Shown: positions 1 through 64,000 of the stretch, one piece after another
How the letters are laid out: the number at the start of each line of letters is the position of its first letter
Position numbering within the stretch: the first letter of the stretch is position 1
Source: Chloroflexota bacterium
GTDB lineage: Bacteria; Chloroflexota; UBA11872; VXNJ01
NCBI GenBank assembly: GCA_965261345.1
Contig: OZ253449.1
Span: 64,001 to 128,000, forward strand
Direction of reading: 5' to 3'
DNA length: 64,000 nt
Made by a program: the position numbers and the translations under genes
Notes under the pieces: generated by a model
The model's input: the letters and a program-made list of their open reading frames with translations, nothing else
What the model was told of the DNA's origin: nothing
The model's database searches: none

Positions 1-85
1 AGCCGCAAAGTCGGGCAGCCGCCTTATATGAACCGGTCAGGTCGAATGCTTCAAGAATTTTCATTGCTTCCTCATGAGACTTCAT
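1..85 (-). CDS. istA: IS21 transposase IstA, N-terminus (partial)
   Basis: Hand translation MKSHEEAMKILEAFDLTGSYKAAARLCG resembles an IstA N-terminal HTH. Confidence 0.7.
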   Translation of the reverse strand, partial: MKSHEEAMKILEAFDLTGSYKAAARLCG

Positions 86-305
86 ATGCGACCCCTGCTT
101 GGTGATGCGCGTCTTGCATGACTCGCAAGTCAAGCAGGGGGAGCACCCGGCGCAGGTCATTTCCTCGCCGGGATTAAATCGTTGTGCGAGGAGAGATCAG
201 GCGGTCAGGGGCACGCTCTCAAATGGCCGCCAGCGGACAGTTTTAGTGACCGCCAGCGGACACTTCTCATGGCCGCCACCGGACAGAAACCAATGTCCGT
301 CCACA
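1..305 (-). mobile_element. IS21-family element, left end (continues beyond window)
   Basis: Reverse strand begins TGTGGACGGACATT at 305, followed by three repeats of TGTCCG(C/G)TGGCGG, typical of IS21 subterminal repeats; an IstA-like start follows. Confidence 0.8.
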
Positions 306-521
306 AAATGCGGTTACAACTAGCCAGGGGTCCTTGCTTGTGTTGACGACAACTCGCAACACTCGTCCATCGCGTTCGTGAATGCTCTTGAAGAATCTCG
401 CAACTTGCGAATCATTGTTTTCGCCAGTTCGCAATTCTGGCGCCTGGACGGTGTCAAACGCCCATTCGATGCGAATTGCCCGCTCGGCGATCACGTGTTG
501 AGCGTGAATTGAGAAATCCAA
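306..521 (-). pseudogene. DUF4258-like (BrnT/RelE-fold) toxin truncated by IS21
   Basis: FSIHAQHVIAERAI...GRVLRVVVN...LVVTAF; the C-terminus is cut at the IS21 end. Confidence 0.65.
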
Positions 522-749
522 CTGAATGCGTTGGCGCGGCCCATCAGGAATCGCTTGCTCCGATCGGCGGCAGCAACTCTAGTCGTTTATCTCAGATACG
601 GGGCAAAAATTCAAGCGCCCAATTTGATTCGACACTTCACTTGAAATGTGTCGCAATAGTTCCCGCCTCATGGAGGCCTCGGGTCAATGGTTGCCAGCCA
701 AGACTTAAGCAAATGGCGTGTATTAGGCCAGGATGGCAGGGAGTCGCTT

Positions 750-777
750 GGGTAAATTACTAATGATTATGTCTTGT
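750..777 (+). other. dif-like (Xer) recombination site
   Basis: GGGTAAATTAC-TAATGA-TTATGTCTTGT, intergenic. Confidence 0.65.
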
Positions 778-902
778 ATGGACGTTCCGAGCTTGCGCCG
801 AAGAATCAACCAATCAGATGCGTGCGTCAAATCTCCAACCACTGACACGAGCGTCCCGAGACGAATCTCAATCCGTGCGCGCAGTCGCAAACCGCTCGAC
901 GT

Positions 903-1160
903 CTATCTTTTAGATCTGGCTTTCGCAAGTCCGTAGGCGGTTTGTAGGCCAAGCCATGTTTCTGGGGTCGAACCAAAACTCTCGGACAAGCGAATGGCCA
1001 TTTCAACGGAGACCCCGACCCTTTCATTAACTAACCCCGAGAGCGTTTGTCGCGATACGCCCAATCTCTTGGCGGCCCGAGTTACGTTCAGGGCCAACGG
1101 CTCAAGGCATTCGCATCTGACGATTTCGCCAGGGTGAGAGGGATTCATCATCGGCATCAT
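903..1160 (-). CDS. higA: HigA family HTH antitoxin
   Basis: HPGEIVR...SVEMAIRLS..FGSTPETWLGLQ. Confidence 0.85.
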   Translation of the reverse strand: MMPMMNPSHPGEIVRCECLEPLALNVTRAAKRLGVSRQTLSGLVNERVGVSVEMAIRLSESFGSTPETWLGLQTAYGLAKARSKR

Positions 1161-1166
1161 TGCTTC

Positions 1167-1440
1167 CTTAGTCGTAGTTGATGTAGTCGACGATGTGAGT
1201 GTTGCCGTCCATGAACCTGAAAGTTGCTCGCCAATTTACCGATACGGACACCGCCTAGTGTCCCTTCGACTGCCCAGATATGGGATGCAACTTGAATACT
1301 GGCACATCCACGGATTGCCACTCGGTGCCTTGATCAAGGACCACGGGGATTCGCCTCATCTTCAGAACGTGGTCGGCGTTCAAGTAGGGCCGACCCTACG
1401 GACCGCAAAGCGGACGCGGGCCACAGATTTATTGCCCGTC
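1167..1440 (-). pseudogene. higB: HigB (RelE-like killer) toxin, degraded
   Basis: Remnant KLHPISGQSKGH*AVSVSVNWRATFRF...VDYINYD with an internal stop, upstream of higA; 5' limit approximate. Confidence 0.7.
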
Positions 1441-1501
1441 TGTGAATCGCTAAGTTGTGCGGCCCGCTGGGGATCCTCTCAGTTGCGCTTTGGAGGGAGA
1501 A

Positions 1502-1723
1502 TCAACCAACTTCGATGAGTTCGCTAATCGTGCTTGATTCGGGCAACGATTCGCCTTGGTCGATTAATGCTTCGATATGCATCCCGATGGCCTGACCCAG
1601 TAGCTCCCTAACTTCCTCTTTCGAGTCTCCGGCGGCAACACACCCCGGCAAGTCGGGAACGTAGCCCGAGAACCCGTTATCCGTCTTTTCGATCAACACG
1701 ACAAATGCCGCCGGCGTTTTCAC
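1502..1723 (-). CDS. hicB: HicB family antitoxin
   Basis: FSGYVPDLPGCVAAGDSKEE motif; GTG start overlaps the hicA stop. Confidence 0.9.
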   Translation of the reverse strand: MKTPAAFVVLIEKTDNGFSGYVPDLPGCVAAGDSKEEVRELLGQAIGMHIEALIDQGESLPESSTISELIEVG

Positions 1724-1911
1724 CCGTCTAACCCCGCTTGTCTGAGAATGCTCTTCCATGTCCCTGGAGCCAAATCCTTGCCAAGATTACCTGCCACAGT
1801 GACGACTCCAGACCGCTCTGGGTGCTTGTATTGCCGGTGACTGCCTCGGGTTCGGTCCAGCACCCATCCATTCTTTTCAAGTAATCGAATCGCATCGCAA
1901 ACTCTTGGCAC
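1720..1911 (-). CDS. hicA: HicA family toxin
   Basis: GWVLDRTRGSHRQYKHP...GTWKSILRQAG. Confidence 0.9.
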   Translation of the reverse strand: MPRVCDAIRLLEKNGWVLDRTRGSHRQYKHPERSGVVTVAGNLGKDLAPGTWKSILRQAGLDG

Positions 1912-2122
1912 TAGTCACGCACATTGGGCATTCTTGGCCGTTTGGCCGGGCCCGTGCAATCAGTCACTGGCAACATGGATTGAAAGTCCGGCAATTCTCG
2001 GACATGCCGCAACACCGACTCATGATTTAGCGCAAGTGCCCGGTTTTGGATAGACGCATTCCTAATACATACATAAAAAAGTAAGTCCGTCGAATAGTGA
2101 GTTGATACCGCGAATCCATTTC

Positions 2123-2150
2123 ATGATAGGCATTAATGATTTTGTCTAAT
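2123..2150 (+). other. dif-like (Xer) recombination site
   Basis: ATGATAGGCAT-TAATGA-TTTTGTCTAAT, intergenic. Confidence 0.6.
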
Positions 2151-2252
2151 GCCAAACCGGCGGTGTCCAAGCCCCCGTTGCCGTGCGTATCCGACACAAC
2201 CGGGCAATCACGGTCGCTTGGTCGCTGGGCGCCTTCTTCACCAAATTGAATA

Positions 2253-3176
2253 TCAATCGGCTTGGACGAGAGTTTGTTGTACCGCCCGTGTCCATTGCTC
2301 GCGCCGCTTGGCCATCCAATCCGACATCTGATCCCAATTGGTTTGATCGGTAGCGTCGATCGACAGAAAGAAATGTCCGCTTCCGCTAACTTCCCCGACA
2401 GCACCCTCTGCGCTTATTTCTTCCTTGAGCATTGCCACGGGTGCCGCCAGTGCCGTGCTTCGCTCTGCAGTGGACTCCCCGCGCTCAAGGGGGTAATAGA
2501 TCCCGGCGCCATTTTGCGCCATATATATACAGACTCGCCGTCCTGAATCTTCGACTCGGTCGTAGACATTGCTGCCCGCAAATCCGGACCGTACGGTACC
2601 GGGGTGCCGCCGCTCGAAATGGACCCAAAAATTTTGCCGAAACTGACCAAGTGTTGACAGACCACTGCGTCGAGCTACGCTTCGAATCTGGATTTCCCAT
2701 TCATTCGGGCGTTCAAGTACTTCAAACACTGGCGCCATGGCTGAGTCTCCGATGCGCGCTGCCCTGATTCGGGTCGCAAAAAAGGCGAATCCTTCACCGG
2801 AGTGTTCGTTCAGCCAGCGCAACGCGGAAAGGTGCGCCGCGTCAAAGTTGGTGGCCACCCAGATTACGACTTTTGCGTCGAGTCCTGCAAGGTACGCGAG
2901 CACCTGGCCTAGATGGTGCAAATCTGCTCGCTCCAACTGGTTTTCGATCAACACTCGGTTGCCGTCGCGTGGGTCGCGGGCCACGATGTCGGCACGCAAT
3001 CCATTGACTTCTACCTCAGTGCTTTCCAATTCCAACTCGATACCAATAACATCTGTCAACCGGTTCAAGTTATTGGCCAACCACGGCGTGAAATCGAGTG
3101 CTTCGTGGTCCCATGCGCAGCGGGGGTTCACCCATTTCAGATCTTCCAACGATCGCGTAGCCACGCCCAACTCCAA
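2253..3176 (-). CDS. DUF4268-type protein with N-terminal PD-(D/E)XK (NucS-like) nuclease domain
   Basis: W.HEA.DFTPWL...ADIVA...VLIENQL...DH.HLGQ.L.Y.AG signature. Confidence 0.8.
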   Translation of the reverse strand: MELGVATRSLEDLKWVNPRCAWDHEALDFTPWLANNLNRLTDVIGIELELESTEVEVNGLRADIVARDPRDGNRVLIENQLERADLHHLGQVLAYLAGLDAKVVIWVATNFDAAHLSALRWLNEHSGEGFAFFATRIRAARIGDSAMAPVFEVLERPNEWEIQIRSVARRSGLSTLGQFRQNFWVHFERRHPGTVRSGFAGSNVYDRVEDSGRRVCIYMAQNGAGIYYPLERGESTAERSTALAAPVAMLKEEISAEGAVGEVSGSGHFFLSIDATDQTNWDQMSDWMAKRREQWTRAVQQTLVQAD

Positions 3177-3399
3177 TCCACCGAGGTCAGCTGATTACTG
3201 ACATTTTTCATTCCCAGCGGGTAAATTGCAAACCTTGAAATGCTCACCGCTCAATTGAGGCAGCGGACGACTTAACCGCACTCCAAGCAAATCGGGCAAA
3301 CGCCAATCCGCCGCCAATCTCGATTTACTGCTTAAATTCCTTCGTTTCGCATGCTTCCCGGAAAAACCCGGGCTTCCGAGCGTGGCGATCCCGATCACG

Positions 3400-3427
3400 C
3401 TACCTCGAAATGGTAATTACGTAAAAC
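3400..3427 (+). other. degenerate dif-like site
   Basis: CTACCTCGAAA-TGGTAA-TTACGTAAAAC, intergenic. Confidence 0.45.
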
Positions 3428-3492
3428 GCAGTTACTTGGCCTGCGCCTTGGGCATTCCAATGAAGTCCTTTGCGGTCGCCATGGCCTCCAAA

Positions 3493-3834
3493 TCAGAGAT
3501 TTAACACCAGGCGCAATCCGCGTGAAATCTACGCCAAATACTGTTCAACGACGCGGCCAACGGGCTCAACCAAAAAATTGCGGCCTATCGTGGTAACTTG
3601 TGAGACGTTTGCAACCGAATCTTTGGGAAGCCCGGTAGCGTTGGAATTGAGCGACACATTACCAGGGGCGTCAGCCAATTGCAGATTCGATGAAATGGTG
3701 ATGGCCTATACCGTCTGAATCCGACAGCGGTTGAACGAATCTGCCTGGATGATCAATAGCGGCCGCGTGAAAGCGGGTTCGGACCCCCGGGATTCGGGAA
3801 GGTTTACCCACCAGACCTGTCCCCGCTCAATCAC
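3493..3834 (-). pseudogene. mazF: MazF/PemK toxin with two in-frame TAG stops
   Basis: VIERGQVWWVNLPESRGSEPAFTRPLLIIQADSFN...V*AITISSNL...GLPKDSVANVSQ. Confidence 0.85.
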
Positions 3835-4052
3835 CACCATTCTGCCAATATCGGCCGGGATTGAGCTTCCCTGACAGCTGGATCTAGGTCGCTGGCCGAT
3901 TCCTCGTAGGTGTCATCAAGTCGCGCGGTGATGTCACCGCTCTCGTCTTTGGCCACGAATTCGGCCAGGGCGAGCGCATACAAGGTGGATGCCGTATTCG
4001 CGAAGCGGCTAGGATCTATTTGCAAAGCGCGTGATGCAGCGGTTTCTGGCAT
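3831..4052 (-). CDS. ChpI/MazE-like antitoxin (possibly degenerate)
   Basis: LY..ALAEFV.....DIT..LD..Y....S.LDP pattern; overlaps the mazF start. Confidence 0.6.
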   Translation of the reverse strand: MPETAASRALQIDPSRFANTASTLYALALAEFVAKDESGDITARLDDTYEESASDLDPAVREAQSRPILAEWW

Positions 4053-4142
4053 TGACGCGTGTCGATCTTCAGGCTGAGTCGGGTTAGACGATCATTTTTG
4101 GCGCCCGAGAAGCCGGTTATCCTGCACGCAGGCAAGTGAAGT

Positions 4143-4658
4143 ATGGGTATGAACAAATTCTCAGAGACGTATCGTCAGCGCATGCGCGAGCAACTGGCGT
4201 TTCGCAAGTGGATGCGGATGTGGCGACAACGGTTGGGAATTAATCAAACTGAGGTAGCCGAAACCGTGTCCGGCAGCGGTCAATGGACGGTGAGCTCCTG
4301 GGAGATCGGCAGACAGGCGATCCCGGACGACCTGATAATGCCGATCACCGAGTTTTTGGTGGCCCAAGGCGCGTCTGCGCCCCCGCCCATTGCGGTTAGC
4401 GAACCCGCCTACACACCACCACGGTGGGTTCCGCATTCGCCCGAGTACACAGCCCGGCACCAGCAACAGGCGGCGTTTCGGGATTGGATGACCACGACCC
4501 GCAATGAAGTCGGATTAACACAAACGGAATTAGGCCGCAGGACAGGCTCGTCCCAAGAGGCAATCTCCTTTTATGAAAACGGTCTGCAAGCCATTCCTGA
4601 TGTGATGCTCAAGCAGATTGAGCGTGCGCTGCTGGAAGCGGCGGAATTCGAGTCGTGA
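4143..4658 (+). CDS. Protein with two XRE-type HTH domains
   Basis: Two internal repeats: AFRKWMRMWRQRLGINQTEVA...SSWEIGRQAIPD and AFRDWMTTTRNEVGLTQTELG...SFYENGLQAIPD. Confidence 0.75.
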   Translation: MGMNKFSETYRQRMREQLAFRKWMRMWRQRLGINQTEVAETVSGSGQWTVSSWEIGRQAIPDDLIMPITEFLVAQGASAPPPIAVSEPAYTPPRWVPHSPEYTARHQQQAAFRDWMTTTRNEVGLTQTELGRRTGSSQEAISFYENGLQAIPDVMLKQIERALLEAAEFES

Positions 4659-4833
4659 TTTACTCACGGCGGCGGTTGGTGTTGGCGATGGTTGATGACG
4701 CCGGGAACCCTTTGCCCCAGTTAGGGAGATTGCCTAGTCCGACAACGCCGACGAATCCCTATGCATTGGGTAAGTGCCACGAGTGGGTCAAAGACTGTGG
4801 TGATGGCGATAAAAAGACCGCGGCGAATGACGC

Positions 4834-4861
4834 AAACAGCGTATTCCCTATTTCGTAACAT
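4834..4861 (+). other. degenerate dif-like site
   Basis: AAACAGCGTAT-TCCCTA-TTTCGTAACAT; same spacer as the site at 6833. Confidence 0.4.
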
Positions 4862-5049
4862 CAATTGAATCGCCGGATTTGGATTGAAAAAAGTTGAAGC
4901 AATTCAAACGGCGTTTTCACGAAATTCGCAATTGGCGTTTGCAGGCAATGTTGAGTCTCCGGCACACTCAAGCATGAATGCCACCGGTTCTAGTGTTCTT
5001 GGTGCCTGATATTCCACAACGCTCAATAGAGTTCGTCCGGGGTCCGATC

Positions 5050-5595
5050 CCGCCAACTAGCGATCTTGGCGTCGCCCGACGCTTGATCGATGCTTTCGAC
5101 GCAAGCGACAGTTCGCGCCTGGAGGCATAAGACCAGATACTGGCGTTCATTGATTCACACCCAAATGCCCATTTGAGGTCGTGCATGCCGGGCCATCTAA
5201 CTGGTTCTGCAATCGTCCTCGATCACGCTAAGCATCGTGTCGTGCTGGCGAATCACCGAAAACTTGGCCGTTGGTTGCAGGGGGGAGGTCACGCTAACGG
5301 CGATGCCAATCTGGTGGGTGTGGCGCTGCGGGAATCGGAGGAAGAGAATGGAAACACCAACCTCCTTATTGACCCTGTGCCCATCGATATCGACATACAT
5401 AAGATCCCAGCCCACTGAGGCGTGCCTGAACATTTGCATTTCGACGTTTGCTTCCTTGTTCAAGCAGGCCCTGGCGCGGTGCCCCGTATCAGTGAAGAGT
5501 CACTTGACTTACGTTGGTTCGGATTCGACGACCTTGACGAAATTTCGGCCGACGCAAGATTGCGCAGGCTATTCCGCTTCGCATTTTGGTACTGA
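5050..5595 (+). pseudogene. NUDIX hydrolase, interrupted by stops
   Basis: GHLTGSA...HRKLGRWLQGGGHANG...ALRESEEE...IDIDIHKIP*..PEHLHFD; ends approximate. Confidence 0.75.
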
Positions 5596-5883
5596 GATAG
5601 CGATTGGCGTGGGCCTTAACGGGTAATTGCTGGCGGGATGCCTAACCGACCTTGACACCACTCCGGGGCGGAATCCGATTCTGATCGGAATTGATCGCTC
5701 ACGTATTTGTAGGGAGGAATGGGCTCAGATCCAACCTCAGCGCGGAAGTCATGTTGGTGGGCAAATTGAATCCGCGAATTTCCTCGTTCGCTCGAGTTCT
5801 ATGCGGCGGAGATCAGCATTCACGATTTGGTCGAACATTGGCGGAACCGGAGCGCATGAGGGCAATCAGCACCTAGGTTGAGC

Positions 5884-5911
5884 GCTAGAAGTAATAGAGG
5901 TTAGGTCTAAC
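5884..5911 (+). other. dif-like site
   Basis: GCTAGAAGTAA-TAGAGG-TTAGGTCTAAC. Confidence 0.6.
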
Positions 5912-6141
5912 GCGTGCACTACTCGGCCATCAATTCACCGGTCTCGGCTCCGAACCACCATCGGGCCCAACTTAGGAATTGCAAGCCACGCATTCGGACC
6001 AAACCAGATTCCGCATCTAATCTACGCGCGCAAAAGTGTCGCCATCGCGACTACTGAAATCGTTGTTGTTGGATCGCTTGAGCCCCGCTGACATGCGTCT
6101 GAAAAGCGACGGCGAGGAAACTGTCGACACGCACGACGACG

Positions 6142-6345
6142 TTAATCCAAAGTAGGGTGAACGGCGAACGCCCGGTCAAATCGGATTAAAGTCTGCCACT
6201 GGGCGGCTGCCCAATCCGTGATCTCCCTGTCGGTCGCCCTTGGGTCGCCGACGGTCAACCAGTGAGTAGCCTCCCACCTCTGATCCCGCAGCGCCTGCAC
6301 CCAAACCGGCGACAGATTCATATCTACCTGGACCTTTAACCTCAC
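6142..6345 (-). pseudogene. DUF5615 PIN-like toxin, truncated
   Basis: VDMNLSPVWV....EATHW..VG...ATDREI; similarity is lost after about 50 aa. Confidence 0.7.
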
Positions 6346-6572
6346 GGCGTGGAAAGTGGAACCTCGCGTTCCTCCAGCCTCCAAGCTGCATAAGCCAGAG
6401 ATTGATCAATATCTTCTGGCTCCAAATAGGGATAGGCCTCTAAGATCTCGGCGGGGGAGTGCCCTGATGCCAATAGCCCCACGACAATCCCTACGGTGAC
6501 GCGCATGCCGCGAACGCAGGCCTTCCCACCCATGACGTTGGGATCGAAAGTTATTCTGTCCAGCGCCTTCAT
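6342..6572 (-). CDS. DUF433 antitoxin
   Basis: RITFDPNVMGGKACVRGMRVTV...EILEAYPYLEPEDI. Confidence 0.9.
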   Translation of the reverse strand: MKALDRITFDPNVMGGKACVRGMRVTVGIVVGLLASGHSPAEILEAYPYLEPEDIDQSLAYAAWRLEEREVPLSTP

Positions 6573-6832
6573 GGCCATTCAGTTCCCGAATAAGGAAGGC
6601 GATCTATTCTGTGCACCGCCCTTCAATTAATTGTGGCGGATGCAATTGCACACACTCTTACTGATCGACAATGAGCCATTTGCCGTGCCGGAGCGGATTC
6701 ATTGAGGGCACGGTGAAAACATGGCAAGTAGCTTTCGAAAGTCATTCGCATTCGAATCAAATGGGAGCGGTCCTGAAGTTAGCGGCGGCGTTTGTGCGCC
6801 TTGACAGCGGCCATGACTGGCCTTCACAGAGC

Positions 6833-6860
6833 ATTGAGCATCTTCCCTATTATGTCTACC
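6833..6860 (+). other. dif-like site
   Basis: ATTGAGCATCT-TCCCTA-TTATGTCTACC. Confidence 0.65.
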
Positions 6861-7147
6861 AATGCCGTTTCGGTTGGCTAATCAGTTTCCTCAATCAAGA
6901 ACTAGCCAAGTGCTGCAATGCTTCTTGGACTCGACGAAAGTGTGTCTCAAATCCAGTCGCGCATTCGACGTGACGATGAATTTGAATCCCCAACGAGATT
7001 CGGCGCTCATGCGGAGTGTGAAATCCTGGCACGCGGATATTGCGGCCATAACGTTGCCAGGAGCACTGAGGGCCGGAAAAAATCGGCTCGGCAGGCCCAT
7101 GAATGCTGCAACCGGACTGGCGCATCGGTAGTGAATATGTGTTATTG

Positions 7148-7171
7148 GGCCATAAAGATGGTAATATGGCC
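7148..7171. promoter_or_regulatory. Putative TA operator inverted repeat
   Basis: GGCCATA-N10-TATGGCC directly before the antitoxin ATG. Confidence 0.45.
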
Positions 7172-7173
7172 AT

Positions 7174-7443
7174 ATGAAAACAACGATAGAGCTTCCCGAA
7201 GCCACTTTCCGGCAGGTCAAAGCATTGGCGGCTAGTCGCGGCGTGTCGATGAAGTCTTTGTATACCGAGGCACTTGAAGAACACCTTGCCAGGCGCCTAA
7301 TTGAATCCCAATCCGACGAATTGCGCACAGCACCTTGGATGGCCGGTTTTGGTGCCCTGTCCGACCTCAAGGTCGAAAACCGTCGGATCCTCAATTTGAT
7401 TGAAGAAGAATTTGAAGTGGTCTCGCCTGACGACCTAGCTTGA
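7174..7443 (+). CDS. vapB: RHH antitoxin (VapB-like)
   Basis: MKTTIELPEATFRQVKALAA.RG.SMK; coupled to the PIN gene. Confidence 0.75.
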   Translation: MKTTIELPEATFRQVKALAASRGVSMKSLYTEALEEHLARRLIESQSDELRTAPWMAGFGALSDLKVENRRILNLIEEEFEVVSPDDLA

Positions 7444-7817
7444 TTCTCGATACCAACGCATTGTCAGGATGGGCTGAAGGTCATCCAGAGCTTGCTGATC
7501 ACCTGCGGTCAGCTTTGCGAATAGTCCTGCCGAGTATTGTTCTCGGGGAATATGTGTTCGGGATCCGGCAATCGCGTCATCGTGCCCGGTATGAAGCGTG
7601 GATCAGCGCACACGTGCCCACTGTTGAAATCGCAACGGTAACTACCGCCACGGCATTTGCGTACGCCGATATCCGATTGGAGTTGAAGTCGAAAGGTAAT
7701 CCGATTCCGTCCAACGATGTTTGGATTGCGGCGCTTGCCATCCAGCATTCCCTCCCGGTACTGAGTAACGACATCCACTTTGACGGAGTCAACGGAATCA
7801 GGCGAATATCTTTCTGA
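7440..7817 (+). CDS. vapC: VapC PIN-domain toxin
   Basis: MILDTNAL...IVLGE...IPSNDVWIAALA...SND.HF. Confidence 0.9.
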   Translation: MILDTNALSGWAEGHPELADHLRSALRIVLPSIVLGEYVFGIRQSRHRARYEAWISAHVPTVEIATVTTATAFAYADIRLELKSKGNPIPSNDVWIAALAIQHSLPVLSNDIHFDGVNGIRRISF

Positions 7818-7899
7818 CCCAGCCTTGATGGTTACCAATTGGATCTGGATATTCAAATTGCAATCGCCCGGCTGATCCAGATGTTTGCTGCACCAGCCC

Positions 7900-8304
7900 T
7901 CAAGTAAAAGGATTCAATACAGGTACACCAAGTTGCTTAAAGTGCCGGACATTATTCGTTACGACAGTAAGGCCGTGTTCAAATGCAGTAGCAGCAATCA
8001 ACACGTCGGCGTTTGTGTGACCGACTGATGCTGACAACTCCCCCCATCTACGCGCTATAGGAACATCAACGGCGAGAATCCGGTTAGCGTAATGGCGCAG
8101 GACTTGATCAAGCCATGAAGCAAGCGCGTCGGCGAACCTTGGATCGTGCTGCTGCTGTTGGGTAATACCGCGCTCAATTTCGCCGATTGTGACAACACTC
8201 AGATGAAGGTCTGTCGTTCGTTGAGATGATATCCAGGCCTCCAATGCGGGGTTGCGATTGACTCGTCGCAGCCCTGATAGAACGTCTGTGTCAACCAAAT
8301 ACAC
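7900..8304 (-). CDS. vapC: VapC PIN-domain toxin
   Basis: YLVDTDVLS...SVVTIGEIERG...DVLIAATA..HGLTVVT.NVRHF. Confidence 0.9.
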   Translation of the reverse strand: MYLVDTDVLSGLRRVNRNPALEAWISSQRTTDLHLSVVTIGEIERGITQQQQHDPRFADALASWLDQVLRHYANRILAVDVPIARRWGELSASVGHTNADVLIAATAFEHGLTVVTNNVRHFKQLGVPVLNPFT

Positions 8305-8559
8305 CTATGTCTTCAGCGATCGCGCAGGAAGCGAAAGGCGCTCAAATTCCCGCATATCCTGCGGTATCTGGGTCAGCAGCTGTCCAAAAGTGGGGACGGA
8401 TGCTTTTTCACACTGTTGTAACCGCGCATATTCCTCCTCGGCAATGATGACCACCACGGGTTCGCCCCTCCGAGTAACTCGCTGAGGATTGCCCGCCATT
8501 GCGGCGTTGACCAACGCGCTAAATTTATTTTTTGCGTCTTGAAGTGCCCAGTCTGTCAC
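8305..8559 (-). CDS. Phd/YefM antitoxin
   Basis: WALQDAKNKFSALV...PQRVTRRGEPVVV. Confidence 0.9.
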   Translation of the reverse strand: MTDWALQDAKNKFSALVNAAMAGNPQRVTRRGEPVVVIIAEEEYARLQQCEKASVPTFGQLLTQIPQDMREFERLSLPARSLKT

Positions 8560-8644
8560 GAGAACAAATCCTGCTAGCTTAACTGGCTAGATTATAAGCG
8601 AAGTGCTACTTCGCTTCCTCGAAATCAGCGACGTCGAATGTCAG

Positions 8645-8672
8645 ACTAGGTATATTCGCAATTATGTAAATC
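8645..8672 (+). other. dif-like site
   Basis: ACTAGGTATAT-TCGCAA-TTATGTAAATC. Confidence 0.7.
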
Positions 8673-8685
8673 AAGGGCGAGGCCT

Positions 8686-8946
8686 TTATTCGAGCGGAGA
8701 TATCGTCCCGGGCGGTTCTTGGTCCCGAACGCTTCGCCATGCTGCTTTTATTGCGGAGCGATTTTCCGCGGCCCACGCAATGACGAGGCCGTGGGCTCGC
8801 GGTGGCAATTGGCCGCGCAACAATGCCAACGGGTCGAGTTGAAACACAGCCTCATACTCTCCGTACATCGCATGAAAGTGGGGTGGGTTGTAATCCCCGT
8901 ATCACATGAGAATCACGATCCCGTAAAACCTGGCAATTTCAGGCAC
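8686..8946 (-). pseudogene. DUF4160 protein with in-frame TGA
   Basis: MPEIARFYGIVILM*YGDYNPPHFHA.YG. Confidence 0.8.
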
Positions 8947-9226
8947 GAAGAATTGGCGTAGTTCCCTCTTGCATCAATTCCGAATATGATCGCCCTGGCA
9001 ATTGCAAATACAGCGCATCGGCACAACGCTCAATGTCTTTGCCCCATGCCACGGCACCATAAGGCGTAAGTCGCACATTCAAAAAAAACGATTCGTTATT
9101 CCAGGCTTTGAACACTCCGTGTCCGACCAAATGAGAGACATCGACCTCCTCTTCGGTGCCGTCTGAATACCGGAGCTTCAGCCGGTAATTGATGCAGGGA
9201 TCAACCTCAATCAGTCGGATCATCAC
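8939..9226 (-). CDS. DUF2442 protein (partner of DUF4160)
   Basis: YRLKLRYSDG...VD.S.L...GVF..W...GAVAW...I..CADALY. Confidence 0.8.
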   Translation of the reverse strand: MMIRLIEVDPCINYRLKLRYSDGTEEEVDVSHLVGHGVFKAWNNESFFLNVRLTPYGAVAWGKDIERCADALYLQLPGRSYSELMQEGTTPILRA

Positions 9227-9420
9227 ATTTGGCTTTCCGGGCAAAAAAGACCAGATTGATATTTATCGTAGGCAAGATTGTCCGATAGTTTGGCCAGGCT
9301 CGTGGTTGACTGGTCGAGGTGCGCAGGATACAAGCAGACCCCGCACAATGTTGCTGCTTTCATCGCTTCGCGCCCGCTGCCAATCGCTGCGGAAAAAAGT
9401 GCCAATAATTGATCTCGTTC

Positions 9421-9448
9421 GCCATTTGAACTCAGTATTATGTCTAAT
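9421..9448 (+). other. dif-like site
   Basis: GCCATTTGAAC-TCAGTA-TTATGTCTAAT. Confidence 0.65.
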
Positions 9449-9583
9449 GCCAAAACAGCAAGCGGTTGAATCGCAAACCTAGTGCGGGGCGCGAGATTGG
9501 CCTGACCGCCGGTCGCCAATGCTCGTTCAACTTACACGTATCGGGGCAGCAGGTACATCGTGACCTTGTCTCCCGCCCACGGT

Positions 9584-10075
9584 TCACCGCTCTGATATAG
9601 TCTGGGCCTTTAGTGCGTCAGATCCGAGGTTTACGGCCGCTACCGCGTCGCTTAGTTCCCGCATTCTGCAATGCGAAGTTATGCGCTCTATGCCGGTAAG
9701 CCCTATGTTTGCCTGGGAAATTGGCAATTTGGGCTCAGGCACGACAAAAAAGCGCCACTGATTGGGGTCGCGGTGGTCGGCGTGCTGGCGCCTACGTTCG
9801 CTGTGCCAAGCAAAAACGTAAATATCAGCAGGCCGCGACGGCGTCTTAAACTCCACCCAGCGGCTTCCATCCCGAGTTGAATATCCCTTTCGCAAGGCGA
9901 TGTTGAAGCTGGGATTGCGTCGCTCCGCCACCTCTTCACGGTCCCAAGTTTGTCTTACCGCAGACTGTTTGACCTCAATGCGCGCACCAGATTCGTGCTC
10001 GATATCCCATGGGGCCCAATCCCATCGATGCTCACAAGGGAGCTTCCATTCGGGCCCGAGCGCCAGTGCGACCAT
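9584..10075 (-). CDS. Putative PD-(D/E)XK restriction-like nuclease (frame open ~30 codons further upstream)
   Basis: WD.......IEVKQSA ... ADIYVFA ... W.FFVV. Confidence 0.55.
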   Translation of the reverse strand: MVALALGPEWKLPCEHRWDWAPWDIEHESGARIEVKQSAVRQTWDREEVAERRNPSFNIALRKGYSTRDGSRWVEFKTPSRPADIYVFAWHSERRRQHADHRDPNQWRFFVVPEPKLPISQANIGLTGIERITSHCRMRELSDAVAAVNLGSDALKAQTISER

Positions 10076-10467
10076 GCACTCGACACAGTCGCCACGATAG
10101 ACATTGTTTATGAGAGGGGATTCGTAGCGTATCAGGAGTTTTCGGAGAATACGCGGGTCTAACTCAACCAGTTTTCTGCCTCACAGCCTTGACCGCGAAT
10201 TCCTCCGGATTATCCGCGTTTCACGGGCGAAATTCTGGCAGCCTCTGGCTTTCGGCGCGGCGACAGACTCGTCGCGCAGCTGACGGAATTGCCGTCGAAA
10301 TAATGTTCGACGGGTGATCGACATTAGGGACGAGCAACCGCATTCAGCCGCCCACGCTGCCGAGCGGGGAGTTGAGGCAGGGGTGATTCCTCTGCGGCTC
10401 AGTGCGATACAGCGCAATCGCGCTAGCCTTCTGGGGAAGGATCGACCACTGCGGAAGCGCCACTACT

Positions 10468-11696
10468 TGACCAGGGGAATTTGTCTGGCACTAGCAATAA
10501 CCCTGGCATCGTGGGCGCTCGTTGCCTGCGGAGACGACTCAGTCAATCCGCAGCAGCCGGCAGTCGCCACCAGGACCGCTCCGACGGCCGAGCCTACCGC
10601 GGCGCCGACAGCGACTCCTAGGCCGACCGCCACGACGACGCCCACTCCAACGATGGCCCCTACGCCGACCGCCTCAGCGGAACCCGCCGCCGAGACAGGT
10701 CTCGCTGTGGACTGTCTGCTTGGCGGCGTGCTCGACAATGTCTCGACGATCACTTCCTGCGCTGAGCAGGCCATGCAACAGGTGAAGAGCTTCTCCTTCG
10801 AAGGAGAGTTCAATCTTTTGGCTCTCTTCCCCAGCGGGGAAGCCGGTACCGCAGGCGTGATGACACTAAGCGGCGCTATCATGCTGCCGGACAGGATCAG
10901 ATTCGAAATATCCTTCTCACCCGAAGGCCAATTGATCCAGATGGCCGGAGTCGTCATTGGCCGGGATACCTACATTCGAGACCCTGAGTCGGATATGTGG
11001 TTCAAAGGAAACGGTCCCGATGGCGAATTCCTCGGGGTCGTGCAGACTGTGGGATTGCTCCAGTTGCCAAAGGACCCCAATGCGACCCTGGACGAGTCCT
11101 TGAGCCTTGACGACGGGACCAAGGGCTACGTGCTTTCCTACGATCAGACCGGTCAGCAAAGCGGCATCGAGGGCCTTGGGTTTCCAGATGGCACGCTGGT
11201 GGTGGTCGTGGGCGCCGACGACTTCCTTACCAGGGAGGTCAGAGTAACCCTGGAGGACGTCAACGACAAAGCCGCCAACCTATTGACCATTAGATACCAT
11301 GGCTACAACGAGACCAAAGAGGTAGAGCCACCGGCGCAGTACGTAACCATTCCGGTAGACGCGATTGATTCAGAATCCCCGGTAGCACCGACGGTAGTCG
11401 GACTTGCCAGGAACGAAGACGGCGACGTCGAAGTGACGCTCAGCGAGCCTGTATTCGTTCGGGGACAGGTTGAACTGTACGTACTCGACCCTGCGACCGG
11501 GGGCTGGGCACTTCCGCTCATCGACGGGAGCGGGACTGCCACCCTTACCTTCGATGCGGACGCGGAGAACAGACCGCCGCTCGTCATAGGCGAGAGTCAG
11601 ATCGCCGGATTCATCTTCCCAACACCGGACTCACAGATGACGGACTCCGAAGGCGCCCGGTTGGACTTGACCTTCGATCTGTGGACGTACGAATAG
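10468..11696 (+). CDS. Lipoprotein with Pro/Thr-rich linker and LppX/LprAFG-like domain
   Basis: Hydrophobic signal with lipobox LVAC, PT repeats, then AMQQVKSFSF... beta-rich fold; start uncertain (ORF open from 10314). Confidence 0.65.
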
Positions 11697-11911
11697 CGAA
11701 TCATCTTTCGTCTACCAGACTGCGAGGGAATGAGATGGGCGGGCTGTTTATTTCGACGCCAGTTGGGTGCAGCGAACAGCTACCCTCATTTTTGCTGGTA
11801 GTCGACAACTACTTTTGCCGGCATTGCTTTGAGTCGAAGTTCAGATGCGGTATTTACAGACCAATGATTATTGATCTCGCGCAGCTTTTCAACCAATTTG
11901 ATTCCCCGCCC

Positions 11912-11939
11912 GGCGATCATATTCGCCATTATGTCGATT
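11912..11939 (+). other. dif-like site
   Basis: GGCGATCATAT-TCGCCA-TTATGTCGATT. Confidence 0.75.
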
Positions 11940-12028
11940 ACGGACATGCGTCGGCGTTGAATTGTGGGTGGTCCGCTGTATCGAATCGCTTGGGCAAAAG
12001 CAATACCCGCCCAAGTGCGGGCGCCTGT

Positions 12029-12352
12029 CTAAACGATGGCAGCTCGATCGCGCGCCTGGTCCGTTTCGGCAGCAGGCTTAGTTGGCAGTTGATTAATCAA
12101 CGTCCCCATGTCGTTTGTAGCCTGCACCAAATCGAATTGGGTTTGCAGATTCAACCAGAACTGCGGATCCATTCCGAACCAATGCCCTAGCCGCAACGCG
12201 GTGTCGCAACTGATCGATCGGCGGTGGGCCATGATTTGCGAAATTCGATTTGCGGGCACATCCAATTGCCGAGCAAATTCAGTCGCCGATATCCCCATCT
12301 CGGCAATTTCGTCTTTGAGGATTGCTCCAGGATGCACTGCTCGCTTAAACAA
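12029..12352 (-). CDS. higA: HigA antitoxin
   Basis: VHPGAILKDE...VPANRISQI...DTALRLG.WFG..PQFWLNLQ. Confidence 0.9.
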   Translation of the reverse strand: MFKRAVHPGAILKDEIAEMGISATEFARQLDVPANRISQIMAHRRSISCDTALRLGHWFGMDPQFWLNLQTQFDLVQATNDMGTLINQLPTKPAAETDQARDRAAIV

Positions 12353-12373
12353 CGTAGTCCGCCTTAGCCGAAA

Positions 12374-12658
12374 TTAGTGGTAGTTAACGATCTTGACCCG
12401 GGAGGGACCTGCTTGGCCAACAGGCCACCTAAAGCAGATTCGCCACCGGCGATTAATCCTGATTGAGTATTGACCACGACGCCGACCGCCAAGTGACTCG
12501 AGGCGATTGCTGGGCAGCGCCCGCAACGATTCGATAGAAGCGGCGGCATTGAGAATCGATAGGCGTTTCGCAGCTTGCTGCTCAATCGACTCAAACTCCC
12601 TAACAAATTCCCCACTTGCAAACCTCTCGGTCCGCTTATCTGCGTAGTCGACGATCAT
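12374..12658 (-). CDS. higB: HigB toxin
   Basis: PSNRLESLGG.R.GQYSIRIN.RWRICFRW...V.IVNYH. Confidence 0.9.
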   Translation of the reverse strand: MIVDYADKRTERFASGEFVREFESIEQQAAKRLSILNAAASIESLRALPSNRLESLGGRRRGQYSIRINRRWRICFRWPVGQAGPSRVKIVNYH

Positions 12659-12857
12659 CTCCGATGATTCTCGGTCAATAGACGCAGTACGTCAAGCGTA
12701 TATTGAGATCGCCATCGATGCCTGTCGAATCCCAGACAAGGTGAAATCGGAGACTCTTGCACCTGCCCGAGGCGCCAAGGAAGTATTCAGACCCGGGAGT
12801 TAGTTCCTGGCTTGATGCTGATCCCGGTCAATGCAGCAGCTTCTATAGGCTGCGATC

Positions 12858-12885
12858 AGAAACAGGAATAATGATTATGTCTAAT
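12858..12885 (+). other. dif-like site
   Basis: AGAAACAGGAA-TAATGA-TTATGTCTAAT. Confidence 0.7.
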
Positions 12886-12909
12886 GCGTCAATATCGCAG
12901 AGTTGAGTA

Positions 12910-13635
12910 ATGTCGCACGGTCAGGAACTCACTACGCAGCAACGGTTGGGATTCATTTTTGAGACCGAAACCGCGGTGATGCTGATCGAAGAAGGGTTGA
13001 TTGCGCTCACGAGAGAAATCAGGCAACCGCATCGCTTGAATCTCCCATTCTTGTTACTTGCGCAAGGAATCGAAAGGTTGCTAAAGCTGGTCTTGCTAAT
13101 TGGTCGTTTCCAAGCCACAAGCGAGTTGTTGGATTCAAATGTATTGAAGCGAACTTATGGACATCATTTGCTTGAGTTGGTGAAGGCGGTTGAAGGTTTG
13201 ATGCGATCTGCAGGTTATGCGGACGAGAGCGCCGCATTGAGGTGCGATTTGCAATTTCTGCGAAATTCAAAAGATCTCCGGGTTCTGCTGAACGTGTTGG
13301 AAACCTTTGCGCTCCAGGGAAGGTACCACGATCTTGAAATTGCAGCGGGCGGGGAATCGCATGCCGATTTGCAAGGGCTGGTCGGAACGATTCAGTCTCA
13401 ATTCCTGAAGAAGCGCCCCGAAGTTGCAAGGGAGATCGAAGCAGGCAAAGACCGTAGCCTCACCTCATTCCACGCGGCTTTGCTCGCAGATTTGACGGAG
13501 TCGATACAGCGATTTGCTCGAGCCCTTTGCCGTACGTACACATTGGGCCTACTCGGGAACTATGGGAAGACAGCCAGTGCGCCGCTTGGGCGATTCCTAT
13601 ACCTTCGGGACGACGAGTTGGGTAGCCTGCCCTAG
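12910..13635 (+). CDS. Hypothetical helical protein, HEPN-like motifs
   Basis: LAQGIERLLK...YGHHL..L and RY motifs; paralogue at 23395. Confidence 0.6.
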   Translation: MSHGQELTTQQRLGFIFETETAVMLIEEGLIALTREIRQPHRLNLPFLLLAQGIERLLKLVLLIGRFQATSELLDSNVLKRTYGHHLLELVKAVEGLMRSAGYADESAALRCDLQFLRNSKDLRVLLNVLETFALQGRYHDLEIAAGGESHADLQGLVGTIQSQFLKKRPEVAREIEAGKDRSLTSFHAALLADLTESIQRFARALCRTYTLGLLGNYGKTASAPLGRFLYLRDDELGSLP

Positions 13636-13760
13636 CGTCTACGGGTAACCATACTCTGCCCCGCGCGGAGCCATTAATGCGCTATTGGACGTTTGGATAT
13701 TGGAGCGCTGGGGTCGCGCTTGCATCCCGCCCTCCAAGAGAAGCCGGCTCAACAGTGTTT

Positions 13761-13788
13761 GAGTTGCGTAAGGAGTATTATGTCTACT
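13761..13788 (+). other. dif-like site
   Basis: GAGTTGCGTAA-GGAGTA-TTATGTCTACT. Confidence 0.8.
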
Positions 13789-13957
13789 GCATCAATTGAA
13801 GGCAAACGACGATCGAACCGAAGAGGTTTGACCCAGTTGTGCTGCGTGATCAGCCGAGAACAGTCGATCGCTTCCGTACCCAAATACACAATGACCACGT
13901 AACTGGAAAAAGGGGTGCGCCATCGTTGTCACTCGCCGGGGTTATCCGGCCTCGTGT

Positions 13958-14377
13958 TTGGACTACCTGCAACCTGACGAGTTGCCCGACTTCAACGTTC
14001 GCGATTGGAAATGGTTCGAAGCAGAATTCGGACCGTTGCCGGCAAGCGACCCCTACTTTCAGCAGCGCTGGGTTCTGTGCGAGGTGCGCAGCGACAACAC
14101 GGAACGCCTAGCACGGTCAAACACGTTCTCTGGACTAACCACACTACCTGTCCAAGGAGGCTGCCCCCATCGCCATAGTTCGGCCAAGGCCGCTTGGTTT
14201 TGCCGCAGCGCCGTAATCCAAGGCAACATCCGCGGAGATACCGTCGAATCTCGTTCCCTTCACCCCCCTTCGGTTCCACGCGAAAACACGTCTTGGCACT
14301 TGGCGTTACTCGCTTGCGTCGGCCAGGTTTGGCGAATGATCGACGAGGTTGAGAATTACGGCATCGTGCTCTACTAA
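13958..14377 (+). CDS. Hypothetical protein
   Basis: 139-aa ORF with no recognised motif. Confidence 0.35.
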   Translation: MDYLQPDELPDFNVRDWKWFEAEFGPLPASDPYFQQRWVLCEVRSDNTERLARSNTFSGLTTLPVQGGCPHRHSSAKAAWFCRSAVIQGNIRGDTVESRSLHPPSVPRENTSWHLALLACVGQVWRMIDEVENYGIVLY

Positions 14378-14771
14378 ATCCACGGACGACTCAAGAAGAG
14401 AGTCAATTGCGTCATGTAACGCTAGCTCGCATTGCCGTGAGGACCCAGACCTCATAGATTCATTGCGCCAAAAGCAGCCATCACTGGACCCCCATTCGAA
14501 ACGCAGGCCCGGCGCTTTTCAAATCTTTTCGGAAGACTGCCCTGAGGAGCACAAGCCGCGCGCCGCCGATTGGGTGGCAGCCCATGACACCAGGCGTTCG
14601 AGGATTCTGTCCACTACTAGAAGTGGGCCGGGCGGAGTCCAGAATGCCTCGTCAATTGCGGTAGCCACTTGACCGGATTGCAGACGTCGATCGGTTGATA
14701 ATGCCAGCATTCCAGTACGAGGTGCCCACAGTCGCCGGGCTGCTGGCCAAACGCTGGGTGGGGAGAACTCG

Positions 14772-15728
14772 ATGCGCGACTTGAGCAGTGAAGACCAGAT
14801 TCGTTGGGCCGCATTTGAACACGTTCGCCACCTGCAACAACTCCACGCCCACCTGACGGCCAGAGAGATCGATTCCGGTTTCATCTACCAGGGCGAGCGT
14901 ATACCGCTCGTTAACCCCAGACGGGGCATCTTCAAGCCTCGCCAGATGCAGTTCTTGCTTTCAATTAAGACCGTCTACCCCAGACCAGGGGCCAATGTCT
15001 GGTATGACGATCAGCGCGACATTTACCGCCGATTCTTTGAAAGCGACGAAACGATCGAATATGCGTTCATGGGTCGGGATCCTAACGCTGCAGATAACCG
15101 CTGGCTGCGCGAGGCATTTGAACACCGGGTCCCGGTAATTTATTTTCTTGGTGTTGCCCCCGGAAAGTTCCAAGCAATACAACCTGTTTTTATTACCGGG
15201 TGGGACGCCGAGGCCCTAAAGGCAACGGTTGCTTTCGGGGCCGACCTGGTGCAACCGGGCCAACAACCGAATGCGGGCAAGGCGATTGCTAACTTCCCTG
15301 AGGATTACCAGGAGCGAAGGTATGCCCTGCGTTCGGTCAAGCGCCGCCTGCATCAAGCCACTTTCAGAGAAGCAATCATGACCGCATATCGCAGCCGGTG
15401 TGCCGTGTCGGGGATACCCGAACCTATGCTCCTGGATGCTGCGCACATTGTCCCGGACGCTAACGAGCGTCTTGGGCAGCCGGTAGTCCCGAACGGACTC
15501 CCGTTATCTAAGATCCACCACGCTGCTTTCGATGCACACCTGATCGGGATAGATCCCGACTTTCGGATTCACGTCTCCGACCGCTTGCTCGAAAAGGACG
15601 ATGGTCCCCTACTTGAATCTCTAAAGGAGCTTGAAGGCCGGGCGATCAGGCTGCCCCAGCGCAATTCGGACTGCCCGGACCGCGATCGTTTGGACATACG
15701 ATTCCATCAATTCTTGGCCGCGGATTGA
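14772..15728 (+). CDS. HNH endonuclease (putative restriction enzyme)
   Basis: RLHQATFR..I..AY..RCAVSG.....LDAAHI.......NGLPLSKIHHAAFD. Confidence 0.85.
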   Translation: MRDLSSEDQIRWAAFEHVRHLQQLHAHLTAREIDSGFIYQGERIPLVNPRRGIFKPRQMQFLLSIKTVYPRPGANVWYDDQRDIYRRFFESDETIEYAFMGRDPNAADNRWLREAFEHRVPVIYFLGVAPGKFQAIQPVFITGWDAEALKATVAFGADLVQPGQQPNAGKAIANFPEDYQERRYALRSVKRRLHQATFREAIMTAYRSRCAVSGIPEPMLLDAAHIVPDANERLGQPVVPNGLPLSKIHHAAFDAHLIGIDPDFRIHVSDRLLEKDDGPLLESLKELEGRAIRLPQRNSDCPDRDRLDIRFHQFLAAD

Positions 15729-16033
15729 GGATCCCTCTCAACCTTTCGCCATTGATTCCTCCGGTTTAGCCGCAGTTTCCAGTTCGGCCTGCATCCAAGT
15801 ACCCGCGACAGGTGCGCGCCTTTTCAGGCAGGAGCCTTTTAGTAGCCGTGCCGTTTGTGTCGTTGCCCAGCAACTAAGTCAATTCAACTGGCCAGCAGAA
15901 CTGTCCGCAGCGAACAAATCCTGGCGGCTCTTAAATCGGTTGTTTCCTTCGTCCTAGTTTGTTATCTGGTTAACGTCAACACACCTTTCGCCGCCGGCGT
16001 TGGAGTGGATGATGGCAGTTCCCTAGAGCAATA

Positions 16034-16900
16034 TCAACTGAGATTAGAGGGTGTGAAAAGGTTGGACCTATTTCCATGGCGATCTCGCATCGCTACCAAT
16101 AATTGAGCTGCTGCGACGGTGTCGGTGGTGGCTTGATGGGCTTTGTCCAGCCTTACGCGATAGCGTTTGCAAGCGCTGGTTAGCGTGTGAGATCGCTCTC
16201 CCTTATCCGCGCGGCGGGAGATCTTTAACGTATCGATCCCACGGCGTGCAGGCAGCCTTTTGCCGCTGCGCTGAAACTCTGCCCGCAAGAACCCGATGTC
16301 GAAATTCAAGTTGTGGGCTAGTAGCACACCATTCTCAAGCATTTTTGCGATTGCACCAGCTCTTTCAGCGAAGGCGGGCGCCCCCTTAACACGGGAGTTG
16401 TCAATGCCATGAATCGCGCTTGCTTCCGATGGGATTGGACAACCCGGATCAAATAGCGAGTGCCAAGTCCAATCTACTTGTCCATCGGCGTTCAGCCCGA
16501 CCAACGCCAACTCGACGACGCGGTCGTTCTTTGGGCTAAGTCCTGTCGTTTCCACATCAAGCGCCACAACTTGGGTTAAATCCAGGCCGGCAGATTGCGC
16601 GCTTTTTTTGCGCTTGCCGATCAACGCTGGGTCAACATCTCGGTCAGACTCGCGGTTGTGTTCAGCGGATTCCAAACGTATTGGGGCACCTCGGGGCGGA
16701 TTGGCGCCTGTGGATTCCTCACTGATTCCGCGCTCGCCGGCTAATGCCCAGATCAACGACATGATCCAGCCGATAAGCGTCCAACCCAGGAAGAGATTCA
16801 GTGCCAATATCGCCCATTTGCGTTTGCGATGCCGTATGAATCCAATGATTGTCGGAGCGAAGTAAACGCTCGCCAACAGAATCGTTCCTAGTGCGTCCAT
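16034..16900 (-). CDS. Superinfection-immunity (Imm) membrane domain fused to DEDDh 3'-5' exonuclease
   Basis: N-terminal YFAPTII...ILALNLFLGWTLIGWIMSLIWAL; C-terminal DVETTG, AHN..FD, H.A..D motifs. Confidence 0.8.
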   Translation of the reverse strand: MDALGTILLASVYFAPTIIGFIRHRKRKWAILALNLFLGWTLIGWIMSLIWALAGERGISEESTGANPPRGAPIRLESAEHNRESDRDVDPALIGKRKKSAQSAGLDLTQVVALDVETTGLSPKNDRVVELALVGLNADGQVDWTWHSLFDPGCPIPSEASAIHGIDNSRVKGAPAFAERAGAIAKMLENGVLLAHNLNFDIGFLRAEFQRSGKRLPARRGIDTLKISRRADKGERSHTLTSACKRYRVRLDKAHQATTDTVAAAQLLVAMRDRHGNRSNLFTPSNLS

Positions 16901-17155
16901 TGCCGATTTTTGTACCGTTCTTTGTAGAGAAGCTCCGTGATTTAACGTCGCTCCGGCAACACTGAGCGCTGGCTCGGGGCGAATGCGGGTGAACCAATTC
17001 CCAAGCGATAGGAATTGCCGTTGAGGGCACGTACCGCGAGAGCACTTTTCCAAATGGGCAGTCGATACACGCCGCCCGCCCGCTCCTCAATCCTCGCAAT
17101 CGCGTCCCGGTGGCGCACCGGCGTTGTATTGCGGCGATCGTGAGAATTGAAAGCG

Positions 17156-17183
17156 GCTCGTCAAATGCGCCATTATGTCCATC
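17156..17183 (+). other. dif-like site
   Basis: GCTCGTCAAAT-GCGCCA-TTATGTCCATC. Confidence 0.6.
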
Positions 17184-17703
17184 ATGTCGTCCTGGCGGGA
17201 ATCCTGCGTTTTTGGGGACATTGGTGGCGATGTGATCTGTCGAGGATGAACTTACTTGCAGGCAAGGTGCCCGATTGCCGTCTAGCGTAATCGGCCAGGC
17301 TTCAGGCGCAATTGAATTCGTCCCTGTAGCGGCAAACCGTTCGGATTCAAGCTGATGTGTCGGACCCGCCCGTATTACGCCAACCCCTATCTCCTGGTTA
17401 CTTGTATGGTTGGCAACCATCATGCTGCCCTCGACAGCCAAGTGATATTGGCAAGTCCTAAATGCCTATTTCCAGTGATGCTGTAGGCGGTTGAGTGCGT
17501 AGCGCACTACGCGGTACAAGAACAGCAAAAAGCGAGAACTGGCCAAAGTAGAGGTTCTGACGTCTAGGGGGCAAATCAAGTCCAAACATCTGTGGATCTG
17601 GTCCTTGCCCCGCGTAAGCGGAGCAATGCGATTGCGTTCTCTAGCCTTGTCTTGAGGGTGCAATTCGTGGCTACGGGGGACGTAAGCGGAAATGTCGTGA
17701 GCA

Positions 17704-20562
17704 TTGGGAACAGTGATTTCATTGCCTGAAAACGCCGGCAACATCGTCGCCAAAACCTCCGCCATAGTCCGATTGTTCCGTGGCGGTCCGGTTCATGTCA
17801 CGCTCGAACACGGCGAACTTCGGTTTGGTGATGACGATGGCATTCCCGCTGGCGCCGTCGACACCATCGAGATCCGCCGCTCGTGGTTTTGGACGCGACT
17901 CGCGATTGGTGTTTTCGGTGGCACAATACGTGCCGTCGGCGGGCTTCGCCGCGATGACGCCGAATGGCTTGCCCAAGCACTGCGCAACGACGCCGCGCGC
18001 GCCGCTACCGAGCAGTCCGACGAACTCACGCAGCTTGGCGAGCGGCTCGACCGCTTTGAAAGTACCGGTCGGTTCCGTCGCCATTCCCAGAGCCAAACGC
18101 TCCGAGAGGACATCGCGGCCGCCGTCCCTCGAGTTGGCGGCGCACTTGCTCGGGCGCATCTGTCCGAGAGAGCTGCCAAGGCGCTTTCGCGCATCGAACA
18201 GCTGTTGGGCCCCGAAGCCTTCGAAGCAGCTAGGGAAAGTGCAAACTCAACATTCGTCAACGCGTCCAAGTCTGCTGTTGTCCAAGCGGCTGGAAGAGTG
18301 CTCTCCTCACCCCTTGCTGATGAGCAGGCGGTGGCGATCGCCACCGACGAGGATGTCACGCTGGTCCTTGCCGGCGCTGGGACAGGAAAGACCGCCGTCA
18401 TCACTGGCAAGGTCACCCATCTCGTCCGGAATTTGCGCATCGCCCCTCAAGCGATCCTCGTGCTCGCTTTCAACCGCAAAGCCGCGGAGGAGATCCGCGA
18501 ACGCCTCCCAGGTGAATCCGCTGGCGCTCATGTCGCAACCTTCCACGCGTTCGGGAGACGAGTGATCGCAGATGCCGGAACTGCACCGACGATTTCGAAG
18601 CTGGCGGAAGATGAGGCCAAGCTCGTCAAGGCCGTTGATGACATCCTTGCCGGACTCCTGTTGGAATCCCTGCAGAGCGAAGCGGTCATGAGCTTGATCT
18701 TGGACCAACGTGCAGCCTATCACTCGCATTTCGAATTCGTGGACCCGGGCGACTACCACGACTACATCCGCCGCTCTGAGCTGCGAACGTTGAGCGGTGA
18801 CCTCGTCAAGAGCTTTGAAGAACTGGCGATCGCGAACTTCCTCACCCTCAACCGAGTACATTTCGAGTACGAATCGGATTTTGGTGTGCCCACTGCCACT
18901 CGGTGGCATCGCCAATACCAGCCTGACTTCTATCTTCCTGGCCAAGACATCTACATAGAACACTTCGCGCTCGACCGGGAAGGCCGGCCGCCGCTGGGAT
19001 GGAGAGGCTACGGTGACGGTGTCGAATGGAAACGAGGCATTCACGCCAAATACGGAACAACTTTGATCGAGACCCACAGCTGGCAGCGACGTGAAGGAGT
19101 CCTACTCGACGTACTTGGCGCGCGGCTCGAGGAAGCGGGGTTAAAGCTTGAGCCAATCGAACCCCGTGAGCTCCTTGGACACCTGCGCAAATTCGGGCTG
19201 ACAACGTGGCTCGCGCGGCTAATTGCGACTTTCCTCAACCATGTCAAAACAAGCGGCCTCTCAAAAGAGACACTATGTAACCGTGCATCCGAAATCGCAG
19301 ATCGGCGACGTGCCGAAGCTTTTCTTGAAGTGTTCGAACAGGTCCGATCTCGCTATGAGGATCTGTTGAGGGTCGAGAAGACGCTCGATTTCCACGATCT
19401 CATCAACAACGCAGCAGCGCGGATTAGAGAAGGCCGTTGGGAATCTCCCTACCGCTACGTGCTCGTGGACGAGTTCCAAGACGTTTCAGCAGGCCGGATG
19501 GCACTGCTCCAATCCCTCGTGAATCCCGGTGCCGTATTTTTCCTGGTTGGCGATGACTGGCAGTCCATTTATCGATTCGCAGGGAGCGACGTTGCGCTCA
19601 TGCGCGATTGCGGACGATATCTTGGCCACGTGCGGGAACGCACGCTCAGCCAGACTTTTCGTTTCGCTGCCGGAATCCTGGGCCCCTCCACTGATTTCGT
19701 CGTACGCAACCCGGTGCAGACCCAGCGCGCGCTTAGTCCCGCGTGCGGTGTGCGCGACGGCGGAGTAACTGTGGTAGCCAGCGACGAACCCCAACGTGGG
19801 CTAGAAGACGCCCTACGAGACATCGAGTCACGGGAGGAAACGAACCCAGCCCCGGCCTCAATACTCGTACTCGGGCGTTACCGCACCAGTCAAAAGGTGG
19901 CCCTCTCGCTTCATCGTCGGAGCTGGCTGCACGTCGAGTTCAGCACGGTCCACGCTGCTAAGGGGCGGGAAGCCGACTACGTGATAGTGCTCGACCTGCG
20001 CGACGCGCGGCGTGGCTTCCCTTCACAGATAGAGGACGACCCACTCCTGAATCTCGTTCTGCCTCCGCCACCTGGAGGCGGATACCCGCATGCGGAAGAA
20101 CGGCGCCTCTTCTACGTCGCGATGACGCGTGCCCGACTCGGCGCGTATTTGGTCGCCGACTCCCTGAGGCCTTCCGCCTTCGTGGAAGAGCTTTTGCGCG
20201 AATCTCGCACCTTGCATTGCATTGGCAAGTTCAGGCGTGATCGCACGGCCTTTTGCCCGCGCTGCCGTACTGGTCGCCTTGATTTGTCGCGTAGCGGCCG
20301 ATCGTTGTATTGCCGGAACTTTCCCTACTGCCGATACCGCGCGCCGGGTTGCCAAAGTTGTAGGCGAGGGTTTTTGGAAATCGCCCAGAATAACTCACGC
20401 TGCACAAATCCCTCATGCCATACCAGTCCACCGGTTTGCGAGTCGTGCGGCGAAGGGGTAATGATTTTTAAGAAGGGCCGCTTCGGTTCGTTTCTGGGTT
20501 GCACAGGATACGGTTCGGATCAGCCGTGCACGAACACTCGAAATCTACCTTCCCGCACTTGA
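17704..20562 (+). CDS. helD: DNA helicase IV-like UvrD helicase with inserted nuclease-like segment and C-terminal Zn ribbons
   Basis: LAGAGTGKT, VDEFQD, VGDDWQSIYRF, STVHAAKGRE, EERRLFYVAMTRA; topoisomerase-type C4 repeats at the C-terminus. Confidence 0.9.
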   Translation: MGTVISLPENAGNIVAKTSAIVRLFRGGPVHVTLEHGELRFGDDDGIPAGAVDTIEIRRSWFWTRLAIGVFGGTIRAVGGLRRDDAEWLAQALRNDAARAATEQSDELTQLGERLDRFESTGRFRRHSQSQTLREDIAAAVPRVGGALARAHLSERAAKALSRIEQLLGPEAFEAARESANSTFVNASKSAVVQAAGRVLSSPLADEQAVAIATDEDVTLVLAGAGTGKTAVITGKVTHLVRNLRIAPQAILVLAFNRKAAEEIRERLPGESAGAHVATFHAFGRRVIADAGTAPTISKLAEDEAKLVKAVDDILAGLLLESLQSEAVMSLILDQRAAYHSHFEFVDPGDYHDYIRRSELRTLSGDLVKSFEELAIANFLTLNRVHFEYESDFGVPTATRWHRQYQPDFYLPGQDIYIEHFALDREGRPPLGWRGYGDGVEWKRGIHAKYGTTLIETHSWQRREGVLLDVLGARLEEAGLKLEPIEPRELLGHLRKFGLTTWLARLIATFLNHVKTSGLSKETLCNRASEIADRRRAEAFLEVFEQVRSRYEDLLRVEKTLDFHDLINNAAARIREGRWESPYRYVLVDEFQDVSAGRMALLQSLVNPGAVFFLVGDDWQSIYRFAGSDVALMRDCGRYLGHVRERTLSQTFRFAAGILGPSTDFVVRNPVQTQRALSPACGVRDGGVTVVASDEPQRGLEDALRDIESREETNPAPASILVLGRYRTSQKVALSLHRRSWLHVEFSTVHAAKGREADYVIVLDLRDARRGFPSQIEDDPLLNLVLPPPPGGGYPHAEERRLFYVAMTRARLGAYLVADSLRPSAFVEELLRESRTLHCIGKFRRDRTAFCPRCRTGRLDLSRSGRSLYCRNFPYCRYRAPGCQSCRRGFLEIAQNNSRCTNPSCHTSPPVCESCGEGVMIFKKGRFGSFLGCTGYGSDQPCTNTRNLPSRT

Positions 20563-20826
20563 CTGCAACTTGCCGAAAGTAGCCGGCTGCTACCGCCCAC
20601 CCGATGTTTGCAGACAAATCGAGTTTCCCGGGTGCTAATGGGCACCGTTCAATTTGTCGACTCGGTTAAGTGTCAATCTCCACCACCTATCGTCCACTTA
20701 GCCAACGGCATTCGCCCACCCATGTTCATGGGCATCAGGCCACTTAGCCAAGGGCACTAGTCCACCCGGCAAACGCACCTACCAATCACCATTGCGGCGA
20801 CCCGTTCCAACCAACCGGGAGCCATC

Positions 20827-22410
20827 ATGGCCTACCAGGAGGTGTTCCGAGTGGATACACACGAACTTATCCGGCTCTGGCAAAAAGGACTAAGCCAGCG
20901 ACGGATTGCAAAGATCTCAGGCCGCGCCCGCGACACTGTGCGGCGCTACGTAAACGCTGCCCAGGAACTGGGCCTTCAGCCCGGCGGCCCCGATCCGACC
21001 GATGAGCAGCTGGCCAAATTGACCGCGCTCAACCTGAGCACCCCGACTGGGGTCATCGCCCCGGCTGCCGACATCCTAGAGCCCCACATCGAGCGGATAA
21101 AGCAGTGGCTGCAGACCGACAAGCTCCAGCTCACCCGCATCCATGAGCTGCTTGCCCAGCGCGGGATCTCGGTCTCCTACTCGTCCCTGCGCCGTTTCTG
21201 CGACCGCCAGGGACTAAGGACCAAACGCAATCATTCCACTGTTCGCATGGCCGATCCGGATCCGGGCCAGGTCGTAGAGCTGGACTTTGGCAAGCTGGGG
21301 CAGGTCTTCGATCGTGACGCCGGCCGGCCAAGGACCGTCTATGCCCTGGTACTGGTGATGGCCTACTCGCGGCACATGTTCGTGTGGCCGCTTTATCGGC
21401 AACGCCTCGAGGACGTGGTCGAAGGCTTGGAACGCGCCTGGGGCTTCTTCGGCGGCCTGCCGCAGTTTTTGGTCATCGACAACTTCCCGGCCTCGGTGGC
21501 CGGCGCCGATCGTTACAACCCGCGCCTGACAAGAGCGTTTCTTAGCTACGCCCAGCATCGCGGCTTCGTCCCCGATCCGGCCCGTCCCTACCACCCCCAG
21601 GACAAGCCCAAAGTCGAAAACGCCATCAAATACGTGCGCGAGCGCTTCTTCAAGGGCGCCTGCTTTGTCGGGATAGAAGACATGCGCTCAAGAGCTAAGA
21701 CCTGGTGCACGCAGGTGGCCGGGCAACGGATACATGGAACTATCCGTCGCAAGCCCCTGGAGGTCTTCGATCAGGAAGAGCGGACGTGCTTATCCGACTT
21801 CGACGGGGAACCCTACGAGATCGGGCATTGGCACACGGCCAAGGTACAGCGCGACCACCACGTGCAGGCCAAGTATGCGTTGTACTCGATCCCTGAGCAC
21901 CTTGACCTTGCCGGCAAACAGGTGGAGATCTGCATCGATAGATCGCTGGTGCGGATCTACCACCGCGGCGCCCTGATAAAGGTCCATCCGCGCCAGGAGA
22001 AAGGTAAGCGCGTAACCGATCCTAAGGACCTGCCCGAGCAACTGCGCCTGTACGCATCGCGCGATCCCGAACTGGTACGCAGGAAGGCGCGCGAACTGGG
22101 CGAGGCGTCCGCCTTCTACGCCAATGCCCTGCTGGGCAACAGGACCACCTGGGCAAGATTACGCTCCGGTCACGCCTTGATCAAATTGGGCGAGCGCTTC
22201 GGCGCCGAAGCGCTCGATAGGGCCTGCCGGCAGGCAATCGCGGTCGATCTCTACGACGTGCGGCGACTTCGGACCATCCTGCTCAAGGGCCTCGAGCGCG
22301 ACGAGGACGATGAGGTCGAAGTGGCGCCGGCGCCGGGTCGCTACACCCGACCCGGAGCGGTGTTTGCGGTCCTGCCCGCTGACGATGCCAAGAACGGATC
22401 GGACCGATGA
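20827..22410 (+). CDS. istA: IS21 transposase
   Basis: HTH followed by rve core: ELDFG, VIDN, PQDKPKVEN. Confidence 0.93.
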   Translation: MAYQEVFRVDTHELIRLWQKGLSQRRIAKISGRARDTVRRYVNAAQELGLQPGGPDPTDEQLAKLTALNLSTPTGVIAPAADILEPHIERIKQWLQTDKLQLTRIHELLAQRGISVSYSSLRRFCDRQGLRTKRNHSTVRMADPDPGQVVELDFGKLGQVFDRDAGRPRTVYALVLVMAYSRHMFVWPLYRQRLEDVVEGLERAWGFFGGLPQFLVIDNFPASVAGADRYNPRLTRAFLSYAQHRGFVPDPARPYHPQDKPKVENAIKYVRERFFKGACFVGIEDMRSRAKTWCTQVAGQRIHGTIRRKPLEVFDQEERTCLSDFDGEPYEIGHWHTAKVQRDHHVQAKYALYSIPEHLDLAGKQVEICIDRSLVRIYHRGALIKVHPRQEKGKRVTDPKDLPEQLRLYASRDPELVRRKARELGEASAFYANALLGNRTTWARLRSGHALIKLGERFGAEALDRACRQAIAVDLYDVRRLRTILLKGLERDEDDEVEVAPAPGRYTRPGAVFAVLPADDAKNGSDR

Positions 22411-23180
22411 CGGTAAACGATCTGACTCCGCTGCTCAAGCGCTTAAAGCTCGGCCAGATGCTGCCCACCCTGCCGGAGCGGATCGCACTGGCGCGCCGGG
22501 ACTCCCTGGACTATGTCGCCTTCCTGGAAGTCATCCTCTCCGATGAAGTGAGCCGCCGCGACGCCAAGCGTCTTCGGACCCGCCTGGAGAAGGCCGGCTT
22601 CGAGCAGATCTGCTCCCTAGAGGACTTTGACTGGGGCGCCGACATCACCGTTGATCGGCGCTTAATCGACGCCGTCTTCGCGCTGGAGTTCCTCTCCCGC
22701 TCAGAACACGTCCTGCTGGTCGGACCGGTGGGGGTGGGTAAGAGCTTCATGGCTCAGGCGCTGGGTTATGCTGCGGTCAAAACCGGATACTCGGTGCGCT
22801 TTGCACGGGCCGATCACTTCTTCGGCGATATGGCCCGCTCCAGGCTGGACGGGAGCTCGGAGCGCACCTTCCGCTCGTACCTGGCGCCGGATCTTCTGAT
22901 CCTGGATGATCTGGGACTGCAGCGATTCTCCCAGCAGCAGTCGCTGGACCTCTATGAACTGGTGATTGCCCGACACCGGGTCTCCAGCTTCGTGATCACT
23001 TCCAACCGGGCAATCGAGGAATGGCTGGCATTGTTTGCCGATCCGGTCCTGGGCAACAGCGCCCTGGACCGGTTGGCCAACTCCAGTTACCAGATCGTCA
23101 TCGACGGCAAGAGCTATCGCGAAAAGCTCTCGCCACATCGGGCGCTGCTGGAACGATTGGAGGCCGCCAGGGACATCTAA
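22407..23180 (+). CDS. istB: IS21 helper ATPase
   Basis: GPVGVGKS, LLILDDLG, ITSN, ALDRL. Confidence 0.95.
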   Translation: MTVNDLTPLLKRLKLGQMLPTLPERIALARRDSLDYVAFLEVILSDEVSRRDAKRLRTRLEKAGFEQICSLEDFDWGADITVDRRLIDAVFALEFLSRSEHVLLVGPVGVGKSFMAQALGYAAVKTGYSVRFARADHFFGDMARSRLDGSSERTFRSYLAPDLLILDDLGLQRFSQQQSLDLYELVIARHRVSSFVITSNRAIEEWLALFADPVLGNSALDRLANSSYQIVIDGKSYREKLSPHRALLERLEAARDI

Positions 23181-23340
23181 GAGGACGAAATCGGCCACCG
23201 CAGCGGCACTGTTTGCAGTGGTCAAACCATTACGAAATTAAATTAGGAAGTGCGTTACCGGGTGGCCTTAAGCTCGTGGCTATGCCGGACGAATGGTCGT
23301 GGCGATCGACATTAAGTCAATTCGGATAGATGGATTGGTA

Positions 23341-23368
23341 GTTGAGGGTCATAGGGATTATGTCGAAC
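23341..23368 (+). other. dif-like site
   Basis: GTTGAGGGTCA-TAGGGA-TTATGTCGAAC. Confidence 0.7.
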
Positions 23369-23394
23369 GCTGAATCCAGAGGAAATCCTCAATA

Positions 23395-24119
23395 ATGCAG
23401 ATTGACCAGGGTTTCACGACGCAACAACGAGTTGCGGTAATTTTCGAGACCGAAACAGCCGTAATGCTAATTGAAGAAGGGTTGGTGGCCCTTGACAGAG
23501 AAATCAAGCGCCCACATCGCCTAAATCTCCCGCTGTTGCTACTGGCGCAAGGATTCGAGAGGATATTGAAGCTGGTGACATTAATTGGCCAATTTGAAAC
23601 GGATCACAAACTGTTGACTTCAAGAACGTTGAAGAGCAAATATGGGCATCGATTGAGAAAATTGAGAAAAATGTGATGCTACTCATGCTCGATTCGGGTC
23701 ATGCAGGCCAAAGTACCGCTTTGCGTTGCGACGTCCGGTTCTTGAATGATTCAGAAGACCGCAACTTTCTCTTGAATGTTGTGGAGGCCTTTGCTCTCCG
23801 CGAACGGTATTACGATCTTGAAACTGCCACAGGAAACGAGCCGCAAGCCGAATTGCACGGGCTGGTGAGTCTCATTCAGTCACAATTCACAAAGAAGCGC
23901 CCTGAAATCCTTGAGGCAATTGCGGCGTCAAAATATCCAAGCCTAAGTCAATTCCACTCGGCATTACTCGCAGAACTGACTGAAACGATACAAAGGTTTG
24001 CCCGCGCCCTTTGCCGTACATACACATTTGGACTTCTCGGTGAAATCGGTTTGCGAACCGGCCCGGCGGTCTACAGGTTTCTGTTCCAAAATGATGGCGA
24101 TCTGAAGCGCTTGGCATAG
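23395..24119 (+). pseudogene. Split paralogue of the 12910-13635 HEPN-like protein
   Basis: Two consecutive ORFs in different frames match the N- and C-halves (IFETETAVMLIEEGL; IQRFARALCRTYT). Confidence 0.75.
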
Positions 24120-24323
24120 GGCCGGACGGTCGGGCAAAAAATCAATCTTTGTAGTGCACAATTCCGAAAAACGGCTTTGAATCGCGCAGGCTTTGGAGCG
24201 AGCGACGCTGATTTAGCCGATCCAAAATTAAACCGGTGTGGGCGAATCGCAATTTGCCCGCCAACGATGATTGCAATCATCCTGACATCGAAACGCCCCC
24301 GACTTGCCGCCCCTTAGGAACCT

Positions 24324-26777
24324 GTGAACGCACAACCGATTGAATTCCTTGACCTGCTAAATGGCCAGGTTCAATACGTTGTGCCGCGATGGCAACGGCG
24401 ATATTGTTGGGGCCAGTCAGACATTGAGAGATTGATCGATGACCTCTTGGTGATCGCCGACGCGGGACCGAATGCGACACATTACGGCGGTACCCTTCTC
24501 ACTTTCCCTGAACCCGGCGCCGCCGGAGTGGTCAAGGTCTTTCGAGTCGTGGACGGACAACAACGATTGACAACTGTGAGTATTTTGCTGGGTTGCATTG
24601 CCGAAAAACTTGGACCTAGTGGCAAATGCGGTGATTGGACCGCTGAAGAGATTCGTCAAGGTCGCCTGACCAATCCTCGAAAGCCCCTGGGCAATGCTCG
24701 TAAGTTGAGGCTCCAGGAAGGCGATGAAGAGGAGTACCGACTTGGACTTGAGGGTAATCCAACAGGGAGCGGAGCGGTTGCGCAAGCCTGGAAATCGTTG
24801 CGCAGATTGGTGGCACGAAATGATGTCGCGCAGTTGCTTGAGGGGCTGCGACGATTCCGCGTCGTCAGCATCGGTCTCACCGATGGTGAAGACCCGCAGC
24901 AAATCTTTGAGAGTTTGAACGCAACCGGTAAGCCATTAACTGAGAGCGAAAAGATTAAGAACTGGCTCTTGATGGGGTTGGCAGACGAAGACCAACTTGA
25001 TCTATATCAAAACCACTGGATGAGCATCGAGCGAAGTTTGGGTGTGGAGCACTCTACAGAGCCCATCGATTTATTTTTCCGAGACCTCCTGCGGTGGAAA
25101 ACCGGAGAAGTTCAGGGCATCAATCGCGTCTACGAGACGCTGCGCCGATGGGCAGTGAAGCACCAATATTCGGAAGATCGGTCAGCTTTGTGCCGAGAGT
25201 TTGAGCGCATCGCGGGCCTCTACGGAAACATCACCGGGACTGCAGGACCACATCGCAATAGAGCGGTTGAGCGCGAATTGATCCACCTGCGTGCGTTGGG
25301 AATTGACACTCACCGTCCCTTGACGTTGCGGTTATTGAACGATGAGGTCGATTCCAATTCGGTCAATGTGTCGACTCAAGATGTCGCTGAGGTCCTTGCA
25401 AGTATCGGGACATGGACTACTCGATTGTGGCTGGCGGATCGACAAGTTTCCGGTATGAATCGGGCGGTCGCGGAACTATCTGGCAGATCTGGACCACACG
25501 GCGACGAAGGTTGGTCGCAATATTGGATTGGGCAGATTAGCCGACTTCGGAATACGCGCGTCGGCGTGCCGTCTGATGAATTGGTGCAGGAGGGAATACG
25601 GCACCGCAAGGCATATGGTGGCAGCGCGACTCGATCTGCATTCGCCGTCCTCTGCGCATTGATGGAGGCCGAGCATCGGGAGGAATCGCCCGCTCGGGAT
25701 CATTTGACGATCGAACATGTAATGCCGCGTACGTTGACCGCTGATTGGAAGCGGGAATTAGGCGCAAATGCCGAGGATTTCCATGGCAAAAACCGGGATA
25801 CGCTCGCGAATTTGACGCTCAGCGGGGATCTGACGAATTCGGCAATGGGCGCAAGCACCTTTTGGAGCAAGCGCGAGATTTATGCGCGGAGCCCAATTGG
25901 ACTCACTCGGCGTTTAACAAAAGAACCTGGCTGGGGCGAAGGCGCCATAGGGCGTCGAGCCGCGGCAATTGCGGAATTGGCGTTGAATCGTTGGCCATGG
26001 AAGGACGGGCAGGCTTCATTGCCAATAAACGAACCAGCGAATCTGAGGTGGAAGATTGGGGCCGGGCCGTGGCGCAATGAGTCCCACGCGAGCCAGATGG
26101 TGTTGAATATCGTCGGCGCGCTGCTAGATTTGGATCCTACGAATGCCGAACGGTTAAGCGGAGACGCGATCATTCCGAACATTCACCGTGCCGATAGATT
26201 TCCACCTGGGACTCAGGTGGGGTCGCTCGTAATGCGTTCCATCCCTGGACATGAACACTACGTTATGTATCCATACGCACAGGATTACCCCTCGAGCGCG
26301 GAACGGTGTCGGCGATTCGGTGAGCGGTGCCAGGCAGCCGTCGCAATTCAATTTACGGAGAAGTCGCATGGCGAGCGGTTTTGGGAGTTTCTACGCGATC
26401 GCGCCGGCGGCCTCCCTGGGCAAAAAGATTCGTGGAGGGGAGCAAGCCAAGGAACGGCCCCCATCAATTCCGATGGCGACTATGTAGGCGTATATGTTGG
26501 GAATCAGGAGTTAATTTGGTTATACATTCGCTCCAGCGGAAAGCCGTCACCAGAGTCAGCTTCGTTGAGGATGCGTTCGTTTTCTTGGAAGATTCTTGAG
26601 CAAATGGGTGATCAAATCAGCAGCTTAGACGTCGACGGTGAAAGCACGCAAGGAAGGTCAGTTTCTATTCAAAGGACTTGGGATCGAGATGACCACGCCG
26701 AATGGCCTGATGCGGCTGATTGGATCATGGATCAATTCCAGAGACTGAAGTCAATTGGAAGCGAAAGGCTTCAATAG
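24324..26777 (+). CDS. gmrSD: GmrSD-type (DUF262-DUF1524) modification-dependent restriction protein with C-terminal extension
   Basis: VPRWQRRYCW, VVDGQQRLTT, IFESLNATG, TIEHVMP...NLTL. Confidence 0.88.
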   Translation: MNAQPIEFLDLLNGQVQYVVPRWQRRYCWGQSDIERLIDDLLVIADAGPNATHYGGTLLTFPEPGAAGVVKVFRVVDGQQRLTTVSILLGCIAEKLGPSGKCGDWTAEEIRQGRLTNPRKPLGNARKLRLQEGDEEEYRLGLEGNPTGSGAVAQAWKSLRRLVARNDVAQLLEGLRRFRVVSIGLTDGEDPQQIFESLNATGKPLTESEKIKNWLLMGLADEDQLDLYQNHWMSIERSLGVEHSTEPIDLFFRDLLRWKTGEVQGINRVYETLRRWAVKHQYSEDRSALCREFERIAGLYGNITGTAGPHRNRAVERELIHLRALGIDTHRPLTLRLLNDEVDSNSVNVSTQDVAEVLASIGTWTTRLWLADRQVSGMNRAVAELSGRSGPHGDEGWSQYWIGQISRLRNTRVGVPSDELVQEGIRHRKAYGGSATRSAFAVLCALMEAEHREESPARDHLTIEHVMPRTLTADWKRELGANAEDFHGKNRDTLANLTLSGDLTNSAMGASTFWSKREIYARSPIGLTRRLTKEPGWGEGAIGRRAAAIAELALNRWPWKDGQASLPINEPANLRWKIGAGPWRNESHASQMVLNIVGALLDLDPTNAERLSGDAIIPNIHRADRFPPGTQVGSLVMRSIPGHEHYVMYPYAQDYPSSAERCRRFGERCQAAVAIQFTEKSHGERFWEFLRDRAGGLPGQKDSWRGASQGTAPINSDGDYVGVYVGNQELIWLYIRSSGKPSPESASLRMRSFSWKILEQMGDQISSLDVDGESTQGRSVSIQRTWDRDDHAEWPDAADWIMDQFQRLKSIGSERLQ

Positions 26778-26863
26778 AAGAGTTGTTGGAATCCTCGACA
26801 TATTGATACAGCACTGCGATTAAACCCCCGCTGAATAATCCAAAGGCGGCTTAGTGCGGCCGG

Positions 26864-26891
26864 TATTGCCATAATCGCCATTATGTTGAGT
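26864..26891 (+). other. dif-like site (closest to canonical dif)
   Basis: TATTGCCATAA-TCGCCA-TTATGTTGAGT versus E. coli dif GGTGCGCATAA-TGTATA-TTATGTTAAAT. Confidence 0.85.
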
Positions 26892-26949
26892 GCGCGACAA
26901 GTCCGAGCCAAATTCGGTGAAGCACCCCATCGTACTACAATGTACTACC

Positions 26950-27222
26950 ATGAAGCACAATTATGAAGTCGGCATACGAGCCCTGAAGCAAAATGCTTCC
27001 GCGGTCGTTGCAAAGGCGGCCGCCGGTGAGGTCATCACGATAACCAGCCGTGGAAAGCCGGTGGCGAGATTGACTCCGATTCCAGATTCGCGCCTGCGGG
27101 AATTGAGTGACGCGGGGCTGGTGGTGCCGGCCTCGAGGGATACAACCGATATTCCCGACCCGATTGTGGGTCCGAGCATGTCGGCATTGGTCGCCGAACT
27201 CAGAGACGAAGAGCGCTACTAA
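26950..27222 (+). CDS. Phd/YefM antitoxin
   Basis: VGIRALKQNAS.V...AAGE.I.IT.RGKPVARL. Confidence 0.88.
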   Translation: MKHNYEVGIRALKQNASAVVAKAAAGEVITITSRGKPVARLTPIPDSRLRELSDAGLVVPASRDTTDIPDPIVGPSMSALVAELRDEERY

Positions 27223-27223
27223 G

Positions 27224-27634
27224 TTGGCGTACTATCTCGACACCTCGGCTGTAGCGAAGTGGGTGTCGGCGGAAACAGAATCAACTGCCCTCAATGCTTG
27301 GAGGGATCGGCGGTCAGGTGCACTGGTTACCAGCTACCTTTGCCGTACGGAATTGCTGCGCGCCGCCCGCCGATTGACTCCACGCCACGTTCAGGTCGCC
27401 GACCAAGTGTTGTCCTCGATCCATTTACTCAAAATCGGGACTGGTGCATTCGAATTGGCTGCTCGCGTCGGTCCGACTCAATTGCGAAGTTTGGACGCTC
27501 TCCACCTTGCTGCTGCGATGGAACTCGGATCCGACCTGCAGGGAATAGTTACTTACGACAAGCGTCTGGCCGCGGGGGCCATTCTAAATGCCGTACCGGT
27601 GATATCGCCGGGCGCAGATCTTTCAGAAACATAG
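27224..27634 (+). CDS. vapC: VapC PIN toxin
   Basis: YYLDTSAVAK...RTEL...LRSLDALHLA...TYDKRL. Confidence 0.88.
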   Translation: MAYYLDTSAVAKWVSAETESTALNAWRDRRSGALVTSYLCRTELLRAARRLTPRHVQVADQVLSSIHLLKIGTGAFELAARVGPTQLRSLDALHLAAAMELGSDLQGIVTYDKRLAAGAILNAVPVISPGADLSET

Positions 27635-27804
27635 CTCATCCGCATCCAGCTCACCCGGTGCTACGGGTGTGAAAAGATGAATCTTCAACCCCGGTTTGTC
27701 GCCAAGGATTTGCAATCGGAATTCAGTGCATGATCCAATTCCTGGCAAGGCCAATTTAGATCTCTAAATCAATGAACGGCAGGCCAAATGCTCGACAAAA
27801 GACG

Positions 27805-27832
27805 GTTGGATCTAATGAGTAACATGTCTACC
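27805..27832 (+). other. dif-like site
   Basis: GTTGGATCTAA-TGAGTA-ACATGTCTACC. Confidence 0.6.
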
Positions 27833-28133
27833 GGCAGCGATTGAATCCGCGGACGAGGGTGTTTTTCCTGAGGGGATTTGGGTCATTCCTTCTACGACCC
27901 AGTAGCATACCAATGCAGATTAATGCGCCGTTTGGTTAGTTCTCGGGGAAGACTTTTTCAAGGGGGATGACTGCCGCAGAATTGCAGAAACGGCCGTTTG
28001 ACCCGGCGGCGGCGGCCGGTGCAATCAATACCGATGCCACCGCCAACATTCCGCCGGCGACCGCTACTGGAATTGGTGCACCCAATGTTGGACCCAAACT
28101 ATTGCCAAGAATAGATTCGCGAATTCGCGCCTA

Positions 28134-29891
28134 ATGCAAGAGAACTTCGGTGCAATCTCAGCGCGGTCGGTACTCGCCTGGGCTGGTCCATTGAATTACA
28201 GGCTCGGACGGTACATCGCTGCGGCAGGGGAGATATTTGATTGCCGCCGCGACGGCGCATCAATCGTAGCGTTCTGTCAGGAGATTTCGCCGCCGCCTTG
28301 GCGGGTTCAGGCGAAATTACACGGTGGCGACGTAGAAGCAGCCTCGTGCACCTGCGCGGGTGGGGCATCGGGTCGCTGCCCTCACGTTGTGGCAGTTCTG
28401 CTCGCCTTCCAATCGGACCCTGGGCGATTCGAAGCAACAAACACCCGTGATTTCGCCCTTGAGAGCCAAAGCAAATCCGAACTGATCGAAATCATCCATC
28501 GATTGCTCTCGCTACGGCCAAGCCCCCAAGATCGCCTGCAAACGTACCCGGCGTCAGTGGCCCAGGAGAACGGCCCGACCGATCTGCCGACTTTGCGGCG
28601 ATACGCTTCGTACGCATTCATGGTTCGTGATTGCGAATACGAAACTGCAATCAGAGTGGCGGACGATCTTGAAAGATCGCTCAAGACTGGCAACGATTCC
28701 CTCGCGGACGGAGGCTACCAAAAAGCACACATCATTTTTTTGGCCGTGGTGCTTGCGATCCTCGATTATTCGGAGGTGGTTACGGTCCTGGTAAATCAAG
28801 ACGATGGCGAGTTATTGGCAGTCCTGAAGCATGCCATCGCAAGCCTCGCGGACGGATTGATCGGCCATGAAAGCGATGCAGCCACAAGAAAAAAGGCCCT
28901 GGGAACGCTGTTCGATGCACACATGGAGGATCTCAATTACGGCGGCAGTATGTTCAGCGGCAAAGCGGGGGAGATGATTGTTGAACACGCCACCGAAGTC
29001 GAAAGGGCATCGCTAGTCGCCTGGATTCGGGGCGGAATGCCTACGGGCCAAACATGGCCGGATCACGTGCGGCGACAGTTGCGCGGCAGATTCTTGTTGG
29101 AAGTTGGCCAAAGGGACTTGGACGAGGAATCCGCACTCCAAATCTGCCGGGAATGCGGACTTGTGGCCGAACTGACCGATCGCCTGCTGCCGTCGGGAAG
29201 ATTTGAGGACGCCCTTGATGAGATCGGGAGCGTGTGGGAGTCTGATTTGCCGGAAATTGGCGAGGCTTTTCGTCGCCACGGATATGCAGACATCATCCTG
29301 CCCTGGTTGGACGAACGCTTCAAGACGCGCCGGGATCGCAAGCTCGCCGAATGGCTAAAGCGAATGCACCTCGATCGTGCGGAGTATGGGGCGGCATTGC
29401 CGATGGCGGAATTTTTGTTTGAAGGCGATCCTGGAGTCGCAGAATATCTGGAATTTCGCGACCTGGCAGTAAAGGCCGGGAAATGGGACCGGAACCGGCC
29501 GCGGGCGCTGATCAAGTTCATGTCCGCTGCCGATGTAGACCTACTTGCGGACGTTTACTTTGAAGCGGGCGAGTTCGAATCATCGGTCGAGTTAGCCGCA
29601 CACTGGGACGTTGGGGATTGGTACCTGGAACGCCTAAACCAGGTAGTGGAAGAATTCGCCGAATCCAATCCCGGGCAATCGGCAGCGAATTTCCGCCGCT
29701 TGGCCGAGATTTGCATTGAACGCCGTGGTCGCAAGAACTATCAAAAAGCCTGCAAGCTTCTGATAAGAGCGCGAGATCTCATGCTGCGGATGAAACTTGA
29801 TTCCGATTGGCAAGAATTCATCGCTGAGTTGCGGCAGCGCAACGATTTCTTACCGGCGTTGCGGGACGAACTAGCCCGTTTTGGGATATGA
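28134..29891 (+). CDS. SWIM zinc-finger protein with helical repeats
   Basis: SCTC......CPHVVAVL; C-terminal R.NY..AC..L...R....A pattern. Confidence 0.8.
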   Translation: MQENFGAISARSVLAWAGPLNYRLGRYIAAAGEIFDCRRDGASIVAFCQEISPPPWRVQAKLHGGDVEAASCTCAGGASGRCPHVVAVLLAFQSDPGRFEATNTRDFALESQSKSELIEIIHRLLSLRPSPQDRLQTYPASVAQENGPTDLPTLRRYASYAFMVRDCEYETAIRVADDLERSLKTGNDSLADGGYQKAHIIFLAVVLAILDYSEVVTVLVNQDDGELLAVLKHAIASLADGLIGHESDAATRKKALGTLFDAHMEDLNYGGSMFSGKAGEMIVEHATEVERASLVAWIRGGMPTGQTWPDHVRRQLRGRFLLEVGQRDLDEESALQICRECGLVAELTDRLLPSGRFEDALDEIGSVWESDLPEIGEAFRRHGYADIILPWLDERFKTRRDRKLAEWLKRMHLDRAEYGAALPMAEFLFEGDPGVAEYLEFRDLAVKAGKWDRNRPRALIKFMSAADVDLLADVYFEAGEFESSVELAAHWDVGDWYLERLNQVVEEFAESNPGQSAANFRRLAEICIERRGRKNYQKACKLLIRARDLMLRMKLDSDWQEFIAELRQRNDFLPALRDELARFGI

Positions 29892-30081
29892 CGCATTTGT
29901 ACTCGGCCAAGTGTTAGCGAACCTAAGGGCAGCTTGTTTGCGGGAAGGTGCGAATTCGGCTTGCGGTTACGAGAATCTCGAAAACAGAATTAGGGTGGTT
30001 GACGATTTGGGACAATCCTGCGAGTGTCAATCAACAATTCATTCAGTCGGCGGTCCCGGGTCGACATGAAAGCCTGTTGCA

Positions 30082-30366
30082 GTGATTCGCCCGGTCGAAG
30101 CTGAACCTCGGCCCAATTACCGGTTAAGGCTTAGGTACTCGAACGGTGCCGACGGCGAGGTGGATCTTTCGCACTTGGTCGGAATCGGCGCGTTCAAAGC
30201 CTGGAACGACGAATCTCATTTTTTGAAAGTGCGAATTACGTCTTACGGTGCGGTTGCATGGGCCAATGACATCGAGCTTTGTCCAGATGCGTTGTACTCG
30301 CAGCTGCCCGGCCGAACGCTGTCGGAGTTGACGCAAGGGGAGTCTGCGCCAGCACCTAGTGCCTGA
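30082..30366 (+). CDS. DUF2442 protein
   Basis: Paralogue of 8939-9226. Confidence 0.8.
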   Translation: MIRPVEAEPRPNYRLRLRYSNGADGEVDLSHLVGIGAFKAWNDESHFLKVRITSYGAVAWANDIELCPDALYSQLPGRTLSELTQGESAPAPSA

Positions 30367-30590
30367 ACTCTCCAAGTCTTGCGACGATTACAATCCGCCT
30401 CACTTCCATGCCGCGTACGGAGTTTGAGGCCGTATACCAACTCGGCTCATTGTCAATGCCGTGGGGACGCCTTCCGCTTCGGGCCCACAACCTCGTCCTG
30501 GAGTGGGCGGCCGGGAACCAAGCTGCCATTGAATCCGCTTGGCAAAGTGTTCAAGCCAACGAGCCACCCACAACTATTGGATGAACAGAA
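30359..30590 (+). pseudogene. DUF4160 remnant
   Basis: DYNPPHFHAAYG followed by a frameshift; end approximate. Confidence 0.65.
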
Positions 30591-30646
30591 GTGCAGCAAC
30601 GGATTGGTGGTGCGATTGCCGAAGACCGTGCGTTTCCGTTGTAGTC

Positions 30647-30669
30647 TTGTACATCCAAGCGACGTACAA
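30647..30669. promoter_or_regulatory. Putative RHH-antitoxin operator
   Basis: TTGTAC-N11-GTACAA just upstream of the DUF1778 gene. Confidence 0.5.
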
Positions 30670-30676
30670 TTACTTC

Positions 30677-30955
30677 ATGGACACTGAATCTAAAACTGGG
30701 CGTTGGTCGATCCGGGTTTCTCCAAGCGATGACATGATCGTGCGCCGCGTTATCGCTCGCAGCCGGATGTCACTCAACGAATATGTCGTGCGGAACGCCG
30801 TCTCGGCCGCGATTGCCGACCTGTCTGATCGCCGGCTATTTACGCTGTCGGCGGAAGAATGGGAAGAACTGCAAATGATTCTTGATCGACCCACTGTTTC
30901 CAAGCCCAGACTCGCCGAACTACTAGCTCAACCCTCAGTCCTTGAAACGGATTGA
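30677..30955 (+). CDS. DUF1778 (TacA/AtaR-like) antitoxin
   Basis: SL.EYV...A..AA...L.DRR.F.LS.EEW..L...LD.P...PRL. Confidence 0.85.
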   Translation: MDTESKTGRWSIRVSPSDDMIVRRVIARSRMSLNEYVVRNAVSAAIADLSDRRLFTLSAEEWEELQMILDRPTVSKPRLAELLAQPSVLETD

Positions 30956-31437
30956 GTTCTTTCCAGGATCCGGAACTACTTACTGCGGACCATGACGCGG
31001 ATCGCTTCGACTGCGGCGACGAATCGCTAAATGAGTGGCTCCGGCTGCGCGCGATGCGCAACCAGGGGGATGGTTCCAGCCGGACTTGGGTAGTCGCTTA
31101 CGGCGGCCGTGTAGTTGCCTACTACGCGTCAAGCACCGCGGTGCTTGCTCGCGAGACAGCCGCTGGCCGAATCAGGCGCAACCAGCCGGAACCATTGCCG
31201 GCGATGTTGTTAGGTCGCCTCGCCGTCGATCGAGATCACCAGGGAAAGGGGTTGGCCGCGGCATTGCTGAAGCACTTTTTGGGCAAAGCCTTGGAAGTGT
31301 CCGAGCTAACCGGTCTCAGATTGGTGTTGGTGCATGCCAAAAGCGCGCAGGCGGCAGACTTCTACAGCCATTTTGGTTTCCAGGCATCCTCGTTTGATGA
31401 CCTCACTTTCATGCTGCTGCTTAGTGACATTCGATAG
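30952..31437 (+). CDS. GNAT acetyltransferase toxin (TacT/AtaT-like)
   Basis: FDCG..SLNEWL...LLGRLAVD..HQGKGL...LVHAK...A..FY..FGF. Confidence 0.9.
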   Translation: MSSFQDPELLTADHDADRFDCGDESLNEWLRLRAMRNQGDGSSRTWVVAYGGRVVAYYASSTAVLARETAAGRIRRNQPEPLPAMLLGRLAVDRDHQGKGLAAALLKHFLGKALEVSELTGLRLVLVHAKSAQAADFYSHFGFQASSFDDLTFMLLLSDIR

Positions 31438-31629
31438 TCCCGATTTTGGCAGTCGTAGTCGCACCTAGAAGAGCCCCAAACATTGGAGTCCGAATCAATT
31501 TCGCATTGCCAAGTCGAAATTTACGCCAAACAGATGCAGCGTGTGGCCGGAACATCCGCGTTGTCCCGCACTGCAGATCGCTCCCGACCCTCCCCCACTT
31601 TGCCGAAATTCGATGCGATGAATCTGGTA

Positions 31630-31657
31630 ATTGGAACTAATAAGGGATATGCCTTGT
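31630..31657 (+). other. dif-like site (degenerate right arm)
   Basis: ATTGGAACTAA-TAAGGG-ATATGCCTTGT; left arm nearly identical to the site at 55740. Confidence 0.55.
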
Positions 31658-31760
31658 GGCTGCAACCTGGCTTGTTGTACGATCACTGGTCCGCAGTACC
31701 TGAGGATTCATCTGCCCGTTAATACCCATTGGCAGCCTACTGCGGGATTAGGTCAACCGC

Positions 31761-32741
31761 TCACCACCATCCCGATGCGGACGTTGAGGCCGCCCGGACC
31801 CGTTGCAGCACAAATTGGGTACCGGCCACTATCGTGGCCTGCGGCGCGCCGTCGTCACCGAGAACTGCATCCTGGACTGCCGCCAACTGGTTCAGGACTA
31901 CCCTGCGTTCCTCTTCCTCGAGCGCATTCCAGATTCGGTCACTGGACACCCAGACATACGCAACCCCGCCGATAACCGCGAGCGGCACCAGTACCGGTGC
32001 GCCCACAGTCACACCCGCCAGGCTGGCACCAGCGAGCACGATACCCGAAGCCGCGCAACCGAGGCCCGCCGTGGTGGCCACTGACTGCAGCCCACTTCGT
32101 ACTGCCTCATCGGGCGAAGTTCTTTCGTTTACGACGTCAAGTGTCTTCTCGACTGCTGTCACGGGCAGTTCAAGCAATCCGCCGGCTATGCACCCTTGGC
32201 CCGTTTTGGCCAGCAAAACAAAGCGTCCGGCCTTCAGGCTGGCGCCGGCGTTATGGGCATTTGCGCGTAGCTTTTCTAGGAATTCCATATCCCTGGCGTT
32301 GCGGGCCAGGTTCCAGCGCGGAGATTCGAAGACCAGGTTGTCCAGGTCCGCCGCCAATTGGGGATAGTTCTTCACCGACTGCACGTGGCTGAGGTGCCTG
32401 TTGTCAAGGAATTCCAAGATCGCGTGCTCGCCGGCTCCCCTAATCCCAGGTGGTATTTTCCCGGCCACTTCCAATGCCGACAACGCGCCCGCCGTCGCCC
32501 GGCGGTTCGCCGACGCTGCCCGCAGGGAAAGCCTGATTTTCACGTCATCCATCGTGCCTAAGGTCGATTCAAAGGATTGTTGGCGCAATTGGGCGATGGG
32601 TGCCTGTACGGCCGAAACCACCCGTTGCCACAGCCCGACTTCGGAAGTGTCCTGCTCGGCAGGGGTCGCCGAAGACACGCTTGCCCCCAAAAACAACATC
32701 AATGCCACGACAATGGCCTTCGCGGTGTCTAGCGGATCCAT
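31761..32741 (-). CDS. Exported hypothetical protein with HNH/Tox-GHH-like motif and hydrophobic C-terminal helices
   Basis: Signal peptide; HLSHVQSVKNYPQLAADLDNLVFE; Gly/Ala-rich transmembrane segments. Confidence 0.55.
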   Translation of the reverse strand: MDPLDTAKAIVVALMLFLGASVSSATPAEQDTSEVGLWQRVVSAVQAPIAQLRQQSFESTLGTMDDVKIRLSLRAASANRRATAGALSALEVAGKIPPGIRGAGEHAILEFLDNRHLSHVQSVKNYPQLAADLDNLVFESPRWNLARNARDMEFLEKLRANAHNAGASLKAGRFVLLAKTGQGCIAGGLLELPVTAVEKTLDVVNERTSPDEAVRSGLQSVATTAGLGCAASGIVLAGASLAGVTVGAPVLVPLAVIGGVAYVWVSSDRIWNALEEEERRVVLNQLAAVQDAVLGDDGAPQATIVAGTQFVLQRVRAASTSASGWW

Positions 32742-32964
32742 ATTTGCAAGTTGACCGTTTTTTCAATGTTCGAACGGCATTCACGGGCCGATCGAGCCGT
32801 CGCCACCCTCCAACTAGTCGGCCCGAATCAAACCGGTTAGGGATGTGTGCACTGAGTCGGCCCGGGCAAACAAGGAGGTTAGCGACCGGGGTCACTATAG
32901 TCAGATGGTCGGACGGCAAATGCGCGCGGCCAGGCTCAAAAATCAAACTCCTGAGGCCGCAGTT

Positions 32965-32992
32965 ACCAAAAATTATTGCAATTATGTCGAGC
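32965..32992 (+). other. dif-like site
   Basis: ACCAAAAATTA-TTGCAA-TTATGTCGAGC. Confidence 0.75.
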
Positions 32993-33036
32993 GTGTACGT
33001 GGGTTGCGGCTCACCGACGTGCGCCCAACCGCTGGT

Positions 33037-33251
33037 TCAGCGGGTGTTGAAACCGTCAGGAGTTAATCCGGCTTGATGGATGATGCCGCGTAGCACCCCG
33101 GCGACGATCTAGCAGTGTCGCAGAACTATGGCGGTGCGGATCGAGTCAACGTCAGATTTGGCAAATTTAACGTGGTTGCCCTTTTGGTTGACCACTCGAA
33201 ATCAGGCGGATCGGAGTTCGCGGATGACTTGCCGATCAGTGAACTGCTCAA
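33037..33251 (-). pseudogene. hicA: HicA toxin with internal stops
   Basis: A*FRVVNQKGNHVKF...C*IVAGVLRGIIHQAGL. Confidence 0.7.
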
Positions 33252-33454
33252 CTGGCTTTGACCTCGACTTCTACTTCGTAAATCTGCGGGCGCGAAACGA
33301 CGGTTGGCGGTTCGAAATGAAGCTCGAGGGATTCTTTGAGGTTTTCAAGCGATTCTTCAACGGTGGTGCCTTGGCTGGCGACATCAACACCCAGCGCCTG
33401 CGCCACAAACCATTTGTTTTCTTGGCACACGCCGACGTAGAACTTTTGCTTCAT
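33248..33454 (-). CDS. hicB: HicB-like antitoxin
   Basis: WFVAQALGVDVASQGTTVEESLENLKESLEL. Confidence 0.85.
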   Translation of the reverse strand: MKQKFYVGVCQENKWFVAQALGVDVASQGTTVEESLENLKESLELHFEPPTVVSRPQIYEVEVEVKAS

Positions 33455-33459
33455 TGGCG

Positions 33460-33822
33460 CTACTCCAACACTGCCGGCGGTTCGGAAGGATCCGAGATTG
33501 CCAGCTCAAGCTGAGCGATCAATCCTGGCAAATCCTCCTGGACCGTACTCCAAACTACGTCCAAGTTGATATCGAAATAGGCGTGTACAAGTCGGTTCCG
33601 CATCCCGACTATCCGCTCCCACGGAATCTGCCGCAACTCCCACCGCGTAGGCTCTGTGACCCCAGTCGCCGCTTCACCGACGATTTCTATATCTTTGACC
33701 AACGCAAGCACAAGTTGGCGGTCACGATCAAGGGCTTGGCGAGGCCGATCCCGCGCGAAGGATCGGGCTTCGCGGGCTGCGTCCAGCATATGCCGCAATC
33801 GAATTTGGTCATGCGTGCGCAT
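33460..33822 (-). CDS. hepT: HEPN (DUF86) toxin
   Basis: RLRHMLDA...IEIVGEAA...IPW..IVGMRNRLVHAYFDI. Confidence 0.9.
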   Translation of the reverse strand: MRTHDQIRLRHMLDAAREARSFARDRPRQALDRDRQLVLALVKDIEIVGEAATGVTEPTRWELRQIPWERIVGMRNRLVHAYFDINLDVVWSTVQEDLPGLIAQLELAISDPSEPPAVLE

Positions 33823-34516
33823 ACTGGACTTCAGCATCATCGAGAACTTGCTCGCGGAAGTAGGGACTCAGATCCTCAGGGGTTCGCAGGTCCACTTTGC
33901 GGCCGCCGAACAATCTCGACAAATCGATCTCGATGCCAGCTATTCCTAGCAGGCCCGGTACCCGACCGGGTTGGAACTCCACCAACACGTCGATGTCGCT
34001 TTCCGAGTGGAAATCGTCTCGCAATGCCGACCCGAATATCGCCAGCCGGCGTATCCCGTGCGCTTTGCAAAGCGATGCCAATTCCTTTTTTGCGATTGAC
34101 ACGTTGGAGGCCACTGACGACACGTTTTCCTTAACGGGATGATGGCCGTCAGCAATACTGTCCGGGGTAGGGCGGTCGCTTCTGCCAACTTTTGCATCCA
34201 ACACCGCGGGTTTTACCGATCGTTCAATCGCTTCGCCAGAGTTGATTTCCGCGGTACGCAATTCAAAGGCCTGCTGCAGATTCATCCAAAATTGCGCGGG
34301 CATCCCAAAATATCGGGCCAGCCTAAGGGCGGTGTCGGCGGTAACGCCCCTTTGACCATTCAAGATTGCGGTGATCCGATTCGCAGGAACCCCCAGGGCG
34401 GTGGCCAATGCGGTGGCCGACATCTCCAACTCGCGCAGTTCTTCGCCCAGTATTTCCCCTGGGTGGACTGGGCGCATCCCATTCTTGTAGGTCAATTCCG
34501 AAACCTCACTTGGCAC
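33809..34516 (-). CDS. HigA antitoxin fused in frame to minimal nucleotidyltransferase (MntA)
   Basis: N-terminal PVHPGEIL...DTALRLARYFG; C-terminal IFGSALRDDF..ESDIDVLVEF; internal AAGGA and GTG near 34125. Confidence 0.8.
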   Translation of the reverse strand: MPSEVSELTYKNGMRPVHPGEILGEELRELEMSATALATALGVPANRITAILNGQRGVTADTALRLARYFGMPAQFWMNLQQAFELRTAEINSGEAIERSVKPAVLDAKVGRSDRPTPDSIADGHHPVKENVSSVASNVSIAKKELASLCKAHGIRRLAIFGSALRDDFHSESDIDVLVEFQPGRVPGLLGIAGIEIDLSRLFGGRKVDLRTPEDLSPYFREQVLDDAEVQYAHA

Positions 34517-34578
34517 ATTCAGAGACTGCGATGCTTTCCGGATATGCCACCGCCATTCCGTCGGGTCCGGCCGACGGC

Positions 34579-34606
34579 GGACTTTATTCTAAGCATTATG
34601 TCTTAC
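34579..34606 (+). other. dif-like site
   Basis: GGACTTTATTC-TAAGCA-TTATGTCTTAC. Confidence 0.7.
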
Positions 34607-34736
34607 GTAACGGATAACTGCCAGTGGGCCCGTTTCCTCCAATCCAATCCTTTGCGCCAAGGGTTCGTAATTTATATTGACCCCATTTCGCCCGATGAAT
34701 TCCAGCGGACTATGGGGACAATTCGAGCCTTTGTAG

Positions 34737-34764
34737 GCTGTAGGTACCGATGATTATGGCTTGT
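34737..34764 (+). other. dif-like site (degenerate)
   Basis: GCTGTAGGTAC-CGATGA-TTATGGCTTGT. Confidence 0.5.
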
Positions 34765-34845
34765 GCCCGGGAACCGGCAAGAAACAGCGCGCTTCAAAAA
34801 CTGTCCCAAGACGGCCAGGTTCCACCACTCTCATCACGCCGTCAA

Positions 34846-36261
34846 TTACCCTGGTTGACGAATTCGGCCGCGCCGATTGCGCGAACGCGGCCGCTCGTTG
34901 GGGCTTGACTCGGCAGAGTTCCTTGCGCTCCAGGACCTATGGCGAAACCGAACTCCCAAGCGGCGAGCAATTTCCCGCCACTTTGGCCCATCGTCTTGTG
35001 TGACGAAGGTTACAGCCTTACCCGCTCGGCCCATCCGCCCGGTACGCCCCACCCGGTGCGTAAAAAGCTGTGCCGAATCGGGGAGGTCGAAGTTGATCAC
35101 CTGGCCAATCCCATCAAAATCCAAGCCGCGAGCGGCAACATTGGTGGCTAGCAGAATCGGCGTTTGGCCAGATCGGAAGTTGGCCATTACTCGCTCGCGC
35201 GCTCTTTGACTCAGGTTTCCCTGCAAGGCGCCGACCTGGTAACCCAGTTCGTCGAGTTTGCGGGCCAGCTTCTTAATGCCGTGCTTGGTCCGGCCAAACA
35301 CTATGAGCGACTCACCATCGCGCTCGTCCAGCAGAGTTTGCAGGGCGCTCAATTTTTGGTCACGACCAATCGTGTAGATGAAATGGGTTACGCTGGGTAA
35401 CGCTTGGAGATCTGCATCTACCCTGACTGTGGCTGGATTTTGGAGGTGCTTGGCCGCTGTTCCTGCCACCCAATCTGGCATGGTCGCAGAATAAAGCGCG
35501 GTCTGGCGGTCGGCTGGCGTGCGACTGAGAATCGCCTCTACATCGCGGGCAAATCCCTGGTCCAGCATCTCGTCGGCCTCGTCAAGCACGAAGAATCTGA
35601 CTGCCCGAAGGTCGAGCGTCCCTTGGCGGAGATGATCAAGCGTGCGGCCCGGGGTGCCGACCACGATCTGCGGTCTCCGTCTTAGGGCATTAAATTCCGG
35701 GCGCGCCGAGCGGCCCCCGTACAGCAGCGTCGAACGCAAACGGCGTGGGAGGGCAAACGTGTCAATGACGCTGGCAATTTGAATCGCGAGTTCCCGGGTG
35801 GGGGTGAGAACCAAAGCCTGCACCCCGCGCACGGATGGATCGCAGCACTCAGTTATGGGGAGTGCGAACGCCAAGGTCTTGCCGGATCCGGTTCGTGCCT
35901 GTGCGATGACGTCACGCCCGGCCAGTAACAGCGGAATCGCTTGTTCCTGGATGGGCGTGGGAATTGCAATTTCCATCGACTCAAGGACCGAGTGCGCGGA
36001 CGGGCTCAAACCCATCGCGGCGAACGTTGCCGCGGGTGCGGCACGACCGTTAACGGATGAAGCTGTATCGAATGCCTCAGGCGACGAAATGTTCTCCGGC
36101 GCTGCGCGGCGTAATGCAAAGCACTCCGCGCAGTAAACCGGGCGGCCCGGCCTCGGCCGGAACCGAACGGTCGTCGCGGTGCCGCAATCGGTGCAGACGA
36201 TGGATTGCCGGGATGAGCGCCCCGGCGAGCGAGGCCGCGTGGGGGCGGACACTGGGGACAT
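34846..36261 (-). CDS. DEAD-box RNA helicase with N-terminal CxxC-x17-CxxC zinc ribbon
   Basis: CTDC...VYCAEC; PTPIQ, RTGSGKT, PTRELA, DEAD, SAT, ARGLD, HRVGRTGR. Confidence 0.93.
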   Translation of the reverse strand: MSPVSAPTRPRSPGRSSRQSIVCTDCGTATTVRFRPRPGRPVYCAECFALRRAAPENISSPEAFDTASSVNGRAAPAATFAAMGLSPSAHSVLESMEIAIPTPIQEQAIPLLLAGRDVIAQARTGSGKTLAFALPITECCDPSVRGVQALVLTPTRELAIQIASVIDTFALPRRLRSTLLYGGRSARPEFNALRRRPQIVVGTPGRTLDHLRQGTLDLRAVRFFVLDEADEMLDQGFARDVEAILSRTPADRQTALYSATMPDWVAGTAAKHLQNPATVRVDADLQALPSVTHFIYTIGRDQKLSALQTLLDERDGESLIVFGRTKHGIKKLARKLDELGYQVGALQGNLSQRARERVMANFRSGQTPILLATNVAARGLDFDGIGQVINFDLPDSAQLFTHRVGRTGRMGRAGKAVTFVTQDDGPKWREIARRLGVRFRHRSWSARNSAESSPNERPRSRNRRGRIRQPG

Positions 36262-36847
36262 CTAGAAGCTGCTTCCTAATTGCTTTGAATTTCATGAGTG
36301 ATCAAGCGCGGGGCGCGCGGGCGAAGGATCCAATGGGTGGGATCCAGTACTGATGCCCTTCGAAAACGTCGGCACCGATACGGGCGCGCTGCGATTGAAC
36401 TAACCGGCGAATGCCGGAGGACTTGACGCGGAATGTCACCAAGGCGGTTGCGATTGACAGTTACATCCCCACGCGGCGCAAGGTCGCGGTAGAGACGTCC
36501 AACGACTCTGCAAGCCACAGTTTCAGTCGCTATCGATGACGACGATGCGCGATCGCGGGCTACTTTGACCCAATGCGCAGTAACGAGGGGCTACGGCGCT
36601 AGGATTACTTCCGCTTATCAAGCCATATATGCATGCAGATTGTCGCAGTTTGAAGGCTTACGCGGGAGAACCTCTGTCACGGCGCCCGTTTGCCAACGCC
36701 GAGCAGCGATTCCAGCAACCCCTGCGATCAACGTCATTTGATTTGTCCGGTTCCAAAATCATCGGCGCGTACCAAGCCAAAGTAAACGGCGATGCCCAGG
36801 CAAGAAAAGAGCAGATCAGGGTCAGGAGCTTGTCTGAGCGATTGGAA

Positions 36848-37164
36848 TTGACGGCACCACTGTCCAGCAACGTCTCAACATCGTCCAGTCCCGGGATGCT
36901 ATGGCGCTCATGCAGCAATACCGCCGGCAGCTTCCCGGCATCGGCGATCAATGAGTCGTCGTCGAAGTCGACTTAAAGGCGCTTGGCGGCTAAGCGATGT
37001 TGACTTAACCAGTGCTCCCCAGCTCTGGGTCTTGTGGTTCTCGACCAACCGATTGCCCCAGTGATGAGAAAAACCTTTCTGCTTATTTGAAATCGTTCTG
37101 CTCAAAAAGATTTCGGTGGGTTGGCGTTGGATTGCAAACAATGATTATGTCTAGTATTCCCTGT
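36848..37164 (+). repeat. 317-bp direct repeat copy 1 (IS1380 left-end remnant plus dif-like site)
   Basis: Matches 41326-41642 (offset 4478); reverse strand resembles the IS1380 left end at 49728 (CACCGAAAT...FDDDSLIADAG). Confidence 0.85.
37128..37155 (+). other. dif-like site
   Basis: TGGATTGCAAA-CAATGA-TTATGTCTAGT. Confidence 0.7.
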
Positions 37165-37493
37165 CGTTCGCCACCGGCCCAACGCAAGCAGTTCATCCAC
37201 CGGATACCGGCTCATTCCCAGGTGATGTCATCCTGTCCGCCTCGTAGCTCGCCGCGCGGCATGCGCGCCGCAATTTCAGATCGACCAGAAGATTCCATTC
37301 ATCGCCATCGGTGCCGCCGGCAACTGCCCCGGACGCGAGTTGTCGGAAGCAATCGCCGACGACATCTCTATGTACAACTGCAAAGCAAGCGTCCGGTCGA
37401 CCGGCGCCGGACTACCGAAGATTTTTGCGGCAACAAAACTCGTGCAACTGCGCGGCGGATGCCGAATCAGATTTCCGCAACCGGTTGAGCCTG

Positions 37494-38783
37494 CTAGAAC
37501 CCTTTTTCAGCACACTGGCGATTGATTTCGTCAATGATTTCACATATATGAATCGATTCGGCGATTGTGAACTGAGGCATTTCCTTTAGTCCGGCAGCCA
37601 TGCAGCGGTGTACCGCCTGCGCCTGATAGGTGAAGCCGTGCTGGTTCCCGTGACCCCACGACCAGCCTTTGTAGGAAATCAATTTTTCACCGGTCCAGCG
37701 TGATCCCGACGGCTGGCCCCGATGGATCGGCGCAGGCGTGGGAACCGGGTACTCGAAGCGCTGTACTTGATTAAAGGCACCGCTAGAGGGATTCTGATCC
37801 TGGTTCCAGTGCGTTGGCCGCCAGTCACCAACCCACCCCCTGCTGGACGTATATTCCATCTCGGGCCTGCCTTCGGCTGCGCGATTGCCGCGACGCGGCG
37901 GACGCCCGGTGGCAATGGTCAACGCGGTTGGGTGATGCGCCGGGGATTCGACCGTGATCCGCCCATTGGTGCCCACAAATTGGGTCTCCTCTTTGAACCT
38001 GCCGGTCGACGAGGTAATCACGCCAATGCCTTTCTGCCCGGTGTATTGCAGAACGGCGGCGCTGGGCTGCGCGAGCGCAGTGCCGGCGAAGGAGGTACCT
38101 TGGCCGGATTCAACGCCAGAGTAATCGTGGGGTTGGGGTTTTCTCCCGGCCGCGGCGATAACCGGGAATTCACCCGCACCGAAGCCGGTGACTGCGGGAT
38201 TGAGCGCATAGACTCCATCCGCGTATTCCGATTGCACAACTTTCAATTCCCCGATATCGCCCCGCTCAAGTGCGGCCCTGGCGTGTTCGATGGCCGGAAA
38301 GAAGCGCAGCCACATCCCTTCCCAGCAAACCACACCGGCCTTCTCGGCGGCGGAATATGCTTCTTTTGCCTGTTCCGCAGTTTCAGTAAACGGCTTTTCA
38401 CACAATACGTTCTTACCGGCGGCGATCGCCATCATAAGGTCACGGTAGTGATCCCGGGTTTTGGAAGAGATGTAGACGATATCGACATTGGGGTCATTAC
38501 ACAGCGCTTCATAGGAGTCGTAGGCCGTAGGAATGCCATGAGCGTCGGCGTATGCCCGTGCCCGATCCATATCCCGGGCTGCATTGGCGACTACGGATGC
38601 TCCAGGCACATCCTGTAGTGATTTGACCCAGTCCGATGAAATCGTCGATGCGGTGATGATGCCCCAGCGAAGTTTGTGATGGATTCCATCTTCGTGGGTC
38701 AGTCCAAGACGGATGTCCATGGGGGTATTCATGGGAAACCCGTTGTACATGTACGGGTCCGCGTTGGCGATATCGATGTCCAT
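37494..38783 (-). CDS. Gfo/Idh/MocA oxidoreductase (dihydrodiol dehydrogenase-like)
   Basis: LRWGII...VDIVYI...GKNVLCEKP...EGMWLRFFP. Confidence 0.88.
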   Translation of the reverse strand: MDIDIANADPYMYNGFPMNTPMDIRLGLTHEDGIHHKLRWGIITASTISSDWVKSLQDVPGASVVANAARDMDRARAYADAHGIPTAYDSYEALCNDPNVDIVYISSKTRDHYRDLMMAIAAGKNVLCEKPFTETAEQAKEAYSAAEKAGVVCWEGMWLRFFPAIEHARAALERGDIGELKVVQSEYADGVYALNPAVTGFGAGEFPVIAAAGRKPQPHDYSGVESGQGTSFAGTALAQPSAAVLQYTGQKGIGVITSSTGRFKEETQFVGTNGRITVESPAHHPTALTIATGRPPRRGNRAAEGRPEMEYTSSRGWVGDWRPTHWNQDQNPSSGAFNQVQRFEYPVPTPAPIHRGQPSGSRWTGEKLISYKGWSWGHGNQHGFTYQAQAVHRCMAAGLKEMPQFTIAESIHICEIIDEINRQCAEKGF

Positions 38784-38827
38784 GATGGCTTCTTTCAGTA
38801 GTTGGTGCAATTGCGAGAGTATTGCAC

Positions 38828-40903
38828 CTAGAAACCAGGCCGAAAAGCCCAAAACGCGCGTCGGGGCTCAAACAGATTAGCAATGACCTCGAAGACCTCC
38901 CTGAGGCCGCCAAACCGATTTAGGACACTCTGGATCGATATTTCGTGGGAATTCTGGGCCCATGCAACGATCGCGCCGGCGGCAACCGCATTTTTAAGAC
39001 CCCGCGCCAAATCCCGATTCGCAGGTCCTTCCATTACCGGCGCAGAAGCTACTTCCCGGCCTTCGGCGACCCCGTTCCGATTGCCCTCCATCGCCATCTG
39101 CGCCGCCTCCCGGCCGTTTGCGGCGGCCGCGGTCAGCCCGGCTTCCCGGCCCGGGTCGGTTCCCGAGGGTTTCCTTTTCCACGACTCCCCTTCGGCAAGC
39201 GTTAGGTTGGCCACCGTGGCCGCCATCAGCAGCTGGAACCCGGCAAGTTGCCTGCCAAAGAACCGCGACTGGCGCACGCCCAGCTGGCAGAGCCTGGCCA
39301 GGCGGTGCTCGACGCGGGTTCTAAGGCGCGCGATCTTTAAGCCTTCCTTACTGCGCTGGCGGATGCGGGCCTGCTGCAGCAGGCGTTCCTGGGGATGGAC
39401 GCTGATGCGGCGGTTGGGTTTGGTCGCAGAGCGTATGCAGGATGTCTTGAGTGGACAGGCCGAGCACTGCTCTTTAGCGAAGTGGAAGAGGCCGGCGCGT
39501 GTCTTGGCGCTGCGCCGGGAGCGCGAGCGGCGGTAATCGGAAGTTATCTGCCCGGCTGGGCAGGTGCAGGTTCCCTTTTCCAGATCGATGGCAAAGTCCT
39601 GCTTTACAAAGTAGCGGCTGGCTGGTTTACCCGGCGCCCTGGCGAAGAGGTCGTACCCGGCGTCGGCGAAGTCCTTGCGGGTGTCGCCAGCCCCGTAGGC
39701 GCAGTCGCCGATGACGATCTCGACTTTGGCGGCGGCGTTCTCTTCGGCCTCCCGCACCAGCGCCAGGGCGCCGCAGTTGTCGGGGGCGTTGCCCGGGATC
39801 ACGTCTACCGCGGTTACCAGGCCGGTTGACAAATCTACGGCGATGGCGGCCTTGTGGCCGGCAAAGCGGTTGGTCGAGCTCTTGCGTCCATGGCGCATCT
39901 GCGGATCGTGCGCCGATATGATCCGGTCGCGTCCGCCCCGGACGATCTCCACTTCCTCGCCATCTGCGCCGTCGGCCGAATCCCTGGCCGCGACACCCCT
40001 GTCTCTGACCGCCACCGGGGCGGGATCGACCTCGCCGGCGTCGGTTCCCGCCGGCAGCAGCAGCCGATCGCGGTCGTCGGGAACCGGTTTTGCCGGTTCC
40101 GCGGGGACGCGTTTTACGTCCTGGAGCAGGATCTGCGACAGCAGCTGCGAGCAGGCCAGGATCTTATCGGCGCGCTTATTGTCGGGAGCAGGGGATTCAA
40201 GCGCGCTGCGGGCCCTTGCCAGCAGCGAGTCGGCGTCTCTGACGATCCGCCCCAGGAACCGGCGGCGCTGTTTACGGTCCGGCCAGTCGATGGCGACAGC
40301 GCCCTTCAGGCTCTTGCCGGCATGCAGGTTGTAGCCGTGTTGGCGGGCCCACTCTTTGGGGTCTTGGCCATCCTGTTCGGCCAGGGCGCCGACCAGCAGG
40401 CGGCAGCCGTCCCCGATCAGGTTGTAGGCGTCCCGCACCGCGCCCCTGCCCAGGATGGCGGTGGTATCGATCGCCAGCTTCATGCTCTGGCCCTTGAAGA
40501 AGCCCTTTTTGCGGGCGTGCTGCAGGGAGCGGCGAAATATCCCCCGCGCCCTGCCGTGAACGATCAGCTGCGAGCGAAACAGCTGCAATGTGGACTTGGC
40601 GAACGCGCGTTCTTCCAGCTCGGTCCCCAGCGCCACCTTCCAGCGCAGGTCGTAGTCGGCCCGCTGCTTGGCCTCGTTGTCAGAGACCTTATCGTGGGCC
40701 TGCAGCAGGAGAACGGTGGCCAGCAGCGAGGGCGCCACGCTGGGGCGGCCGTTGTCGGCGCAGTAGAGATCGGCGAAATCTTCGTCTTTGAACAGCTCTC
40801 CCCGCATGCCCGCCAGGCGGCCGTAGAAGGTATCGCGTCCTACGTAGTCAAGGTGCAGGCCGTCGGTCTGGAAGAAGCCCTTTTGGGCATGGGTCCCCAG
40901 CAT
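38828..40903 (-). CDS. IS1182-family transposase
   Basis: LYC..NGRPSV.P..LA..LLLQ, AIDTT, GDCAYG, CTCPAG, CSACPLK..C, R.RVEH. Confidence 0.9.
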   Translation of the reverse strand: MLGTHAQKGFFQTDGLHLDYVGRDTFYGRLAGMRGELFKDEDFADLYCADNGRPSVAPSLLATVLLLQAHDKVSDNEAKQRADYDLRWKVALGTELEERAFAKSTLQLFRSQLIVHGRARGIFRRSLQHARKKGFFKGQSMKLAIDTTAILGRGAVRDAYNLIGDGCRLLVGALAEQDGQDPKEWARQHGYNLHAGKSLKGAVAIDWPDRKQRRRFLGRIVRDADSLLARARSALESPAPDNKRADKILACSQLLSQILLQDVKRVPAEPAKPVPDDRDRLLLPAGTDAGEVDPAPVAVRDRGVAARDSADGADGEEVEIVRGGRDRIISAHDPQMRHGRKSSTNRFAGHKAAIAVDLSTGLVTAVDVIPGNAPDNCGALALVREAEENAAAKVEIVIGDCAYGAGDTRKDFADAGYDLFARAPGKPASRYFVKQDFAIDLEKGTCTCPAGQITSDYRRSRSRRSAKTRAGLFHFAKEQCSACPLKTSCIRSATKPNRRISVHPQERLLQQARIRQRSKEGLKIARLRTRVEHRLARLCQLGVRQSRFFGRQLAGFQLLMAATVANLTLAEGESWKRKPSGTDPGREAGLTAAAANGREAAQMAMEGNRNGVAEGREVASAPVMEGPANRDLARGLKNAVAAGAIVAWAQNSHEISIQSVLNRFGGLREVFEVIANLFEPRRAFWAFRPGF

Positions 40904-41024
40904 GTCTCCACCACCCGGCAATGCTATGTTTTTATCAATGGAAAGGCTCCGCAAGATGCCTGTTGATATTTTATATGTTTGATGACGGATTAGCCCTTTG
41001 TACAGGGGCTTTTCGGCCGGGCTT
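38832..41024 (-). mobile_element. IS1182-family element
   Basis: IRs AAACCAGGCCGAAAAGCCC / AAGCCCGGCCGAAAAGCCC flanked by CTAG on both sides. Confidence 0.85.
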
Positions 41025-41071
41025 CTAGCGTTCAGCGCCTGTGTACCGTGTTGTCGCAGGATTCAGGAAAC

Positions 41072-41099
41072 CATGGGGTACGGCCCATTTATGTCCACG
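41072..41099 (+). other. dif-like site (weaker)
   Basis: CATGGGGTACG-GCCCAT-TTATGTCCACG. Confidence 0.45.
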
Positions 41100-41129
41100 G
41101 AGAGGCACTCGGAGCAGCGGGGGGCTCTT

Positions 41130-41195
41130 TCGGATTCGATCCAGCACCCATCCATTCTTCTCTAGTAACCGAATCGCATCGCGAACTCTCGGCAC
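41130..41195 (-). pseudogene. hicA: hicA 5' fragment
   Basis: VPRVRDAIRLLEKNGWVLDR, near-copy of 1850-1911 including upstream DNA. Confidence 0.7.
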
Positions 41196-41325
41196 TAAGC
41201 ACGCACGTTGGTCATTCTTGATCGATTGGCCGGGCGATTGCAATCCGTCTGTGGGCGGCAACGAATAAGGGCCTGTTGAAACAATCTCGACCTAGACAGG
41301 CCTGAATGCGGTTTCTACCATGGAG

Positions 41326-41642
41326 TTGACGGCACCACTGTCCAGCAACGTCTCAACATCGTCCAGTCCCGGGATGCTATGGCGCTCATGCAGCAATACC
41401 GCCGGCAGCTTCCCGGCATCGGCGATCAATGAGTCGTCGTCGAAGTCGACTTAAAGGCGCTTGGCGGCTAAGCGATGTTGACTTAACCAGTGCTCCCCAG
41501 CTCTGGGTCTTGTGGTTCTCGACCAACCGATTGCCCCAGTGATGAGAAAAACCTTTCTGCTTATTTGAAATCGTTCTGCTCAAAAAGATTTCGGTGGGTT
41601 GGCGTTGGATTGCAAACAATGATTATGTCTAGTATTCCCTGT
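41326..41642 (+). repeat. 317-bp direct repeat copy 2
   Basis: Matches 36848-37164. Confidence 0.85.
41606..41633 (+). other. dif-like site
   Basis: TGGATTGCAAA-CAATGA-TTATGTCTAGT. Confidence 0.7.
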
Positions 41643-41668
41643 TGAACACAAACTCAATTACGTCAACT
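41641..41668 (+). other. dif-like site, tandem with the previous one
   Basis: GTTGAACACAA-ACTCAA-TTACGTCAACT. Confidence 0.6.
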
Positions 41669-41883
41669 TGAACTCCCGCTCGATCGAGCCCGGTGTGCCG
41701 CAATTCGGAAGTGCGTTCATTGCAATCCAATTGCCGCAATTGAGCGCGGCTCTTTGAACCCAAGTTTTCGCCCAACCAGCGCGATCAATGGCCGGCGCCC
41801 GATTAGCCTGCGGGCGCATTGGCACTGACGGATTGCCGGGAAGATTCGCGGGCCGGGAATCGTACGCCGGCCCCATAAATGAG

Positions 41884-42795
41884 TTACGGCAGAAATTCCC
41901 TGTTCACCTTGGCCACATAGGAGAAGGTCGGGTTTACGAACTGGGTGCAGCGGGCTTCCAACACTTGGCCCAGGAAGAGGTAGGCCTCGCCGCGCGTGAA
42001 ACCGTAGCTATCCTCGAGCCATAGCACCATTTCTGCTAAGGCCGTGCGGAAGGCGTCCTCGGCGGGCCTGGCCATCGCGGTAGTGATGATGTGGGTGTCG
42101 TTGATGATCCGGGGCCAGGTCATCGACTCCGATTTGGGCTCTAGGTCGCACGTTATCCTGACTCGGCCGCCGGCCTCGATTCCGCCGGCCCCGCATATCT
42201 CGCCATCGCCCTGGCGGGCGTGCATGTCGCCGATGTGGAGCAGGGCGCCAGGGACGGAAACTGGCAGGTGGACCGACGCTCCGGTGGTGATCTCCTGGAT
42301 GTCGAAATTGCCGCCCCACTCGCCGGCCCAGGCATTGGTCCAGCGGGAGTGCGCCTGCGCCACGCCTACCATTCCCAGCATCGGGGCGATTGGTATACGC
42401 AGCGAGTCGCTCCAGAGGATGTGGCCTTCCCGTATCTCCACCACCTTTTCCTGACGTCCTATCCCGGTACCGCCCAACCAACCCGGCATGGCGCCATTGG
42501 CGCCCCAGAACCGGGTGAAGCCTATTGGATCAACGTCAATCTCGCCTATGTGGACAACCAGGACTTGACCTGGCTGGGCGCCCTTAACGTAAATGCATCC
42601 GCTGGCGGGATTGCCGGCGCGCAGCTTGCGGTCCAGCTCGTTACGGTCGGGATGATCGTTTAGCCAGGGGCCACGGTTGAGCTGGGTCTCGACCTCGAAT
42701 TCTTCACCGGGTGCGACGTGCAGGGTCGGTTCGTTGTCCGGGCCGATTTCGAAGTACAAGACGTCCTTGGTAGCTTGCTGCATGGTCCACCTCAT
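41884..42795 (-). CDS. Acetamidase/formamidase family protein
   Basis: NPASGCIYVKGAQPG, PMLGMVGVA, GGNFD, GDMHARQGDGEI. Confidence 0.9.
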   Translation of the reverse strand: MRWTMQQATKDVLYFEIGPDNEPTLHVAPGEEFEVETQLNRGPWLNDHPDRNELDRKLRAGNPASGCIYVKGAQPGQVLVVHIGEIDVDPIGFTRFWGANGAMPGWLGGTGIGRQEKVVEIREGHILWSDSLRIPIAPMLGMVGVAQAHSRWTNAWAGEWGGNFDIQEITTGASVHLPVSVPGALLHIGDMHARQGDGEICGAGGIEAGGRVRITCDLEPKSESMTWPRIINDTHIITTAMARPAEDAFRTALAEMVLWLEDSYGFTRGEAYLFLGQVLEARCTQFVNPTFSYVAKVNREFLP

Positions 42796-42967
42796 AGTTG
42801 CTTTTGGGGGTGATGATTATTTGCGCGGTTGCCACCGTCCACAACGGAGTTGGGTTCGCGATTGGACATTGCCGATCGCTCGCGGCGGGCCGCATCGCCG
42901 TTGGCCAAAAACTCCGGTTCGAGCCGTACCAGGTTTAGCAACTGCCGCCGGGTGGTGCTTCTGCTTC

Positions 42968-42995
42968 ATTTTCTATATTCGCGATTATGTCGAGC
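42968..42995 (+). other. dif-like site
   Basis: ATTTTCTATAT-TCGCGA-TTATGTCGAGC. Confidence 0.75.
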
Positions 42996-43199
42996 GTGTA
43001 CGTGGGTTGCGGCTCACCGACGTGCGCCCAACCGCTGGTTCAGAGGGTGTCGAATTCGTCAGGAGGTAACCCTGCTTGACGAATGAAGCTGCCTAAAGTC
43101 CCAACTGCGATCTCGCGGTGGCGCGGAACTATAGCAGTGCGGACCGAGTCGCCGTCGGATTTGGCAAATAACGTTGCTGTGCTTTTGGCTAACCGCTCG

Positions 43200-44953
43200 A
43201 GGACGTGTCCCACGGTGTGGTGTAACTAAGCCGTCCTCTACGTTTAGGGGTTCGGCAGCTGCAACTCTGCAGAGTTGCAGCTGCCGGCAGGGCCGGCAGA
43301 TGGTTGCTGGGGCTTGCTGGGGGAGTTTCGAGTCCTTGGCTGTGACGGCGACTGCCGGTAAGGCGTCCATCATTTTGCCAGTTGCGACCATGGCGCGGTC
43401 GTGGTCATATGGGCTTCCATGGGTCCGAAGGCCGGCCCCGGCCCGTAACGGCTCGCATTCGGGCTCACCGGGCCGGGTTTGTTGGGAAAGTCGGCCCAAT
43501 TCGACGCTAGTGATCCTTATTTAGGCCCAGCTAGCGCCAAGCCGGGCGCACGACCTTCCATTTCCCTGGAGGGCGCTACGGCCCCCGGCGGCGGTTGCTA
43601 CCCCGCCGGCAATGCCAGCGGGGACTGCCTCTCTCCCGGAGATGGGGGTTGGCCGATTAAGGCCATCGAGTGCCTGGACATATAGCGGCGCTCGGATGCG
43701 AGCCATTCGTCGTTCTGCTCAATTAGGACCGCTCCGATAAGGCGCAGGACCGAGTCATCGTCGGGGAAGAGCTGTACTACCCGGGTGCGGCGCTTTAGCT
43801 CGCCCATAACGCGCTCTAGGGGATTGGTGGACCAGATCTTGCGCCAGTGCGAAGGCGGGAAGGCGGTGTAGGCAGTCAGGGCGATCTCGGAGTCCTCGAG
43901 GATCGTGGACAGTTCCGGATACTTGCGCTCTAAGCGATCGGCGAAATCTCCGAAGGCGTCCATGGCGCTCTGCTTGTCAGCCTGCCCAAACAACGACGCC
44001 AGTCCGGCTGCCACCAGCCCGCGGTCGCCGCTTCTGACCCTTGGCAGAAGATTGCGCCCAAAGTGTGTCCTGCACGTCTGCCAGGCGGCCTCGGGAATAA
44101 GCTTTGTCACCGCGTTGCCGATGGCTTGGTTCCCATCGGAGATCACCAGCCGCACGCCGGATAGACCGCGCGTTACCAGGGAGGCGATCAAGTCCTCCCA
44201 GAAGCCCTGCGCTTCGCTGTGGCCGATTGCAAGCCCCAGCAGCTCGCGATGGCCGTTCTCGTTTATGGCCATTGCTATGCCCACCGCCCGCGACCTTACC
44301 GCATGCGCGTTTCGGGCTTTTACGTAGGTGGCGTCGAGATAGAGGTACGGGAAGGTCGTATGCGCGAGATCGCGTTCGCGGAAGGCATTGACCAGCTCGT
44401 CGATGCCTTTGCAGATCCTTGACACCTCGGACCTGGAGATCCCGGCGTTTACTCCCATCGCCTCCACCAGCTTGTCGACCTTGCGGGTGGAGACGCCCTT
44501 GCTGTAGGCGGTCATGATGACGCCGTAGAGGGCCTGGTCGATGCGGCGCCGCCGCTCCAAGAACTCGGGGTAGTAGCTGCCTTGGCGCAGCTTGGGCAGG
44601 GCAATCTCGATGTCGCCCGCCCGGGTGGAGAGGGTGCGCTTGCGCGAGCCATCAAAGCCGATTGCGACGCTCGCCGTTGCGCTCGTGCGGTTTGGCGCCG
44701 ATGTTTTCGGCCAGGCCGGCGTCAATAAGTTCCTGGTAGGCGTGCCGTACGGCGCTGCGGACGAATTCGCTGCTGTCAAACCCTTGCTTGGCGATAAGGG
44801 CAAGCAAGGTCTGATAATCAAGTTGGGCCATCGATGGTTCCTCGACGAAGTAAGTGAATTGACTCCGTAGAGGTTTACACGAGGGCCCTTTGTCATCGCG
44901 TTGGCTTAGTTGATCAAGCGGGTGCTCTTACACCACTCCAGGGGACGTGATCC
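43200..44953 (-). mobile_element. IS256-family element
   Basis: Imperfect IRs GGACGTGTCCCACGGTGTGGTGTAA / GGATCACGTCCCCTGGAGTGGTGTAA; no matching TSD. Confidence 0.8.
43598..44831 (-). pseudogene. IS256 transposase with 5' frameshift
   Basis: PKLRQGSYYP, YLYLDATY, VISDG, WQTCRTHF, STNPLER; the likely start MAQLDY at 44831 is out of frame near 44655. Confidence 0.85.
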
Positions 44954-46170
44954 TACCGCCCACCAGGCGTGCATCATCGATGGGGACGCCAATGACCATG
45001 GCCAGCAGAGCTTTGCGCACTCCGGCCAGGGTCTTGGGGAAATGGCTGCCTGGCTGGCGGATTGCACCGCTGCGGACCCCGAATCCATCGCCATTGCGAT
45101 CGAGGTGCCGCATGGAGCGGTTGTGGAGAGTCTGCTGCTTTCCGGCTTTGCGGTCTTCTCGATCAACCCGAAGCAGTCCGATCGCTTTCGCGACCGTAGC
45201 TCGCCGGCCGGAGCCAAGGATGATCGGCGTGATGCCCGGGTATTGGCCGATGCCCTGCGGACCGACCGAGCCAGCTTCCGGCGCCTGGAGCTGCCCGACC
45301 CGCGGGTGGTCGAGCTGCGGGATCTAACCCGCATCGTTGAGGACCTGACCCGCCAGCGAACCCGACTGAGCAATCGCATTCGCCAGCAGCTGGGCCGCTA
45401 CTACCCGCAATTTGCGGAGTTGAGCAACAACCTGACGGAAATCTGGCTGCTCGAACTGTGGCGCATGGCGCCGACACCGGCTAAGGCCCAGGCTTTGCGC
45501 AAAGCTCGTGTCGCCCGGCTGCTCAAGCGCAATCGTATCCGCCGCATTGATGCTGGCGGCGTTTTGGAGATACTGCGCCAACCGGCCTTGCGGGTTGCCC
45601 CGGGAACGATGGAAGGCGCCGTCCGGCGGATAGGCGTCATGGTTGAGCAGATTCTGTTGGTCAAGCATCAGATCTCTGATGCCAATAGCCAACTTGATCA
45701 GACGATCGAGGCCCTGGCCGAGAGCGAGTCGCAAACCGGTGGCGGGCAGCGCGACGTGGCCATCCTCAAATCCATGCCTGGAGTTGGCAGGATGGTCCTC
45801 GCCACGCTACTGGCGGAAGCACATGAGCTTCTTCGACGAAGGGATTATCCGGCCTTGCGCTGCTTTAGCGGCAATGCTCCGGTCACCAGGCGTTCCGGCA
45901 AGAGCATGATGGTGGTGCGCCGTAGGGCCTACCACCATCGTGTCGGCCAGGCGATGTGGCACTGGTCGCGCATCGCCATCATTCGTGACCCGGGCTCTCG
46001 ACGCAAGTACGATGCCTTGCGAGCGCGCGGTCACAGCCATGCCAGATCGCTGCGGACGGTGGGCGATCGGTTATTGGCGGTTGCCTGCGCCATGCTGGAA
46101 AGTCAGACGTTATACCAGGCTAATCACCAGGGAGGCAGCGCCCAACCAGCTTGACAAATAGTAGAGAGTC
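44954..46170 (+). mobile_element. IS110-family element, 5'-truncated by IS256
   Basis: AIAIE, INP..S.RFR...GAKDD.RDA, MPGVG...AP.TRRSGK; first catalytic Asp motif missing; ends TTGACAAATAGTAGAGAGTC. Confidence 0.85.
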
Positions 46171-48092
46171 GAACAGCCAGGCAAACTGGAGTATGGACGC
46201 GGGTGAAAGTCCCGCTGGCAAAGGGCTGGCCGCCCATGCCGAACCGCGAGCCGTGCGCAGGCCGTCGCGAGACGGTCGGTGAAGCGTCGGTAGCGGGGCA
46301 TGCGGGCCGGGCTATCGAGCGCCGAAATACCGGTTCGGAGCGCCGAGACCGTGATTCTGGTCGAAGGCAACACCGACAGCGGCGATATTGGCAAGTCGCT
46401 GATCTGGGCTCCGCGGCGTCGAAGAACTCGCGCACGTATGCACGTCCATCCCCGGGACCTGGGAGACCTGTCCAGCGCCCCAACGCACTCGCAGCATTGG
46501 GGCCGCATCGGGAAGGAAGGAGTTTCGCAATCCGATGATGCACGCCGGACAGAAGTCTGATGCGGCCATAGTACCTGCGAAGGCGGCGAACAATGGGGCG
46601 TAAAACCCCGGCGGAGCCGCCGGAGGAAAGGGCCGCAAGCAAGAGGAACGCGCCAGGCACCGGCACGGACTACACCCAGGGGTGGGTTCCCGTGTCACCC
46701 GGAGCCGAACGCGTACGGCAACACGCCAAAGAGAACCCAGAGGGAAAACTCACCGCGCTCTTACACCACATAGACCTTGACGCGCTAAGGGATGCGTTCT
46801 ACGGGCTAAAACCCAATGCCGCTCCCGGCGCCGACGGGATCACGTGGAGGATGTACGAGGAAAACCTGGAAGAGAAACTTCTCGACCTTAAAGACCGCGT
46901 GCACAAAGGAGCATACCGAGCGACCCCCGTCCTGCGGGTAGCGATACCCAAACCGGACGGCGGGAAGCGAGCGCTTGGAATCGCATCCATAGAGGACAAG
47001 ATCCTGCAGCGGGCGGTGTGTCAACAGATCCTTGACCCGATCTATGAATCGGAGTTCGCCGGGTTCGCATACGGGTTCCGGCCAAAAAGATCAGCGCACG
47101 ACGCGCTGGACGCCCTGGCCTACGCCATCGAACGGAGAAAAGTCAACTGGATTCTTGACGCCGACATAAAAGGCTTCTTCGACCATCTCGACCGCGAGCG
47201 ACTCATCTCGTTCCTGGGAGAGCGAATCGGAGACAACCGCGTCCTGCGCCTAATCCGCAAATGGCTGAGCACCGGAGTAATGGAAGCCGGAGAACTATCC
47301 GACAGCGTGCAGGGAACACCGCAAGGGGCGCCGATATCGCCGCTGCTTGCCAACGTGTACCTGCACAAAGTCCTGGACTCATGGTTTGCCAAGGAATGGC
47401 GACCCAAAAGGGCCAGCGGCGAGGTCTACATCGTCAGGTATGCCGATGACTTCGTCCTGGGATTTGAGTACCGCAGCGATGCGGTCAGATTTGCAAAGGA
47501 TTTGCGAGACAGGCTAGAAGAGTACGGATTAGAGCTTGCAGCCCACAAGACCCGCCTGATCGAGTTCGGCAGATACGCGATCGAGAATCGCCGCCAGCGT
47601 AACGACAGCCGTCCGGAGACTTTTGACTTCCTCGGCCTAACGCATTACTGCCGGACGATGAGCAACGGAAAGTTCGGACTGGGACGCAAGCCCATCGCCA
47701 AGCGCGTCAGACGCACCCTGAAGGCGATCAAGGAACGACTACGCATGCGCATGCACGACGATCCCGCGCAGACCGGGCAATGGCTCGGGTTGGTGCTGCG
47801 GGGCTGGCTCGGCTATTACGCCGTCCCAACCAGCTCCACGTACCTGAGGAGTTTCAAATATGAACTCGAGCGCCAGTGGTTACGCAGCCTGCGCCGCCGG
47901 TCGCAGCATGATCGATTCCCATGGGGGCGCCTGCGCGCATTGAGCACTGCCCATCTCCCAACCGTCTCCATCCTCCACCCATGGCCCGCCGACCGTTTTG
48001 CCGTCAAACACTCAAGCTAAGAGCCCGGTGCGTTAACGCGCATGCCGGGATCCGTGCGGGGGGCACCGGGTAACCGGTGTTCCTACCGCGAA
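46171..48092 (+). mobile_element. Group II intron 1 (class E-like, RT without endonuclease)
   Basis: D5 GAGCCCGGTGCGTTAACGCGCATGCCGGGATC; D6 ending CCTACCGCGAA; EBS1 GATTCT (46353-46358) pairs with upstream AGAGTC. Confidence 0.92.
46593..48020 (+). CDS. ltrA: Group II intron reverse transcriptase/maturase
   Basis: IPKPDG..R.LGI, YGFRP, DIKGFFD, GTPQG..ISPLLAN, RYADDF, FDFLG. Confidence 0.95.
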   Translation: MGRKTPAEPPEERAASKRNAPGTGTDYTQGWVPVSPGAERVRQHAKENPEGKLTALLHHIDLDALRDAFYGLKPNAAPGADGITWRMYEENLEEKLLDLKDRVHKGAYRATPVLRVAIPKPDGGKRALGIASIEDKILQRAVCQQILDPIYESEFAGFAYGFRPKRSAHDALDALAYAIERRKVNWILDADIKGFFDHLDRERLISFLGERIGDNRVLRLIRKWLSTGVMEAGELSDSVQGTPQGAPISPLLANVYLHKVLDSWFAKEWRPKRASGEVYIVRYADDFVLGFEYRSDAVRFAKDLRDRLEEYGLELAAHKTRLIEFGRYAIENRRQRNDSRPETFDFLGLTHYCRTMSNGKFGLGRKPIAKRVRRTLKAIKERLRMRMHDDPAQTGQWLGLVLRGWLGYYAVPTSSTYLRSFKYELERQWLRSLRRRSQHDRFPWGRLRALSTAHLPTVSILHPWPADRFAVKHSS

Positions 48093-49728
48093 CACCGAAC
48101 CGGCGGCATTCCGCCCCCATACCGCCTTTGTCCAGGCTTTCCGGCGCAATGGACCGCGTCATGCGGCCGGACCGGGAGTCGACTGCGCCAGCATTGCGGC
48201 GCGGCGGGCAGATTTCGGGCCCCGGAGCCGAGCCCGGCACGCATTGCTCCAATGCCGGCGCCCACCCCGCAGGCAGATCCTTCACGATCTGGCGGTCAGG
48301 TGGGTAGCGGCAGCGACCGCAGCCTTGATAGCGCCAGTTCGAACGTCTCCGCCCAGGGCCATGACCCGGGCAGATGCAGGGTGAACCTCCGCGCCGAGCG
48401 GGTGATGCGGCCGGGCATGGCGATGAACCGGCGCCGCAGGGTGGGGGTGGTAACGATTTTTTTCTCCCCGATGCCGATCCCGGCGGTCCAGCGGCAAAGG
48501 TTATGCGCCATTACCTGCACCGCCAGCCAGGCGGCGTTGGCGTTAAAGCATCCCGACGGCAGATGATTGAGGCCGACTCCGTATTTGAGATCGCGGATTA
48601 CGTTCTCGACTTCGGCGTGGCGACGGTGGTCGGCCTCCAACTCAAGCATCGCCCCTTGCCGGTCGGTGATGAAGGCGTGGTAGGAGTACCTGGTAAGCAG
48701 CGCCAGCTGCGACCCTGGGGCGGGCCTTACCCGCCTCACGATCAGGCGCACGGGTTCTTTACCCTGGAACGGGGCGTAGCGCAGTTCGGCTGCGTCGGCC
48801 CCGCCGTCGAGCCAGTACGGGATCGGGGTCCAGTCATCCTGCGGTATCTGCTCTAGCCGACGCCGCAGGTGCTTCTCAAGGCGCGCGGTCACTTAAGAAG
48901 CGCACGTCCAGGTTGCGGCAGGCGCTCACGAACCTGCCACTGTAGAACCCCGCGTCGGCCCTTACGGTTAGCTGCCCGCCCGCTCCGGCATGGCGGACCC
49001 TGGAGATCGTCTCGGTTAGGAAATGGGCCGCTCCCCTTCCGGCATAGGCGCGGCCTTCGCGCAGACGGCACATGAGCACCTCGCCCGACCCTGCGGCGAT
49101 CGCCAATAGCGGGTGATACCCCCGCACCCCGCTGTAGGCGTGCCGGCGGGCGCCCTGCTTGAGGAGTCCGTAGGTCTCGCACACGGTCGAGTCGAGATCT
49201 ATGGTCAGGGGACCCGGGCCGGGGCCAGCCCCGGCCTGCCAGGCGCTTCGAAGCAGCTCGCGGCCGACGCGGTCCAGTTGGCGCACGTGTCCCCACCTGA
49301 AACCGCGCAGGAACGTCCCCAGGGTGGAAGGGGCCTTGACCTTAAAGCCCAGCACCCGGCCGGTGTCGCCCGACCGCAGGGCGTCAGCGTCGTTAATGCA
49401 GTCCCCGCCCCCGAGGGCGGAGGCGACCAGCGTTTGCAGCTTCGCGCCCGCGTTGGCGCGGCCCGAGGCGCTCCCAAGGTCCAGATATTCGTCGGTGAGC
49501 TCGCCCAGCCGCAGACGGCGGGCCAGAGTCAGCGGCAGCAGCAGTCCGGCATTGGCGATGAGGCGGTGATCGTCGAAGGCGGTCCGGATGCGGTCGGGGC
49601 CAGGAATTGGTAGCAGCTAGAAAGTGCTCGCTGATTCTGGGTTGTTTTGTTGGTAAAAAACAACTTCCCCAGATATGAGAGAGCACTTTTTACTATTTTC
49701 GGGCCTTAACTGCCGTGATATTTCGGTG
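48093..49728 (-). mobile_element. IS1380-family element with fragmented transposase; both ends abut introns
   Basis: FDDHRLIANAG, TIDLDST, GYHPL, VRADAGFY, HRRHAEVENVIRDLK, FNANAAW across three frames; both ends read CACCGAA. Confidence 0.85.
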
Positions 49729-51657
49729 TTCGCGGTAGGAACACCGGTTACCCGGTGCCCCCCGCACGGATCCCGGCGTGCGCGTTAACGCACCGGGCTC
49801 TTAGCTTGAGTGTTTGACGGCAAAACGGTCGGCGGGCCATGGGTGGAGGATGGAGACGGTTGGGAGATGGGCAGTGCTCAATGCGCGCAGGCGCCCCCAT
49901 GGGAATCGATCATGCTGCGACCGGCGGCGCAGGCTGCGTAACCACTGGCGCTCGAGTTCATATTTGAAACTCCTCAGGTACGTGGAGCTGGTTGGGACGG
50001 CGTAATAGTTGAGCCAGCCCCGCAGCACCATCCCGAGCCATTGCCCGGTCTGCATCGGATCATCGTGCATGCGCATACGCAGCTTCTCTTTGATCGCCTT
50101 CAGGGTGCGTCTGACGCGCTTGGCGATGGGCTTGCGTCCCAGTCCGAACTTTCCGTTGCTCATCGTCCGGCAGTAATGCGTTAGGCCGAGGAAGTCAAAA
50201 GTCTCCGGCCGTCTTTCGCCTCGTTGGCGGCGGTTGTGCGCCGCTTGCCGGCCGAACTCGATCAGGCGGGTCTTGTGGGCTGCAAGCTCTAATCCGTACT
50301 CTTCTAGCCTGTCTCGCAAATCCTTTGCAAATCTGACCGCATCGCTGCGGTACTCAAATCCCAGGACGAAGTCATCGGCATACCTGACGATGTAGACCTC
50401 GCCGCTGGCCCTTTTGGGTCGCCATTCCTTGGCAAACCATGAGTCCAGGACTTTGTGCAGGTACACGTTGGCAAGCAGCGGCGATATCGGCGCCCCTTGC
50501 GGTGTTCCCTGCACGCTGTCGGATAGTTCTCCGGCTTCCATTACTCCGGTGCTCAGCCATTTGCGGATTAGGCGCAGGACGCGGTTGTCTCCGATTCGCT
50601 CTCCCAGGAACGAGATGAGTCGCTCGCGGTCGAGATGGTCGAAGAAGCCTTTTATGTCGGCGTCAAGAATCCAGTTGACTTTTCTCCGTTCGATGGCGTA
50701 GGCCAGGGCGTCCAGCGCGTCGTGCGCTGATCTTTTTGGCCGGAACCCGTATGCGAACCCGGCGAACTCCGATTCATAGATCGGGTCAAGGATCTGTTGA
50801 CACACCGCCCGCTGCAGGATCTTGTCCTCTATGGATGCGATTCCAAGCGCTCGCTTCCCGCCGTCCGGTTTGGGTATCGCTACCCGCAGGACGGGGGTCG
50901 CTCGGTATGCTCCTTTGTGCACGCGGTCTTTAAGGTCGAGAAGTTTCTCTTCCAGGTTTTCCTCGTACATCCTCCACGTGATCCCGTCGGCGCCGGGAGC
51001 GGCATTGGGTTTTAGCCCGTAGAACGCATCCCTTAGCGCGTCAAGGTCTATGTGGTGTAAGAGCGCGGTGAGTTTTCCCTCTGGGTTCTCTTTGGCGTGT
51101 TGCCGTACGCGTTCGGCTCCGGGTGACACGGGAACCCACCCCTGGGTGTAGTCCGTGCCGGTGCCTGGCGCGTTCCTCTTGCTTGCGGCCCTTTCCTCCG
51201 GCGGCTCCGCCGGGGTTTTACGCCCCATTGTTCGCCGCCTTCGCAGGTACTATGGCCGCATCAGACCCCTGTCCGGCGTGCATCATCGGCTACGGATACC
51301 TCCTTCCCGATGCGACCCCGGATCTGCGAGTGAACCGGGGTAATGCGCAGATCTCCCAGTTCCCGGCCCGGGACTTACGTACGTACATGAGTTCTTTGAC
51401 ACCGTCGAGCCCGGCTGACGGCTGGCCATCTATTGCCGCCGCCGGTGTTGCCTTCGACAAGATCAAGAGTCTCGGCGCTCGGGACAAACCCGATGTTTCG
51501 GTGCTCCATAGCTCTGTCCGCACGCTCCGCTGCCGACGCTTCACGGGTAACCTCGCGGTTACCCGCGCACGGCTCGCGGGCTGATGTGGGCTGGCTCTCG
51601 CCCTTCATCCCGGGAGACTTTCACTCCTTGTCCTGGTACCAGTTGGACTGGCTGTTC
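49729..51657 (-). mobile_element. Group II intron 2
   Basis: Near-identical D5/D6 to intron 1; EBS1 TGATCT (51460-51465, minus strand) pairs with upstream AGGTCA. Confidence 0.92.
49801..51228 (-). CDS. ltrA: Group II intron reverse transcriptase/maturase
   Basis: 475 aa, near-identical to 46593-48020 except a short divergent patch. Confidence 0.95.
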   Translation of the reverse strand: MGRKTPAEPPEERAASKRNAPGTGTDYTQGWVPVSPGAERVRQHAKENPEGKLTALLHHIDLDALRDAFYGLKPNAAPGADGITWRMYEENLEEKLLDLKDRVHKGAYRATPVLRVAIPKPDGGKRALGIASIEDKILQRAVCQQILDPIYESEFAGFAYGFRPKRSAHDALDALAYAIERRKVNWILDADIKGFFDHLDRERLISFLGERIGDNRVLRLIRKWLSTGVMEAGELSDSVQGTPQGAPISPLLANVYLHKVLDSWFAKEWRPKRASGEVYIVRYADDFVLGFEYRSDAVRFAKDLRDRLEEYGLELAAHKTRLIEFGRQAAHNRRQRGERRPETFDFLGLTHYCRTMSNGKFGLGRKPIAKRVRRTLKAIKEKLRMRMHDDPMQTGQWLGMVLRGWLNYYAVPTSSTYLRSFKYELERQWLRSLRRRSQHDRFPWGRLRALSTAHLPTVSILHPWPADRFAVKHSS

Positions 51658-51776
51658 TGACCTGTTCGGGCGAGTACTTTCGCTTCGCCATTGCTGTCCC
51701 CTTGTATGTTCCAAATGGGAAGTCCCGGGTGCGGTAGGGCGCATTCCCTCTGGTACCAATGAGGGGGAGCCGGCCA
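51658..51776 (-). mobile_element. IS3-family left-end fragment interrupted by intron 2
   Basis: IRL TGGCCGGCTCCCCCTCATTGGTACCAG followed by MAKRKYSPEQV. Confidence 0.8.
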
Positions 51777-51777
51777 A

Positions 51778-52083
51778 GTGGCCTCCAACGTGTCAATCGC
51801 AAAAGAGGAATTGGCATCGCTTTGCAAAGCGCACGGGATACGCCGGCTGGCGATATTCGGGTCGGCATTGCGAGACGATTTCCACTCGGAAAGCGACATC
51901 GACGTGTTGGTGGAGTTCCAACCCGGTCGGGTACCGGGCCTGCTAGGAATAGCTGGCATCGAGATCGATTTGTCGAGATTGTTCGGCGGCCGCAAAGTGG
52001 ACCTGCGAACCCCTGAGGATCTGAGTCCCTACTTCCGCGAGCAAGTTCTCGATGATGCTGAAGTCCAGTATGCGCACGCATGA
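51778..52083 (+). CDS. mntA: Minimal nucleotidyltransferase antitoxin (inverted duplicate)
   Basis: 51777-52252 is a near-identical inverted copy of 33640-34115. Confidence 0.8.
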   Translation: MASNVSIAKEELASLCKAHGIRRLAIFGSALRDDFHSESDIDVLVEFQPGRVPGLLGIAGIEIDLSRLFGGRKVDLRTPEDLSPYFREQVLDDAEVQYAHA

Positions 52084-52252
52084 CCAAATTCGATTGCGGC
52101 ATATGCTGGACGCAGCCCGCGAAGCCCGATCCTTCGCGCGGGATCGGCCTCGCCAAGCCCTTGATCGTGACCGCCAACTTGTGCTTGCGTTGGTCAAAGA
52201 TATAGAAATCGTCGGTGAAGCGGCGACTGGGGTCACAGAGCCTACGCGGTGG
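52070..52252 (+). pseudogene. hepT: HEPN toxin truncated by IS3
   Basis: Identical to the N-terminal half of 33460-33822; lacks the RNxxxH motif. Confidence 0.85.
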
Positions 52253-53618
52253 TGGCCGGCTCCCCCTCATTGGTACCAGAGGGAATGTGAATAATCTGGT
52301 TCCAACGAAAGGGGACTGCAATGGCGAAGCGCAAGTACTCGCCCGAACAGATCATCAACAAGCTCCGGGCCATAGAGCTAGGCATCGCCCAGGGCGACAC
52401 CGTCGAGCAGAGCTGCCGCCAGGCGGCGATCAACGTCCAGACCTATTACCGCTGGCGCTCCCGCTACGGGGGAATGACGCTCGCCGAGGCCAAGGAGAAC
52501 AAGCGCCTGCGCGAGGAGAACAAGCGCTTAAAACACGCGGTGGCCGATCTAACGCTCGACAACCAGATCCTTCAATGAGAGGCCTTAAGGAAACTTCTAA
52601 GCCCGGAGCGGCGGCGCAAGTGCGTCGACCACGTCCGGGCCAAGTTCCCGGTGTCTGAACGAAGAGCCTGCCGGGTGCTGGGCCAATCGCGCCGCACCCA
52701 GCGCTACATCCCAAAACCCGATCCGGAAGAGGACAACCTCACCGCCGAGATCAGGACGCTCTCCCTCAAGCACCCCCGCTATGGCTACAAGCGCATCACC
52801 GCCCTGCTTAAACGCTCGGGCTGGAAACTGAACCGCAAGCGGGTCCTGCGCATCTGGCGCGCGCAGGGCCTTAAGGTCCCGATCCGAAAGGTCAAGAAGT
52901 CGCGCCTCTGGCTTTAAGAACGGACGCTCTACGCGGCTTATGGCCGAGCGCCCGAATCACGTCTGGGCCTACGACTTTGCTTAACCAGCGCACCGAGGAC
53001 GGCAGACCGCTGCGGATCCTGACCGTGGTCGATGAGTTCACCCGCGTGGCCTTAGCGGCCCGGGCGGCCCGATCCTTCCCCGCCCGGGACGTGATCGAGA
53101 CAATCGCCGACCTCATGCTCATCCACGGGGTCCCCGAGCACATCCGCTCTGACAACGGCCCCGAATTTACTGCCAAAGCGATAAGGCAATGGCTATCGGC
53201 AAACCAGGTCAAGACCGTCTACATCAAGCCCGGAGCACCATGGGAGAACGCCTATGCCGAATCCTTCATCTCCAGGGTGAGGGACGAACTCCTGGAGCGC
53301 GAGATCTTCTACACCCTCGAAGAAGCCAGGGTGATGCTGGAGCGCTTCCGGATCGACTACAACAGCGTGCGTCCGCACTCGGCGCTCGGCTACCTATCGC
53401 CCCTGGAAGCGATCGCGGCGGCGGCGTGATGGAGTACCTGCAAGTTGCCATCCGGCTGCTGCCGGCCGGCCTCATCGACGGCCTGGCGTCCGTCTTCGTG
53501 GGTGCTACGGGCGGCCGCAATATCAGCTTCGCCGCCAGCTCTCCTGCAGGCGAGCTGGCGGCACTCTCCCACAAGACAATGTCTCAAACCACCTGGTACC
53601 AAAACCGGGGACCTGCCA
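52253..53618 (+). mobile_element. IS3-family element with disrupted orfA/orfB
   Basis: TG...CA ends with IRs sharing TTGGTACCAG; orfA 52321-52578; orfB YGYKRI, WAYDF, SDNGPEF, PWENAYAES, RPHSALGY with stops and frameshifts. Confidence 0.9.
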
Positions 53619-54151
53619 CCAGCAATCATCCTTCGACGTCAGCCGGGTCCGTTTACCCCATCGTGGAAATACAACCGATTGCGCACGGTGACTTCAGCCA
53701 AGTGCGGGCCACGATCAAGATAAGTACTTTGAAACTTGGCGAGACCATAACTGCTTTGCCAAGGTTGCTTCCGCAGCTTGGCGTGCCGACGGATGCTGTT
53801 GGCGTGGTAGTGCCCATAAGTTTTGCGCCCGAACCTCTGCCGGTAAGACTGATTGCCACGCCCCCACCTGCGTTCTTGTTCCCAAATCAATCGAGACAAT
53901 TGGATTCAGAAGTTCAACCGGTTTCGACTGCAGTACCGAATGGTGAGTCTGGTGAAATTACTATCACCAAAGTCGCGAATCAACCACGATCCGAATCGGA
54001 ATTGGTCGCAGATTCGTATGTGGAAACGCCCGAACCAGCAGTCGCCAGTGAATCGGACTGGGATTCAAATCGTGTTGCGGCGTTTTGGCTTTCAGCCTTC
54101 GCGTTGATTGCGATGGCATATTTTCTAAGAAAACGGCTGCGGAACTCATAA
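53619..54151 (+). pseudogene. 3' part of a membrane-anchored protein cut by IS3
   Basis: Open frame ending in a transmembrane helix and basic tail (FWLSAFALIAMAYFLRKRLRNS). Confidence 0.45.
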
Positions 54152-54524
54152 TCCCTGCTCTACTTTTTGGATACAGTGATCGCCGGGATGCTCCAGACTC
54201 ACTTTCGCTGAGTTGCGACAGATTGACTCCAACATTGAACCCGTTCCGCAAAAAGGCAACTGCCGAAGCCGCGCGGGAACTCGCCGGCGCGATCAGCACG
54301 TAAGAACCGCCGGAACCCTGTCGCCGACGCTATTGCTGGTCAGCGGGAGTGACATTGTCGCTGAGCGACGTCATTCATGGACGATAGATTGTGGACCTTC
54401 GCCAGAAACTCAACCCGGGAATGGCAAGCCGAGTCGGCTGCACGTTATACCTAACCCCTAAAATCCAACGCGTATCTCATTTGGGATAGATTTGGAAAAG
54501 GACAGGGCTGGACGGAATTGTTTC

Positions 54525-54782
54525 ATGGCTAAATCTGCGATGATCCGCGCCAGGGTTGAGCCAGGCTTGAAGAGTGAAGTAGAGGGAGTTTTTTCCGAAC
54601 TTGGATTGTCCGCTACCGAGGCGATCACGCTTTTTTACAAGCAAGTTGCGATTCACCATGGATTGCCATTCCCGGTTCGAATTCCAAATGCCGCAACTAT
54701 TGCGGCAATAAACGATGCTCGCGGCGGCGTGAACCTTATTGAATATTCGGGATTTGACGAATTAGTCGCGGACGTTGAGTGA
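54525..54782 (+). CDS. dinJ: RelB/DinJ antitoxin
   Basis: IRARVEP.LK..VE..F..LGLS..EAI.LF..Q.....GLPF....PN..T. Confidence 0.9.
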   Translation: MAKSAMIRARVEPGLKSEVEGVFSELGLSATEAITLFYKQVAIHHGLPFPVRIPNAATIAAINDARGGVNLIEYSGFDELVADVE

Positions 54783-55053
54783 AGCGAAACGGCTCCGCAC
54801 GACTCGGCAATTCCGAAAAGACTTACGGACAGTTAGCAGGCGAGGCAAGGATCTTGAACGATTGCGCACATTCGTAGAGTGCATCCAGCACGGACAATCA
54901 TTGCCGGCCGCAAGCCAACCCCACCGATTGATTGGAAATTTGTCAGGGTTTTGGGAGTGCCACCTCGAACCTGACTGGCTATTGATTAGGCAAGAAGACG
55001 ATACAACGGTGCATTTGGTCCGCACAGGCGCCCATTCAGACCTTTTCGAGTAG
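54775..55053 (+). CDS. yafQ: YafQ family toxin
   Basis: QFRKD...H.L.GN..GFWECHLEPDWLLI...LVRTG.HSDLF. Confidence 0.9.
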   Translation: MSEAKRLRTTRQFRKDLRTVSRRGKDLERLRTFVECIQHGQSLPAASQPHRLIGNLSGFWECHLEPDWLLIRQEDDTTVHLVRTGAHSDLFE

Positions 55054-55213
55054 ACGGTCAAATTGAACGGCGATCGGGCCTGATTTCGAGCGCTCGTCGA
55101 CGAGCTGTGATCACCGGTTTGTTTTGACCCACCCAGATTGATTGTTCTGGAGCTTGGCTTTCCTCCGCACAACACTGCTTGGCCCAATCGACCGTATGCC
55201 CGTATAGTCACGC

Positions 55214-55520
55214 GTGAAGACTGCAATTTCACTTTTTGGTGGAATTTTGGGAAACGCCGCCCAAACGTCCGCCTGGCTCGGGACCGTACCCAGCGGCTTA
55301 ATGGCGCTCGTGCTTGCCGGATTCATCGCCAAGCACGACAGTGACGATGTCACGGCGCAACTCAATGCCGTTTACAGCGAAACTTCCGGCAGCCTTGATC
55401 CGGCAATCAGGGGTATTCAAGCGCTCTCAATGGATAACGATCGATGGTGATCGGGAGGAGAGAAACGTGGTGGGCGAACTTTCCCGAACCTCAAGGGATC
55501 CGATCCTGGATTCACACCCA
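55214..55520 (+). pseudogene. ChpI-like antitoxin and mazF 5' remnant
   Basis: MKTAISL...DVTAQLNAVY...LDP then VIGRRETWWANFPEPQGS; related to 3493-4052. Confidence 0.6.
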
Positions 55521-55739
55521 GGTTGTTTCTCGATCAACTTCATTCAAATGACCGCTTGTCATGTCCACCGGGGCGACTTCCTTGGATTGGGTCGATGAAA
55601 TTGCCGGCACCTGTCCAATTGCGTCAGATGCAATCCGGCGATGCCATAGTGGAAATCGCCGCGTTGAAAAAACCGACGACGTAGGCCCTCTTCACCTGCA
55701 GTGCGCTTAGCATGACTGGCCGAATCAGTACATCAGGGG

Positions 55740-55767
55740 ATTTGAACTAATAGGGGTTATGTCGAAC
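55740..55767 (+). other. dif-like site
   Basis: ATTTGAACTAA-TAGGGG-TTATGTCGAAC. Confidence 0.8.
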
Positions 55768-55884
55768 TCCGGCGCCCGCGTTTCCCCATCGCAGCTCGCA
55801 GCGGCGCTTCGGGATTGCGCCGATCCATCAACTACCCAGTTGCGTGAACTGACACCCGCCTAAACGCGAATCCTGAAAAACATT

Positions 55885-56178
55885 TCAATCGATTCGCGCA
55901 GTGGCAAACCGCCCGACTTCGATCTTCTTGGATCTTGCTTTCGCCAGATCGCAGGCGGCTTGTAGGCCAAGCCATGTTTCCGGGGTCGAACCAAAACCCT
56001 TTGCCAGGCGAATGGCCATTTCTACCGAAACCCCGGCCTTCTCATTAACCAGCTCCGAGAGCGTTTGACGGGATACGCCAAGTCCTTTGGCAGCCCTGGT
56101 TATTGATAGGCTCAACGGCGCAAGGCATTCGTGCCTGACGATTTCGCCAGGGTGCGGCGGGTTATTCATCGGCACCAT
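55885..56178 (-). CDS. higA: HigA antitoxin (preceded by a higB 3' remnant at ~56186-56290)
   Basis: PPHPGEIVR...; paralogue of 903-1160; remnant NWRVTFRFIDGNAHDVDYIDYH upstream. Confidence 0.88.
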   Translation of the reverse strand: MVPMNNPPHPGEIVRHECLAPLSLSITRAAKGLGVSRQTLSELVNEKAGVSVEMAIRLAKGFGSTPETWLGLQAACDLAKARSKKIEVGRFATARID

Positions 56179-56377
56179 TTCCCCCTTAGTGGTAGTCGAT
56201 GTAATCGACATCATGAGCGTTGCCGTCGATGAACCTGAAAGTTACTCGCCAATTCGCCGTTAAGGAAACGGTACTAACCCGTGCTGGTGCGACAAACGTG
56301 CATGCAATGTATCGCGCAATGATACACTTTGCATAGAATGACCGCATTTGAGGCACCGCTTTGCTTGAGGACCGGCA

Positions 56378-56614
56378 ATGCCCACGGTGGCAATAGAGGG
56401 CCAGGTTCGCTTCATCGTTAATACCAGGGAACATAGTTTTGAACCCCCGCACGTGCACGTCTGGGTAGGCAATGAAGATGTTTGCCGCATTGAACTCAAT
56501 GGCGGTACCTTCATGGAAGCACCCCCGCCCGGAACACGCAGGGAGATAACGAGAGCCTATGCGAGATTTGCCGCGGAAATCAAAAAGACTTGGGACCAAA
56601 TCCATGGAGGGTAG
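56378..56614 (+). CDS. DUF4160-like protein
   Basis: F...REH..EPPHVHV...C.IEL...I...W..IHG. Confidence 0.75.
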   Translation: MPTVAIEGQVRFIVNTREHSFEPPHVHVWVGNEDVCRIELNGGTFMEAPPPGTRREITRAYARFAAEIKKTWDQIHGG

Positions 56615-56617
56615 AAA

Positions 56618-57121
56618 ATGGCCGTCGTTCTAGTCAGAAATGCCAATCGAATGATGACGATTGCCAGCTTAACCGAGGAAGGCATCAAGCTGGGCTTTGC
56701 AGATGGGTCCAGGGGCGTCATTCCATACGGCGATGTCCCCGAAATCAGGGAGCGCGCAGCCATCTCCGGCATTGAGTTGCCGAATCCCTACGAAATGGTC
56801 ATAAAGACTGCCCGCGGCGAACAGGTTGAGATCCCCTGGGACTTTGCCCGACACTACTGTGACAAGTCATATCGACCAACGATCGAAGCAATTGCCATGC
56901 AGGGAAGGCAGGTCCTGGGCGAACGCATACGCCAATCCAGACAATCCAGCGGTTTAACGCAAGAGCGTCTCGCGCGCGCGGCAAATATCGGGCGCGTAAC
57001 CCTGGTGCGGTTGGAAAAGGGAGAGCAAACACCTAGGCTCAAGACCCTTGATGCGATTGCCAACGCCTTAGGGACTCGCGCAGCTGATCTACTTGTCGAT
57101 CCCGAGTGGCTTGACCGATAA
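56618..57121 (+). CDS. DUF2442-like domain fused to XRE HTH
   Basis: IKLGFADG N-terminus; LGERIRQ.R...GLTQE.LA..A.IGR.T..RLEKG. Confidence 0.75.
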   Translation: MAVVLVRNANRMMTIASLTEEGIKLGFADGSRGVIPYGDVPEIRERAAISGIELPNPYEMVIKTARGEQVEIPWDFARHYCDKSYRPTIEAIAMQGRQVLGERIRQSRQSSGLTQERLARAANIGRVTLVRLEKGEQTPRLKTLDAIANALGTRAADLLVDPEWLDR

Positions 57122-57316
57122 CTTTCGACAAGCCGTAGAAATTTGGGGCGGTCACCAGATCAAGCCAGCAACCGCTCATCAAGGGTCCCCACATCTTCGA
57201 TATAGCCGTCAGTACTTGCCCGGCACCCTTGTCAAATTTGGTCGCTTGAGTGGCAAGTTTCCAGATCACCCCGCCCAATTTCCGGTGATTTGCTCGAAGT
57301 ATTACGGGTGTTCGCG

Positions 57317-57344
57317 ATTTGTCATAGTGAGTATTATGACTACT
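57317..57344 (+). other. dif-like site
   Basis: ATTTGTCATAG-TGAGTA-TTATGACTACT. Confidence 0.75.
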
Positions 57345-57424
57345 AAAAAACCCCATCCGGCCATGCAGTTGGCCGCAATTCGCCAACGAAGTCAATTTCG
57401 TAGACAACCTCTAAGGAAGCGTCT

Positions 57425-57535
57425 GTGCCGATGAAATGCCCTCCTCACCCAGGCGAAATCGTGAGGCGGGAACGCCTGGAGCCATTTGGCTTATCCGTTA
57501 CGAGGGCCGCCAAAGGATTGGGAGTTTCGCCGCGA
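57425..57535 (+). pseudogene. higA: higA 5' fragment
   Basis: [36 protein letters not shown]. Confidence 0.65.
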
Positions 57536-57765
57536 TTTTCCCGCCGATGGCTCGGAACCAAGCCAGCATGAGCTTATCTCTGAATCGTTTCTGCGGCCTC
57601 AAGAATTCCGCTCGCGTCGGCCGGAAGTCACCGTCCGCATGCCCGAGCATTCCCTAGGGGAGGCCGACCAGGCGGACTTTGACCGCCTGGGGCCGGTAAT
57701 TGACCGGAGCCGCAACCGCACTGATCGGGCGTCGCCCGGGACCTTGTTCAGTGTCAAGTCAGGAC

Positions 57766-57793
57766 AATGAAGCTCATAGGGATTACGTCTAGT
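57766..57793 (+). other. dif-like site
   Basis: AATGAAGCTCA-TAGGGA-TTACGTCTAGT. Confidence 0.65.
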
Positions 57794-58128
57794 AGTGATC
57801 ATCGCTCGGCTTTAGCCACGGGTCAATCTGCTGGGTGCGAGCGTGCGGCACCTATGGATGGCATTGAGCCGCTGTCCGCCTGTCGGACGAGCGATTGTTT
57901 TTACTTGGTGAGATATTGTTTCCGCATCACCACACGACTTGCTCCCGACGGTGGGGCCACGATATTTGGTGTGCGCAATCCGGTCGGAAGTTTTTCGACA
58001 ACATCATATCGTGCATCAACGGATCTAAGCCTGCTTTGTTTGGATCGCAAATCTGATACCCTCGATAACCCGGCAATCAATGACGCACGGCGTGAGATTC
58101 ATATCCACCAATTAACTGAAGAATTCAA

Positions 58129-58374
58129 ATGTCGGAGGACAGCAACCGTCACGTGGTCACTAATCCTGAAGGTGGGTGGGATGTCGTCAAGCCGAACGCG
58201 GATCGGTCGTCAGCTTATCTGCAAACGCAAGCTGATGCGGTTGAGCTCACGCGCGAAATCGTAGAGAACTTTGGCGGGGGCGAAGTCGTGATTCACCGCC
58301 GCGATGGCCGGATCCGGGATTCCGATACAGTTCCGCCCGGGAACGACCCTAACCCGCCACGCGACTCTCGTTAA
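58129..58374 (+). CDS. DUF2188 family protein
   Basis: RHVV....GGW.V.....R.S....TQ.DA...EVVIH..DGRIRDSDT. Confidence 0.85.
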   Translation: MSEDSNRHVVTNPEGGWDVVKPNADRSSAYLQTQADAVELTREIVENFGGGEVVIHRRDGRIRDSDTVPPGNDPNPPRDSR

Positions 58375-58635
58375 TCGGTCGCCAATTAGAAGTGCCGAGT
58401 GACTAACCTAGCGGCTGAGATTCGGTAGTGACATTGGTCTGCCGACTCTCGGCGAATCTGTCAGAGTGATGGGCCAGTTCGAACTGGAGCAATCCTATTG
58501 GCTGGTTTCCTTGCAGGCGGTGGCATTCGTGCGTGAACGGATCGTTTCTGCGCCGGCCCTTTCGCCGAATTGAATCAATTGTGGTTGAGGTGAACCGATT
58601 CAACGGCAAGTCGCGATTCGAGCCGAGAGATCCAC

Positions 58636-59553
58636 TTGGGACAACATAAAAACCCACAAGAGTATTGGCGGCATTTCGGGAGTCCACCCGGCAAACGCAT
58701 GATCTGGCAATTTGACACGAAAATTCTGAAATATTCCAATCGCCCAATTCCAATCAAGAATGTCGCGCAAGCACGCAATTACTATTCGCCAGTTGACGAA
58801 AAAATGCTGGCTGAATTGATTGAAGCTCCTGCCCACGGGCCACTAAACAAGCTCCGCAACCGAGAGGACCTTAACCCCGACGATCGCTCGAGCGTTGCGT
58901 GGTACATAAACGCGATGGTTCGGCGGGGGCCGCGCGCCCGAAATCATTTGCTGGAAGTATTACCAACCGAATTCAGCGCCTATCGTAAACGACTAATTGC
59001 AAATCTCGACCAGATGATTGAGCGGTACGGACATACCAGTGCCGAATGGATCAACGCACTTGATCAATTGAGTGAACGCATCCTTCGCGGCGACGTTTCT
59101 GACAAGGACGACTTAATCAGGTCGCAGTATTTGGTGGGAAAAGTCGCACTTGCCGTCTTTCATATGCAATGGGTGATAGTCCATTCGAATCGAACTGGTG
59201 AGTTCATAACCAATGACAACCCGGTGTTTTTTACTGAAGGGATCGGCTTGGGGCACCCACAAGCAGAATTGACTCTTCCGCTGTCGCCGCGCACGGCGTT
59301 GCATGCGTCGTGGCGAGGACGGGAATTCGGGCTCGAACATGCATCAGCGACTCAAAATCAACTGGTGAAAGAGATTAATCGACGGACGGTATATGTTGCG
59401 GATCGCATGTTGTACTCACGCGGTAAGCACGATTGGTTAGCGGCAATCGCCGCAAAAAAGCCAAATGTCTTGCTGAAGCCCCTGTACTTTGGACATCCTG
59501 GATTCCAACCAGTTGAAATCCCGGACGAGGACCAATATGCTAGCGTGATTTGA
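58636..59553 (+). CDS. DUF4238 family protein
   Basis: H..PQ.Y.R.F N-terminus; FITNDNPV...LPLSPR motif. Confidence 0.75.
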   Translation: MGQHKNPQEYWRHFGSPPGKRMIWQFDTKILKYSNRPIPIKNVAQARNYYSPVDEKMLAELIEAPAHGPLNKLRNREDLNPDDRSSVAWYINAMVRRGPRARNHLLEVLPTEFSAYRKRLIANLDQMIERYGHTSAEWINALDQLSERILRGDVSDKDDLIRSQYLVGKVALAVFHMQWVIVHSNRTGEFITNDNPVFFTEGIGLGHPQAELTLPLSPRTALHASWRGREFGLEHASATQNQLVKEINRRTVYVADRMLYSRGKHDWLAAIAAKKPNVLLKPLYFGHPGFQPVEIPDEDQYASVI

Positions 59554-59650
59554 GCTCAAATCCGAACGGCGCAGCCTAGTGCAACGAAGTGAAATGCCGC
59601 AACGAACCGCGTCATCTGAACTTTCGATTGGTCCTCAGCAGACAGCGTCC

Positions 59651-59672
59651 GTTTTTCATAATCGCAATTATG
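59651..59672 (+). other. dif-like site split by intron 3 (remainder at 61597-61602)
   Basis: GTTTTTCATAA-TCGCAA-TTATG|intron|TCTTGC. Confidence 0.8.
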
Positions 59673-61596
59673 GAACAGCCAGGCTAACTGGCATGGGACA
59701 GGGGTGCAAGTCCCCCGTGCTGTAAAGAAGGGAGCCATTCTGCAGCACTCTGCGAGTCATGCGCTGATCGCCGCGAGGCGGTTGGTGAAGCGTTGACAGC
59801 AGCGCGTGTGGGCGGGGCGATCGAGCGCCGCAACCTTTACATTCCGGAGCGCCGAGGCTTTCATATTGGTCGAAGGCAACACCTGCTGCGACGACAAATG
59901 GCCAGTCGCAGTTTGGGCTCCGCGGCGTCAAAGAACCCAGGCACGCACGTACGTCTCCTGCCGGGACCTGGGAGATCTGCCAGGTGCCCCGCCATCTCGC
60001 ACGACGGGGCCGCATCGGGGAGGGAGGCAACCGTAGCTGATGATGCACGCCGGGCAGAAGTCTGACGCGGCCGTAGTAGCTGTGAAGTCGGCGAACAAGG
60101 GAGAGCGATCTCCGGCGGAGTCGATAGAGCCAAGGGCCGCGACCAAGAGAAATCCGCAACGCCCGGCACGGGCCGAACCCAGAGTCGGGTAACCGTGTCA
60201 CTCGGAGCCGAGCGGATACGGCAATACGTTAAGGCAAATCCCGGAGGAAAACTCACCGCGCTCCTGCACCACTTAACCCCCGAAACGCTCTTTGCGGCCT
60301 ACTTTGCGCTCAAGCCGAACGCGGCCCCCGGCGCCGACGGGATAACGTGGCAGATGTACGGGGAAGGACTGACAGATAACCTGTCCGGCCTTCACCAACG
60401 CTTGCACAAAGGAGCGTACCGGGCGGCCCCCGTCCTAAGGGTGGAAATACCCAAACCGGACGGCGGAGTGCGAAAGCTCGGAATCGCATCCCTGGAAGAC
60501 AAAATCCTCCAGCGGGCGGTGACAGACAACCTCCTGAACCCGATCTACGAATCGGAGTTCGCGGGATTTAGCTACGGGTTCAGGCCCAATCGCTCAGCCC
60601 ACGATGCGCTGGACGCGCTCGCCTACGTAATAGGGCAACGCCGGGTCAACTGGGTAGCTGAGGTGGACATCAAGGGGTTCTTCGACAATATCGATCGGGA
60701 ACAGCTAATGGCGTTCCTGCAAGATCGCATCGCAGACCGCAGAGTCCTGCGCCTCATCCGAAAGTGGCTCGCCGCCGGTGTCCTTGACAACGGACTAAAG
60801 GTCGACCCCGCACGGGGCACACCGCAGGGAGCGCCGATATCGCCGCTGCTTGCCAACGTGTACCTGCTTGGGTGGGCTCGACCAATGGTTCGCGCGACAG
60901 TGGCGGCCGCAGAAAGCCATCGGCCAGGCCTACATGGTCAGATACGCCGATGACTTCGTACTGGGATTTGAGCACCGCCAAGATGCGGAGAGGTTCCTTA
61001 GGGACCTAGAGGAGCGGTTCACGAAATACGGACTGGAGTTGCACCCCGAGAAGACGCGCCTGATCGAGTTCGGCAAAAACGCGGCGCGTAACCACCGCCG
61101 GAGAGGCGAGCGACGACCGGAGACCTTTGACTTCCTCGGTCTGACGCACTACTGCCGAACGACTCGAACCGGACGCTTCGGACTGGGACGCAAGCCATCG
61201 TCCAAACGCGTTCGCCGCACCCTGAATGCGTTAAAGAACGCGCTGCGCTGGCGCATGCACGACGATCCGGTGGAAACCGGTCAATGGCTCGGAAGAGTAC
61301 TTCGTGGCTGGCTCGGCTACTACGCCGTCCCCACAAGCTACAAATCCCTGGACCAGTTCAAGCGCGCCCTGCAGTGGCTTTGGCTCCGCACTCTGCGCCG
61401 CCAGTCGCAAACCGCAAACTTTGCGTGGGAGCGGCTAGAAGCGATGTGTGAACAGCTTTGGCCCCGCATCCGCATCATCCACCCATGGCCCGCCACACGC
61501 TTTGCCGTCACCCACTCAAGGTAAGAGCCGGATGCGCTAACGCGCACGTCCGGATCCGTGCGGGGGGAGATCGGTAACGATCTTCCCTACCGCGAA
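59673..61596 (+). mobile_element. Group II intron 3
   Basis: Starts GAACAGCCAGG; D5 GAGCCGGATGCGCTAACGCGCACGTCCGGATC; ends CCTACCGCGAA. Confidence 0.92.
60195..61524 (+). pseudogene. ltrA: Intron RT/maturase, frameshifted near 60870
   Basis: RT motifs up to ISPLLANVYL in one frame; RYADDF and domain X in another. Confidence 0.88.
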
Positions 61597-61687
61597 TCTT
61601 GCTCCATTAATCGCGTAGCGCAGATTTGGCCAGCTTGCGTCCCGGGTTCGAGAGCAATCGCTCCGGTGAATCAATTCGCGATCGGAA

Positions 61688-62026
61688 TCAAACCTTTTCG
61701 ACAATCGCAACCGACCTAACTTCAAGTTGCACGCCCTCGTGTTCTTGGATTTGGTTAATCACTTCGAACAGGTTTTTGGCATGCGGGTTGCCATTCGATC
61801 CGAACATGCGCATTAGGCTCTTGGGCGATTTATGCGTGCGAGCGCCCAGTTCCTCAAACCCTATAGTGGCGTTTATGTAATCGCGCAGTAGGACTTTCCC
61901 TGCGTCGATTTCTCCGCCCAGCAAACATTGGACGCCCTCGTTCAATAACCCTTCCCGAAACAAGGGATCGACTATTGCCCGGGCTTGCACCGTTTCCTTG
62001 AATTCACGCGTAAGAGCCACTCTCAT
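61688..62026 (-). CDS. Addiction-module antidote (HTH DNA-binding)
   Basis: ALTREFKETVQAR...LLRDYINATIGFE.L...KSLMRM....GNP...NLF. Confidence 0.85.
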   Translation of the reverse strand: MRVALTREFKETVQARAIVDPLFREGLLNEGVQCLLGGEIDAGKVLLRDYINATIGFEELGARTHKSPKSLMRMFGSNGNPHAKNLFEVINQIQEHEGVQLEVRSVAIVEKV

Positions 62027-62349
62027 TCCCTCCGATTTCGATTCCTGAAATCCTGCCAATTCGCTTTGGCCGTCGCAATGTCTGATTGCTGGCGCGCCTT
62101 AGTGCCTCCGCCGAGCAAAATGACCACCGTTTTCCCTTCACGACCGAAATAAATCCTGTAGCCAGGACCAGTATGGATGCGGAATTCCGTTACTCCGCCG
62201 CCAACTCCCTTCGTATTTGAGAGGTTGCCAGTGGCCATTCTGGTTAATCCGGTTGTGATCTTTATTGCTGCCTGGGAATCCAGCCCTGCGAACCATCGGC
62301 CGAATGGACTCCGACCCGTATCGTCCAAGTATTCGCGAAGCTCAGACAT
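62023..62349 (-). CDS. RelE/ParE-family addiction-module toxin
   Basis: G.SPF..WF..L...GN....K.VG.GV.E.RI..GPGYRIYFG...LLGGG.K..Q..DI. Confidence 0.9.
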   Translation of the reverse strand: MSELREYLDDTGRSPFGRWFAGLDSQAAIKITTGLTRMATGNLSNTKGVGGGVTEFRIHTGPGYRIYFGREGKTVVILLGGGTKARQQSDIATAKANWQDFRNRNRRE

Positions 62350-62355
62350 CGATAG

Positions 62356-62377
62356 ATGGTAACATATCCGTTACCAT
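62356..62377. promoter_or_regulatory. Putative TA operator palindrome
   Basis: ATGGTAAC-ATATCC-GTTACCAT just upstream of the toxin start. Confidence 0.6.
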
Positions 62378-62447
62378 GCTGAGTGAAATAGATCAGCGCA
62401 CCTTGAACTGCGAAGGAAGTTGGCTACAAGCCATTTGAGCGCCGCTG

Positions 62448-62475
62448 GTTCGACCTAATCGCCATTATGTCTTGT
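62448..62475 (+). other. dif-like site
   Basis: GTTCGACCTAA-TCGCCA-TTATGTCTTGT. Confidence 0.85.
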
Positions 62476-62585
62476 AACTTAACGCCGTCATCTCCGCTTG
62501 TTGATTGATGAATGATTCCATTTGCTCTCGAGCATGGGACGGTGACTGCGAATAAACTGCGGACTTGTGATCAGACGAGCTTTCG

Positions 62586-63443
62586 TCAACTCTCGTCGTT
62601 GAACCGTTCGTCTTCGTCTTCGCTGTCGGACGAAGAGTTCGCCAATCGCGCAAACAACGACGAGAGGTATTCAAAAGTGCCCGATACAGAGCTATTTGAC
62701 GGCAATCCAGTTAGCGCTTGGCCCAGTTCGTTTAGAGCTACAAAGAGAGTGAAATCTGCCGCGACCAGCGGATGTTCATCTATTCCATCCCTGGACGCAT
62801 CTCCTAGCCCCATTTGCTCGCGAACCTCTGCCAATTCCGCCTTGGCCACTAGGATCAATAGCGCTGCATTGGCGGTCTTGCCCATAAGATGGTCCGGCAC
62901 TAATGGTCCCGGCTCTGTCCCCGGGTATCCGCCGTTGCGCTCAAGAATTGACCGAACTCGGTGATGAACTTCATCGAATGACGTGAAAGACCCACCGTAA
63001 TCGACTATCAAATGTTCGTCGCGACCGTTGATGACGTGAATCCGACCGTGAATCATAATTTCGACATCGGATCTGTCGGAATCGCGCGCCAAATTGCGAA
63101 CAAATCTCGCAAGAACCGCAAAAAGCTCGCCCAATATGCCATGGTCAACAACCAGCAGCGCAGGTAATTGCAATTCATCCGACTTGAGAACGGCCTCAGC
63201 ATACTTGTCGTCGGGAATCAAAGCAGCTACAACCGAGCCACGCGGAAGACTGTCTTTAATACTTCGCAACAATTCACTTGTGTATTGCGGGAAGAGTTCC
63301 AATAGTTCATCGCCGAGTTCAGCGCGGCTTGGGATGGCGATCACTTTTGCGACCTTGGCGTCCCGGGCATTGGCATGGTCAACAGGTAGAGTGGCGATCA
63401 ATTCCTCTAATGACATTCGTGCTTTCCCGACCGAAATATTCAT
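62586..63443 (-). CDS. Hypothetical protein
   Basis: 285-aa acidic ORF with no recognised motif. Confidence 0.55.
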   Translation of the reverse strand: MNISVGKARMSLEELIATLPVDHANARDAKVAKVIAIPSRAELGDELLELFPQYTSELLRSIKDSLPRGSVVAALIPDDKYAEAVLKSDELQLPALLVVDHGILGELFAVLARFVRNLARDSDRSDVEIMIHGRIHVINGRDEHLIVDYGGSFTSFDEVHHRVRSILERNGGYPGTEPGPLVPDHLMGKTANAALLILVAKAELAEVREQMGLGDASRDGIDEHPLVAADFTLFVALNELGQALTGLPSNSSVSGTFEYLSSLFARLANSSSDSEDEDERFNDES

Positions 63444-63763
63444 CTTTCAGGCTGCTTTGTGAGACGGGTGAGCCGCTGATTGTTCATGGCCATAAGGCGT
63501 CGTTCGACCCATCGCTCTCCTGACCGCAACCCAACTGAACCCATAATTGCATTGGGAATACAGTCGTGGTCTTAGCAGTGGTTTTGATTGAACTCTCGGA
63601 TCGGGGCGAAAAGTGGCGGGGAATATTGGAATTTTGGCCTGAATGATGGACGATTCAACCGCACAATATATTGGAACTGGGTCAACCGACGAACAGCCAA
63701 ATCGATCTGTGCTTAGCTCTGCACCGGGAACACTTAGCGATTGGACCTTTCCACACGGGAAAA

Positions 63764-64000
63764 ATGCGAGTGACTGCAAATTTGACGGAATTGATTCGAA
63801 ACGCTCCCTGGCGAGAGGCAATCACCTACCGTGACACCTGGCCCCACGAATATGTGTTGACGGAGAAAGACGGCCAACAGGCGCTCTTGGAAGCCGTTTG
63901 CCAGCGGTTCCGCGCCGGAGAGGGTGTGTCCGGCCGATTCTTCCGCATGCAGAACACGTACCTGTTCATTGGTGACTACAAGTACTGGTTGATGACCCAT
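63764..64000 (+). CDS. Hypothetical protein (partial, runs off window)
   Basis: Hand translation MRVTANLTELIRNAPWREAITYRDTWPHEYV...YLFIGDYKYWLMTH, open to the window end. Confidence 0.6.
   Translation, partial: MRVTANLTELIRNAPWREAITYRDTWPHEYVLTEKDGQQALLEAVCQRFRAGEGVSGRFFRMQNTYLFIGDYKYWLMTH

Follow-up and report, generated by a model that had tools for sequence, protein, structure and literature searches.

Sites resembling dif form a two-sided array around the likely dif of this chromosome and are densest in the 64,000-nucleotide window analysed here. We consider it probable that the array is an Xer-dependent cassette platform, i.e., that two-sided arrays of sites around dif carry exchangeable toxin-antitoxin, defence, and metabolic modules. 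An initial annotation had proposed an Xer-driven integron-like platform at 750-62475. The array there is real, and it extends far past the window, reaching ~218 kb on the window's side of dif and ~63 kb on the opposite side. The computational checks we ran support the proposed platform, with the amendment that serial insertion at dif alone is insufficient to explain it.

Dif-like sites in the window

Each array site consists of an 11-nt arm, a 6-nt spacer, and a second 11-nt arm. The good arm, TTATGTCTAnT, faces away from dif in each site and is the arm of a palindrome antipodal to dnaA, while the other arm is weaker and mostly ends in TAA. The initial annotation had listed 29 such sites, and we inspected all 29 of the 28-mers. 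They were scored with an independent position matrix derived from three related genomes (44 sites, all absent from the window), using a cut-off of 14 bits. By this measure, 24 of the 29 pass (14.1-29.9 bits; Table 1), where 0.37 per strand per 64 kb would be expected from the hit rate in the rest of the genome. Four of the listed positions fail: 3400 (-2.4 bits), 4834 (-6.9 bits), 41072 (-6.3 bits), and 41641 (9.4 bits). The remaining one of the 29, 59651, scores 7.8 bits but is a true site interrupted by a group II intron. Its left flank recurs at genome position 190946, there running into an intact site, and Rfam matches lie inside the split site (RF02005 at 59707-59937 and RF00029 at 61523-61597). 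We infer the ends of this intron to within 1-2 nt.

All 24 passing sites are on the + strand, and the six - strand matches of at least 14 bits in the window are the same positions read in reverse. Searching with the 11-nt arm of the palindromic dif (at most two mismatches) gave 16 matches on the + strand of the window and 0 on the - strand, compared with 43/46 (+/-) in the 2.09 Mb beyond the flanks (4.25 per 100 kb, both strands summed). With shuffled arms, the window's + strand averaged 3.7 matches and never exceeded 13. The strong local enrichment that had been predicted for a matrix scan is present. Elsewhere in the genome lie 16 of the 61 sites of at least 14 bits, nine of them, of mixed polarity, at 1.295-1.339 Mb; a position inside long ORFs suggests that some of these matches may not be sites.

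The claim that all copies are intergenic holds in the ORF map, apart from a 53-aa ORF (11786-11947) that overlaps one site and ORF 26890-27222, which overlaps another by 2 bp. Genes in the site-to-site intervals face either way, as had been described, and a promoter motif is thereby ruled out. The sites, on average roughly 2.5 kb apart, lie in accessory DNA with a lower GC content (57.2% vs 61.7%), and the units between them measure 0.4 to ~4 kb, or more where IS elements have inserted. Their cargo, annotated with Pfam throughout, with PADLOC for cassettes 1-17 and with Rfam for cassettes 18-24, consists overall of toxin-antitoxin pairs, defence-type nucleases and helicases, and small metabolic modules.

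Table 1. Dif-like sites, related features, and cassettes, in window coordinates. Bits are from the independent matrix; G002 and G003 are related genomes, and G002 coordinates are genome positions.
Feature	Position	Strand	Bits	Remarks
Dif-like site	750..777	+	23.3	Spacer TAATGA
Dif-like site	2123..2150	+	20.7	Spacer TAATGA; homology with G002 begins at the spacer (junction alignment with G002 1636016)
Dif-like site	5884..5911	+	23.5	Spacer TAGAGG; left edge of a cassette block common to G002, G003, and contigs of two other studies; blocks begin 6 bp from site centre in both partners; contigs of X6 and X7 begin at 5895, the first spacer base
Dif-like site	6833..6860	+	21.9	G002 has an identical, inverted copy across dif, at 1608882
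Dif-like site	8645..8672	+	16.4	Identical in G002 at 1605124
Dif-like site	9421..9448	+	21.4	Spacer TCAGTA; identical in G002 at 1604349
Half-site remnant	10226..10242	+		Matches G002 site 1603545 over left arm and initial 3 spacer bases; right half replaced with unrelated sequence in the alignment; G002 homology block stops here, and at the site centre on the G002 side
Dif-like site	11912..11939	+	25.6	Left edge of HigB/HTH cassette, which is common to G003 (98%); block stops 2 bp from site centre in both genomes; contigs of X1 and X7 begin at 11923, the first spacer base
Dif-like site	12858..12885	+	27.2	Spacer TAATGA; right edge of HigB/HTH cassette; a contig of X6 terminates at 12885
Dif-like site	13761..13788	+	21.0	
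Dif-like site, weaker	17156..17183	+	14.2	
Dif-like site	23341..23368	+	22.0	
Dif-like site, two good arms	26864..26891	+	26.6	
Dif-like site	27805..27832	+	17.6	Left edge of 3.8-kb SWIM/DUF2442/TacA-GNAT cassette
Dif-like site	31630..31657	+	14.1	Right edge of the same cassette
Dif-like site	32965..32992	+	24.2	Right arm and downstream sequence in common with site 42968, left arm and flank unlike (repeat D6)
Dif-like site	34579..34606	+	18.2	
Dif-like site	34737..34764	+	15.4	158 bp from site 34579, start to start
Dif-like site	37128..37155	+	21.6	Inside 300-nt repeat D1, 100% identical at 41321-41620
Dif-like site	41606..41633	+	21.6	Duplicate of site 37128
Dif-like site	42968..42995	+	29.4	
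Dif-like site	55740..55767	+	26.0	
Dif-like site	57317..57344	+	22.4	
Dif-like site	57766..57793	+	20.5	
Intron-split dif-like site	59651..61602	+	7.8	Left arm, spacer, and TTATG at 59651-59672; TCTTGC at 61597-61602
Group II intron	~59673-61596			Interrupts right arm of site 59651 after TTATG
Dif-like site, near-palindrome	62448..62475	+	29.9	28.5 bits on opposite strand; G003-shared block stops 8 bp from site centre
Cassettes 1-8	778..13760	.		HicB; PDC-S11 candidate defence protein and HTH/MqsA-like protein; DUF433; VapBC and Phd/PIN; DUF2442; unknown 460-aa protein; HigB/HTH; unknown 241-aa protein
Cassettes 9-17	13789..37127	.		HNH nuclease and DEDDh exonuclease fused to superinfection-immunity domain; UvrD-like helicase with inserted IS21; GmrSD; Phd; SWIM/DUF2442/TacA-GNAT; unknown 326-aa protein; HEPN/MNT; empty 130-bp interval (between sites 34579 and 34737); DEAD helicase
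Cassettes 18-24	37156..62447	.		GFO/IDH/MocA oxidoreductase and IS; formamidase; 12.8-kb interval packed with IS256, IS110, IS3, DDE fragments, and two group II introns; HTH/DUF4160; DUF2188/DUF4238; others

The terminus and mirrored polarity

A perfect 11-6-11 palindrome, ATTAGACATAA-TCATTA-TTATGTCTAAT, lies at genome position 1555-1582, ~62 kb left of the window, and is the only perfect palindrome of the site type in the genome. The position of dnaA (1,187,872) agrees with the cumulative GC-skew minimum (1.18 Mb), and measured from dnaA the palindrome divides the circle 49.6%/50.4%. Because it is opposite both dnaA and the GC-skew minimum, this palindrome is likely the chromosome's dif, and the suggestion that the array might be located near the GC-skew terminus proved correct. 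An ORF spans the contig ends, which fits a circular contig. In sister genera, all six genomes showing the full site (5/5 in g3 and 1/1 in g4) have exactly one palindrome, AGATATAA-N6-TTATATCT, and the three of those six that were searched for extra half-sites have none.

The sites had been described as having a single polarity. This is strict in the window, but the polarity is mirrored on the other side of dif. Across the four single-contig genomes of the genus (G000, i.e., this one, plus G002, G003, and G006), the 60 array sites right of dif comprise 57 + and 3 -, and the 34 left of dif comprise 33 - and 1 +, counts from related genomes with some shared cassettes, which a Fisher test treats as more independent than they are.

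Homology breakpoints and cassette mobility

Breakpoints between related genomes were expected to coincide with the sites, and block ends were indeed found inside them. Comparison between genomes produced 304 homology blocks, and 40 of 1216 block ends lie within 15 bp of a site centre (random-site control: mean 6.4, maximum 36, 1000 trials). Block ends are paired at a site in both partners in 17 of 608 cases. Where two sites have only one flank in common (the right in nine pairs, the left in five), the switch point always lies in the stretch from the final left-arm base to the right arm. The crossover position is resolved to 'inside the site' only, because the spacers fall into few shared classes. 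Contigs from two other studies begin at the first spacer base of sites 5884 (X6 and X7) and 11912 (X1 and X7). Such run data consisted of assembled contigs, in which rare junctions cannot appear, and they showed no circle.

For eight cassette families, two genomes each hold full-length copies bounded by sites (85.5-99.5% identity, against 67-73% for the same genomes at two core loci); three of these families lie on opposite sides of dif and are inverted. The 3.8-kb cassette at 27805-31657 has a second copy at genome position 51344-55152 and is also in G003, with block ends 6-8 bp from the site centres in both genomes and 94.2% identity. All four genomes share, in syntenic position directly right of dif, a block of abhydrolase and hydantoinase A/B (77-81% identity, 96% in G002). 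It follows that dif is not always the point where new units join, which speaks against serial insertion there as the whole history.

Recombinases

The genome encodes two tyrosine recombinases, with best matches to XerD (210 bits) and XerC (143 bits), scores which are below the NCBIfam equivalog cut-offs (329.6 and 335 bits, respectively). G002 and G003 encode the same two Xer-like proteins and no other tyrosine recombinase, and G006 has both plus a weak third match. The two Xer-like proteins are the only site-specific recombinases common to all four genomes. FtsK is present. No integron integrase was found, the best integron models reaching 58-64 bits against cut-offs of 265, so the description of the array as integron-like without IntI stands. 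By exclusion, and from the likeness of the sites to dif, the two Xer-like proteins would be the enzymes that catalyse exchange at the array sites.

Alternative explanations

The sites could instead be fossil scars, i.e., inert remnants of past IMEX-like Xer insertions, with the present mosaic produced by homologous recombination, dif-centred inversions, and long terminus-segment transfer. Long segments do move (G000 and G002 share 96.4% identity over the 24 kb surrounding dif), several indels lie away from sites (1,946 bp at 7839|7840 and ~245 bp near 6200), and degenerate left arms with differing spacers would make poor substrates. We nevertheless consider this unlikely. Single cassettes of 0.8-3.8 kb occur in unrelated contexts with both ends 2-14 bp from site centres in both genomes, and they reach 94-99.5% identity where the two tested core loci of the same genomes reach 67-73%, which marks the moves as recent. 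Inert scars would also have decayed, whereas the right arm is conserved over dozens of sites in four species. Less probable again is that another enzyme, or plain short-homology recombination at repeats, moves the cassettes and that the likeness to dif reflects shared ancestry only. G000 has four serine recombinases and many IS elements in the same region, and since breakpoints are irresolvable within the shared 17 nt, short-homology recombination there would give an identical trace. However, serine recombinases were found in none of the three other array-bearing genomes (G002, G003, and G006), the 11-6-11 layout is that of tyrosine-recombinase core sites with a good arm equal to that of the antipodal palindrome, and chance short-homology events would not give strict mirrored polarity in four genomes.

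Clustering around dif and polarity mirrored around the terminus, which resembles the Ter-site layout in E. coli and B. subtilis, would also suit binding sites for a protein that organises or protects the terminus (a polar fork trap like Ter/Tus or RTP, or a matS-like domain marker), with the sites marking cassette edges only because they are confined between genes. We find this improbable, as it accounts neither for homology switching inside sites nor for the same cassette and site halves on either side of dif; the sites are also dense and in lower-GC accessory DNA, and array sites are absent from the sister genera searched. As for a chromosomal integron, or an attC cluster without integrase (CALIN), the long array of small, promoter-independent, toxin-antitoxin-rich units is suggestive, and the core GTCTAAC in the right arm fits RYYYAAC, the attC inverse-core consensus. 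But in addition to the missing integrase and the presence of only two tyrosine recombinases in G000, the conserved unit is just 28 bp, reading the sequence revealed no partner GTTRRRY 50-130 bp downstream, and genes are in both orientations, leaving this explanation with almost no credence.

Proposed mechanism and related systems

In the Xer-dependent platform that we favour, the two host Xer-like recombinases would bind array sites, with strand exchange in or at the spacer. Since the array sites of either side are direct repeats, a unit could leave as a circle with one site, made of its own weak arm, a spacer, and its own good arm. Re-entry could then occur at dif itself or any of the array sites. 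Because asymmetric sites would pair in parallel only, every insertion would keep the local polarity. The palindromic dif could pair in either orientation, and this, together with inversions between dif and array sites, would yield a pair of arrays with mirrored polarity. Neighbouring direct repeats may be kept from constant mutual deletion by their weak arms and unlike spacers. Cassettes presumably also have a route from cell to cell.

The array near the replication terminus of this small chromosome resembles an integron run by housekeeping recombinases, in which dozens of copies of the chromosome's own dimer-resolution site bound swappable cassettes. Its closest known relatives are IMEX elements and the dif-module islands of Acinetobacter.

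Sites and matrix tests

The initial annotation had placed 29 dif-like sites in the window. On sequence reading, the 28-mers at all 29 positions share ..(C/A)TAA, six bases and TTATGTCTAnT, and the inner halves CATAA and TTATG are reverse complements, giving the layout of a dif-type core: an 11-nt arm, a 6-nt spacer and an 11-nt arm. We call TTATGTCTAnT the good arm and the other the weak arm, name each site by its window start, and use cassette or unit for the DNA between neighbouring sites.

To avoid circularity, a second matrix was built from 44 sites in three related genomes, none of which is present in the window. Information content peaks at ..ATAA-N6-TTATGTCTAnT in two independent matrices, i.e., imperfect inverted-repeat arms in an Xer/dif-type layout. 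With the independent matrix, 24 of the 29 sites score 14.1-29.9 bits, while the rate in the rest of the genome gives an expectation of 0.37 per strand per 64 kb. The claimed set stands for these 24 and for the intron-split site 59651, and falls for sites 3400, 4834, 41072 and 41641, which fail this matrix. All 24 passing sites are on the + strand, as had been claimed, and the six '-' strand matches of at least 14 bits in the window are the same positions read backwards. A matrix iterated on its own matches drifted to AT-rich sequence and was replaced by fixed matrices. Spacers fall into a few classes (TAATGA; TCGCCA/TCGCAA; TGAGTA/TCAGTA; TAGGGA/TAGGGG).

Two other readings of the motif were considered. 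The ATG in TTATG could belong to a promoter or translation-start motif, but it opens short frames only (e.g., 9 codons at site 12858). The strand of the motif is also constant, whatever the direction of the cassette genes, which rules out a promoter motif and a promoter common to the cassettes. The sites could also be attC-like; attC sites span 57-141 nt in an R''-L''...L'-R' arrangement and would call for a partner core and for an IntI with its integron-specific domain. No second core is visible downstream of the 28-mers on sequence reading, Rfam matches in the window are to group II introns only, and no IntI was found (see Recombinases). The dif-type reading is the one we carry forward. A metagenome pattern scan returned 120 loci with one exact match each, but the twelve top-ranked loci all have 14-37% GC, where an AT-rich matrix fires by composition, making them uninformative.

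Two local features are also recorded. Two good sites 158 bp apart (start to start) enclose an empty 130-bp interval at 34607-34736, like an empty cassette slot. Window positions 36843-37142 and 41321-41620 are a 300-nt repeat, 100% identical, which comprises a cassette tail, a whole site and 9 bp, and whose copies flank a GFO oxidoreductase gene and an IS.

Position of dif and polarity of the arrays

The genome is a single contig of 2,393,548 bp with 61.7% GC (57.2% in the window, which takes up bases 64001-128000), and an ORF spans the contig ends, which fits a circular contig. Cumulative GC skew reaches its minimum (1.18 Mb) exactly where dnaA lies, at 1,187,872, and peaks at the contig ends. 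A perfect palindrome (see table) is 1.186/1.207 Mb from dnaA, i.e., 49.6%/50.4% round the circle, and is therefore where dif is expected. This agrees with the location near the GC-skew terminus that the initial annotation had considered possible. There is one palindrome per genome in all four single-contig genomes of the genus: the window's own (G000) and three others (G002, G003 and G006), each with a dif region and array. All six sister-genus genomes with a full site (5/5 in one sister genus, 1/1 in the other) have exactly one like palindrome, AGATATAA-N6-TTATATCT, which supports the dif assignment. Three of these six were searched for extra half-sites and had none, and among the genomes searched this shows the array to be a trait of this genus.

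Coordinates of dif, recombinase genes, introns and secondary site clusters
Feature	Coordinates	Description
Candidate dif	genome 1555-1582	perfect palindrome ATTAGACATAA-TCATTA-TTATGTCTAAT
Serine recombinase, ~690 aa	genome 34669-35121, 38811-39263, 1056222-1056674	three gene copies
Serine recombinase, 433 aa	genome 140276-140728	
Group II intron in site 59651	window ~59673-61596	splits site after TTATG; TCTTGC from 61597; Rfam 59707-59937, 61523-61597
Reverse transcriptase ORF of that intron	window 60195-60953	
Second intron	window ~46.2-48.1 kb	+ strand; not in a site
Third intron	window 49.7-51.6 kb	- strand; not in a site
Secondary clusters (L033, L034)	genome 1,295,054-1,339,246 and 1,573,092-1,636,882	full two-armed sites, mixed polarity

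The expected local enrichment is also seen. Allowing at most two mismatches, the dif arm TTATGTCTAAT occurs 16 times on the + strand and 0 times on the - strand in the window, 29/7 over 1.6-230 kb, 4/9 in the last 70 kb, and 43/46 in the remaining 2.09 Mb; for shuffled arms on the window's + strand the mean is 3.7 and the highest count 13. G000 has 61 sites of at least 14 bits: 38 to the right of dif (36 '+'), 6 to the left (5 '-'), dif itself and 16 elsewhere. In G002, G003 and G006, all sites left of dif are '-' and all right of it are '+', bar one. Summed over the four genomes, the counts are 57 '+' and 3 '-' on the right and 1 '+' and 33 '-' on the left, and although these genomes are kin and have some cassettes in common, such that a Fisher p-value on the counts overstates independence, the mirrored pattern is plain. 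The single polarity proposed earlier therefore holds within the window and not for the array as a whole, which is two-sided, with 33/34 sites left of dif on '-'. On each side of dif the sites are co-oriented direct repeats, always with the conserved arm on the side away from dif. In this the arrays are like integrative mobile elements exploiting Xer (IMEX), which are bounded by dif and a dif-like site in direct repeat. Orienting dif itself by its spacer was rejected, as the spacer differs by one base between G000 (TCATTA) and G002 (TCAGTA), which flips the call.

The two secondary clusters are lower-GC islands. Some of their sites lie in an inverted duplication and within long ORFs (L034 8655-13457, 1600 aa; 15492-16991), and because they are inside long ORFs, some may not be sites. 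Site 1339246 of these clusters has the arm type of the sister genera (AGATATAA). A genome of another family in the same order (G054) has 14 sites of the form AGACAGAA-N6-TTCTGTCT (at most three mismatches; 2 for a reversed control), spaced 0.75-4 kb apart on small contigs (C248, C338, C371, C241, C320 and C399), and may hold a second array with different arms.

Cassette content

Toxin-antitoxin genes in the cassettes, by Pfam, are HicB, VapBC, Phd/PIN, HigB/HTH, TacA/GNAT, HEPN/MNT, RelB, DUF433, DUF2442 and DUF4160/HTH. Defence-type genes (Pfam and PADLOC) are GmrSD (PADLOC Orf5/HEC-06), an HNH nuclease, PDC-S11, a UvrD-like helicase, a DEAD helicase, and a DEDDh exonuclease fused to a superinfection-immunity domain (PADLOC PDC-S48). 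Metabolic genes (Pfam) include a GFO/IDH/MocA oxidoreductase and a formamidase, and units near dif carry hydantoinase A/B, an MFS transporter, a flavoprotein and a TPP enzyme. The genes face both ways. No phage, replication or transfer genes were found in the ORFs scanned, so the units differ from IMEX that replicate or transfer autonomously.

The array has been entered by IS21, IS256, IS110, IS3 and other DDE elements and by three group II introns (Pfam, Rfam). One of these introns interrupts site 59651, whose left flank also precedes an intact site at genome 190946.

Breakpoints at sites

The initial annotation had expected differences between genomes to break within the sites, and two kinds of comparison bear this out. 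In the first, 300 kb around dif of G000 were compared with 400 kb from G002, G003 and G006, which gave 304 homology blocks of 250 bp or more, with 1216 ends. Of these ends, 40 are at most 15 bp from a site centre, against a mean of 6.4 and a maximum of 36 for random sites (1000 trials), this maximum being high because of the many IS copies. Paired block ends fall at a site in both partners for 17/608. One example is window 27812-31651, which, with a second copy at genome 51344-55152, matches G003 1728937-1725101 at 94.2%, all ends being 2-8 bp from site centres and the G003 copy lying inverted across dif. Another is window 11923-12886, 97.9% identical to its G003 counterpart, with ends 2 and 14 bp from site centres.

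In the second, site pairs with only one flank in common were aligned: nine have the right flank alone in common and five the left. In all 14, the switch falls between the last left-arm base and the right arm, and four of the nine pairs with a common right flank have the same spacer but a different last left-arm base. The weak arm therefore tends to travel with the upstream unit, and the spacer and good arm with the downstream unit. The crossover cannot be placed more finely because the spacers fall into few classes.

Contigs assembled from four public runs (three studies) were also aligned to window 1-20000; these show contig ends, not circles or rare junctions, and stretches without contig cover carry no weight as evidence. 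Setting aside the study that is the likely source, contigs of the remaining two begin exactly where a spacer begins: at 5895 in site 5884 (runs X6 and X7) and at 11923 in site 11912 (X1 and X7). One contig stops at 12885, where site 12858 ends. The contigs also show that blocks in 5895-12885 are present elsewhere. A half-site persists at window 10226-10242: it agrees with a G002 site over the left arm and three bases of the spacer, and then gives way to unrelated sequence.

Some indels lie away from sites. At window 7839|7840, 1,946 bp present in G002 and in an X1 contig are absent from G000; this segment has its own site (G002 1607055), and its ends are not at sites. A deletion therefore seems to have fused two cassettes into interval 6861-8644, which holds two toxin-antitoxin pairs. 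An apparent contig joint from 7839 to 9417 was discounted, as one side is 30 nt and it probably reflects the likeness of site 9421 to the site within the 1,946-bp segment.

Cassette exchange between genomes

Eight families of cassettes occur full-length between sites in two genomes, with 85.5-99.5% identity, and three of the eight are on opposite sides of dif, inverted. Window cassettes 6833-9448 lie on the other side of dif in G002, flipped. Most of the 52 G000 intervals have no full-length partner in G002, G003 or G006, as expected for a large cassette pool.

The 24 kb spanning dif (genome -12,224 to +11,787; L031 and L032) are 96.4% identical between G000 and G002, while the two core loci of 3.5 kb that hold the Xer-like genes described below have 67-73% identity to G002, G003 and G006 (67-70% for G002). 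From these identities, the whole terminus segment around dif seems to have been exchanged between species.

Recombinases

G000 encodes two tyrosine recombinases: one of 303 aa, best matched by XerD (210 bits, cut-off 329.6), and one of 335 aa, best matched by XerC (143 bits, cut-off 335.15). Both are Xer-like and below the NCBIfam equivalog cut-offs. The same two occur in G002 and G003, and the same two plus a weak third in G006. G000 has one FtsK. Eight distant loci, in Chloroflexota, Dehalococcoidia, Anaerolineae and other MAGs, hold relatives of the XerD-like protein at 27-37% identity, and together with the protein-atlas neighbours these point to a Chloroflexota host.

The absence of IntI, as claimed earlier, is confirmed for this genome: both tyrosine recombinases are Xer-like, and the best integron-integrase models reach 58-64 bits (cut-off 265) and 37-39 bits (cut-off 435). 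The window was likewise correctly said to encode no recombinase of the relevant kinds, as 0/60 ORFs scanned match tyrosine or serine recombinase families (Pfam), the only recombinase genes among them being IS transposases and intron reverse transcriptases. The array units thus lack a site-specific recombinase of their own and, like IMEX, would rely on one encoded elsewhere. Serine recombinases could in principle act on the sites, and three of the four in G000 are in the terminus region, but none was found in the array-bearing G002, G003 and G006 (0/3). By elimination, and because the good arm is identical to the dif arm, the Xer-like pair is the likely catalyst of site recombination.

Proposed mechanism

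Since the array sites on a given side of dif repeat directly, any two of them could recombine and free the intervening units as a one-site circle, which could re-enter at dif or at any array site. Asymmetric sites would pair in parallel only, so insertion there would keep the local polarity. At the palindromic dif, a circle could pair either way, and its insertion would leave a site with the weak arm towards dif and recreate the full palindrome. The same would follow if dif recombined by inversion with an array site on the inverted side: cassettes would switch sides and be flipped, as window cassettes 6833-9448 are in G002. Both routes would keep the good arm pointing away from dif, which is the rule in all four genomes. 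Weak arms and unlike spacers may limit deletion between neighbouring sites, as suggested by work on the gonococcal island (PMC5357621) and on Acinetobacter plasmids (PMC11705084).

Entry at dif alone would be the simplest version, but some evidence stands against it. To the right of dif, 4/4 genomes keep synteny over an abhydrolase and hydantoinase block at 77-81% identity (96% in G002), and some indels are off sites. In G002 and G003, dense arrays adjoin dif on its left side alone, where the first site is 1.5 and 3.1 kb away. Entry at dif and at array sites is the version we keep.

Taken as a whole, this would be a gene-capture platform with no dedicated integrase, in which dif takes the place of attI and the housekeeping Xer pair that of IntI, and in which non-replicating cassettes with one weak and one strong arm are stocked in mirror image around dif and traded between species ~70% identical at two core loci. 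We regard the chances for and against this full reading as evenly balanced. The observation in the initial annotation was largely right, and its interpretation, for which we infer the catalysis, is supported by every computational test run.

Significance

Integrons are the textbook case of cassette capture, and Xer-like recombinases are the presumed ancestors of their integrase. The array would be a natural system where plain Xer-type sites and host recombinases seem to do the integron's job at the dimer-resolution site. If true, integron-like cassette systems arose at least twice from the Xer lineage, and the terminus regions of other phyla may hide more of them, G054 being a possible second case. 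It would join chromosome dimer resolution, IMEX and integrons in one picture, and would give a concrete case of dif-like direct repeats tolerated beside dif, an open point in Xer biology. It would also point to a plentiful and clearly bounded store of toxin-antitoxin and defence genes in a phylum that has had little study, and offer a search rule: find the palindromic dif of a genome, then oriented, half-degenerate copies around it.

Comparison with known systems

The initial annotation knew of no described array of this size and polarity, and a full-text search (subscription journals and supplementary files being outside it) likewise returned no large, mirrored, co-oriented dif-like array flanking a chromosomal dif. 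According to the review PMC5357621, IMEX have no integrase of their own and carry a dif-like site in which one arm is degenerate, a feature believed to keep them stably integrated; they form direct repeats next to dif and can accumulate in tandem. The units described here are alike in lacking an integrase, in having a dif-like site with one poor arm and in residing in tandem at dif. Known IMEX are phages, satellites or large islands of 5-57 kb, one to few per genome, whereas here there are dozens of 0.4-4 kb units, mirrored on both sides of dif, in a Chloroflexota-like host genus.

The pdif/dif modules of Acinetobacter (PMC12907356 and PMC11705084) are small, stand in rows bounded by 28-bp XerC/XerD-type sites and carry toxin-antitoxin and IS cargo, with site sequence governing compatibility. 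Size, cargo and rows of sites are thus alike. Their sites alternate C/D and D/C, i.e., are inverted, and the modules are mostly on plasmids, with one chromosomal 'dif module island' of 10 sites in 36 kb, far from the main dif (PMC12907356); experimentally, they were not excisable and their sites form cointegrates instead (PMC11705084). In the present array, by contrast, sites on a given side repeat directly and the main dif lies between the two sides; G000 has 38 + 6 of them (at least 14 bits), and the phylum is another one. The contrast with inverted sites that had been drawn earlier survives, with every matrix-passing window site (24/24) on the same strand.

Superintegrons are alike in function only: they too are long arrays of small, mostly strain-specific, toxin-antitoxin-rich cassettes, in which every cassette has one recombination site as its boundary and a privileged full site heads the array. 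The array differs in having no IntI or attC found, 28-bp double-strand-type core sites, two sides, and cassette genes that face both ways with no common promoter.

The tandem genomic islands of Dehalococcoides at ssrA encode recombinases themselves and insert at the tmRNA gene, close to the origin; they are not known to target dif at the terminus. They are nevertheless alike in being a Chloroflexota chromosome region built by serial site-specific insertion, which leaves direct repeats.

What the first reader, a model, noticed from the sequence alone, without database searches (positions are those of the whole stretch)
59651..61602. Group II intron inserted precisely within the conserved arm of a dif-like site
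Seen: removing 59673-61596 restores GTTTTTCATAA-TCGCAA-TTATGTCTTGC, matching intact arms TTATGTCTTGT (767, 62465). The putative EBS1 loop CATATT (59862-59867) pairs 5 of 6 with the 5' exon ATTATG, the most invariant part of the array motif. Known: IIC-attC introns target integron attC sites. Inference: this may be an analogous intron exploiting Xer cassette sites, and its insertion would inactivate the site.
Basis: partly seen in the sequence, partly recalled or inferred. Interest (0 to 1): 0.8.

Follow-up and report, generated by a model that had tools for sequence, protein, structure and literature searches.

The report
Group II intron splitting dif-like site
A mobile self-splicing intron sits exactly inside one arm of a chromosome-resolution-like (dif-like) recombination site, and a related remnant in a sister species sits at the matching spot, hinting at a lineage that homes to such sites.

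Summary
Window 59673-61596 is a 1,924-nt group II intron (Rfam D1-D4 154 bits, D5/D6 40.1 bits). It lies between TTATG and TCTTGC of a CATAA-N6-TTATG dif-like core. Empty sites of sibling introns fix the family's ends as GAACAG...GAA.

New evidence for targeting:
- A same-genus genome (G055) carries a 165-nt remnant whose best match is this intron. It sits at the symmetry-equivalent position of another dif-like site, in the opposite arm.
- In two other studies' runs, 99%-identical intron contigs stop matching the window 6 nt before and 2 nt after the intron.

Evidence against:
- There is no EBS2-IBS2 pairing.
- The RT ORF carries a +1 frameshift, also present in other samples.
- G000 has one copy, although at least 12 other dif-like sites in the array are unoccupied.
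- No further case was found in 98 class genomes, 401 phylum genomes or JGI metagenomes.

The intron is not IIC-like: siblings home by EBS1 plus EBS2, and the sites form no consistent hairpin. Targeting of dif-like cores is likely (about 0.6) but rests on two genomic cases. Site inactivation is untested.

The parts
59651..59661 (+). Left (degenerate) arm of the dif-like site, GTTTTTCATAA
   Evidence: Sequence. The CATAA-N6-TTATG core was found by pattern search. Aligned with 12 other array sites.
59662..59667 (+). Central 6-nt region TCGCAA. Its last A is IBS1 position -6.
   Evidence: the spacer consensus TCGCAA is kept in 12, 11, 12, 13, 6 and 13 of 13 sites.
59668..59672 (+). First five bases (TTATG) of the conserved arm, forming IBS1 positions -5 to -1
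   Evidence: Pairs with EBS1.
59673..61596 (+). Group II intron (called intC here), 1,924 nt, ends GAACAG...CGCGAA
59707..59937 (+). Ribozyme domain I part matched by Rfam RF02005 (group-II-D1D4-6)
   Evidence: 154.1 bits, E 8.4e-46
59832..59844 (+). Internal loop AACCTTTACATTC at the place where siblings carry EBS2. It has no complement of 5 bp or more in exon positions -22 to -7.
59862..59867 (+). EBS1, CATATT
   Evidence: the same loop gives 6 of 6 pairs in sibling groups g2, g3 and g4 (some are G-U). This copy pairs 5 of 6, with a mismatch at -5.
60195..60866 (+). RT ORF, first part (RVT_1 profile positions 1-134)
60867..60876 (+). Zone of the +1 frameshift in the RT ORF, between ANVYL and LDQWF
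   Evidence: A contig from run X5 covers 60824-61598 with 0 gaps, so the length is the same in another study.
60877..61524 (+). RT ORF, second part (YADD, thumb/X region). No endonuclease domain found.
61523..61596 (+). Domains V and VI
   Evidence: RF00029, 40.1 bits. The model's last position falls on 61597, which the siblings' empty sites show to be exon.
61597..61602 (+). Outer six bases (TCTTGC) of the split conserved arm
   Evidence: 10 of 11 identical to the arm at 62465-62475 once joined to TTATG.
58636..59553 (+). Upstream cargo gene (DUF4238), same strand as the intron
   Evidence: PF14022, 93.8 bits
61688..62349 (-). Downstream cargo: Gp49/HigB-like ORF (22 bits, under the Pfam cut-off of 23.9) and an overlapping 123-aa partner ORF with no Pfam match
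62454..62475 (+). Next intact dif-like site, CCTAA-TCGCCA-TTATGTCTTGT

Best explanation
An endonuclease-less, ORF-carrying group II intron reverse-spliced into the top strand of a dif-like (Xer-type) site. The site is one of an array of same-oriented sites near a GC-skew switch.

The intron belongs to a small lineage, seen so far only in this genus, that prefers the core of such sites. EBS1 (CATATT) pairs with the last spacer base plus the first five arm bases: A-TTATG here and A-ATACG in G055. The cut falls between arm positions 5 and 6.

Because the core is a dyad, either arm on either strand can be hit. Here the conserved arm is split; in G055 the degenerate arm is split. cDNA priming would come from the replication fork, as for other En-less introns.

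The present copy has a frameshifted RT, so it would need a sibling's protein to splice or move.

Shown: the insertion, its exact ends, EBS1 pairing, a second case, and lineage specificity.
Inferred: active targeting, what besides EBS1 gives the specificity, fork priming, and loss of Xer function at the split site.
For: 1. Precise insertion in the core.
2. EBS1 was located by covariation: 6 of 6 pairs in three sibling groups and 5 of 6 here.
3. An order-wide BLAST with domain I, run before any flank was looked at (57 genomes), returned a 165-nt remnant in G055. Its best match is this intron: 76.6% over 154 nt, 106 bits, against 72.5 bits for the next. It follows CTCGACATAATTGCAAATACG, the same distance into a CATAA-N6 core. 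Read on the other strand, that site has the array's conserved arm TTATGTCGAGCG intact, so the intron lies in the other arm there. This favours an independent event. IBS1 there is AATACG, also 5 of 6, and the two sites mismatch EBS1 at different positions.
4. None of the 8 other full-length copies or the one 5' fragment in G000, and none of 8 sibling 5' junctions in G051, G055, G056 and G016, follows such a core.
5. In G000 only 41 of 10,635 positions within one mismatch of AATATG have ATAA at -15 to -12, which is 0.39%.
6. In runs X5 and X7 (two other studies), contigs about 99% identical to the intron stop matching the window at 59667, six bases before the intron. In X5 they also stop at 61598, two bases after it. 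The upstream cassette has no cover in these runs, and the downstream one is only about 93% alike.
7. The target looks Xer-type. It has an 11-6-11 dyad. The genome has only two tyrosine recombinase genes, with best hits XerD (210 bits) and XerC (143 bits). The array lies at a cumulative-skew switch. A 1.8-kb duplicate ends exactly at the site.
8. The IEP has RVT_1 only. The review PMC4424553 (passages read) says En-minus introns are primed at replication forks.
Against: - No EBS2-IBS2 complement of 5 bp or more exists at the place where siblings have 5-6 bp.
- EBS1 is imperfect at both sites, and its perfect complement AATATG sits unoccupied in a dif-like core at genome 75918 on the minus strand.
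- There is only one copy in G000, although at least 12 other array sites are empty.
- The RT is frameshifted, and the same length is seen in another study's contig.
- No further junction was found in 98 class genomes (2 of 98, namely G000 and G055), in 401 sampled phylum genomes (2 of 401, the same two), or in JGI metagenome contigs (1 hit, a chance match without an intron).
- The core plus arm flanks of the two cases differ at 7 of 21 positions (counted by eye). That is not far from the 23% divergence of the intron pieces, so one ancient insertion cannot be excluded.
- In G055 the homologue of the downstream cassette (91% identity) has no dif-like core before it.
- Xer binding or recombination at any of these sites is unproven, and both recombinases score under NCBIfam's cut-offs.
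Confidence: 0.6

Rival explanations
1. Near-cognate (ectopic) insertion without any preference for dif-like sites. The lineage's real homing site is elsewhere, of the form AATATG preceded by a complement of the CCUUUAC loop. The G000 and G055 cases are either one ancient event inherited by both species or two accidents kept because cassette borders tolerate insertions.
For: - No EBS2 pairing with the site.
- One mismatch in EBS1-IBS1 at each site.
- The copy is single and its RT is broken.
- No other case in 98 class genomes, 401 phylum genomes or JGI metagenomes.
- The divergence of the two cores (7 of 21, by eye) is compatible with common descent.
Against: - The same offset in the core occurs in both cases, in opposite arms relative to the array's conserved arm.
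- The chance per event is 0.39% even given an EBS1 match.
- The intron is 99% alike in other samples where the window's upstream cassette is absent, yet the match breaks exactly at -7 and +3.
- No repeated alternative target showed up in G000.
Confidence: 0.3
2. The intron was not inserted by reverse splicing into a site. It travelled as part of a cassette moved by Xer recombination, or the half-sites are a chance resemblance.
For: Cassette-like mosaic around the site: a 1.8-kb duplicate ends at TTATG.
Against: - A cassette moved by site-specific recombination would be flanked by two whole sites. Here there is one site, split into 16 + 6 (+6) bases.
- Sibling introns show clean insertion with empty sites.
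- The CATAA-N6-TTATG core is far above chance in the window: 6 matches against 0.63 expected.
Confidence: 0.04

Closest known systems
Class C (IIC)-attC group II introns, e.g. S.ma.I2
   Same: A group II intron lying inside the recombination site of a tyrosine-recombinase cassette array. En-less IEP. TA-type cargo nearby.
   Different: IIC introns recognise a DNA stem-loop plus a short IBS1/IBS3. This comes from PMC4424553 (passages read). The primary papers were seen only in its reference list. In this case siblings use EBS1 plus EBS2 homing, the sites give no consistent hairpin, and the target is dif-like, not attC. No integron integrase is present: the only two tyrosine recombinases are both Xer-like.
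Group IIB introns in integrons and CALINs of halophiles (Sonbol & Siam 2021, PMC7923331; abstract read)
   Same: Non-IIC introns (CL1, class E) associated with cassette arrays rich in TA systems. Several are truncated, like the G055 remnant.
   Different: Those lie in attC arrays. Here the array is of dif-like sites and the insertion point is the same base of the site core in both cases.
En-less homing introns that target insertion sequences (RmInt1 type; recalled, plus listing PMC4615759)
   Same: The 8 sibling copies in this genome do exactly this. They home into an IS3-like orfA, an IS110-like transposase gene and a repeated TTGACAAAT-N-GTAGAGAGTC motif, using EBS1 and EBS2.
   Different: This copy's target is a recombination site, and EBS2 pairing is missing.
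IS1202-family insertion sequences that target pdif/dif sites (PMC10132070; search listing and start of abstract only)
   Same: A mobile element with a fixed position relative to Xer sites.
   Different: These are DNA transposons that insert 5 bp outside the XerC arm. Here a retroelement inserts inside an arm.
IMEX elements and dif modules (recalled; listings PMC12907356, PMC7399989)
   Same: The surrounding array looks like accumulated Xer-dependent modules: same-oriented sites, one conserved arm, a conserved central region, and a position near a skew switch.
   Different: No Xer activity has been shown here. This bears on the target, not on the intron.

Membership tests
Bacterial ORF-containing group II intron | Domain I-IV ribozyme structure | tested here: met
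   RF02005, 154.1 bits against a cut-off of 49
Bacterial ORF-containing group II intron | Domains V and VI with a bulged branch A | tested here: met
   RF00029, 40.1 bits against a cut-off of 40, so only just over
Bacterial ORF-containing group II intron | Intact RT/maturase ORF in domain IV | tested here: not met
   RVT_1 is present on both halves, but there is a +1 frameshift at 60867-60876, with the same length in run X5. Sibling intA is intact: TIGR04416, 344 bits against a cut-off of 300.
Bacterial ORF-containing group II intron | 5' GUGYG and 3' AY ends | tested here: not met
   The ends are GAACAG and GAA in all 9 copies, fixed by empty sites. Relatives elsewhere start GAGCG or GTGCG. 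This is a variant, not an exclusion.
Bacterial ORF-containing group II intron | EBS1-IBS1 pairing at the 5' junction | tested here: met
   5 of 6 pairs. The loop was located by covariation in siblings.
Bacterial ORF-containing group II intron | EBS2-IBS2 pairing (IIA/IIB-type homing) | tested here: not met
   No complement of 5 bp or more exists between exon positions -22 to -7 and the loop, whereas siblings have 5-6 bp
Bacterial ORF-containing group II intron | Splicing to ligated exons | not testable with these tools
   No RNA holder was listed, so nothing was laid as RNA
IIC-attC introns | Target is a DNA stem-loop (attC bottom strand or terminator) | tested here: not met
   11 intact array sites folded as DNA gave 0 to -4.8 kcal/mol with differing structures
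IIC-attC introns | Class C ribozyme and IEP | tested here: inconclusive
   No phylogeny was made. Siblings home by EBS1 plus EBS2 into 20-35-bp-type sites, the mode the review ascribes to all lineages but class C.
dif / Xer recombination site (the target) | Two inverted 11-bp arms around a 6-bp centre | tested here: met
   The left arm is degenerate and the right arm is conserved.
dif / Xer recombination site (the target) | XerC/XerD recombinases encoded | tested here: inconclusive
   There are two Phage_integrase genes only. Best hits are XerD (210 bits) and XerC (143 bits), both under the equivalog cut-offs of about 330.
dif / Xer recombination site (the target) | Position at the replication terminus | tested here: inconclusive
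   Cumulative GC skew has its minimum at 1.18 Mb and its maximum around 2.36 Mb to about 0.2 Mb, if the contig is circular (assumed). The array spans 61-218 kb. The skew amplitude is small.
dif / Xer recombination site (the target) | Recombination at the site | not testable with these tools
   Indirect only: a 99.9% identical duplicate of 1,828 bp ends at TTATG(TC)

The most novel reading that the evidence does not exclude
A lineage of endonuclease-less group II introns has specialised on the dyad core of Xer/dif-like sites in terminus-proximal cassette arrays. This would be a fourth kind of bacterial group II target, besides homing sites, terminators and attC. Recognition would go beyond EBS1 and would not use EBS2. 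By splitting an arm, the intron would freeze the neighbouring cassettes against Xer-mediated exchange.
Probability: 0.4. Interest if true: 0.75.

Novelty: new variant of a known kind. Interest (0 to 1): 0.58.

Why it matters
The review read here (PMC4424553) lists three target specificities for bacterial group II introns: homing sites, terminator motifs and attC sites. My searches found no paper linking a group II intron to a dif or Xer site.

If the preference is real, it would show that a second kind of tyrosine-recombinase cassette system attracts retroelements. It would also give a natural example of target choice that EBS1 alone cannot explain. And it would offer a handle on whether these arrays of dif-like sites are active, since an occupied site should be dead for Xer.

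If the preference is not real, this is an ordinary ectopic insertion of a decaying intron in an IS- and intron-rich region.

Tried and rejected
- No RNA holder was listed for the stretch, so nothing can be said on expression or splicing.
- In the four runs laid, no joint 59672/61597 (intron-free allele of this very junction) was listed. Contigs drop rare variants, so this says little.
- In X1 no contig covers about 60852-61044. This hole is not evidence.
- X11 record 11 lies on 61597-61939 only from its 12th letter, so its first 11 letters are not the intron's end. The letters were not shown, and I cannot say whether it is an empty site.
- A joint 59693 to 61562 (X5, X7; side 28) could be a mini derivative or an artefact.
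- A scan of G000 for AATATG preceded by a complement of the EBS2-like loop gave only scattered single sites and no repeated alternative target.
- The metagenome pattern scan gave one hit, which lies in a coding-looking stretch without any intron.
- The closest RT relatives in genome contigs are at most 72% identical. In the 16 of the best 27 loci where I could recognise a 5' end by eye, none followed a CATAA-N6 core. The other 11 were truncated or unclear and were left out.
- The G055 homologue of the downstream cassette has no dif-like core in front of it, so it gave no empty site.
- I considered an integron (attC) reading of the array and rejected it. There are no R''/R' type motifs (recalled definition) and no integron integrase.
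- A hairpin-guided IIC-like mechanism was rejected.
- I did not make an IEP phylogeny, so the intron's class (D, E, F or other) is not assigned.
- Supplementary files of papers were not opened. None bears on a claim made here.
Full report
**What is there**

The stretch 59673-61596 is a group II intron.
- Rfam's D1-D4 model RF02005 matches 59707-59937 at 154.1 bits (cut-off 49).
- The D5/D6 model RF00029 matches 61523-61597 at 40.1 bits (cut-off 40).
- Between them lies a reverse-transcriptase ORF in two frames. Against the intact RT of a sibling it aligns at 68% and 65% identity on either side of a +1 frameshift at 60867-60876, between ANVYL and LDQWF.
- Pfam finds only RVT_1, with no endonuclease domain.
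- The window holds two more introns of the same family: 46171-48092 on the plus strand and 49729-51657 on the minus strand.

**Boundaries**

The whole genome is one contig of 2.39 Mb at 61.7% GC, and the window is bases 64001-128000. It has 9 full-length copies and 2 fragments. The other 8 copies are 72.3-74.1% identical to this one and align over all of positions 1-1924.

For three sibling groups the genome also holds unoccupied paralogous targets. Comparing occupied and empty sites fixes the ends as GAACAG...CGCGAA to the base. The ends are not the textbook GUGYG...AY. Relatives in other phyla start GAGCG or GTGCG, so this is a clade-specific variant.

For the copy in question, removing 59673-61596 joins CATAA-TCGCAA-TTATG to TCTTGC. 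An empty allele with both flanks was not found. However, a 1,828-bp segment ending at TTATG (window 57845-59672) is duplicated at genome 189140-190967 at 99.9% identity. There the site runs on intact as TTATGTCGATTAG.

**The target**

The core recurs on the plus strand. CATAANNNNNNTTATG with up to 1 mismatch gives 6 matches against 0.63 expected, and 0 of 100 shuffles reached 6.

Genome-wide, 13 same-oriented sites lie between 61 and 218 kb.
- Their consensus is CATAA-TCGCAA-TTATGTCGAGC.
- The last spacer base and TTATGT are kept in 12-13 of 13 sites. These sites were collected with a motif that contained ATTATGT, so that figure is partly built in.
- The left arm is degenerate.
- Fully palindromic dif-like sites lie at genome 1562, 2340337, 2355782 and 2374856.

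The genome has only two Phage_integrase genes. Their best NCBIfam hits are XerD (210 bits) and XerC (143 bits), both under the equivalog cut-offs.

Cumulative GC skew has its minimum at 1.18 Mb. It rises to the contig end and, if the contig is circular (assumed), on to about 0.2 Mb, so the array lies at one skew switch.

Cargo between the sites includes DUF4238, GmrSD, a UvrD-type helicase, HNH, RNase_T with a superinfection-immunity domain, a Gp49/HigB-like ORF and several transposases.

'dif-like' is therefore a fair description. Xer activity at these sites is not shown.

**Exon recognition**

- In Rfam's structure it is the hairpin loop before GAAGGCAAC.
- In the sibling groups it is complementary to the last six exon bases: GTAAGC with GCTTAC, TGATCT with AGATCA, and GATTCT with AGAGTC (with one G-U).
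- Here CATATT meets ATTATG, giving 5 of 6 pairs with a mismatch at -5.

Siblings also pair an internal loop at intron positions about 161-173 with exon positions -14 to -8: CAAGAA with TTCTTG, TCGGGT with GCCCGA, and GTTCGG with CCGAAC. This copy's loop AACCTTTACATTC has no complement of 5 bp or more anywhere in -22 to -7.

Siblings home into an IS3-like orfA (sense), an IS110-like transposase gene (antisense) and a repeated TTGACAAAT-N-GTAGAGAGTC motif.

**Is the lineage tied to dif-like sites?**

A BLAST of domain I against all 57 genomes of the order found matches in 5, counting G000, and none was closer than 78%. One match, in the same-genus genome G055, is a 165-nt 5' remnant.
- Its best match among all introns collected is this copy: 76.6% over 154 nt, 106 bits, with the next at 72.5 bits.
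- It follows CTCGACATAATTGCAAATACG, again right after the sixteenth base of a CATAA-N6 core.
- On the opposite strand that site reads CGTAT-TTGCAA-TTATGTCGAGCG. There the array's conserved arm is whole and the intron lies in the other arm, in reverse orientation to the array.
- Two further same-oriented dif-like sites lie 14 kb and 7 kb away.
- Its IBS1, AATACG, also pairs 5 of 6 with CATATT, with the mismatch at -2 rather than -5.

None of the 8 sibling copies or the 5' fragment in G000, and none of 8 sibling junctions in G051, G055, G056 and G016, follows such a core.

In G000, 10,635 positions lie within one mismatch of AATATG, and 41 of them (0.39%) have ATAA at -15 to -12. Two independent hits would therefore be very unlikely by chance.

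Independence is favoured by the opposite arm and orientation, but it is not proven. The 21 bases before the two introns differ at 7 positions (by eye), close to the divergence of the intron pieces.

**Public runs (contigs only)**

- X1, probably the source sample, covers 58600-60851 and 61045-62600 without a difference.
- In X5 and X7, from two other studies, contigs with 11-12 differences in 1,186 bases match from 59667 onward. That is six bases before the intron.
- An X5 contig matches up to 61598, two bases after the intron, with no gap across the frameshift zone.
- In those runs the upstream cassette has no cover. The downstream one is about 7% different and is not joined to the intron in the same way.

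This fits the same intron sitting in one or more other contexts that share ATTATG in front and TC behind. That is what other array sites would give, because they differ at -7. It is not proof, because the flanking letters were not shown.

**Negative searches**

- CATAANNNNNNWTAYGGN{3,4}GCCAGNCNANCTGG matched 2 of 98 genomes of the class (G000 and G055), with reversed-pattern controls at 0.
- A looser form matched the same 2 of 401 sampled genomes of the phylum.
- The JGI metagenome scan gave one match without any intron.
- Relatives from genome contigs are at most 72% identical in RT, and those I could read are in unrelated targets.

**Comparison with what is known**

The review PMC4424553 (passages read) names three bacterial target specificities: homing sites, terminator motifs and attC sites. 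It says class C introns alone use the last two, and that En-minus introns are primed at replication forks. PMC7923331 (abstract read) adds IIB introns (CL1, class E) in integrons and CALINs.

Full-text searches for group II intron together with dif site/XerC, with attC/dif/Xer, and with 'dif-like' found no paper on an intron in a dif or Xer site. The closest was IS1202-family elements that target pdif/dif (PMC10132070; listing and start of abstract only).

The intron here works like an ordinary EBS-guided, En-less homing intron, not like IIC-attC. The sites give no consistent single-strand hairpin: 0 to -4.8 kcal/mol with different folds in 11 sites.

If skew is read in the usual way, the plus strand at 123 kb is the lagging-strand template, the strand favoured by En-less introns (recalled). 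This is a weak inference from a small skew.

**Verdict**

- The intron-in-a-dif-like-arm reading is right.
- The idea that a lineage exploits such sites gained a second genomic case and supporting run data. It still rests on one genus, lacks EBS2 pairing, and concerns a copy with a broken RT.
- Loss of Xer function at the split site is plausible but untested.

Noticed in passing
window 8652-62475 (sites at 8652, 11919, 17163, 26871, 32972, 42975, 59658, 62455), continuing to genome 218 kb: An array of at least 13 same-oriented dif-like sites, CATAA-TCGCNA-TTATGTCGAKY. The sites separate defence, TA and IS cargo and lie at a GC-skew switch. The genome has only two tyrosine recombinase genes, both Xer-like. 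It looks like accumulated Xer-dependent modules.
   Followed up: partly
window 57845-59672 and genome 189140-190967: A 1,828-bp duplicate at 99.9% identity, including the DUF4238 gene. Its right end is the TTATG of the dif-like site. Its left end has no such motif.
   Followed up: partly
window 46171-48092 (+) and 49729-51657 (-): Two sibling introns form an inverted pair with near-identical central parts. An empty site at genome 25055 combines the 5' flank of one with a 3' flank like the other's, suggesting an inversion by recombination between the introns.
   Followed up: partly
all 9 intron copies of the genome, e.g. window 59673 and 61596: Non-canonical intron ends, GAACAG/GAACGG at the 5' end and GAA at the 3' end, fixed by empty sites. 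The first 3'-exon base is a pyrimidine in 9 of 9 copies.
   Followed up: partly
genome copies at 137800 (-) and 1585797 (+): Domain I of these copies is a mosaic of segments typical of two other sibling groups. The EBS1 and EBS2 loops are swapped accordingly, which indicates gene conversion among introns.
   Followed up: no
L084/L091 (G055:C1, about 806.4-809.9 kb): One intron is inserted inside the RT ORF of another, after TTTGACTTCCTCGGCCTAA. This is a twintron.
   Followed up: no
window 59693/61562 and 59700: Contigs of runs X5 and X7 show a joint that skips 59694-61561 (side 28). This could be an ORF-less mini derivative or an artefact. X5, X7 and X11 have one extra G after 59700.
   Followed up: no
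window 37115-37180 and 41590-41660: The sequence GGTGGGTTGGCGTTGGATTGCAAACAATGATTATGTCTAGTATTCCCTGT occurs twice, flanking a DDE transposase gene (38828-40954). It is probably an IS end that happens to contain an arm-like TTATGTCTAG.
   Followed up: no

Follow-up and report, generated by a model that had tools for sequence, protein, structure and literature searches.

The stretch of DNA analysed here ("the window", 64,000 nucleotides of contig OZ253449.1 of a Chloroflexota bacterium) carries a group II intron of 1924 nt, termed B, on the forward strand (Table 1). At Rfam gathering thresholds, its domain I-IV core matches RF02005 with 154.1 bits (gathering score 49), while domains V-VI match RF00029 barely above threshold (40.1 bits against 40); within D5-D6, the AGC of the catalytic triad was recognised by eye, as was a bulged A placed 8 nt before the intron end. 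B is a small IIB-like intron with a ribozyme of ~500 nt and not a member of class IIC; its ribozyme is of the Rfam D1D4-6 type. The locus reads ...GTTTTTCATAA TCGCAA TTATG/GAACAGCC...CCGCGAA/TCTTGCTCC, slashes marking the intron boundaries. The termini, 5'-GAACAG...CGCGAA-3', depart from the canonical 5'-GUGYG...AY-3', and GAACAG...GAA termini are found in all copies of the genus, where they were fixed by means of unoccupied targets. Non-canonical group II intron ends are documented elsewhere, in the portions available of PMC4424553 and PMC7923331, the latter giving 5'-UUGCG..GU-3' for the halophile intron UHB.I2. The ends of B are exact to the base, since the unoccupied paralogous targets of its sister copies join precisely at GAACAG...GYGAA. 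An unoccupied paralogue of B's own half-site lies 67 kb away, at genome position 190940, and shares with it the left arm, the centre and TTATGTC: 28 identical bases, GCGTCCGTTTTTCATAATCGCAATTATG, are followed by TC. A search of relatives for an empty orthologue that carries the 3' flank of B gave none. This 3' flank is 91% conserved in the congener G003 from about base 11, with unrelated sequence ahead of it that holds neither site nor intron. An intron-less allele of the locus would read ...CATAATCGCAATTATG directly onto TCTTGCTCC. The Rfam matches and the empty-site junctions together bear out the original prediction of a group II intron lying precisely within the conserved arm of a dif-like site.

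Table 1. Intron B, its target and neighbouring features (window positions).
Feature	Position	Strand	Basis or remark
Intact dif-like site, CATAT TCGCCA TTATGTC	11912..11939	+	
Intact dif-like site, CATAA TCGCCA TTATGTT	26864..26891	+	93 nt past GmrSD gene
Sister intron A, intact 475-aa RT	46171..48092	+	17 nt past IS110-family transposase ORF; no dif-like site
Sister intron C, intact RT	49729..51657	-	inside start of IS3-type orfA; no dif-like site
1830-bp segment with DUF4238 gene (58636-59553)	57846..59675	+	duplicated at genome 189141-190970
Left arm of split site, GTTTTTCATAA	59651..59661	+	identical arm in unoccupied paralogue at genome 190940
Central 6-bp region, TCGCAA	59662..59667	+	TCGCNA subfamily
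IBS1 (ATTATG), end of 5' exon	59667..59672	+	last central base plus inner five of right arm
Intron B	59673..61596	+	Rfam, sequence reading, unoccupied targets
Ribozyme domains I-IV core, RF02005 group-II-D1D4-6	59707..59937	+	covariance model
Candidate EBS2 (CCTTTAC), weak	59834..59840	+	internal loop holding EBS2 in relatives, located by covariation
EBS1 (CATATT)	59862..59867	+	loop of the covariance model's hairpin; covariation
Broken RT/maturase ORF	60100..61524	+	blastx, Pfam
Domains V-VI, RF00029	61523..61597	+	covariance model and sequence reading
Outer half of right arm, TCTTGC, start of 3' exon	61597..61602	+	matches TTATGTCTTG at 767 and 62465
Next intact dif-like site, CCTAA TCGCCA TTATGTCTTGT	62448..62475	+	

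B encodes a reverse transcriptase (RT) that is no longer intact. Pfam RVT_1 is found on both pieces of it, and blastx aligns it with the complete RT of sister intron A at 65-68% identity. The frame is broken into three pieces (about 60100-60153, 60138-60866 and 60877-61518) through two frameshifts, and the start codon is gone; the YADD motif is retained and an endonuclease domain is absent. The intact sister RT reaches 344 bits against TIGR04416 (cut-off 300) and is devoid of the cysteine-rich C-terminal domain.

The two sister introns in the window, A and C, are associated with insertion sequences. The IS3 orfA target, ...GAACAGATCA/TCAACAAG, exists in 13 copies, four occupied and nine empty; over the three target types used by sister copies, the empty fractions are 9/13, 4/6 and 10/13. 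The habit of the whole intron family in the genus is to home into repeated mobile DNA, namely IS3, IS110 and another IS-like repeat. The nearest full-length relative of B, 77% identical and found in the G002 genome, sits at CGCATATTTCA, where there is no dif-like site.

When B is excised in silico, its flanks join into CATAA-TCGCAA-TTATGTC, which fits perfectly into a family of dif-like sites (CATAA-TCGCNA-TTATGTC) lying on the same strand. The restored core agrees with all 17 specified bases of CATAATCGCNATTATGTC, for which we calculate a chance of ~6e-11 per position. TTATGTCTTG occurs exactly at window positions 767 and 62465, in keeping with the earlier claim that removal of 59673-61596 restores a site matching the intact arms there. 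With at most one mismatch, CATAANNNNNNTTATG has six matches in the window, all on the + strand, against 0.63 expected, and none of 100 shuffles reaches six. Nine sites of the TCGCNA type are present on the + strand between 72 and 199 kb of the genome. The target has the layout of dif, with two 11-bp arms, inner CATAA/TTATG and a 6-bp centre. This 11-6-11 layout with CATAA/TTATG is the hallmark of dif sites, including that of E. coli. It is reasonable to suppose that the splitting of the arm by B inactivates the site.

These sites are distributed along an island next to the replication terminus, in which toxin-antitoxin, defence and IS genes abound. Cumulative GC skew is lowest at 1.18 Mb and highest over an interval that starts at 2.36 Mb, passes the contig ends and stops at about 0.12 Mb, which places the terminus in this latter interval. 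One cluster of dif-like sites reaches from 2.33 to 0.22 Mb, smaller ones lie at 1.30-1.34 and 1.60-1.64 Mb, and a perfectly palindromic candidate for the main dif is found at genome position 1561; altogether they make up less than 1 kb of the 2.4-Mb genome. Only two genes of the genome carry PF00589, their best matches being XerD (210 bits) and XerC (143 bits), scores that stay below the NCBIfam equivalog cut-offs of 329.6 and 335.15. These two Xer-like tyrosine recombinases being the only ones, an integron integrase is absent. The DUF4238-containing segment to the left of B is duplicated at 99.9% identity, and the homology of the two copies stops at TTATGTC; no dif-like site is present at the left end of this duplication. 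In both pairs of paralogous flanks examined, the homology ends or starts within a dif-like site.

The EBS1 of B consists of the last six bases of an 8-nt loop that is the EBS1 position in all copies. It was found where the original prediction had placed it, and its pairing with ATTATG was likewise counted as 5 of 6. Across 15 copies, EBS1 and IBS1 pair over 6/6 positions in 12, over 5/6 in B and over 2-3/6 in two mosaic copies, and the pairing covaries with the target among copies. On the bottom strand, the intact site at window position 11918 has the sequence ...AATATG, to which the EBS1 of B is perfectly complementary. The second pairing is far less clear. The EBS2-type loop of B forms with the exon a longest contiguous helix of 3 bp, and its candidate motif CCTTTAC pairs at 4/7 positions with a 2-nt gap, by hand count. 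In relatives, EBS2-type helices of 5-7 bp are observed in 7/12 loop/exon pairs, a figure to be read against a weak control in which 19% of non-cognate pairs reach at least 6 bp. EBS3 and IBS3 were not located. Prediction of targets in the genome from EBS1 and EBS2 of B was discarded: 781 positions score at least 10/13, against 9 for the real site, and the top matches fall in ordinary genes. It is uninformative in part because of the weak EBS2 assignment.

Two further intron remnants adjoin dif-like arms. The first is a truncated intron of the congener G003, located within an array of dif-like sites, where the junction reads ...GACATAA TTGCAA ATACG/GAATGGCC... Over nt 6-155 it shares 77% identity with B (E 9e-19), and a tree built on the first 185 nt joins the two (support 82/89). 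It is the sole other copy of the B clade with a preserved 5' junction, which follows base 5 of a dif-like arm on the opposite strand. The second is a stub of ~54 nt at position 2379894 of the present genome, with an orthologue in G002, reading ...GAAGTAA TAGGGA TTACG/GATTAGCCAGGCTAATTGG. It too follows base 5 of a dif-like arm on the opposite strand; it is the best non-intron nhmmer match and starts at model position 1, with an E-value of 0.34 and an adjoining site that has 4 mismatches. Both remnants are devoid of EBS1, and toxin-antitoxin cassettes come directly after the truncated introns at these sites.

Could the motif be another kind of repeat, in which B landed by chance? Xer action at the motif is something we infer, both recombinases fall below the NCBIfam XerC/XerD cut-offs, and the 1830-bp duplication has no such site at its left end, all of which leave some room for this idea. 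Yet it accounts poorly for a dif-type 11-6-11 layout, for the clustering of the sites at a skew-defined terminus with a palindromic dif candidate, for homology breakpoints falling within sites, and for two more remnants in the same register when the sites occupy so small a part of the genome. We regard such a coincidence as very improbable.

A reading to which we give roughly even chances is that B is a retro-intron that reverse-spliced into a dif-like arm, the dif-like position being the preferred target of its clade. B would have entered the DNA of a 28-bp dif-like site, splitting its TTATGTC arm between bases 5 and 6. Its guide would have been the EBS1 loop, through pairing of CAUAUU with AUUAUG in the inner part of the site, where conservation is highest. 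As its RT has no nuclease, cDNA synthesis would presumably have been primed at a replication fork. The start codon and the frame of the RT would have been lost after insertion. A preference of the B clade for dif-like sites fits the genus-wide homing into repeated mobile DNA.

A competing history, which we hold to be rather unlikely, dispenses with any preference: one old and probably ectopic insertion would have been followed by spread of the half-site together with its intron, through recombination at cassette junctions (Xer-mediated or homologous) and descent. The dead RT of B fits such a history, as does the poor pairing with its site (EBS1 5/6, EBS2 3 bp). Copies of B in runs X5 and X7, from other studies, are ~99% identical to it, keep ATTATG ahead of the intron and have no indel at the frameshift places, yet their flank differs beyond ATTATG. 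A joint 59693>61562 in the same two runs was set aside, one of its sides being only 28 letters long, and loose contig ends were noted in X5, at 59667, and in X10, before 61597. The duplication of the 1830-bp left flank at 99.9%, stopping at the site, implies that reshuffling or homogenisation goes on at junctions. The G003 fragment and B are 72-77% identical, which is in the range for cassette DNA compared between species of the genus (76-91%) and is also compatible with one old insertion. Against this stand the three junctions themselves, which differ in the five intron-adjoining bases (TTATG, ATACG and TTACG), in their central regions and in strand relative to the TTATGTC arm. Retrohoming is a known way for introns to multiply, and this genome offers an example of it in the IS3 targets, 4 of 13 being filled; furthermore, the EBS1 of B perfectly complements the bottom strand of the intact site at window position 11918, in the same array.

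A search for the EBS1 hairpin of B with wobble variants, in one genome per species, yielded 16 pattern loci, none with EBS1 CATATT; these loci, read by eye and without a register scan, presented no evident dif-like 5' flank. Several of them were rejected as introns, and the real ones (Alphaproteobacteria, Paracoccaceae, Rhodothermales) have other targets. A metagenome scan for the 5' motif of B returned 107 stretches, from which 80 loci were taken, with 82 intron starts, 81 of them preceded by at least 25 nt of flank. No dif-like half-site precedes any of these 81 introns, EBS1 CATATT is likewise found in none, and most start with GUGCG; they are more distant relatives that do not belong to the clade of B. 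Beyond the genus nothing new was obtained by BLAST (8/101 genomes matched), with RF02005 in the order (7/57 matched) or in a search of the class (5/98 matched). Finally, the 3' intron fragments of G005 and of position 1304920 in the present genome are not followed by a dif-like 3' exon.

Among the flanks of homologous introns, in which the original prediction sought its support, those of the G003 fragment and the stub are dif-like arms, and those of the metagenomic introns are not. Its proposal of a lineage exploiting Xer sites is partly supported. The junctions of the two remnants after base 5 agree with it, while the 5/6 EBS1 pairing, the weak EBS2, the better-scoring positions in ordinary genes, the non-dif target of the G002 relative, the shortness and E-value of the stub, the metagenomic result and the 16 pattern loci count against it. 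In its strictest form, the idea is that introns of a B-type clade (endonuclease-less, IIB-like, ending in GAACAG...AA) have as their specific homing target the inner arm of XerCD dif-like sites, in either strand of the near-palindrome and within terminus-side arrays; this we advance tentatively, and with more doubt than belief.

The likeness of B to group IIC-attC introns, suggested at the outset, is a loose one. Both are inserted inside recombination sites bounding cassettes, in arrays rich in toxin-antitoxin genes, as far as the available portions of PMC3001079 and PMC4424553 describe the IIC-attC introns. Against the same partial accounts, B differs in not belonging to class C, in its D1D4-6 ribozyme of ~500 nt and relatives that use EBS2, in a target that is a Xer-type dif-like site rather than attC, and in a clade known from one full copy and two remnants. 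IIC-attC introns insert opposite to cassette transcription, whereas B and the gene upstream of it are oriented alike; the choice of target by B probably depends on sequence pairing, and theirs on a bulged stem-loop. A true analogue would recognise a folded, single-stranded hairpin of the palindromic site and would help to make or freeze cassettes. The three insertions, each directly 3' of the CATAA/TTATG inverted repeat, would suit such recognition, a further determinant could operate where EBS2 pairing is so weak, and toxin-antitoxin cassettes directly after the truncated introns are as expected. The stem, however, would comprise only 5 A/T-rich base pairs, with IBS1 inside it, and class, use of a covarying EBS2-type loop by relatives and orientation all speak against it. 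We deem stem-loop recognition, and with it a true analogue, improbable.

Parallels are also found in other intron classes. The halophile IIB introns UHB.I2, H.ha.F1 and H.ha.F2, some of them of bacterial class E, adjoin the attC sites of integrons or CALINs; in the portions available of their description (PMC7923331), they resemble B in having truncated copies, in cassette orientation and in toxin-antitoxin-rich arrays. They adjoin attC, whereas B splits the site itself, which is dif-like, in a genome without integron integrase. The size of the B ribozyme is within the 450-700 nt that PMC3753933 gives for IIE/IIF ribozymes. The RT of B, without endonuclease domain, and the homing of its sister copies into IS3 and IS110 by means of EBS1 and EBS2 recall RmInt1. 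RmInt1 is an endonuclease-less, IIB-like intron that homes into insertion sequences. A greater weight of EBS1 than of EBS2 is another trait that links the present introns to RmInt1 and the IIE/IIF ribozymes. From RmInt1 and the IIE/IIF introns, B is set apart by its GAACAG...AA termini, in place of GUGYG...AY, and the B clade by a target that is a recombination site and not an IS.

As to the array, IMEX elements are bounded by dif-like sites. Several dif-like sites flanking accessory genes, with host Xer-like proteins as the sole candidate recombinases, are common to the present island, to IMEX elements and to Acinetobacter dif modules, in the portions of PMC12907356 at hand. The island differs from these, as there described, in that numerous sites share one strand and extend across more than 150 kb, next to the terminus of a small chromosome.

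No report of introns within dif-like sites was found in the literature searched. To our knowledge, introns in the recombination sites of cassette systems have so far been known only for integron attC, and dif-bounded cassette arrays are poorly described outside Acinetobacter plasmids and IMEX elements. Natural introns with proven GAACAG...AA termini are useful for defining the limits of terminal nucleotide variation at the 5' and 3' ends. If the strictest form of the idea is true, B would represent a second, independent invention of the intron-in-cassette-site life style of IIC-attC introns; the splitting of an arm would immobilise the cassettes on either side, and old junctions would be recognisable by truncated copies. 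A second case, in Xer-type sites and another intron class, would show that retro-introns generally find a safe harbour in recombination sites that are short, repeated and highly conserved, and would supply a natural marker with which to trace how dif-bounded cassette arrays developed.

The dif-like sites consist of an 11-bp arm, a 6-bp centre and a second 11-bp arm, one of which is split by the group II intron under study (intron B). Rfam returns three RF02005 matches and one RF00029 match, which indicate that the window contains three group II introns, B and its sisters A and C.

Group II introns of the window and the Rfam matches that locate them
Feature	Position	Strand	Basis	Intron
RF02005 (group-II-D1D4-6) match	46206-46428	+	Rfam, gathering threshold	A
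RF02005 match	51390-51621	-	Rfam, gathering threshold	C
RF02005 match	59707-59937	+	Rfam, 154.1 bits	B
RF00029 domain V/VI match	61523-61597		Rfam, 40.1 bits vs gathering 40	B
Intron	46171-48092	+		A
Intron	51657-49729	-		C
Intron	59673-61596	+		B

Read on the + strand, the 5' side of B is GTTTTTCATAA TCGCAA TTATG followed by the intron start GAACAGCCAGG; 1924 nt from this junction, the intron end CCCTACCGCGAA gives way to the exon TCTTGCTCC. The three introns have a common 5' end (GAACAGCCAG) and a common 3' end (CCTACCGCGAA). As these differ from the canonical GUGYG...AY, they were checked throughout the genome, a single contig of 2.39 Mb that has nine full copies and two fragments. Three target types are found: an IS3-type orfA, cut between GAACAGATCA and TCAACAAG (4/13 targets filled), a stretch downstream of an IS110-type gene (2/6) and another repeat (3/13). 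Their empty paralogues join exactly at the intron start and end, which sets the ends 5'-GAACAG/GAACGG...GYGAA-3' to the base. Unoccupied targets prove that every group II intron of the genus has such non-canonical ends, GATCGG being a further variant of the start. Most metagenomic relatives with following GCCAGGCTAACTGG have a canonical GUGCG start, and a relative from Paracoccaceae starts with GAGCGCC. At genome position 190940, a second locus carries the identical 28 bases GCGTCCGTTTTTCATAATCGCAATTATG that flank B, directly followed by TCGATTAG; here the site is uninterrupted, and its left arm, centre and TTATGTC equal those at B. The Rfam matches, the base-exact ends and this intact paralogue bear out the original observation of a precise insertion inside a dif-like arm.

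Sites of this family are numerous. With at most one mismatch, CATAANNNNNNTTATG occurs six times in the window, always on the + strand (0.63 expected; 0/100 shuffles reach six), and a longer fuzzy search adds two sites at window 32970 and 42973. Over the whole genome, the + strand has nine CATAA-TCGCNA-TTATGTC sites, that of B among them, all within 72-199 kb. Related sites extend this series as far as 218 kb and reappear at 2.33-2.39 Mb, mostly on the opposite strand, with smaller clusters at 1.30-1.34 and 1.60-1.64 Mb. By cumulative GC skew, replication starts near 1.18 Mb and ends in a region that runs from 2.36 Mb over the contig ends to about 0.12 Mb. A perfectly palindromic site at genome 1561 (ATTAGACATAA TCATTA TTATGTCTAAT) is a candidate for the main dif; it lies between the + strand sites (72-218 kb) and the mostly - strand ones (2.33-2.39 Mb). 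In the congener G003, a comparable palindromic site at 1791391 adjoins that genome's own array. Only two tyrosine recombinase genes are present in the genome, with XerD (210 bits) and XerC (143 bits) as best NCBIfam matches, both under the curated cut-offs.

The whole window forms an island in which toxin-antitoxin pairs occur together with defence genes and IS elements (88 ORFs scanned of 92 picked). The first comprise PIN, HicB, HigB, RelB, Phd, HEPN/MNT and TacA/GNAT; the defence-type genes GmrSD, a UvrD-like helicase with a Zn ribbon, HNH and an RNase T fused to a superinfection-immunity domain; and the IS elements IS21, IS110, IS256, IS3, IS4 and IS1380-like members. In both pairs of paralogous flanks examined, the likeness breaks inside the sites. 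A 1830-bp segment, 99.9% identical between copies, ends at TTATGTC, its far end not being at a site. A segment of ~225 bp (82% identity; window 32970-33215 and 42973-43215) begins at ATTATGTCGAG, with unlike left sides; it may represent a repeated cassette start or a small mobile element. The near-identical left flank found elsewhere can stem from gene conversion as well as from recombination at the site.

The EBS1 was taken as the last six bases of the 8-nt loop in the EBS1 hairpin of the Rfam model. Across the 15 copies compared, drawn from four genomes, these six bases pair fully with the last six bases of the exon in 12, and reach only 2-3/6 in two whose domain I is mosaic. In B, CATATT (59862-59867) pairs 5/6 with ATTATG, as was originally proposed. 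At least 5/6 pairs, G-U allowed, arise by chance in about 3% of cases (hand arithmetic), and the assignment is safe because the loop position is backed by covariation across copies. At window 11918, the bottom strand of an intact site is also perfectly complementary to the EBS1 of B. In relatives, the internal loop after GAGCNCC-GAAA acts as EBS2, with helices of 5-7 bp for 7 of the 12 distinct pairs of loop and exon, against a weak control in which 19% of non-cognate pairs reach at least 6 bp; the corresponding loop of B forms a helix of only 3 bp. When EBS1 and EBS2 are scored together, the real site of B obtains 9/13, 781 other genome positions obtain at least 10, and the best-scoring positions lie in ordinary genes.

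Identity between B and the remaining eight copies is 73.5-74.8%. The reverse transcriptase (RT) of B is in three frame pieces, 65-68% identical in amino acids to the intact 475-residue RT of A, and has retained YADD and lost its start codon. The RT of A is a group II RT/maturase (TIGR04416, 344 bits) that has neither the space nor the cysteines that an endonuclease domain needs; this puts the family with the classes that lack one (PMC4424553). The size range of IIE/IIF ribozymes (PMC3753933) takes in ~500 nt, the size of the ribozyme part here. A and C are mosaic copies, with nearly identical RT genes and different domains I, and two IS3-target copies (genome 1585797 and 137800) possess an A-type EBS1 forming 2-3/6 pairs with the exon. 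Such mosaicism suggests gene conversion between copies after insertion. Locus L004 (G003:C1:806436-810285) is a twintron, one copy lying inside the RT gene of another, after TTCCTCGGCCTAA, with a perfect EBS1 match. An ORF-less derivative of ~690 nt (L015/L019, G003:C1:352569-353262) is made up of 549 nt from the 5' side and 83 nt from the 3' side, and both its EBS1 (6/6) and its EBS2 (7 bp) fit the target in which it lies.

RF02005 matches occur in 4/7 genomes of the genus and 7/57 of the order, and BLAST with domain I of B matches 5/98 genomes of the class. Two further junctions resemble that of B. The first, in G003 (1784678-96, - strand), reads GCTCGACATAA TTGCAA ATACG up to the junction, then GAATGGCCAGGCTAGCTGG. 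Its intron is a truncated 5' fragment of ~190 nt that shares 77% identity with nt 6-155 of B (E 9e-19), and a Phd/PIN cassette comes next. The + strand reading of the site is CGTAT TTGCAA TTATGTCGAGC; it belongs to a series of + strand sites at 1750-1791 kb of G003. In a tree built from the first 185 nt (12 rows, the 60-nt L016 fragment excluded), this fragment, on a long branch, and B are sisters (support 82/89). The second, in the source genome (2379894, - strand) with an orthologue in congener G002, reads GAAGTAA TAGGGA TTACG up to the junction, then GATTAGCCAGGCTAATTGGCA. It is intron-like over ~54 nt only (nhmmer E 0.34, the best match below true introns, from model position 1), and its + strand site, CGTAA TCCCTA TTACTTC, has four mismatches to the consensus. 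At all three junctions the intron directly follows base five of an arm; in the latter two, the intact TTATGTC arm is on the other strand. Separate homing events have roughly even chances of being the explanation; a single old insertion spread by recombination seems less likely.

The notion of an intron exploiting Xer sites finds partial support: the two further junctions after arm base five favour it. Against a dedicated lineage, the nearest full relative of B (G002, 77%) and its fragment occupy the target CGCATATTTCA, and the ORF-less G003 copy occupies GCATTCTA. A pattern scan of one genome per species (16 pattern loci) yielded no other intron with EBS1 CATATT, and 0/81 metagenomic relatives lie behind a dif-like half-site.

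Contigs from four sequencing runs were examined, X1 being probably the source sample. Runs X5 and X7, from two other studies, contain a copy ~99% identical to B (11-12 of 1186 bases differ), and no indel is reported where B has its two frameshifts. In both runs the similarity to the window ends at 59667, ATTATG being retained, and X5 continues upstream with 48 unlike bases. A 354-nt contig of X10 includes the 3' exon starting with base one (61597), after 11 unlike bases. These unlike flanks may correspond to other dif-like sites, diverged flanks or an empty allele. Contigs of X5 and X7 also join window 59693 to 61562, skipping 1868 nt; as the shorter side has only 28 letters, this joint may stem from another element.

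Known parallels are the IIC-attC introns (PMC3001079) and the IIB introns adjoining attC sites in halophiles (PMC7923331). Among the papers listed by full-text literature searches, none describes an intron within a dif or Xer site, as judged from titles and abstracts. From the known biology of the intron family and the missing endonuclease domain, we infer that B would have been inserted by EBS1-guided reverse splicing, with cDNA synthesis then primed at the replication fork. At the junction of B, 1.9 kb now separates the outer six arm bases from the rest, and G and A stand in place of the conserved T and C that follow TTATG; judging from these bases, it is plausible that the split site is inactivated. 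Its repeated, highly conserved core is the same kind of target as the repeated mobile DNA used by other members of the family in this genome.

Follow-up and report, generated by a model that had tools for sequence, protein, structure and literature searches.

A group II intron inside a dif-like site of a Chloroflexota bacterium, and a decayed intron lineage that may have preferred the core of Xer sites

Bacterial group II introns are described as having three target specificities, namely homing sites, terminators and attC sites (PMC4424553), and the locus studied here raises the question of whether Xer-type recombination sites may have served some of them as a further target. The window that we analysed is a 64,000-nt stretch of DNA from a Chloroflexota bacterium, and all coordinates below are positions in this window unless marked "genome". 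At 59673..61596 (+ strand), it bears a 1,924-nt group II intron, hereafter L001, which is inserted precisely at TTATG|TC of a dif-like site. The domain I-IV ribozyme scaffold is present, as the core of domain I (59707..59937, + strand) matches the RF02005 model (group-II-D1D4-6) over positions 1-225 of 225 with 154.1 bits (gathering score 49; E 2.6e-44). Domains V and VI (61523..61597, + strand) match RF00029 (D5/D6) with 40.1 bits (gathering score 40), the Rfam match reaching 1 nt into the exon; both the catalytic hairpin of domain V and the branch helix of domain VI, with a bulged A as read from the sequence, lie near the intron's 3′ end. Together with the exact flanks TTATG|TCTTGC, these matches bear out the original prediction of a group II intron within the arm of a dif-like site.

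The termini of L001, GAACAG...CGCGAA, are common to the 9 full copies of the family in the genome, all of which start with GAAC(A/G)G and end with G(C/T)GAA. In 9 of 9 cases, the boundaries GAACAG...GAA thus depart from the group II consensus 5′ GUGYG...AY 3′ given in PMC4424553; intron relatives elsewhere have a 5′ end of GUGCG or GUGUG. The boundaries are validated by the existence of empty paralogous targets for two sister subfamilies: the IS3 orfA target of one has exact, uninterrupted paralogues at at least six places in the genome, and the IS110 target of the other has uninterrupted paralogues with 2 mismatches at 2 places. Contigs from the source sample span the 5′ junction of L001 (one contig) and its 3′ junction (another), and none of the sequencing-run contigs listed carries the empty-site joint 59672->61597. 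Runs from three other studies also contain variants of the intron with about 99% identity. Two sister introns lie in the same window, one of subfamily C (46171..48092, + strand) with an intact 475-aa RT, inserted after ...GTAGAGAGTC, and the other combining a subfamily B 5′ part with a C-type 3′ part (49729..51657, - strand), within the start of an IS3-type orfA.

The RT/maturase gene of L001 is a remnant (60100..61518, + strand), which tblastn with the intact 475-aa paralogue resolves into three frames (60100-60153, 60138-60866 and 60877-61518). It is broken by two frameshifts, both places being covered without a gap by contigs of a sequencing run (X5); the YADD motif is still readable, and both RT pieces have RVT_1 matches. 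On TIGR04416, the score of the intact paralogue is 344.1 bits (cut-off 300). L001 combines a frameshifted RT gene with a ribozyme that is apparently intact.

The interrupted site is split into a 5′ part (59651..59672, + strand), which comprises the left arm GTTTTTCATAA (59651-59661), the central region TCGCAA (59662-59667) and TTATG (59668-59672), and TCTTGC (61597..61602, + strand), the right arm's outer 6 nt, now displaced, so that the locus reads ...GTTTTTCATAA TCGCAA TTATG | GAACAG...CGCGAA | TCTTGC.... Rejoined, these parts have the 11-6-11 architecture of a dif site, with inverted inner arm motifs around a 6-bp central region, and the inner palindromic core CATAA-N6-TTATG remains whole beside the intron. 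The intact right arm TTATGTCTTGT recurs uninterrupted at 767-777 and 62465-62475, just as had been claimed, and the other sequence statements of the original prediction, on the flanks and on a CATATT loop, all check out as well. The longer string ATTATGTCTTG is found without a break at 766 and 62464. When up to 1 mismatch is allowed, it has 6 matches, all on the + strand, against 0.46 expected, and CATAA-N6-TTATG likewise has 6 matches against 0.63 expected; in neither case did any of 100 shuffles reach 6. The complete neighbours are GGGTAAATTAC-TAATGA-TTATGTCTTGT (750..777, + strand) and, as the next intact site after the intron, GTTCGACCTAA-TCGCCA-TTATGTCTTGT (62448..62475, + strand).

Such sites delimit cassettes. 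The cassette upstream of the intron (57845..59672, + strand), with a DUF4238 gene at 58636-59553, has a duplicate at genome 189140-190967. There, at genome position 190962, the 5′ flank of L001 has an intact paralogue, ...CATAATCGCAATTATGTCgatt, identical over 28 nt and then continuing with TC; its site reads ...CATAA-TCGCAA-TTATGTC and is preceded by 1,828 nt with 2 differences from the window copy. At the site, the same upstream cassette is joined to two different downstream sequences (window vs. genome 190967), an indirect sign that Xer proteins may recombine it. The exact joined 28-mer was not found uninterrupted in the genome at up to 3 mismatches. Downstream, the stretch from the split site to the next one holds a cassette (61688..62349, - strand) that encodes a RelE/ParE-family toxin (62023-62349; TIGR02683, 100.7 bits, cut-off 62.85) and an adjacent ORF of 123 aa (61688-62059).

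The genome also contains a perfect palindromic dif, ATTAGACATAA-TCATTA-TTATGTCTAAT, at genome position 1571, on the plateau of the cumulative-skew maximum, and its core is kept in G000, G003 and G006 and, with 1 mismatch, in G005. Polarised arrays of degenerate dif copies flank dif and separate toxin-antitoxin and defence cassettes; on the side visible in the window, they cover about 200 kb. In 5/5 genomes of the genus, the pattern ATAA-N6-TTATGTC (up to 1 mismatch) is enriched over its reversed control (47 vs. 8, 34 vs. 2, 25 vs. 0, 21 vs. 5 and 14 vs. 4), and in G003 the sites that occur on one strand only lie on the - strand to the left of dif (4/4) and on the + strand to its right (7/7). 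Only two PF00589 tyrosine recombinases are encoded in the genome, with XerD (210 bits against a cut-off of 329.6) and XerC (143.1 bits against 335.15) as their best models, both below the NCBIfam cut-offs; on the integron integrase model, they score 64.2 and 58 bits against a cut-off of 265, so that no integron integrase was found among them. By its sequence features, the split site is a bona fide dif-like (Xer-type) site, and the sites of the arrays are Xer-like. The arrays are also rich in IS elements and other introns. Being near the terminus, they represent mobile-element-rich, dispensable DNA where insertions survive, a circumstance that counts against a site preference.

How could the intron have recognized such a site? 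The CATATT loop (59862..59867, + strand), proposed earlier as EBS1, pairs 5/6 with IBS1, the ATTATG that forms the last 6 nt of the 5′ exon (to 59672), with a U.U mismatch at -5. Its role as EBS1 is backed by covariation: D1d is readable in 14 family copies, and in 11 of them the 6 nt corresponding to this loop pair 6/6 with the 6 bases at the end of the exon, across 7 different targets. An EBS2-type helix of 5-7 bp, with a spacer of 0-3 nt, is formed in 9 of these 14 copies; two other copies show that recombination following insertion can exchange D1d. In L001, the loop CAACCTTTACATT at the EBS2 position of the sister copies (59831..59843, + strand) forms at best a 3-bp helix with the exon, and no EBS2 pairing was seen; nor did a cognate target predicted from this loop yield a convincing site in the genome. 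Because 44,183 genome positions pair with EBS1 (wobble-tolerant) as well or better, the EBS1/IBS1 contact cannot account for the site choice, and with EBS1 pairing at only 5/6 and no EBS2 pairing seen, the pairings of L001 fall short of a demonstration of the known RNA-guided mechanism. A stem-loop target of the IIC kind was considered and rejected, since the hairpin of the split site is weak (-2.6 kcal/mol, z -1.4; 24 of 200 shuffles fold as well); for the exon of the relative L024, described below, no hairpin is predicted.

The relatives of L001 bear more directly on the site choice. Its two nearest relatives are decayed fragments, L024 in another species (G003) and L010 in the same genome. 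L024 groups with L001 with a support of 0.909 (71.8% identity vs. at most 64.8% to others), and L010 does so with 0.883 (79.0% vs. at most 72.6%). The flank of L024 reads gctcGACATAA-TTGCAA-ATACG|intron, or, on the opposite strand, intron-CGTAT-TTGCAA-TTATGTCGAGC, where it has a 19-nt match to a site of G000; it lies within the G003 array, its arm and its orientation being opposite to those of that array. Next to L010 comes TTCAATGG, a sequence also present in the site ...TTATGTTCAATGG (genome 214743); its arm-like exon is 8 nt only. A fourth, very old remnant, GTAA-TAGGGA-TTACG|GATTAGCCAGGCTAATTGG, lies at G000 2379885 and, as an ortholog, at G002 1610939. The insertion point is 5 nt beyond the 6-nt central region and, among L001, L024 and the remnant at 2.38 Mb, does not shift by a single nucleotide. 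The flanks of the three clade members that came from unbiased searches are all consistent with dif-like sites (3/3). The search behind the fourth was biased, because its pattern already required TAYG beside the intron start. Over the order, this junction pattern, TAYGGAWYRGCCAG, gave 23 matches vs. 5 for the control, and 15 of the 17 that were read proved to be unrelated genes or tRNA-like sequence; beyond L001 and L024, the sole intron-like junction among those read was the G000/G002 remnant. A 3′ fragment from G005 (L152) was rejected as a further flank, its exon not being interpretable.

Wider searches added no member to this clade. In a DNA search of the order (57 genomes), the nearest full-length relative was 77% identical and lay in G002 in an unrelated target, GCATATTTCA|CCAGCC. 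When the genome-contig collection was searched for this EBS1 within its hairpin, the 1 match was not an intron, so that the check proposed with the original prediction, for copies of this EBS1 in unrelated targets, met no other copy in that collection. The pattern GCCAGKSNARCTGGN{4,5}GGAC, which is too loose, matched at least 119 stretches of metagenome contigs, with the EBS1 hairpin motif or introns in 0 of the 80 loci examined. A distant search of a plasmid collection matched 981 records, no record reaching a query coverage of 80%; identity is about 64-65% in the 12 that were listed, and none among them is a clade member. All members of the clade are decayed, full length being retained in one only, and no active copy was found, so that the site preference rests on 3-4 old events.

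The most serious alternative, though an unlikely one, is a one-off ectopic retrotransposition, with a short, U-rich EBS1 tolerating ATTATG and the places of the relatives due to coincidence or to survival in dispensable DNA; in this genome of 62% G+C, AT-rich hexamers of that kind would be concentrated in dif-like sites. The incomplete EBS1 pairing of L001, its lack of visible EBS2 pairing and the wealth of IS elements and other introns in the arrays all agree with such an accident, as does the finding that CATAA occupies the symmetric place, completing the core, at 16 of the 204 ATTATG in the genome (8%), or at 31 of 204 with up to 1 mismatch. It leaves unexplained, however, that the exon of L024 is AATACG, not ATTATG, and yet has GACATAA at the symmetric place, CATAA having a frequency of 2.4e-4 per position. 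The count of 16 among 204 ATTATG can also be read the other way, as a low one that speaks for the preference. The shared insertion nucleotide and the consistent flanks of the three clade members also speak against an accident, as do the tens of thousands of genome positions that pair with EBS1 at least as well.

Common descent in place of targeting is a quite improbable explanation. According to it, a single ancient insertion was followed by the copying or moving of the site-plus-intron unit through cassette-array recombination. All the members are indeed decayed, one remnant is orthologous in two species, the 1.8 kb upstream of L001 is a near-identical duplicate ending at the site, and a 522-nt contig of another run (X11) shares the intron and the core CATAA, matching from 59657 onward, but not the sequence upstream of 59657. 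Against this, the central regions differ (TCGCAA, TTGCAA and TAGGGA), as do the outer arms and the 3′ exons (TCTTGC vs. TTCAAT), L024 differs from its local array in arm and orientation, and the intron copies are 21-28% apart. Finally, the scarcely credible reading of the motif as a promoter with a leaderless start at the 5′ end of a small gene, prompted by ATTATGTC being readable as ATG plus a Ser codon and by the resemblance of CATAAT to a TATAAT-like -10 box, is contradicted by the ORFs from these ATGs (1-113 aa; 19/20 of at most 55 aa), by the best copy being a perfect 11-6-11 palindrome at the skew terminus kept in four genomes, and by the mirror polarity of the arrays around it.

We therefore consider it moderately probable that L001 is an endonuclease-less retroelement of the RF02005 class which reverse-spliced into a dif-like site, and that its clade preferred the palindromic core CATAA-N6-TTATG. 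As the clade members all occupy one position of such sites, we read the clade as a small lineage, now inactive, which may once have preferred the palindromic core of Xer sites. Reverse splicing into one DNA strand would have placed the intron where the inner arm motif, TTATG, meets the outer arm, TCTTGC, and the members of the clade would have entered either arm at a point 5 nt 3′ of the central 6 nt, as counted along the intron-bearing strand. The preference would be a property of the intron RNP: EBS1 probably recognizes a short IBS1 (A-W-T-A-Y-G), and the extra specificity may come from something other than EBS2, either from the protein or from the DNA state of Xer sites close to the terminus. 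Through the insertion, one arm has its outer 6 nt moved 1.9 kb away, which probably weakens the binding of one recombinase and hence the site; inactivation of the site, as put forward in the original prediction, may be a further consequence. A bolder version, possible but in our view falling short of probable, is that the endonuclease-less GAACAG...GAA lineage has the inner palindrome of Xer/dif-like sites as its homing target, whichever the arm. It would then represent a fourth specificity in addition to the three named above, and the splitting of one arm would change which cassettes of the array flanking the terminus are still able to recombine.

The original prediction drew an analogy to the IIC-attC introns such as S.ma.I2 (PMC4424553). 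With these, as described there, L001 shares the type of an endonuclease-less intron whose place within the recombination sites of a cassette array is fixed, and its IEP is nearest to IIC RTs among solved structures (7uim, E 6.9e-46, and 6ar1, 4.3e-40, vs. LtrA, 1e-33). In contrast, the sites entered here are dif-like (Xer-type), with the 11-6-11 architecture of dif and not that of an integron attC, and are accompanied by no integron integrase; the intron has an RF02005 RNA with EBS2 pairing in most family copies and a weak target hairpin, uses both arms and orientations, and has the termini GAACAG...GAA. Class C introns are described as having no EBS2 and as targeting a DNA stem-loop plus a short IBS1 (PMC3753933, PMC4424553), and the RNA of our intron family lacks this combination. 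Because EBS2 pairs over 5-7 bp in 9/14 copies, with the target hairpin weak and no integron, the mechanism is not IIC-attC-like; what stands of the analogy is the tie of a lineage to dif-like sites, seen in L024, L010 and the older remnant at the same position.

The RNA itself is closest in kind to the RF02005-class introns exemplified by that of Burkholderia cenocepacia pBCJ2315, with which it shares the D1 architecture, a CCRGG...CCYGG hairpin directly after the 5′ terminus and an RT gene about 64% identical at the DNA level. Introns of the pBCJ2315 type start with GUGCG, whereas the family of this genus has GAACAG and ends with GAA instead of AY. In the literature, we found no mapping of RF02005 to an intron class (A-F). 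A fixed insertion point relative to an Xer site is also known for mobile elements of the IS1202 family (ISAjo2 group; pdif/dif targets; PMC10132070), but these, as described, are DNA transposons lying beside the site, unlike an RNA-guided retroelement inside the arm, 5 nt from the central region. The arrays resemble IMEX arrays and the dif modules of Acinetobacter, in which, as described, several dif-like sites near dif delimit accessory modules including toxin-antitoxin genes; they differ in being chromosomal arrays, of about 200 kb on the side visible in the window, which are mirror-polarised around dif and belong to another lineage.

In full-text literature searches, no paper came up that connects group II introns with dif or Xer sites in its title or abstract, and our findings suggest a target preference so far undescribed for this kind of intron. 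If this is true, the Xer-tied clade would add a new specificity and would be the second case, independent of the first, in which introns live as parasites of the sites where cassette arrays recombine, and the arm-split site would be a natural probe of the remaining ability of an Xer site. The intron family shows that the GUGYG terminus of a mobile group II intron is replaceable, a point of relevance to the recognition of the 5′ splice site. The polarised dif-like arrays around dif, with their toxin-antitoxin and defence cassettes, merit a study of their own.

The group II intron in question occupies window positions 59673-61596 on the + strand and, just as the original prediction claimed, lies precisely inside a dif-like site, as supported by the junction sequence, Rfam matches, bridging contigs and a paralogue of the flank. 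Rfam recognised three RF02005 group II introns in the window, the other two being sister introns at 46171-48092 (+) and 49729-51657 (−), and domains V/VI of the intron in question matched RF00029 at 61523-61597 (40.1 bits). Its junctions read GTTTTTCATAA-TCGCAA-TTATG / GAACAG ... CGCGAA / TCTTGC, such that the inner core CATAA-TCGCAA-TTATG is intact and displacement is limited to the outer 6 nt of one arm. Both junctions are spanned by contigs of the probable source sample. No uninterrupted full joined site was found in the genome, which is one 2.39-Mb contig with the window at 64001-128000. The upstream flank is duplicated at genome positions 189140-190967 (1,828 nt, 2 differences), and this copy continues into an intact ...CATAA-TCGCAA-TTATGTCgatt, thus supporting the insertion point TTATG/TC. 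A DUF4238 gene lies on the 1.83-kb duplicate (window 57845-59672), whose right end falls exactly at the dif-like site and whose left end falls at no recognisable site.

The genome holds nine full-length copies of the intron family and two fragments, all nine full copies having the 5′ end GAAC[A/G]GCCAG and the 3′ end CCUACCG[C/U]GAA. The empty targets of two sister subfamilies elsewhere in the genome indicate that these boundaries are exact: an IS3-type orfA site, GCCCGAACAGATCA / TCAACAAGCTCCGG, occurs uninterrupted and exact in at least six places, and an IS110-type site occurs, with 2 mismatches, in two. The IS110-targeting introns (genome 269286-271216, 819310-821234 and 1299453-1299578) lie antisense in the C-terminal part of transposase genes, with the target ...KPKKVALTACMRKL on the other strand, and therefore could not be spliced from the transposase mRNA.

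Consensus group II termini are given as GUGYG...AY in the review PMC4424553, and IIE and IIF introns are described in PMC3753933 as having canonical splice sites. In their place, the family shows GAAC[A/G]G...G[C/T]GAA throughout the genus. RF02005 members of other genera have GUGCG or GUGUG as their 5′ end, with the same CCRGG hairpin directly after it, as exemplified by L177 (genome G062), L178 (G098), L176 (G189) and a Burkholderia cenocepacia plasmid intron; loci in G095 and G193 were left out of these statements on termini. The many exact homing events show that the family is mobile despite its non-canonical ends, and the covariation of EBS1 with the target, together with the empty targets, that it homes precisely.

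ATTATG, the exon sequence at the insertion point, has 20 copies on the window's + strand and 5 on its − strand. It was rejected as a gene start, since the ORFs opened by its ATGs span 1-113 aa and 19 of 20 are no longer than 55 aa. Genome-wide, ATTATGTC was found 35 times on the + strand (23 of these within the first 250 kb) and 17 times on the − strand. A perfect 11-6-11 palindrome, ATTAGACATAA-TCATTA-TTATGTCTAAT, is present at genome position 1571. Cumulative GC skew is lowest at 1.18 Mb and stays on a maximum plateau from about 2.28 Mb, over the contig ends, to about 0.12 Mb, which locates the palindrome at the presumed terminus. Its core was found in this genome (G000) and in its congeners G003 and G006; G005 has a one-mismatch version. 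When ATAA-N6-TTATGTC (up to one mismatch) was compared with a reversed-pattern control, it was the commoner in all five genus genomes searched: 47 vs. 8 in G000, 34 vs. 2 in G003, 25 vs. 0 in G006, 21 vs. 5 in G002 and 14 vs. 4 in G005. Of the two arms, the right one (A-TTATGTC-N-A) is conserved and the left one degenerate; the central region has two recurrent types, TCGCNA and NAATGA. Near the dif of G003, sites matching one strand only lie on the − strand to its left (4/4) and on the + strand to its right (7/7). Polarised arrays surround the palindromic dif at 1-220 kb and 2.34-2.39 Mb of the genome and at 1.68-1.79 Mb of G003. A second cluster of dif-like sites, at 1.295-1.34 Mb, is located in a low-G+C island distant from dif and holds the intron fragments L010 and L011.

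Window ORFs between the sites mostly encode toxin-antitoxin or defence functions (HicB, PIN, Phd/YefM, HigB, RelB, TacA/GNAT, HEPN/MNT, DUF433/DUF5615, GmrSD, UvrD-like helicase), IS elements being also among them; the cassette 3′ of the intron consists of a RelE/ParE pair encoded on the − strand. The genome has only two tyrosine recombinases, both scoring best on XerD/XerC models, yet under the NCBIfam cut-offs. Judged from these sequences, "dif-like site of a cassette array" is a fair description of the putative sites.

Homology places EBS1 in the hairpin CCGAG...CGAAGGCAAC, where it makes up the final 6 nt of an 8-nt loop. Of the 14 copies with a readable D1d, 11 show complete 6/6 pairing of EBS1 with the six final bases of the exon, over seven different targets. 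In the intron in question, CAUAUU pairs 5/6 with AUUAUG, as had been proposed from the sequence, the homologous copies now identifying the loop. Two IS3 orfA copies, at genome 135869-137800 (−) and 1585797-1587723 (+), have a 5′ end and an EBS1 from different subfamilies and pair only 2/6 and 3/6; in one of them the EBS2 loop also belongs to the other subfamily. Such chimeras show that D1d can be swapped by recombination after insertion. A segment of the RT is also identical between the two sister introns of the window. EBS2-type pairing (5-7 bp, spacer 0-3 nt) was found in 9 of the 14 copies, but was not seen in the intron in question (3 bp), the three C-type copies and the one chimera with a C-type EBS2 loop. 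With wobble pairs allowed, 44,183 genome positions equal or surpass the real site in their match to EBS1 of the intron in question, which indicates that RNA pairing alone is insufficient to explain the location.

Two further loci of the family were observed in G003. A twintron (L200/L203/L205, 806436-810285) has one member (807905-809833) inside the RT gene of another, at codons ETFDFLGL, and EBS1 UUAGGC and EBS2 AGGAA of this inner member match the target encoding them. An ORF-less member of about 694 nt (L019/L204, 352569-353262) pairs perfectly with its exon through both EBS1 (6 bp) and EBS2 (7 bp).

For bacterial group II introns, three target specificities are given in PMC4424553. The analogy with IIC-attC introns drawn by the original prediction stands in spirit but not in mechanism: EBS2-type pairing in most family copies, a weak target hairpin and sites that are not attC rule out the intron in question as an IIC-attC intron. 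The solved structures nearest to its RT are IIC RTs, a match that need not reflect its class since other classes have no solved structures. The IS1202 family offers a transposon precedent for Xer-site targeting; among the titles and abstracts of full-text search results, we found no paper linking group II introns with dif or Xer sites.

At 154 bits against RF02005, the ribozyme is in the range of the other full copies, its active-looking sisters (142-165 bits). Its domain V (window 61525-61556) lacks 2 nt relative to the Rfam consensus, the RF00029 alignment showing two gap columns in the apical stem. Two frameshifts, near 60140-60153 and 60867-60877, spread the RT gene over three frames; otherwise it is 65-68% identical to an intact 475-aa paralogue, a group II RT/maturase (TIGR04416). 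Contigs of sequencing run X5, from another study, span both places gap-free, showing that the frameshifts are not assembly errors.

Runs of three other studies yielded contigs with variants about 99% identical to the intron in question. In run X11, a 522-nt contig aligns to the window from 59657 (the C of CATAA) onward only, and nothing in window 59300-59656 matches its first 462 nt. Either a second insertion into a site sharing this core or an exchange of the left partner at the border of arm and central region could account for this. One contig each in X5 and X7, from different studies, joins 59693 to 61562 (1,868 nt skipped; shorter side 28 nt), which suggests an internally deleted derivative, although short-sided metagenome joints may stem from other organisms or repeats. 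Within the intron, this joint links position 21 with a point 35 nt short of the 3′ end, so only a mini-remnant of 56 nt would stay behind in the site. No intron-free joint of an empty site was among the contig joints listed for the runs, and no RNA run was among those containing the stretch.

With the 5′ 528 nt, the 3′ 217 nt, the complete intron and RF02005 as queries, relatives were sought without bias in the family, in the order and in a sample of the phylum, and the intron family proved almost confined to this genus. L024, a 5′ fragment of about 170-190 nt (G003 1784538-1784691, −), grouped with the intron in question (support 0.909; 71.8% identity vs. at most 64.8% to others). Its exon is gctcGACATAA-TTGCAA-ATACG / GAATGG; on the + strand it reads intron-CGTAT-TTGCAA-TTATGTCGAGCGT, with 19-nt identity to the G000 site at 96982. 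The + oriented array to the right of the G003 dif contains this fragment, so that L024 occupies the other, degenerate arm, antisense to the array, yet once more 5 nt past the central region. L010, a 155-nt 3′ fragment in the second site cluster (G000 1304921-1305075, −), likewise grouped with the intron in question (support 0.883; 79.0% vs. at most 72.6%) and is followed by TTCAATGGCTG (compare the site TTATG-TTCAATGG at 214743). A junction-pattern search, biased by requiring TAYG beside the intron start, gave 23 matches vs. 5 in the control, 15 of the 17 inspected being unrelated sequence. It also gave a strongly decayed remnant, ggaagTAA-TAGGGA-TTACG / GATTAGCCAGGCTAATTGGCAGATGG, at G000 2379885 (−), left of dif, with an ortholog in G002; the site around it has the TAGGGA central region, and such a site also stands intact at window 57780-57793.

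The original prediction proposed examining the flanks of homologous introns for dif-like arms. L024, L010 and the remnant do abut dif-like sequence, the last coming from the biased search; CATAA has a frequency of 2.4e-4 per position and stands at the symmetric place in only 16 of 204 ATTATG occurrences. Beside these data we regard a chance ectopic event as unlikely. Still less likely is a single inherited insertion, since the central regions (TCGCAA, TTGCAA, TAGGGA), outer arms, arm and orientation all vary among the copies, which favours separate insertions. Taken together, the results suggest that the intron probably belongs to a small, now inactive RF02005-class clade that preferred the palindromic core of Xer-type sites.
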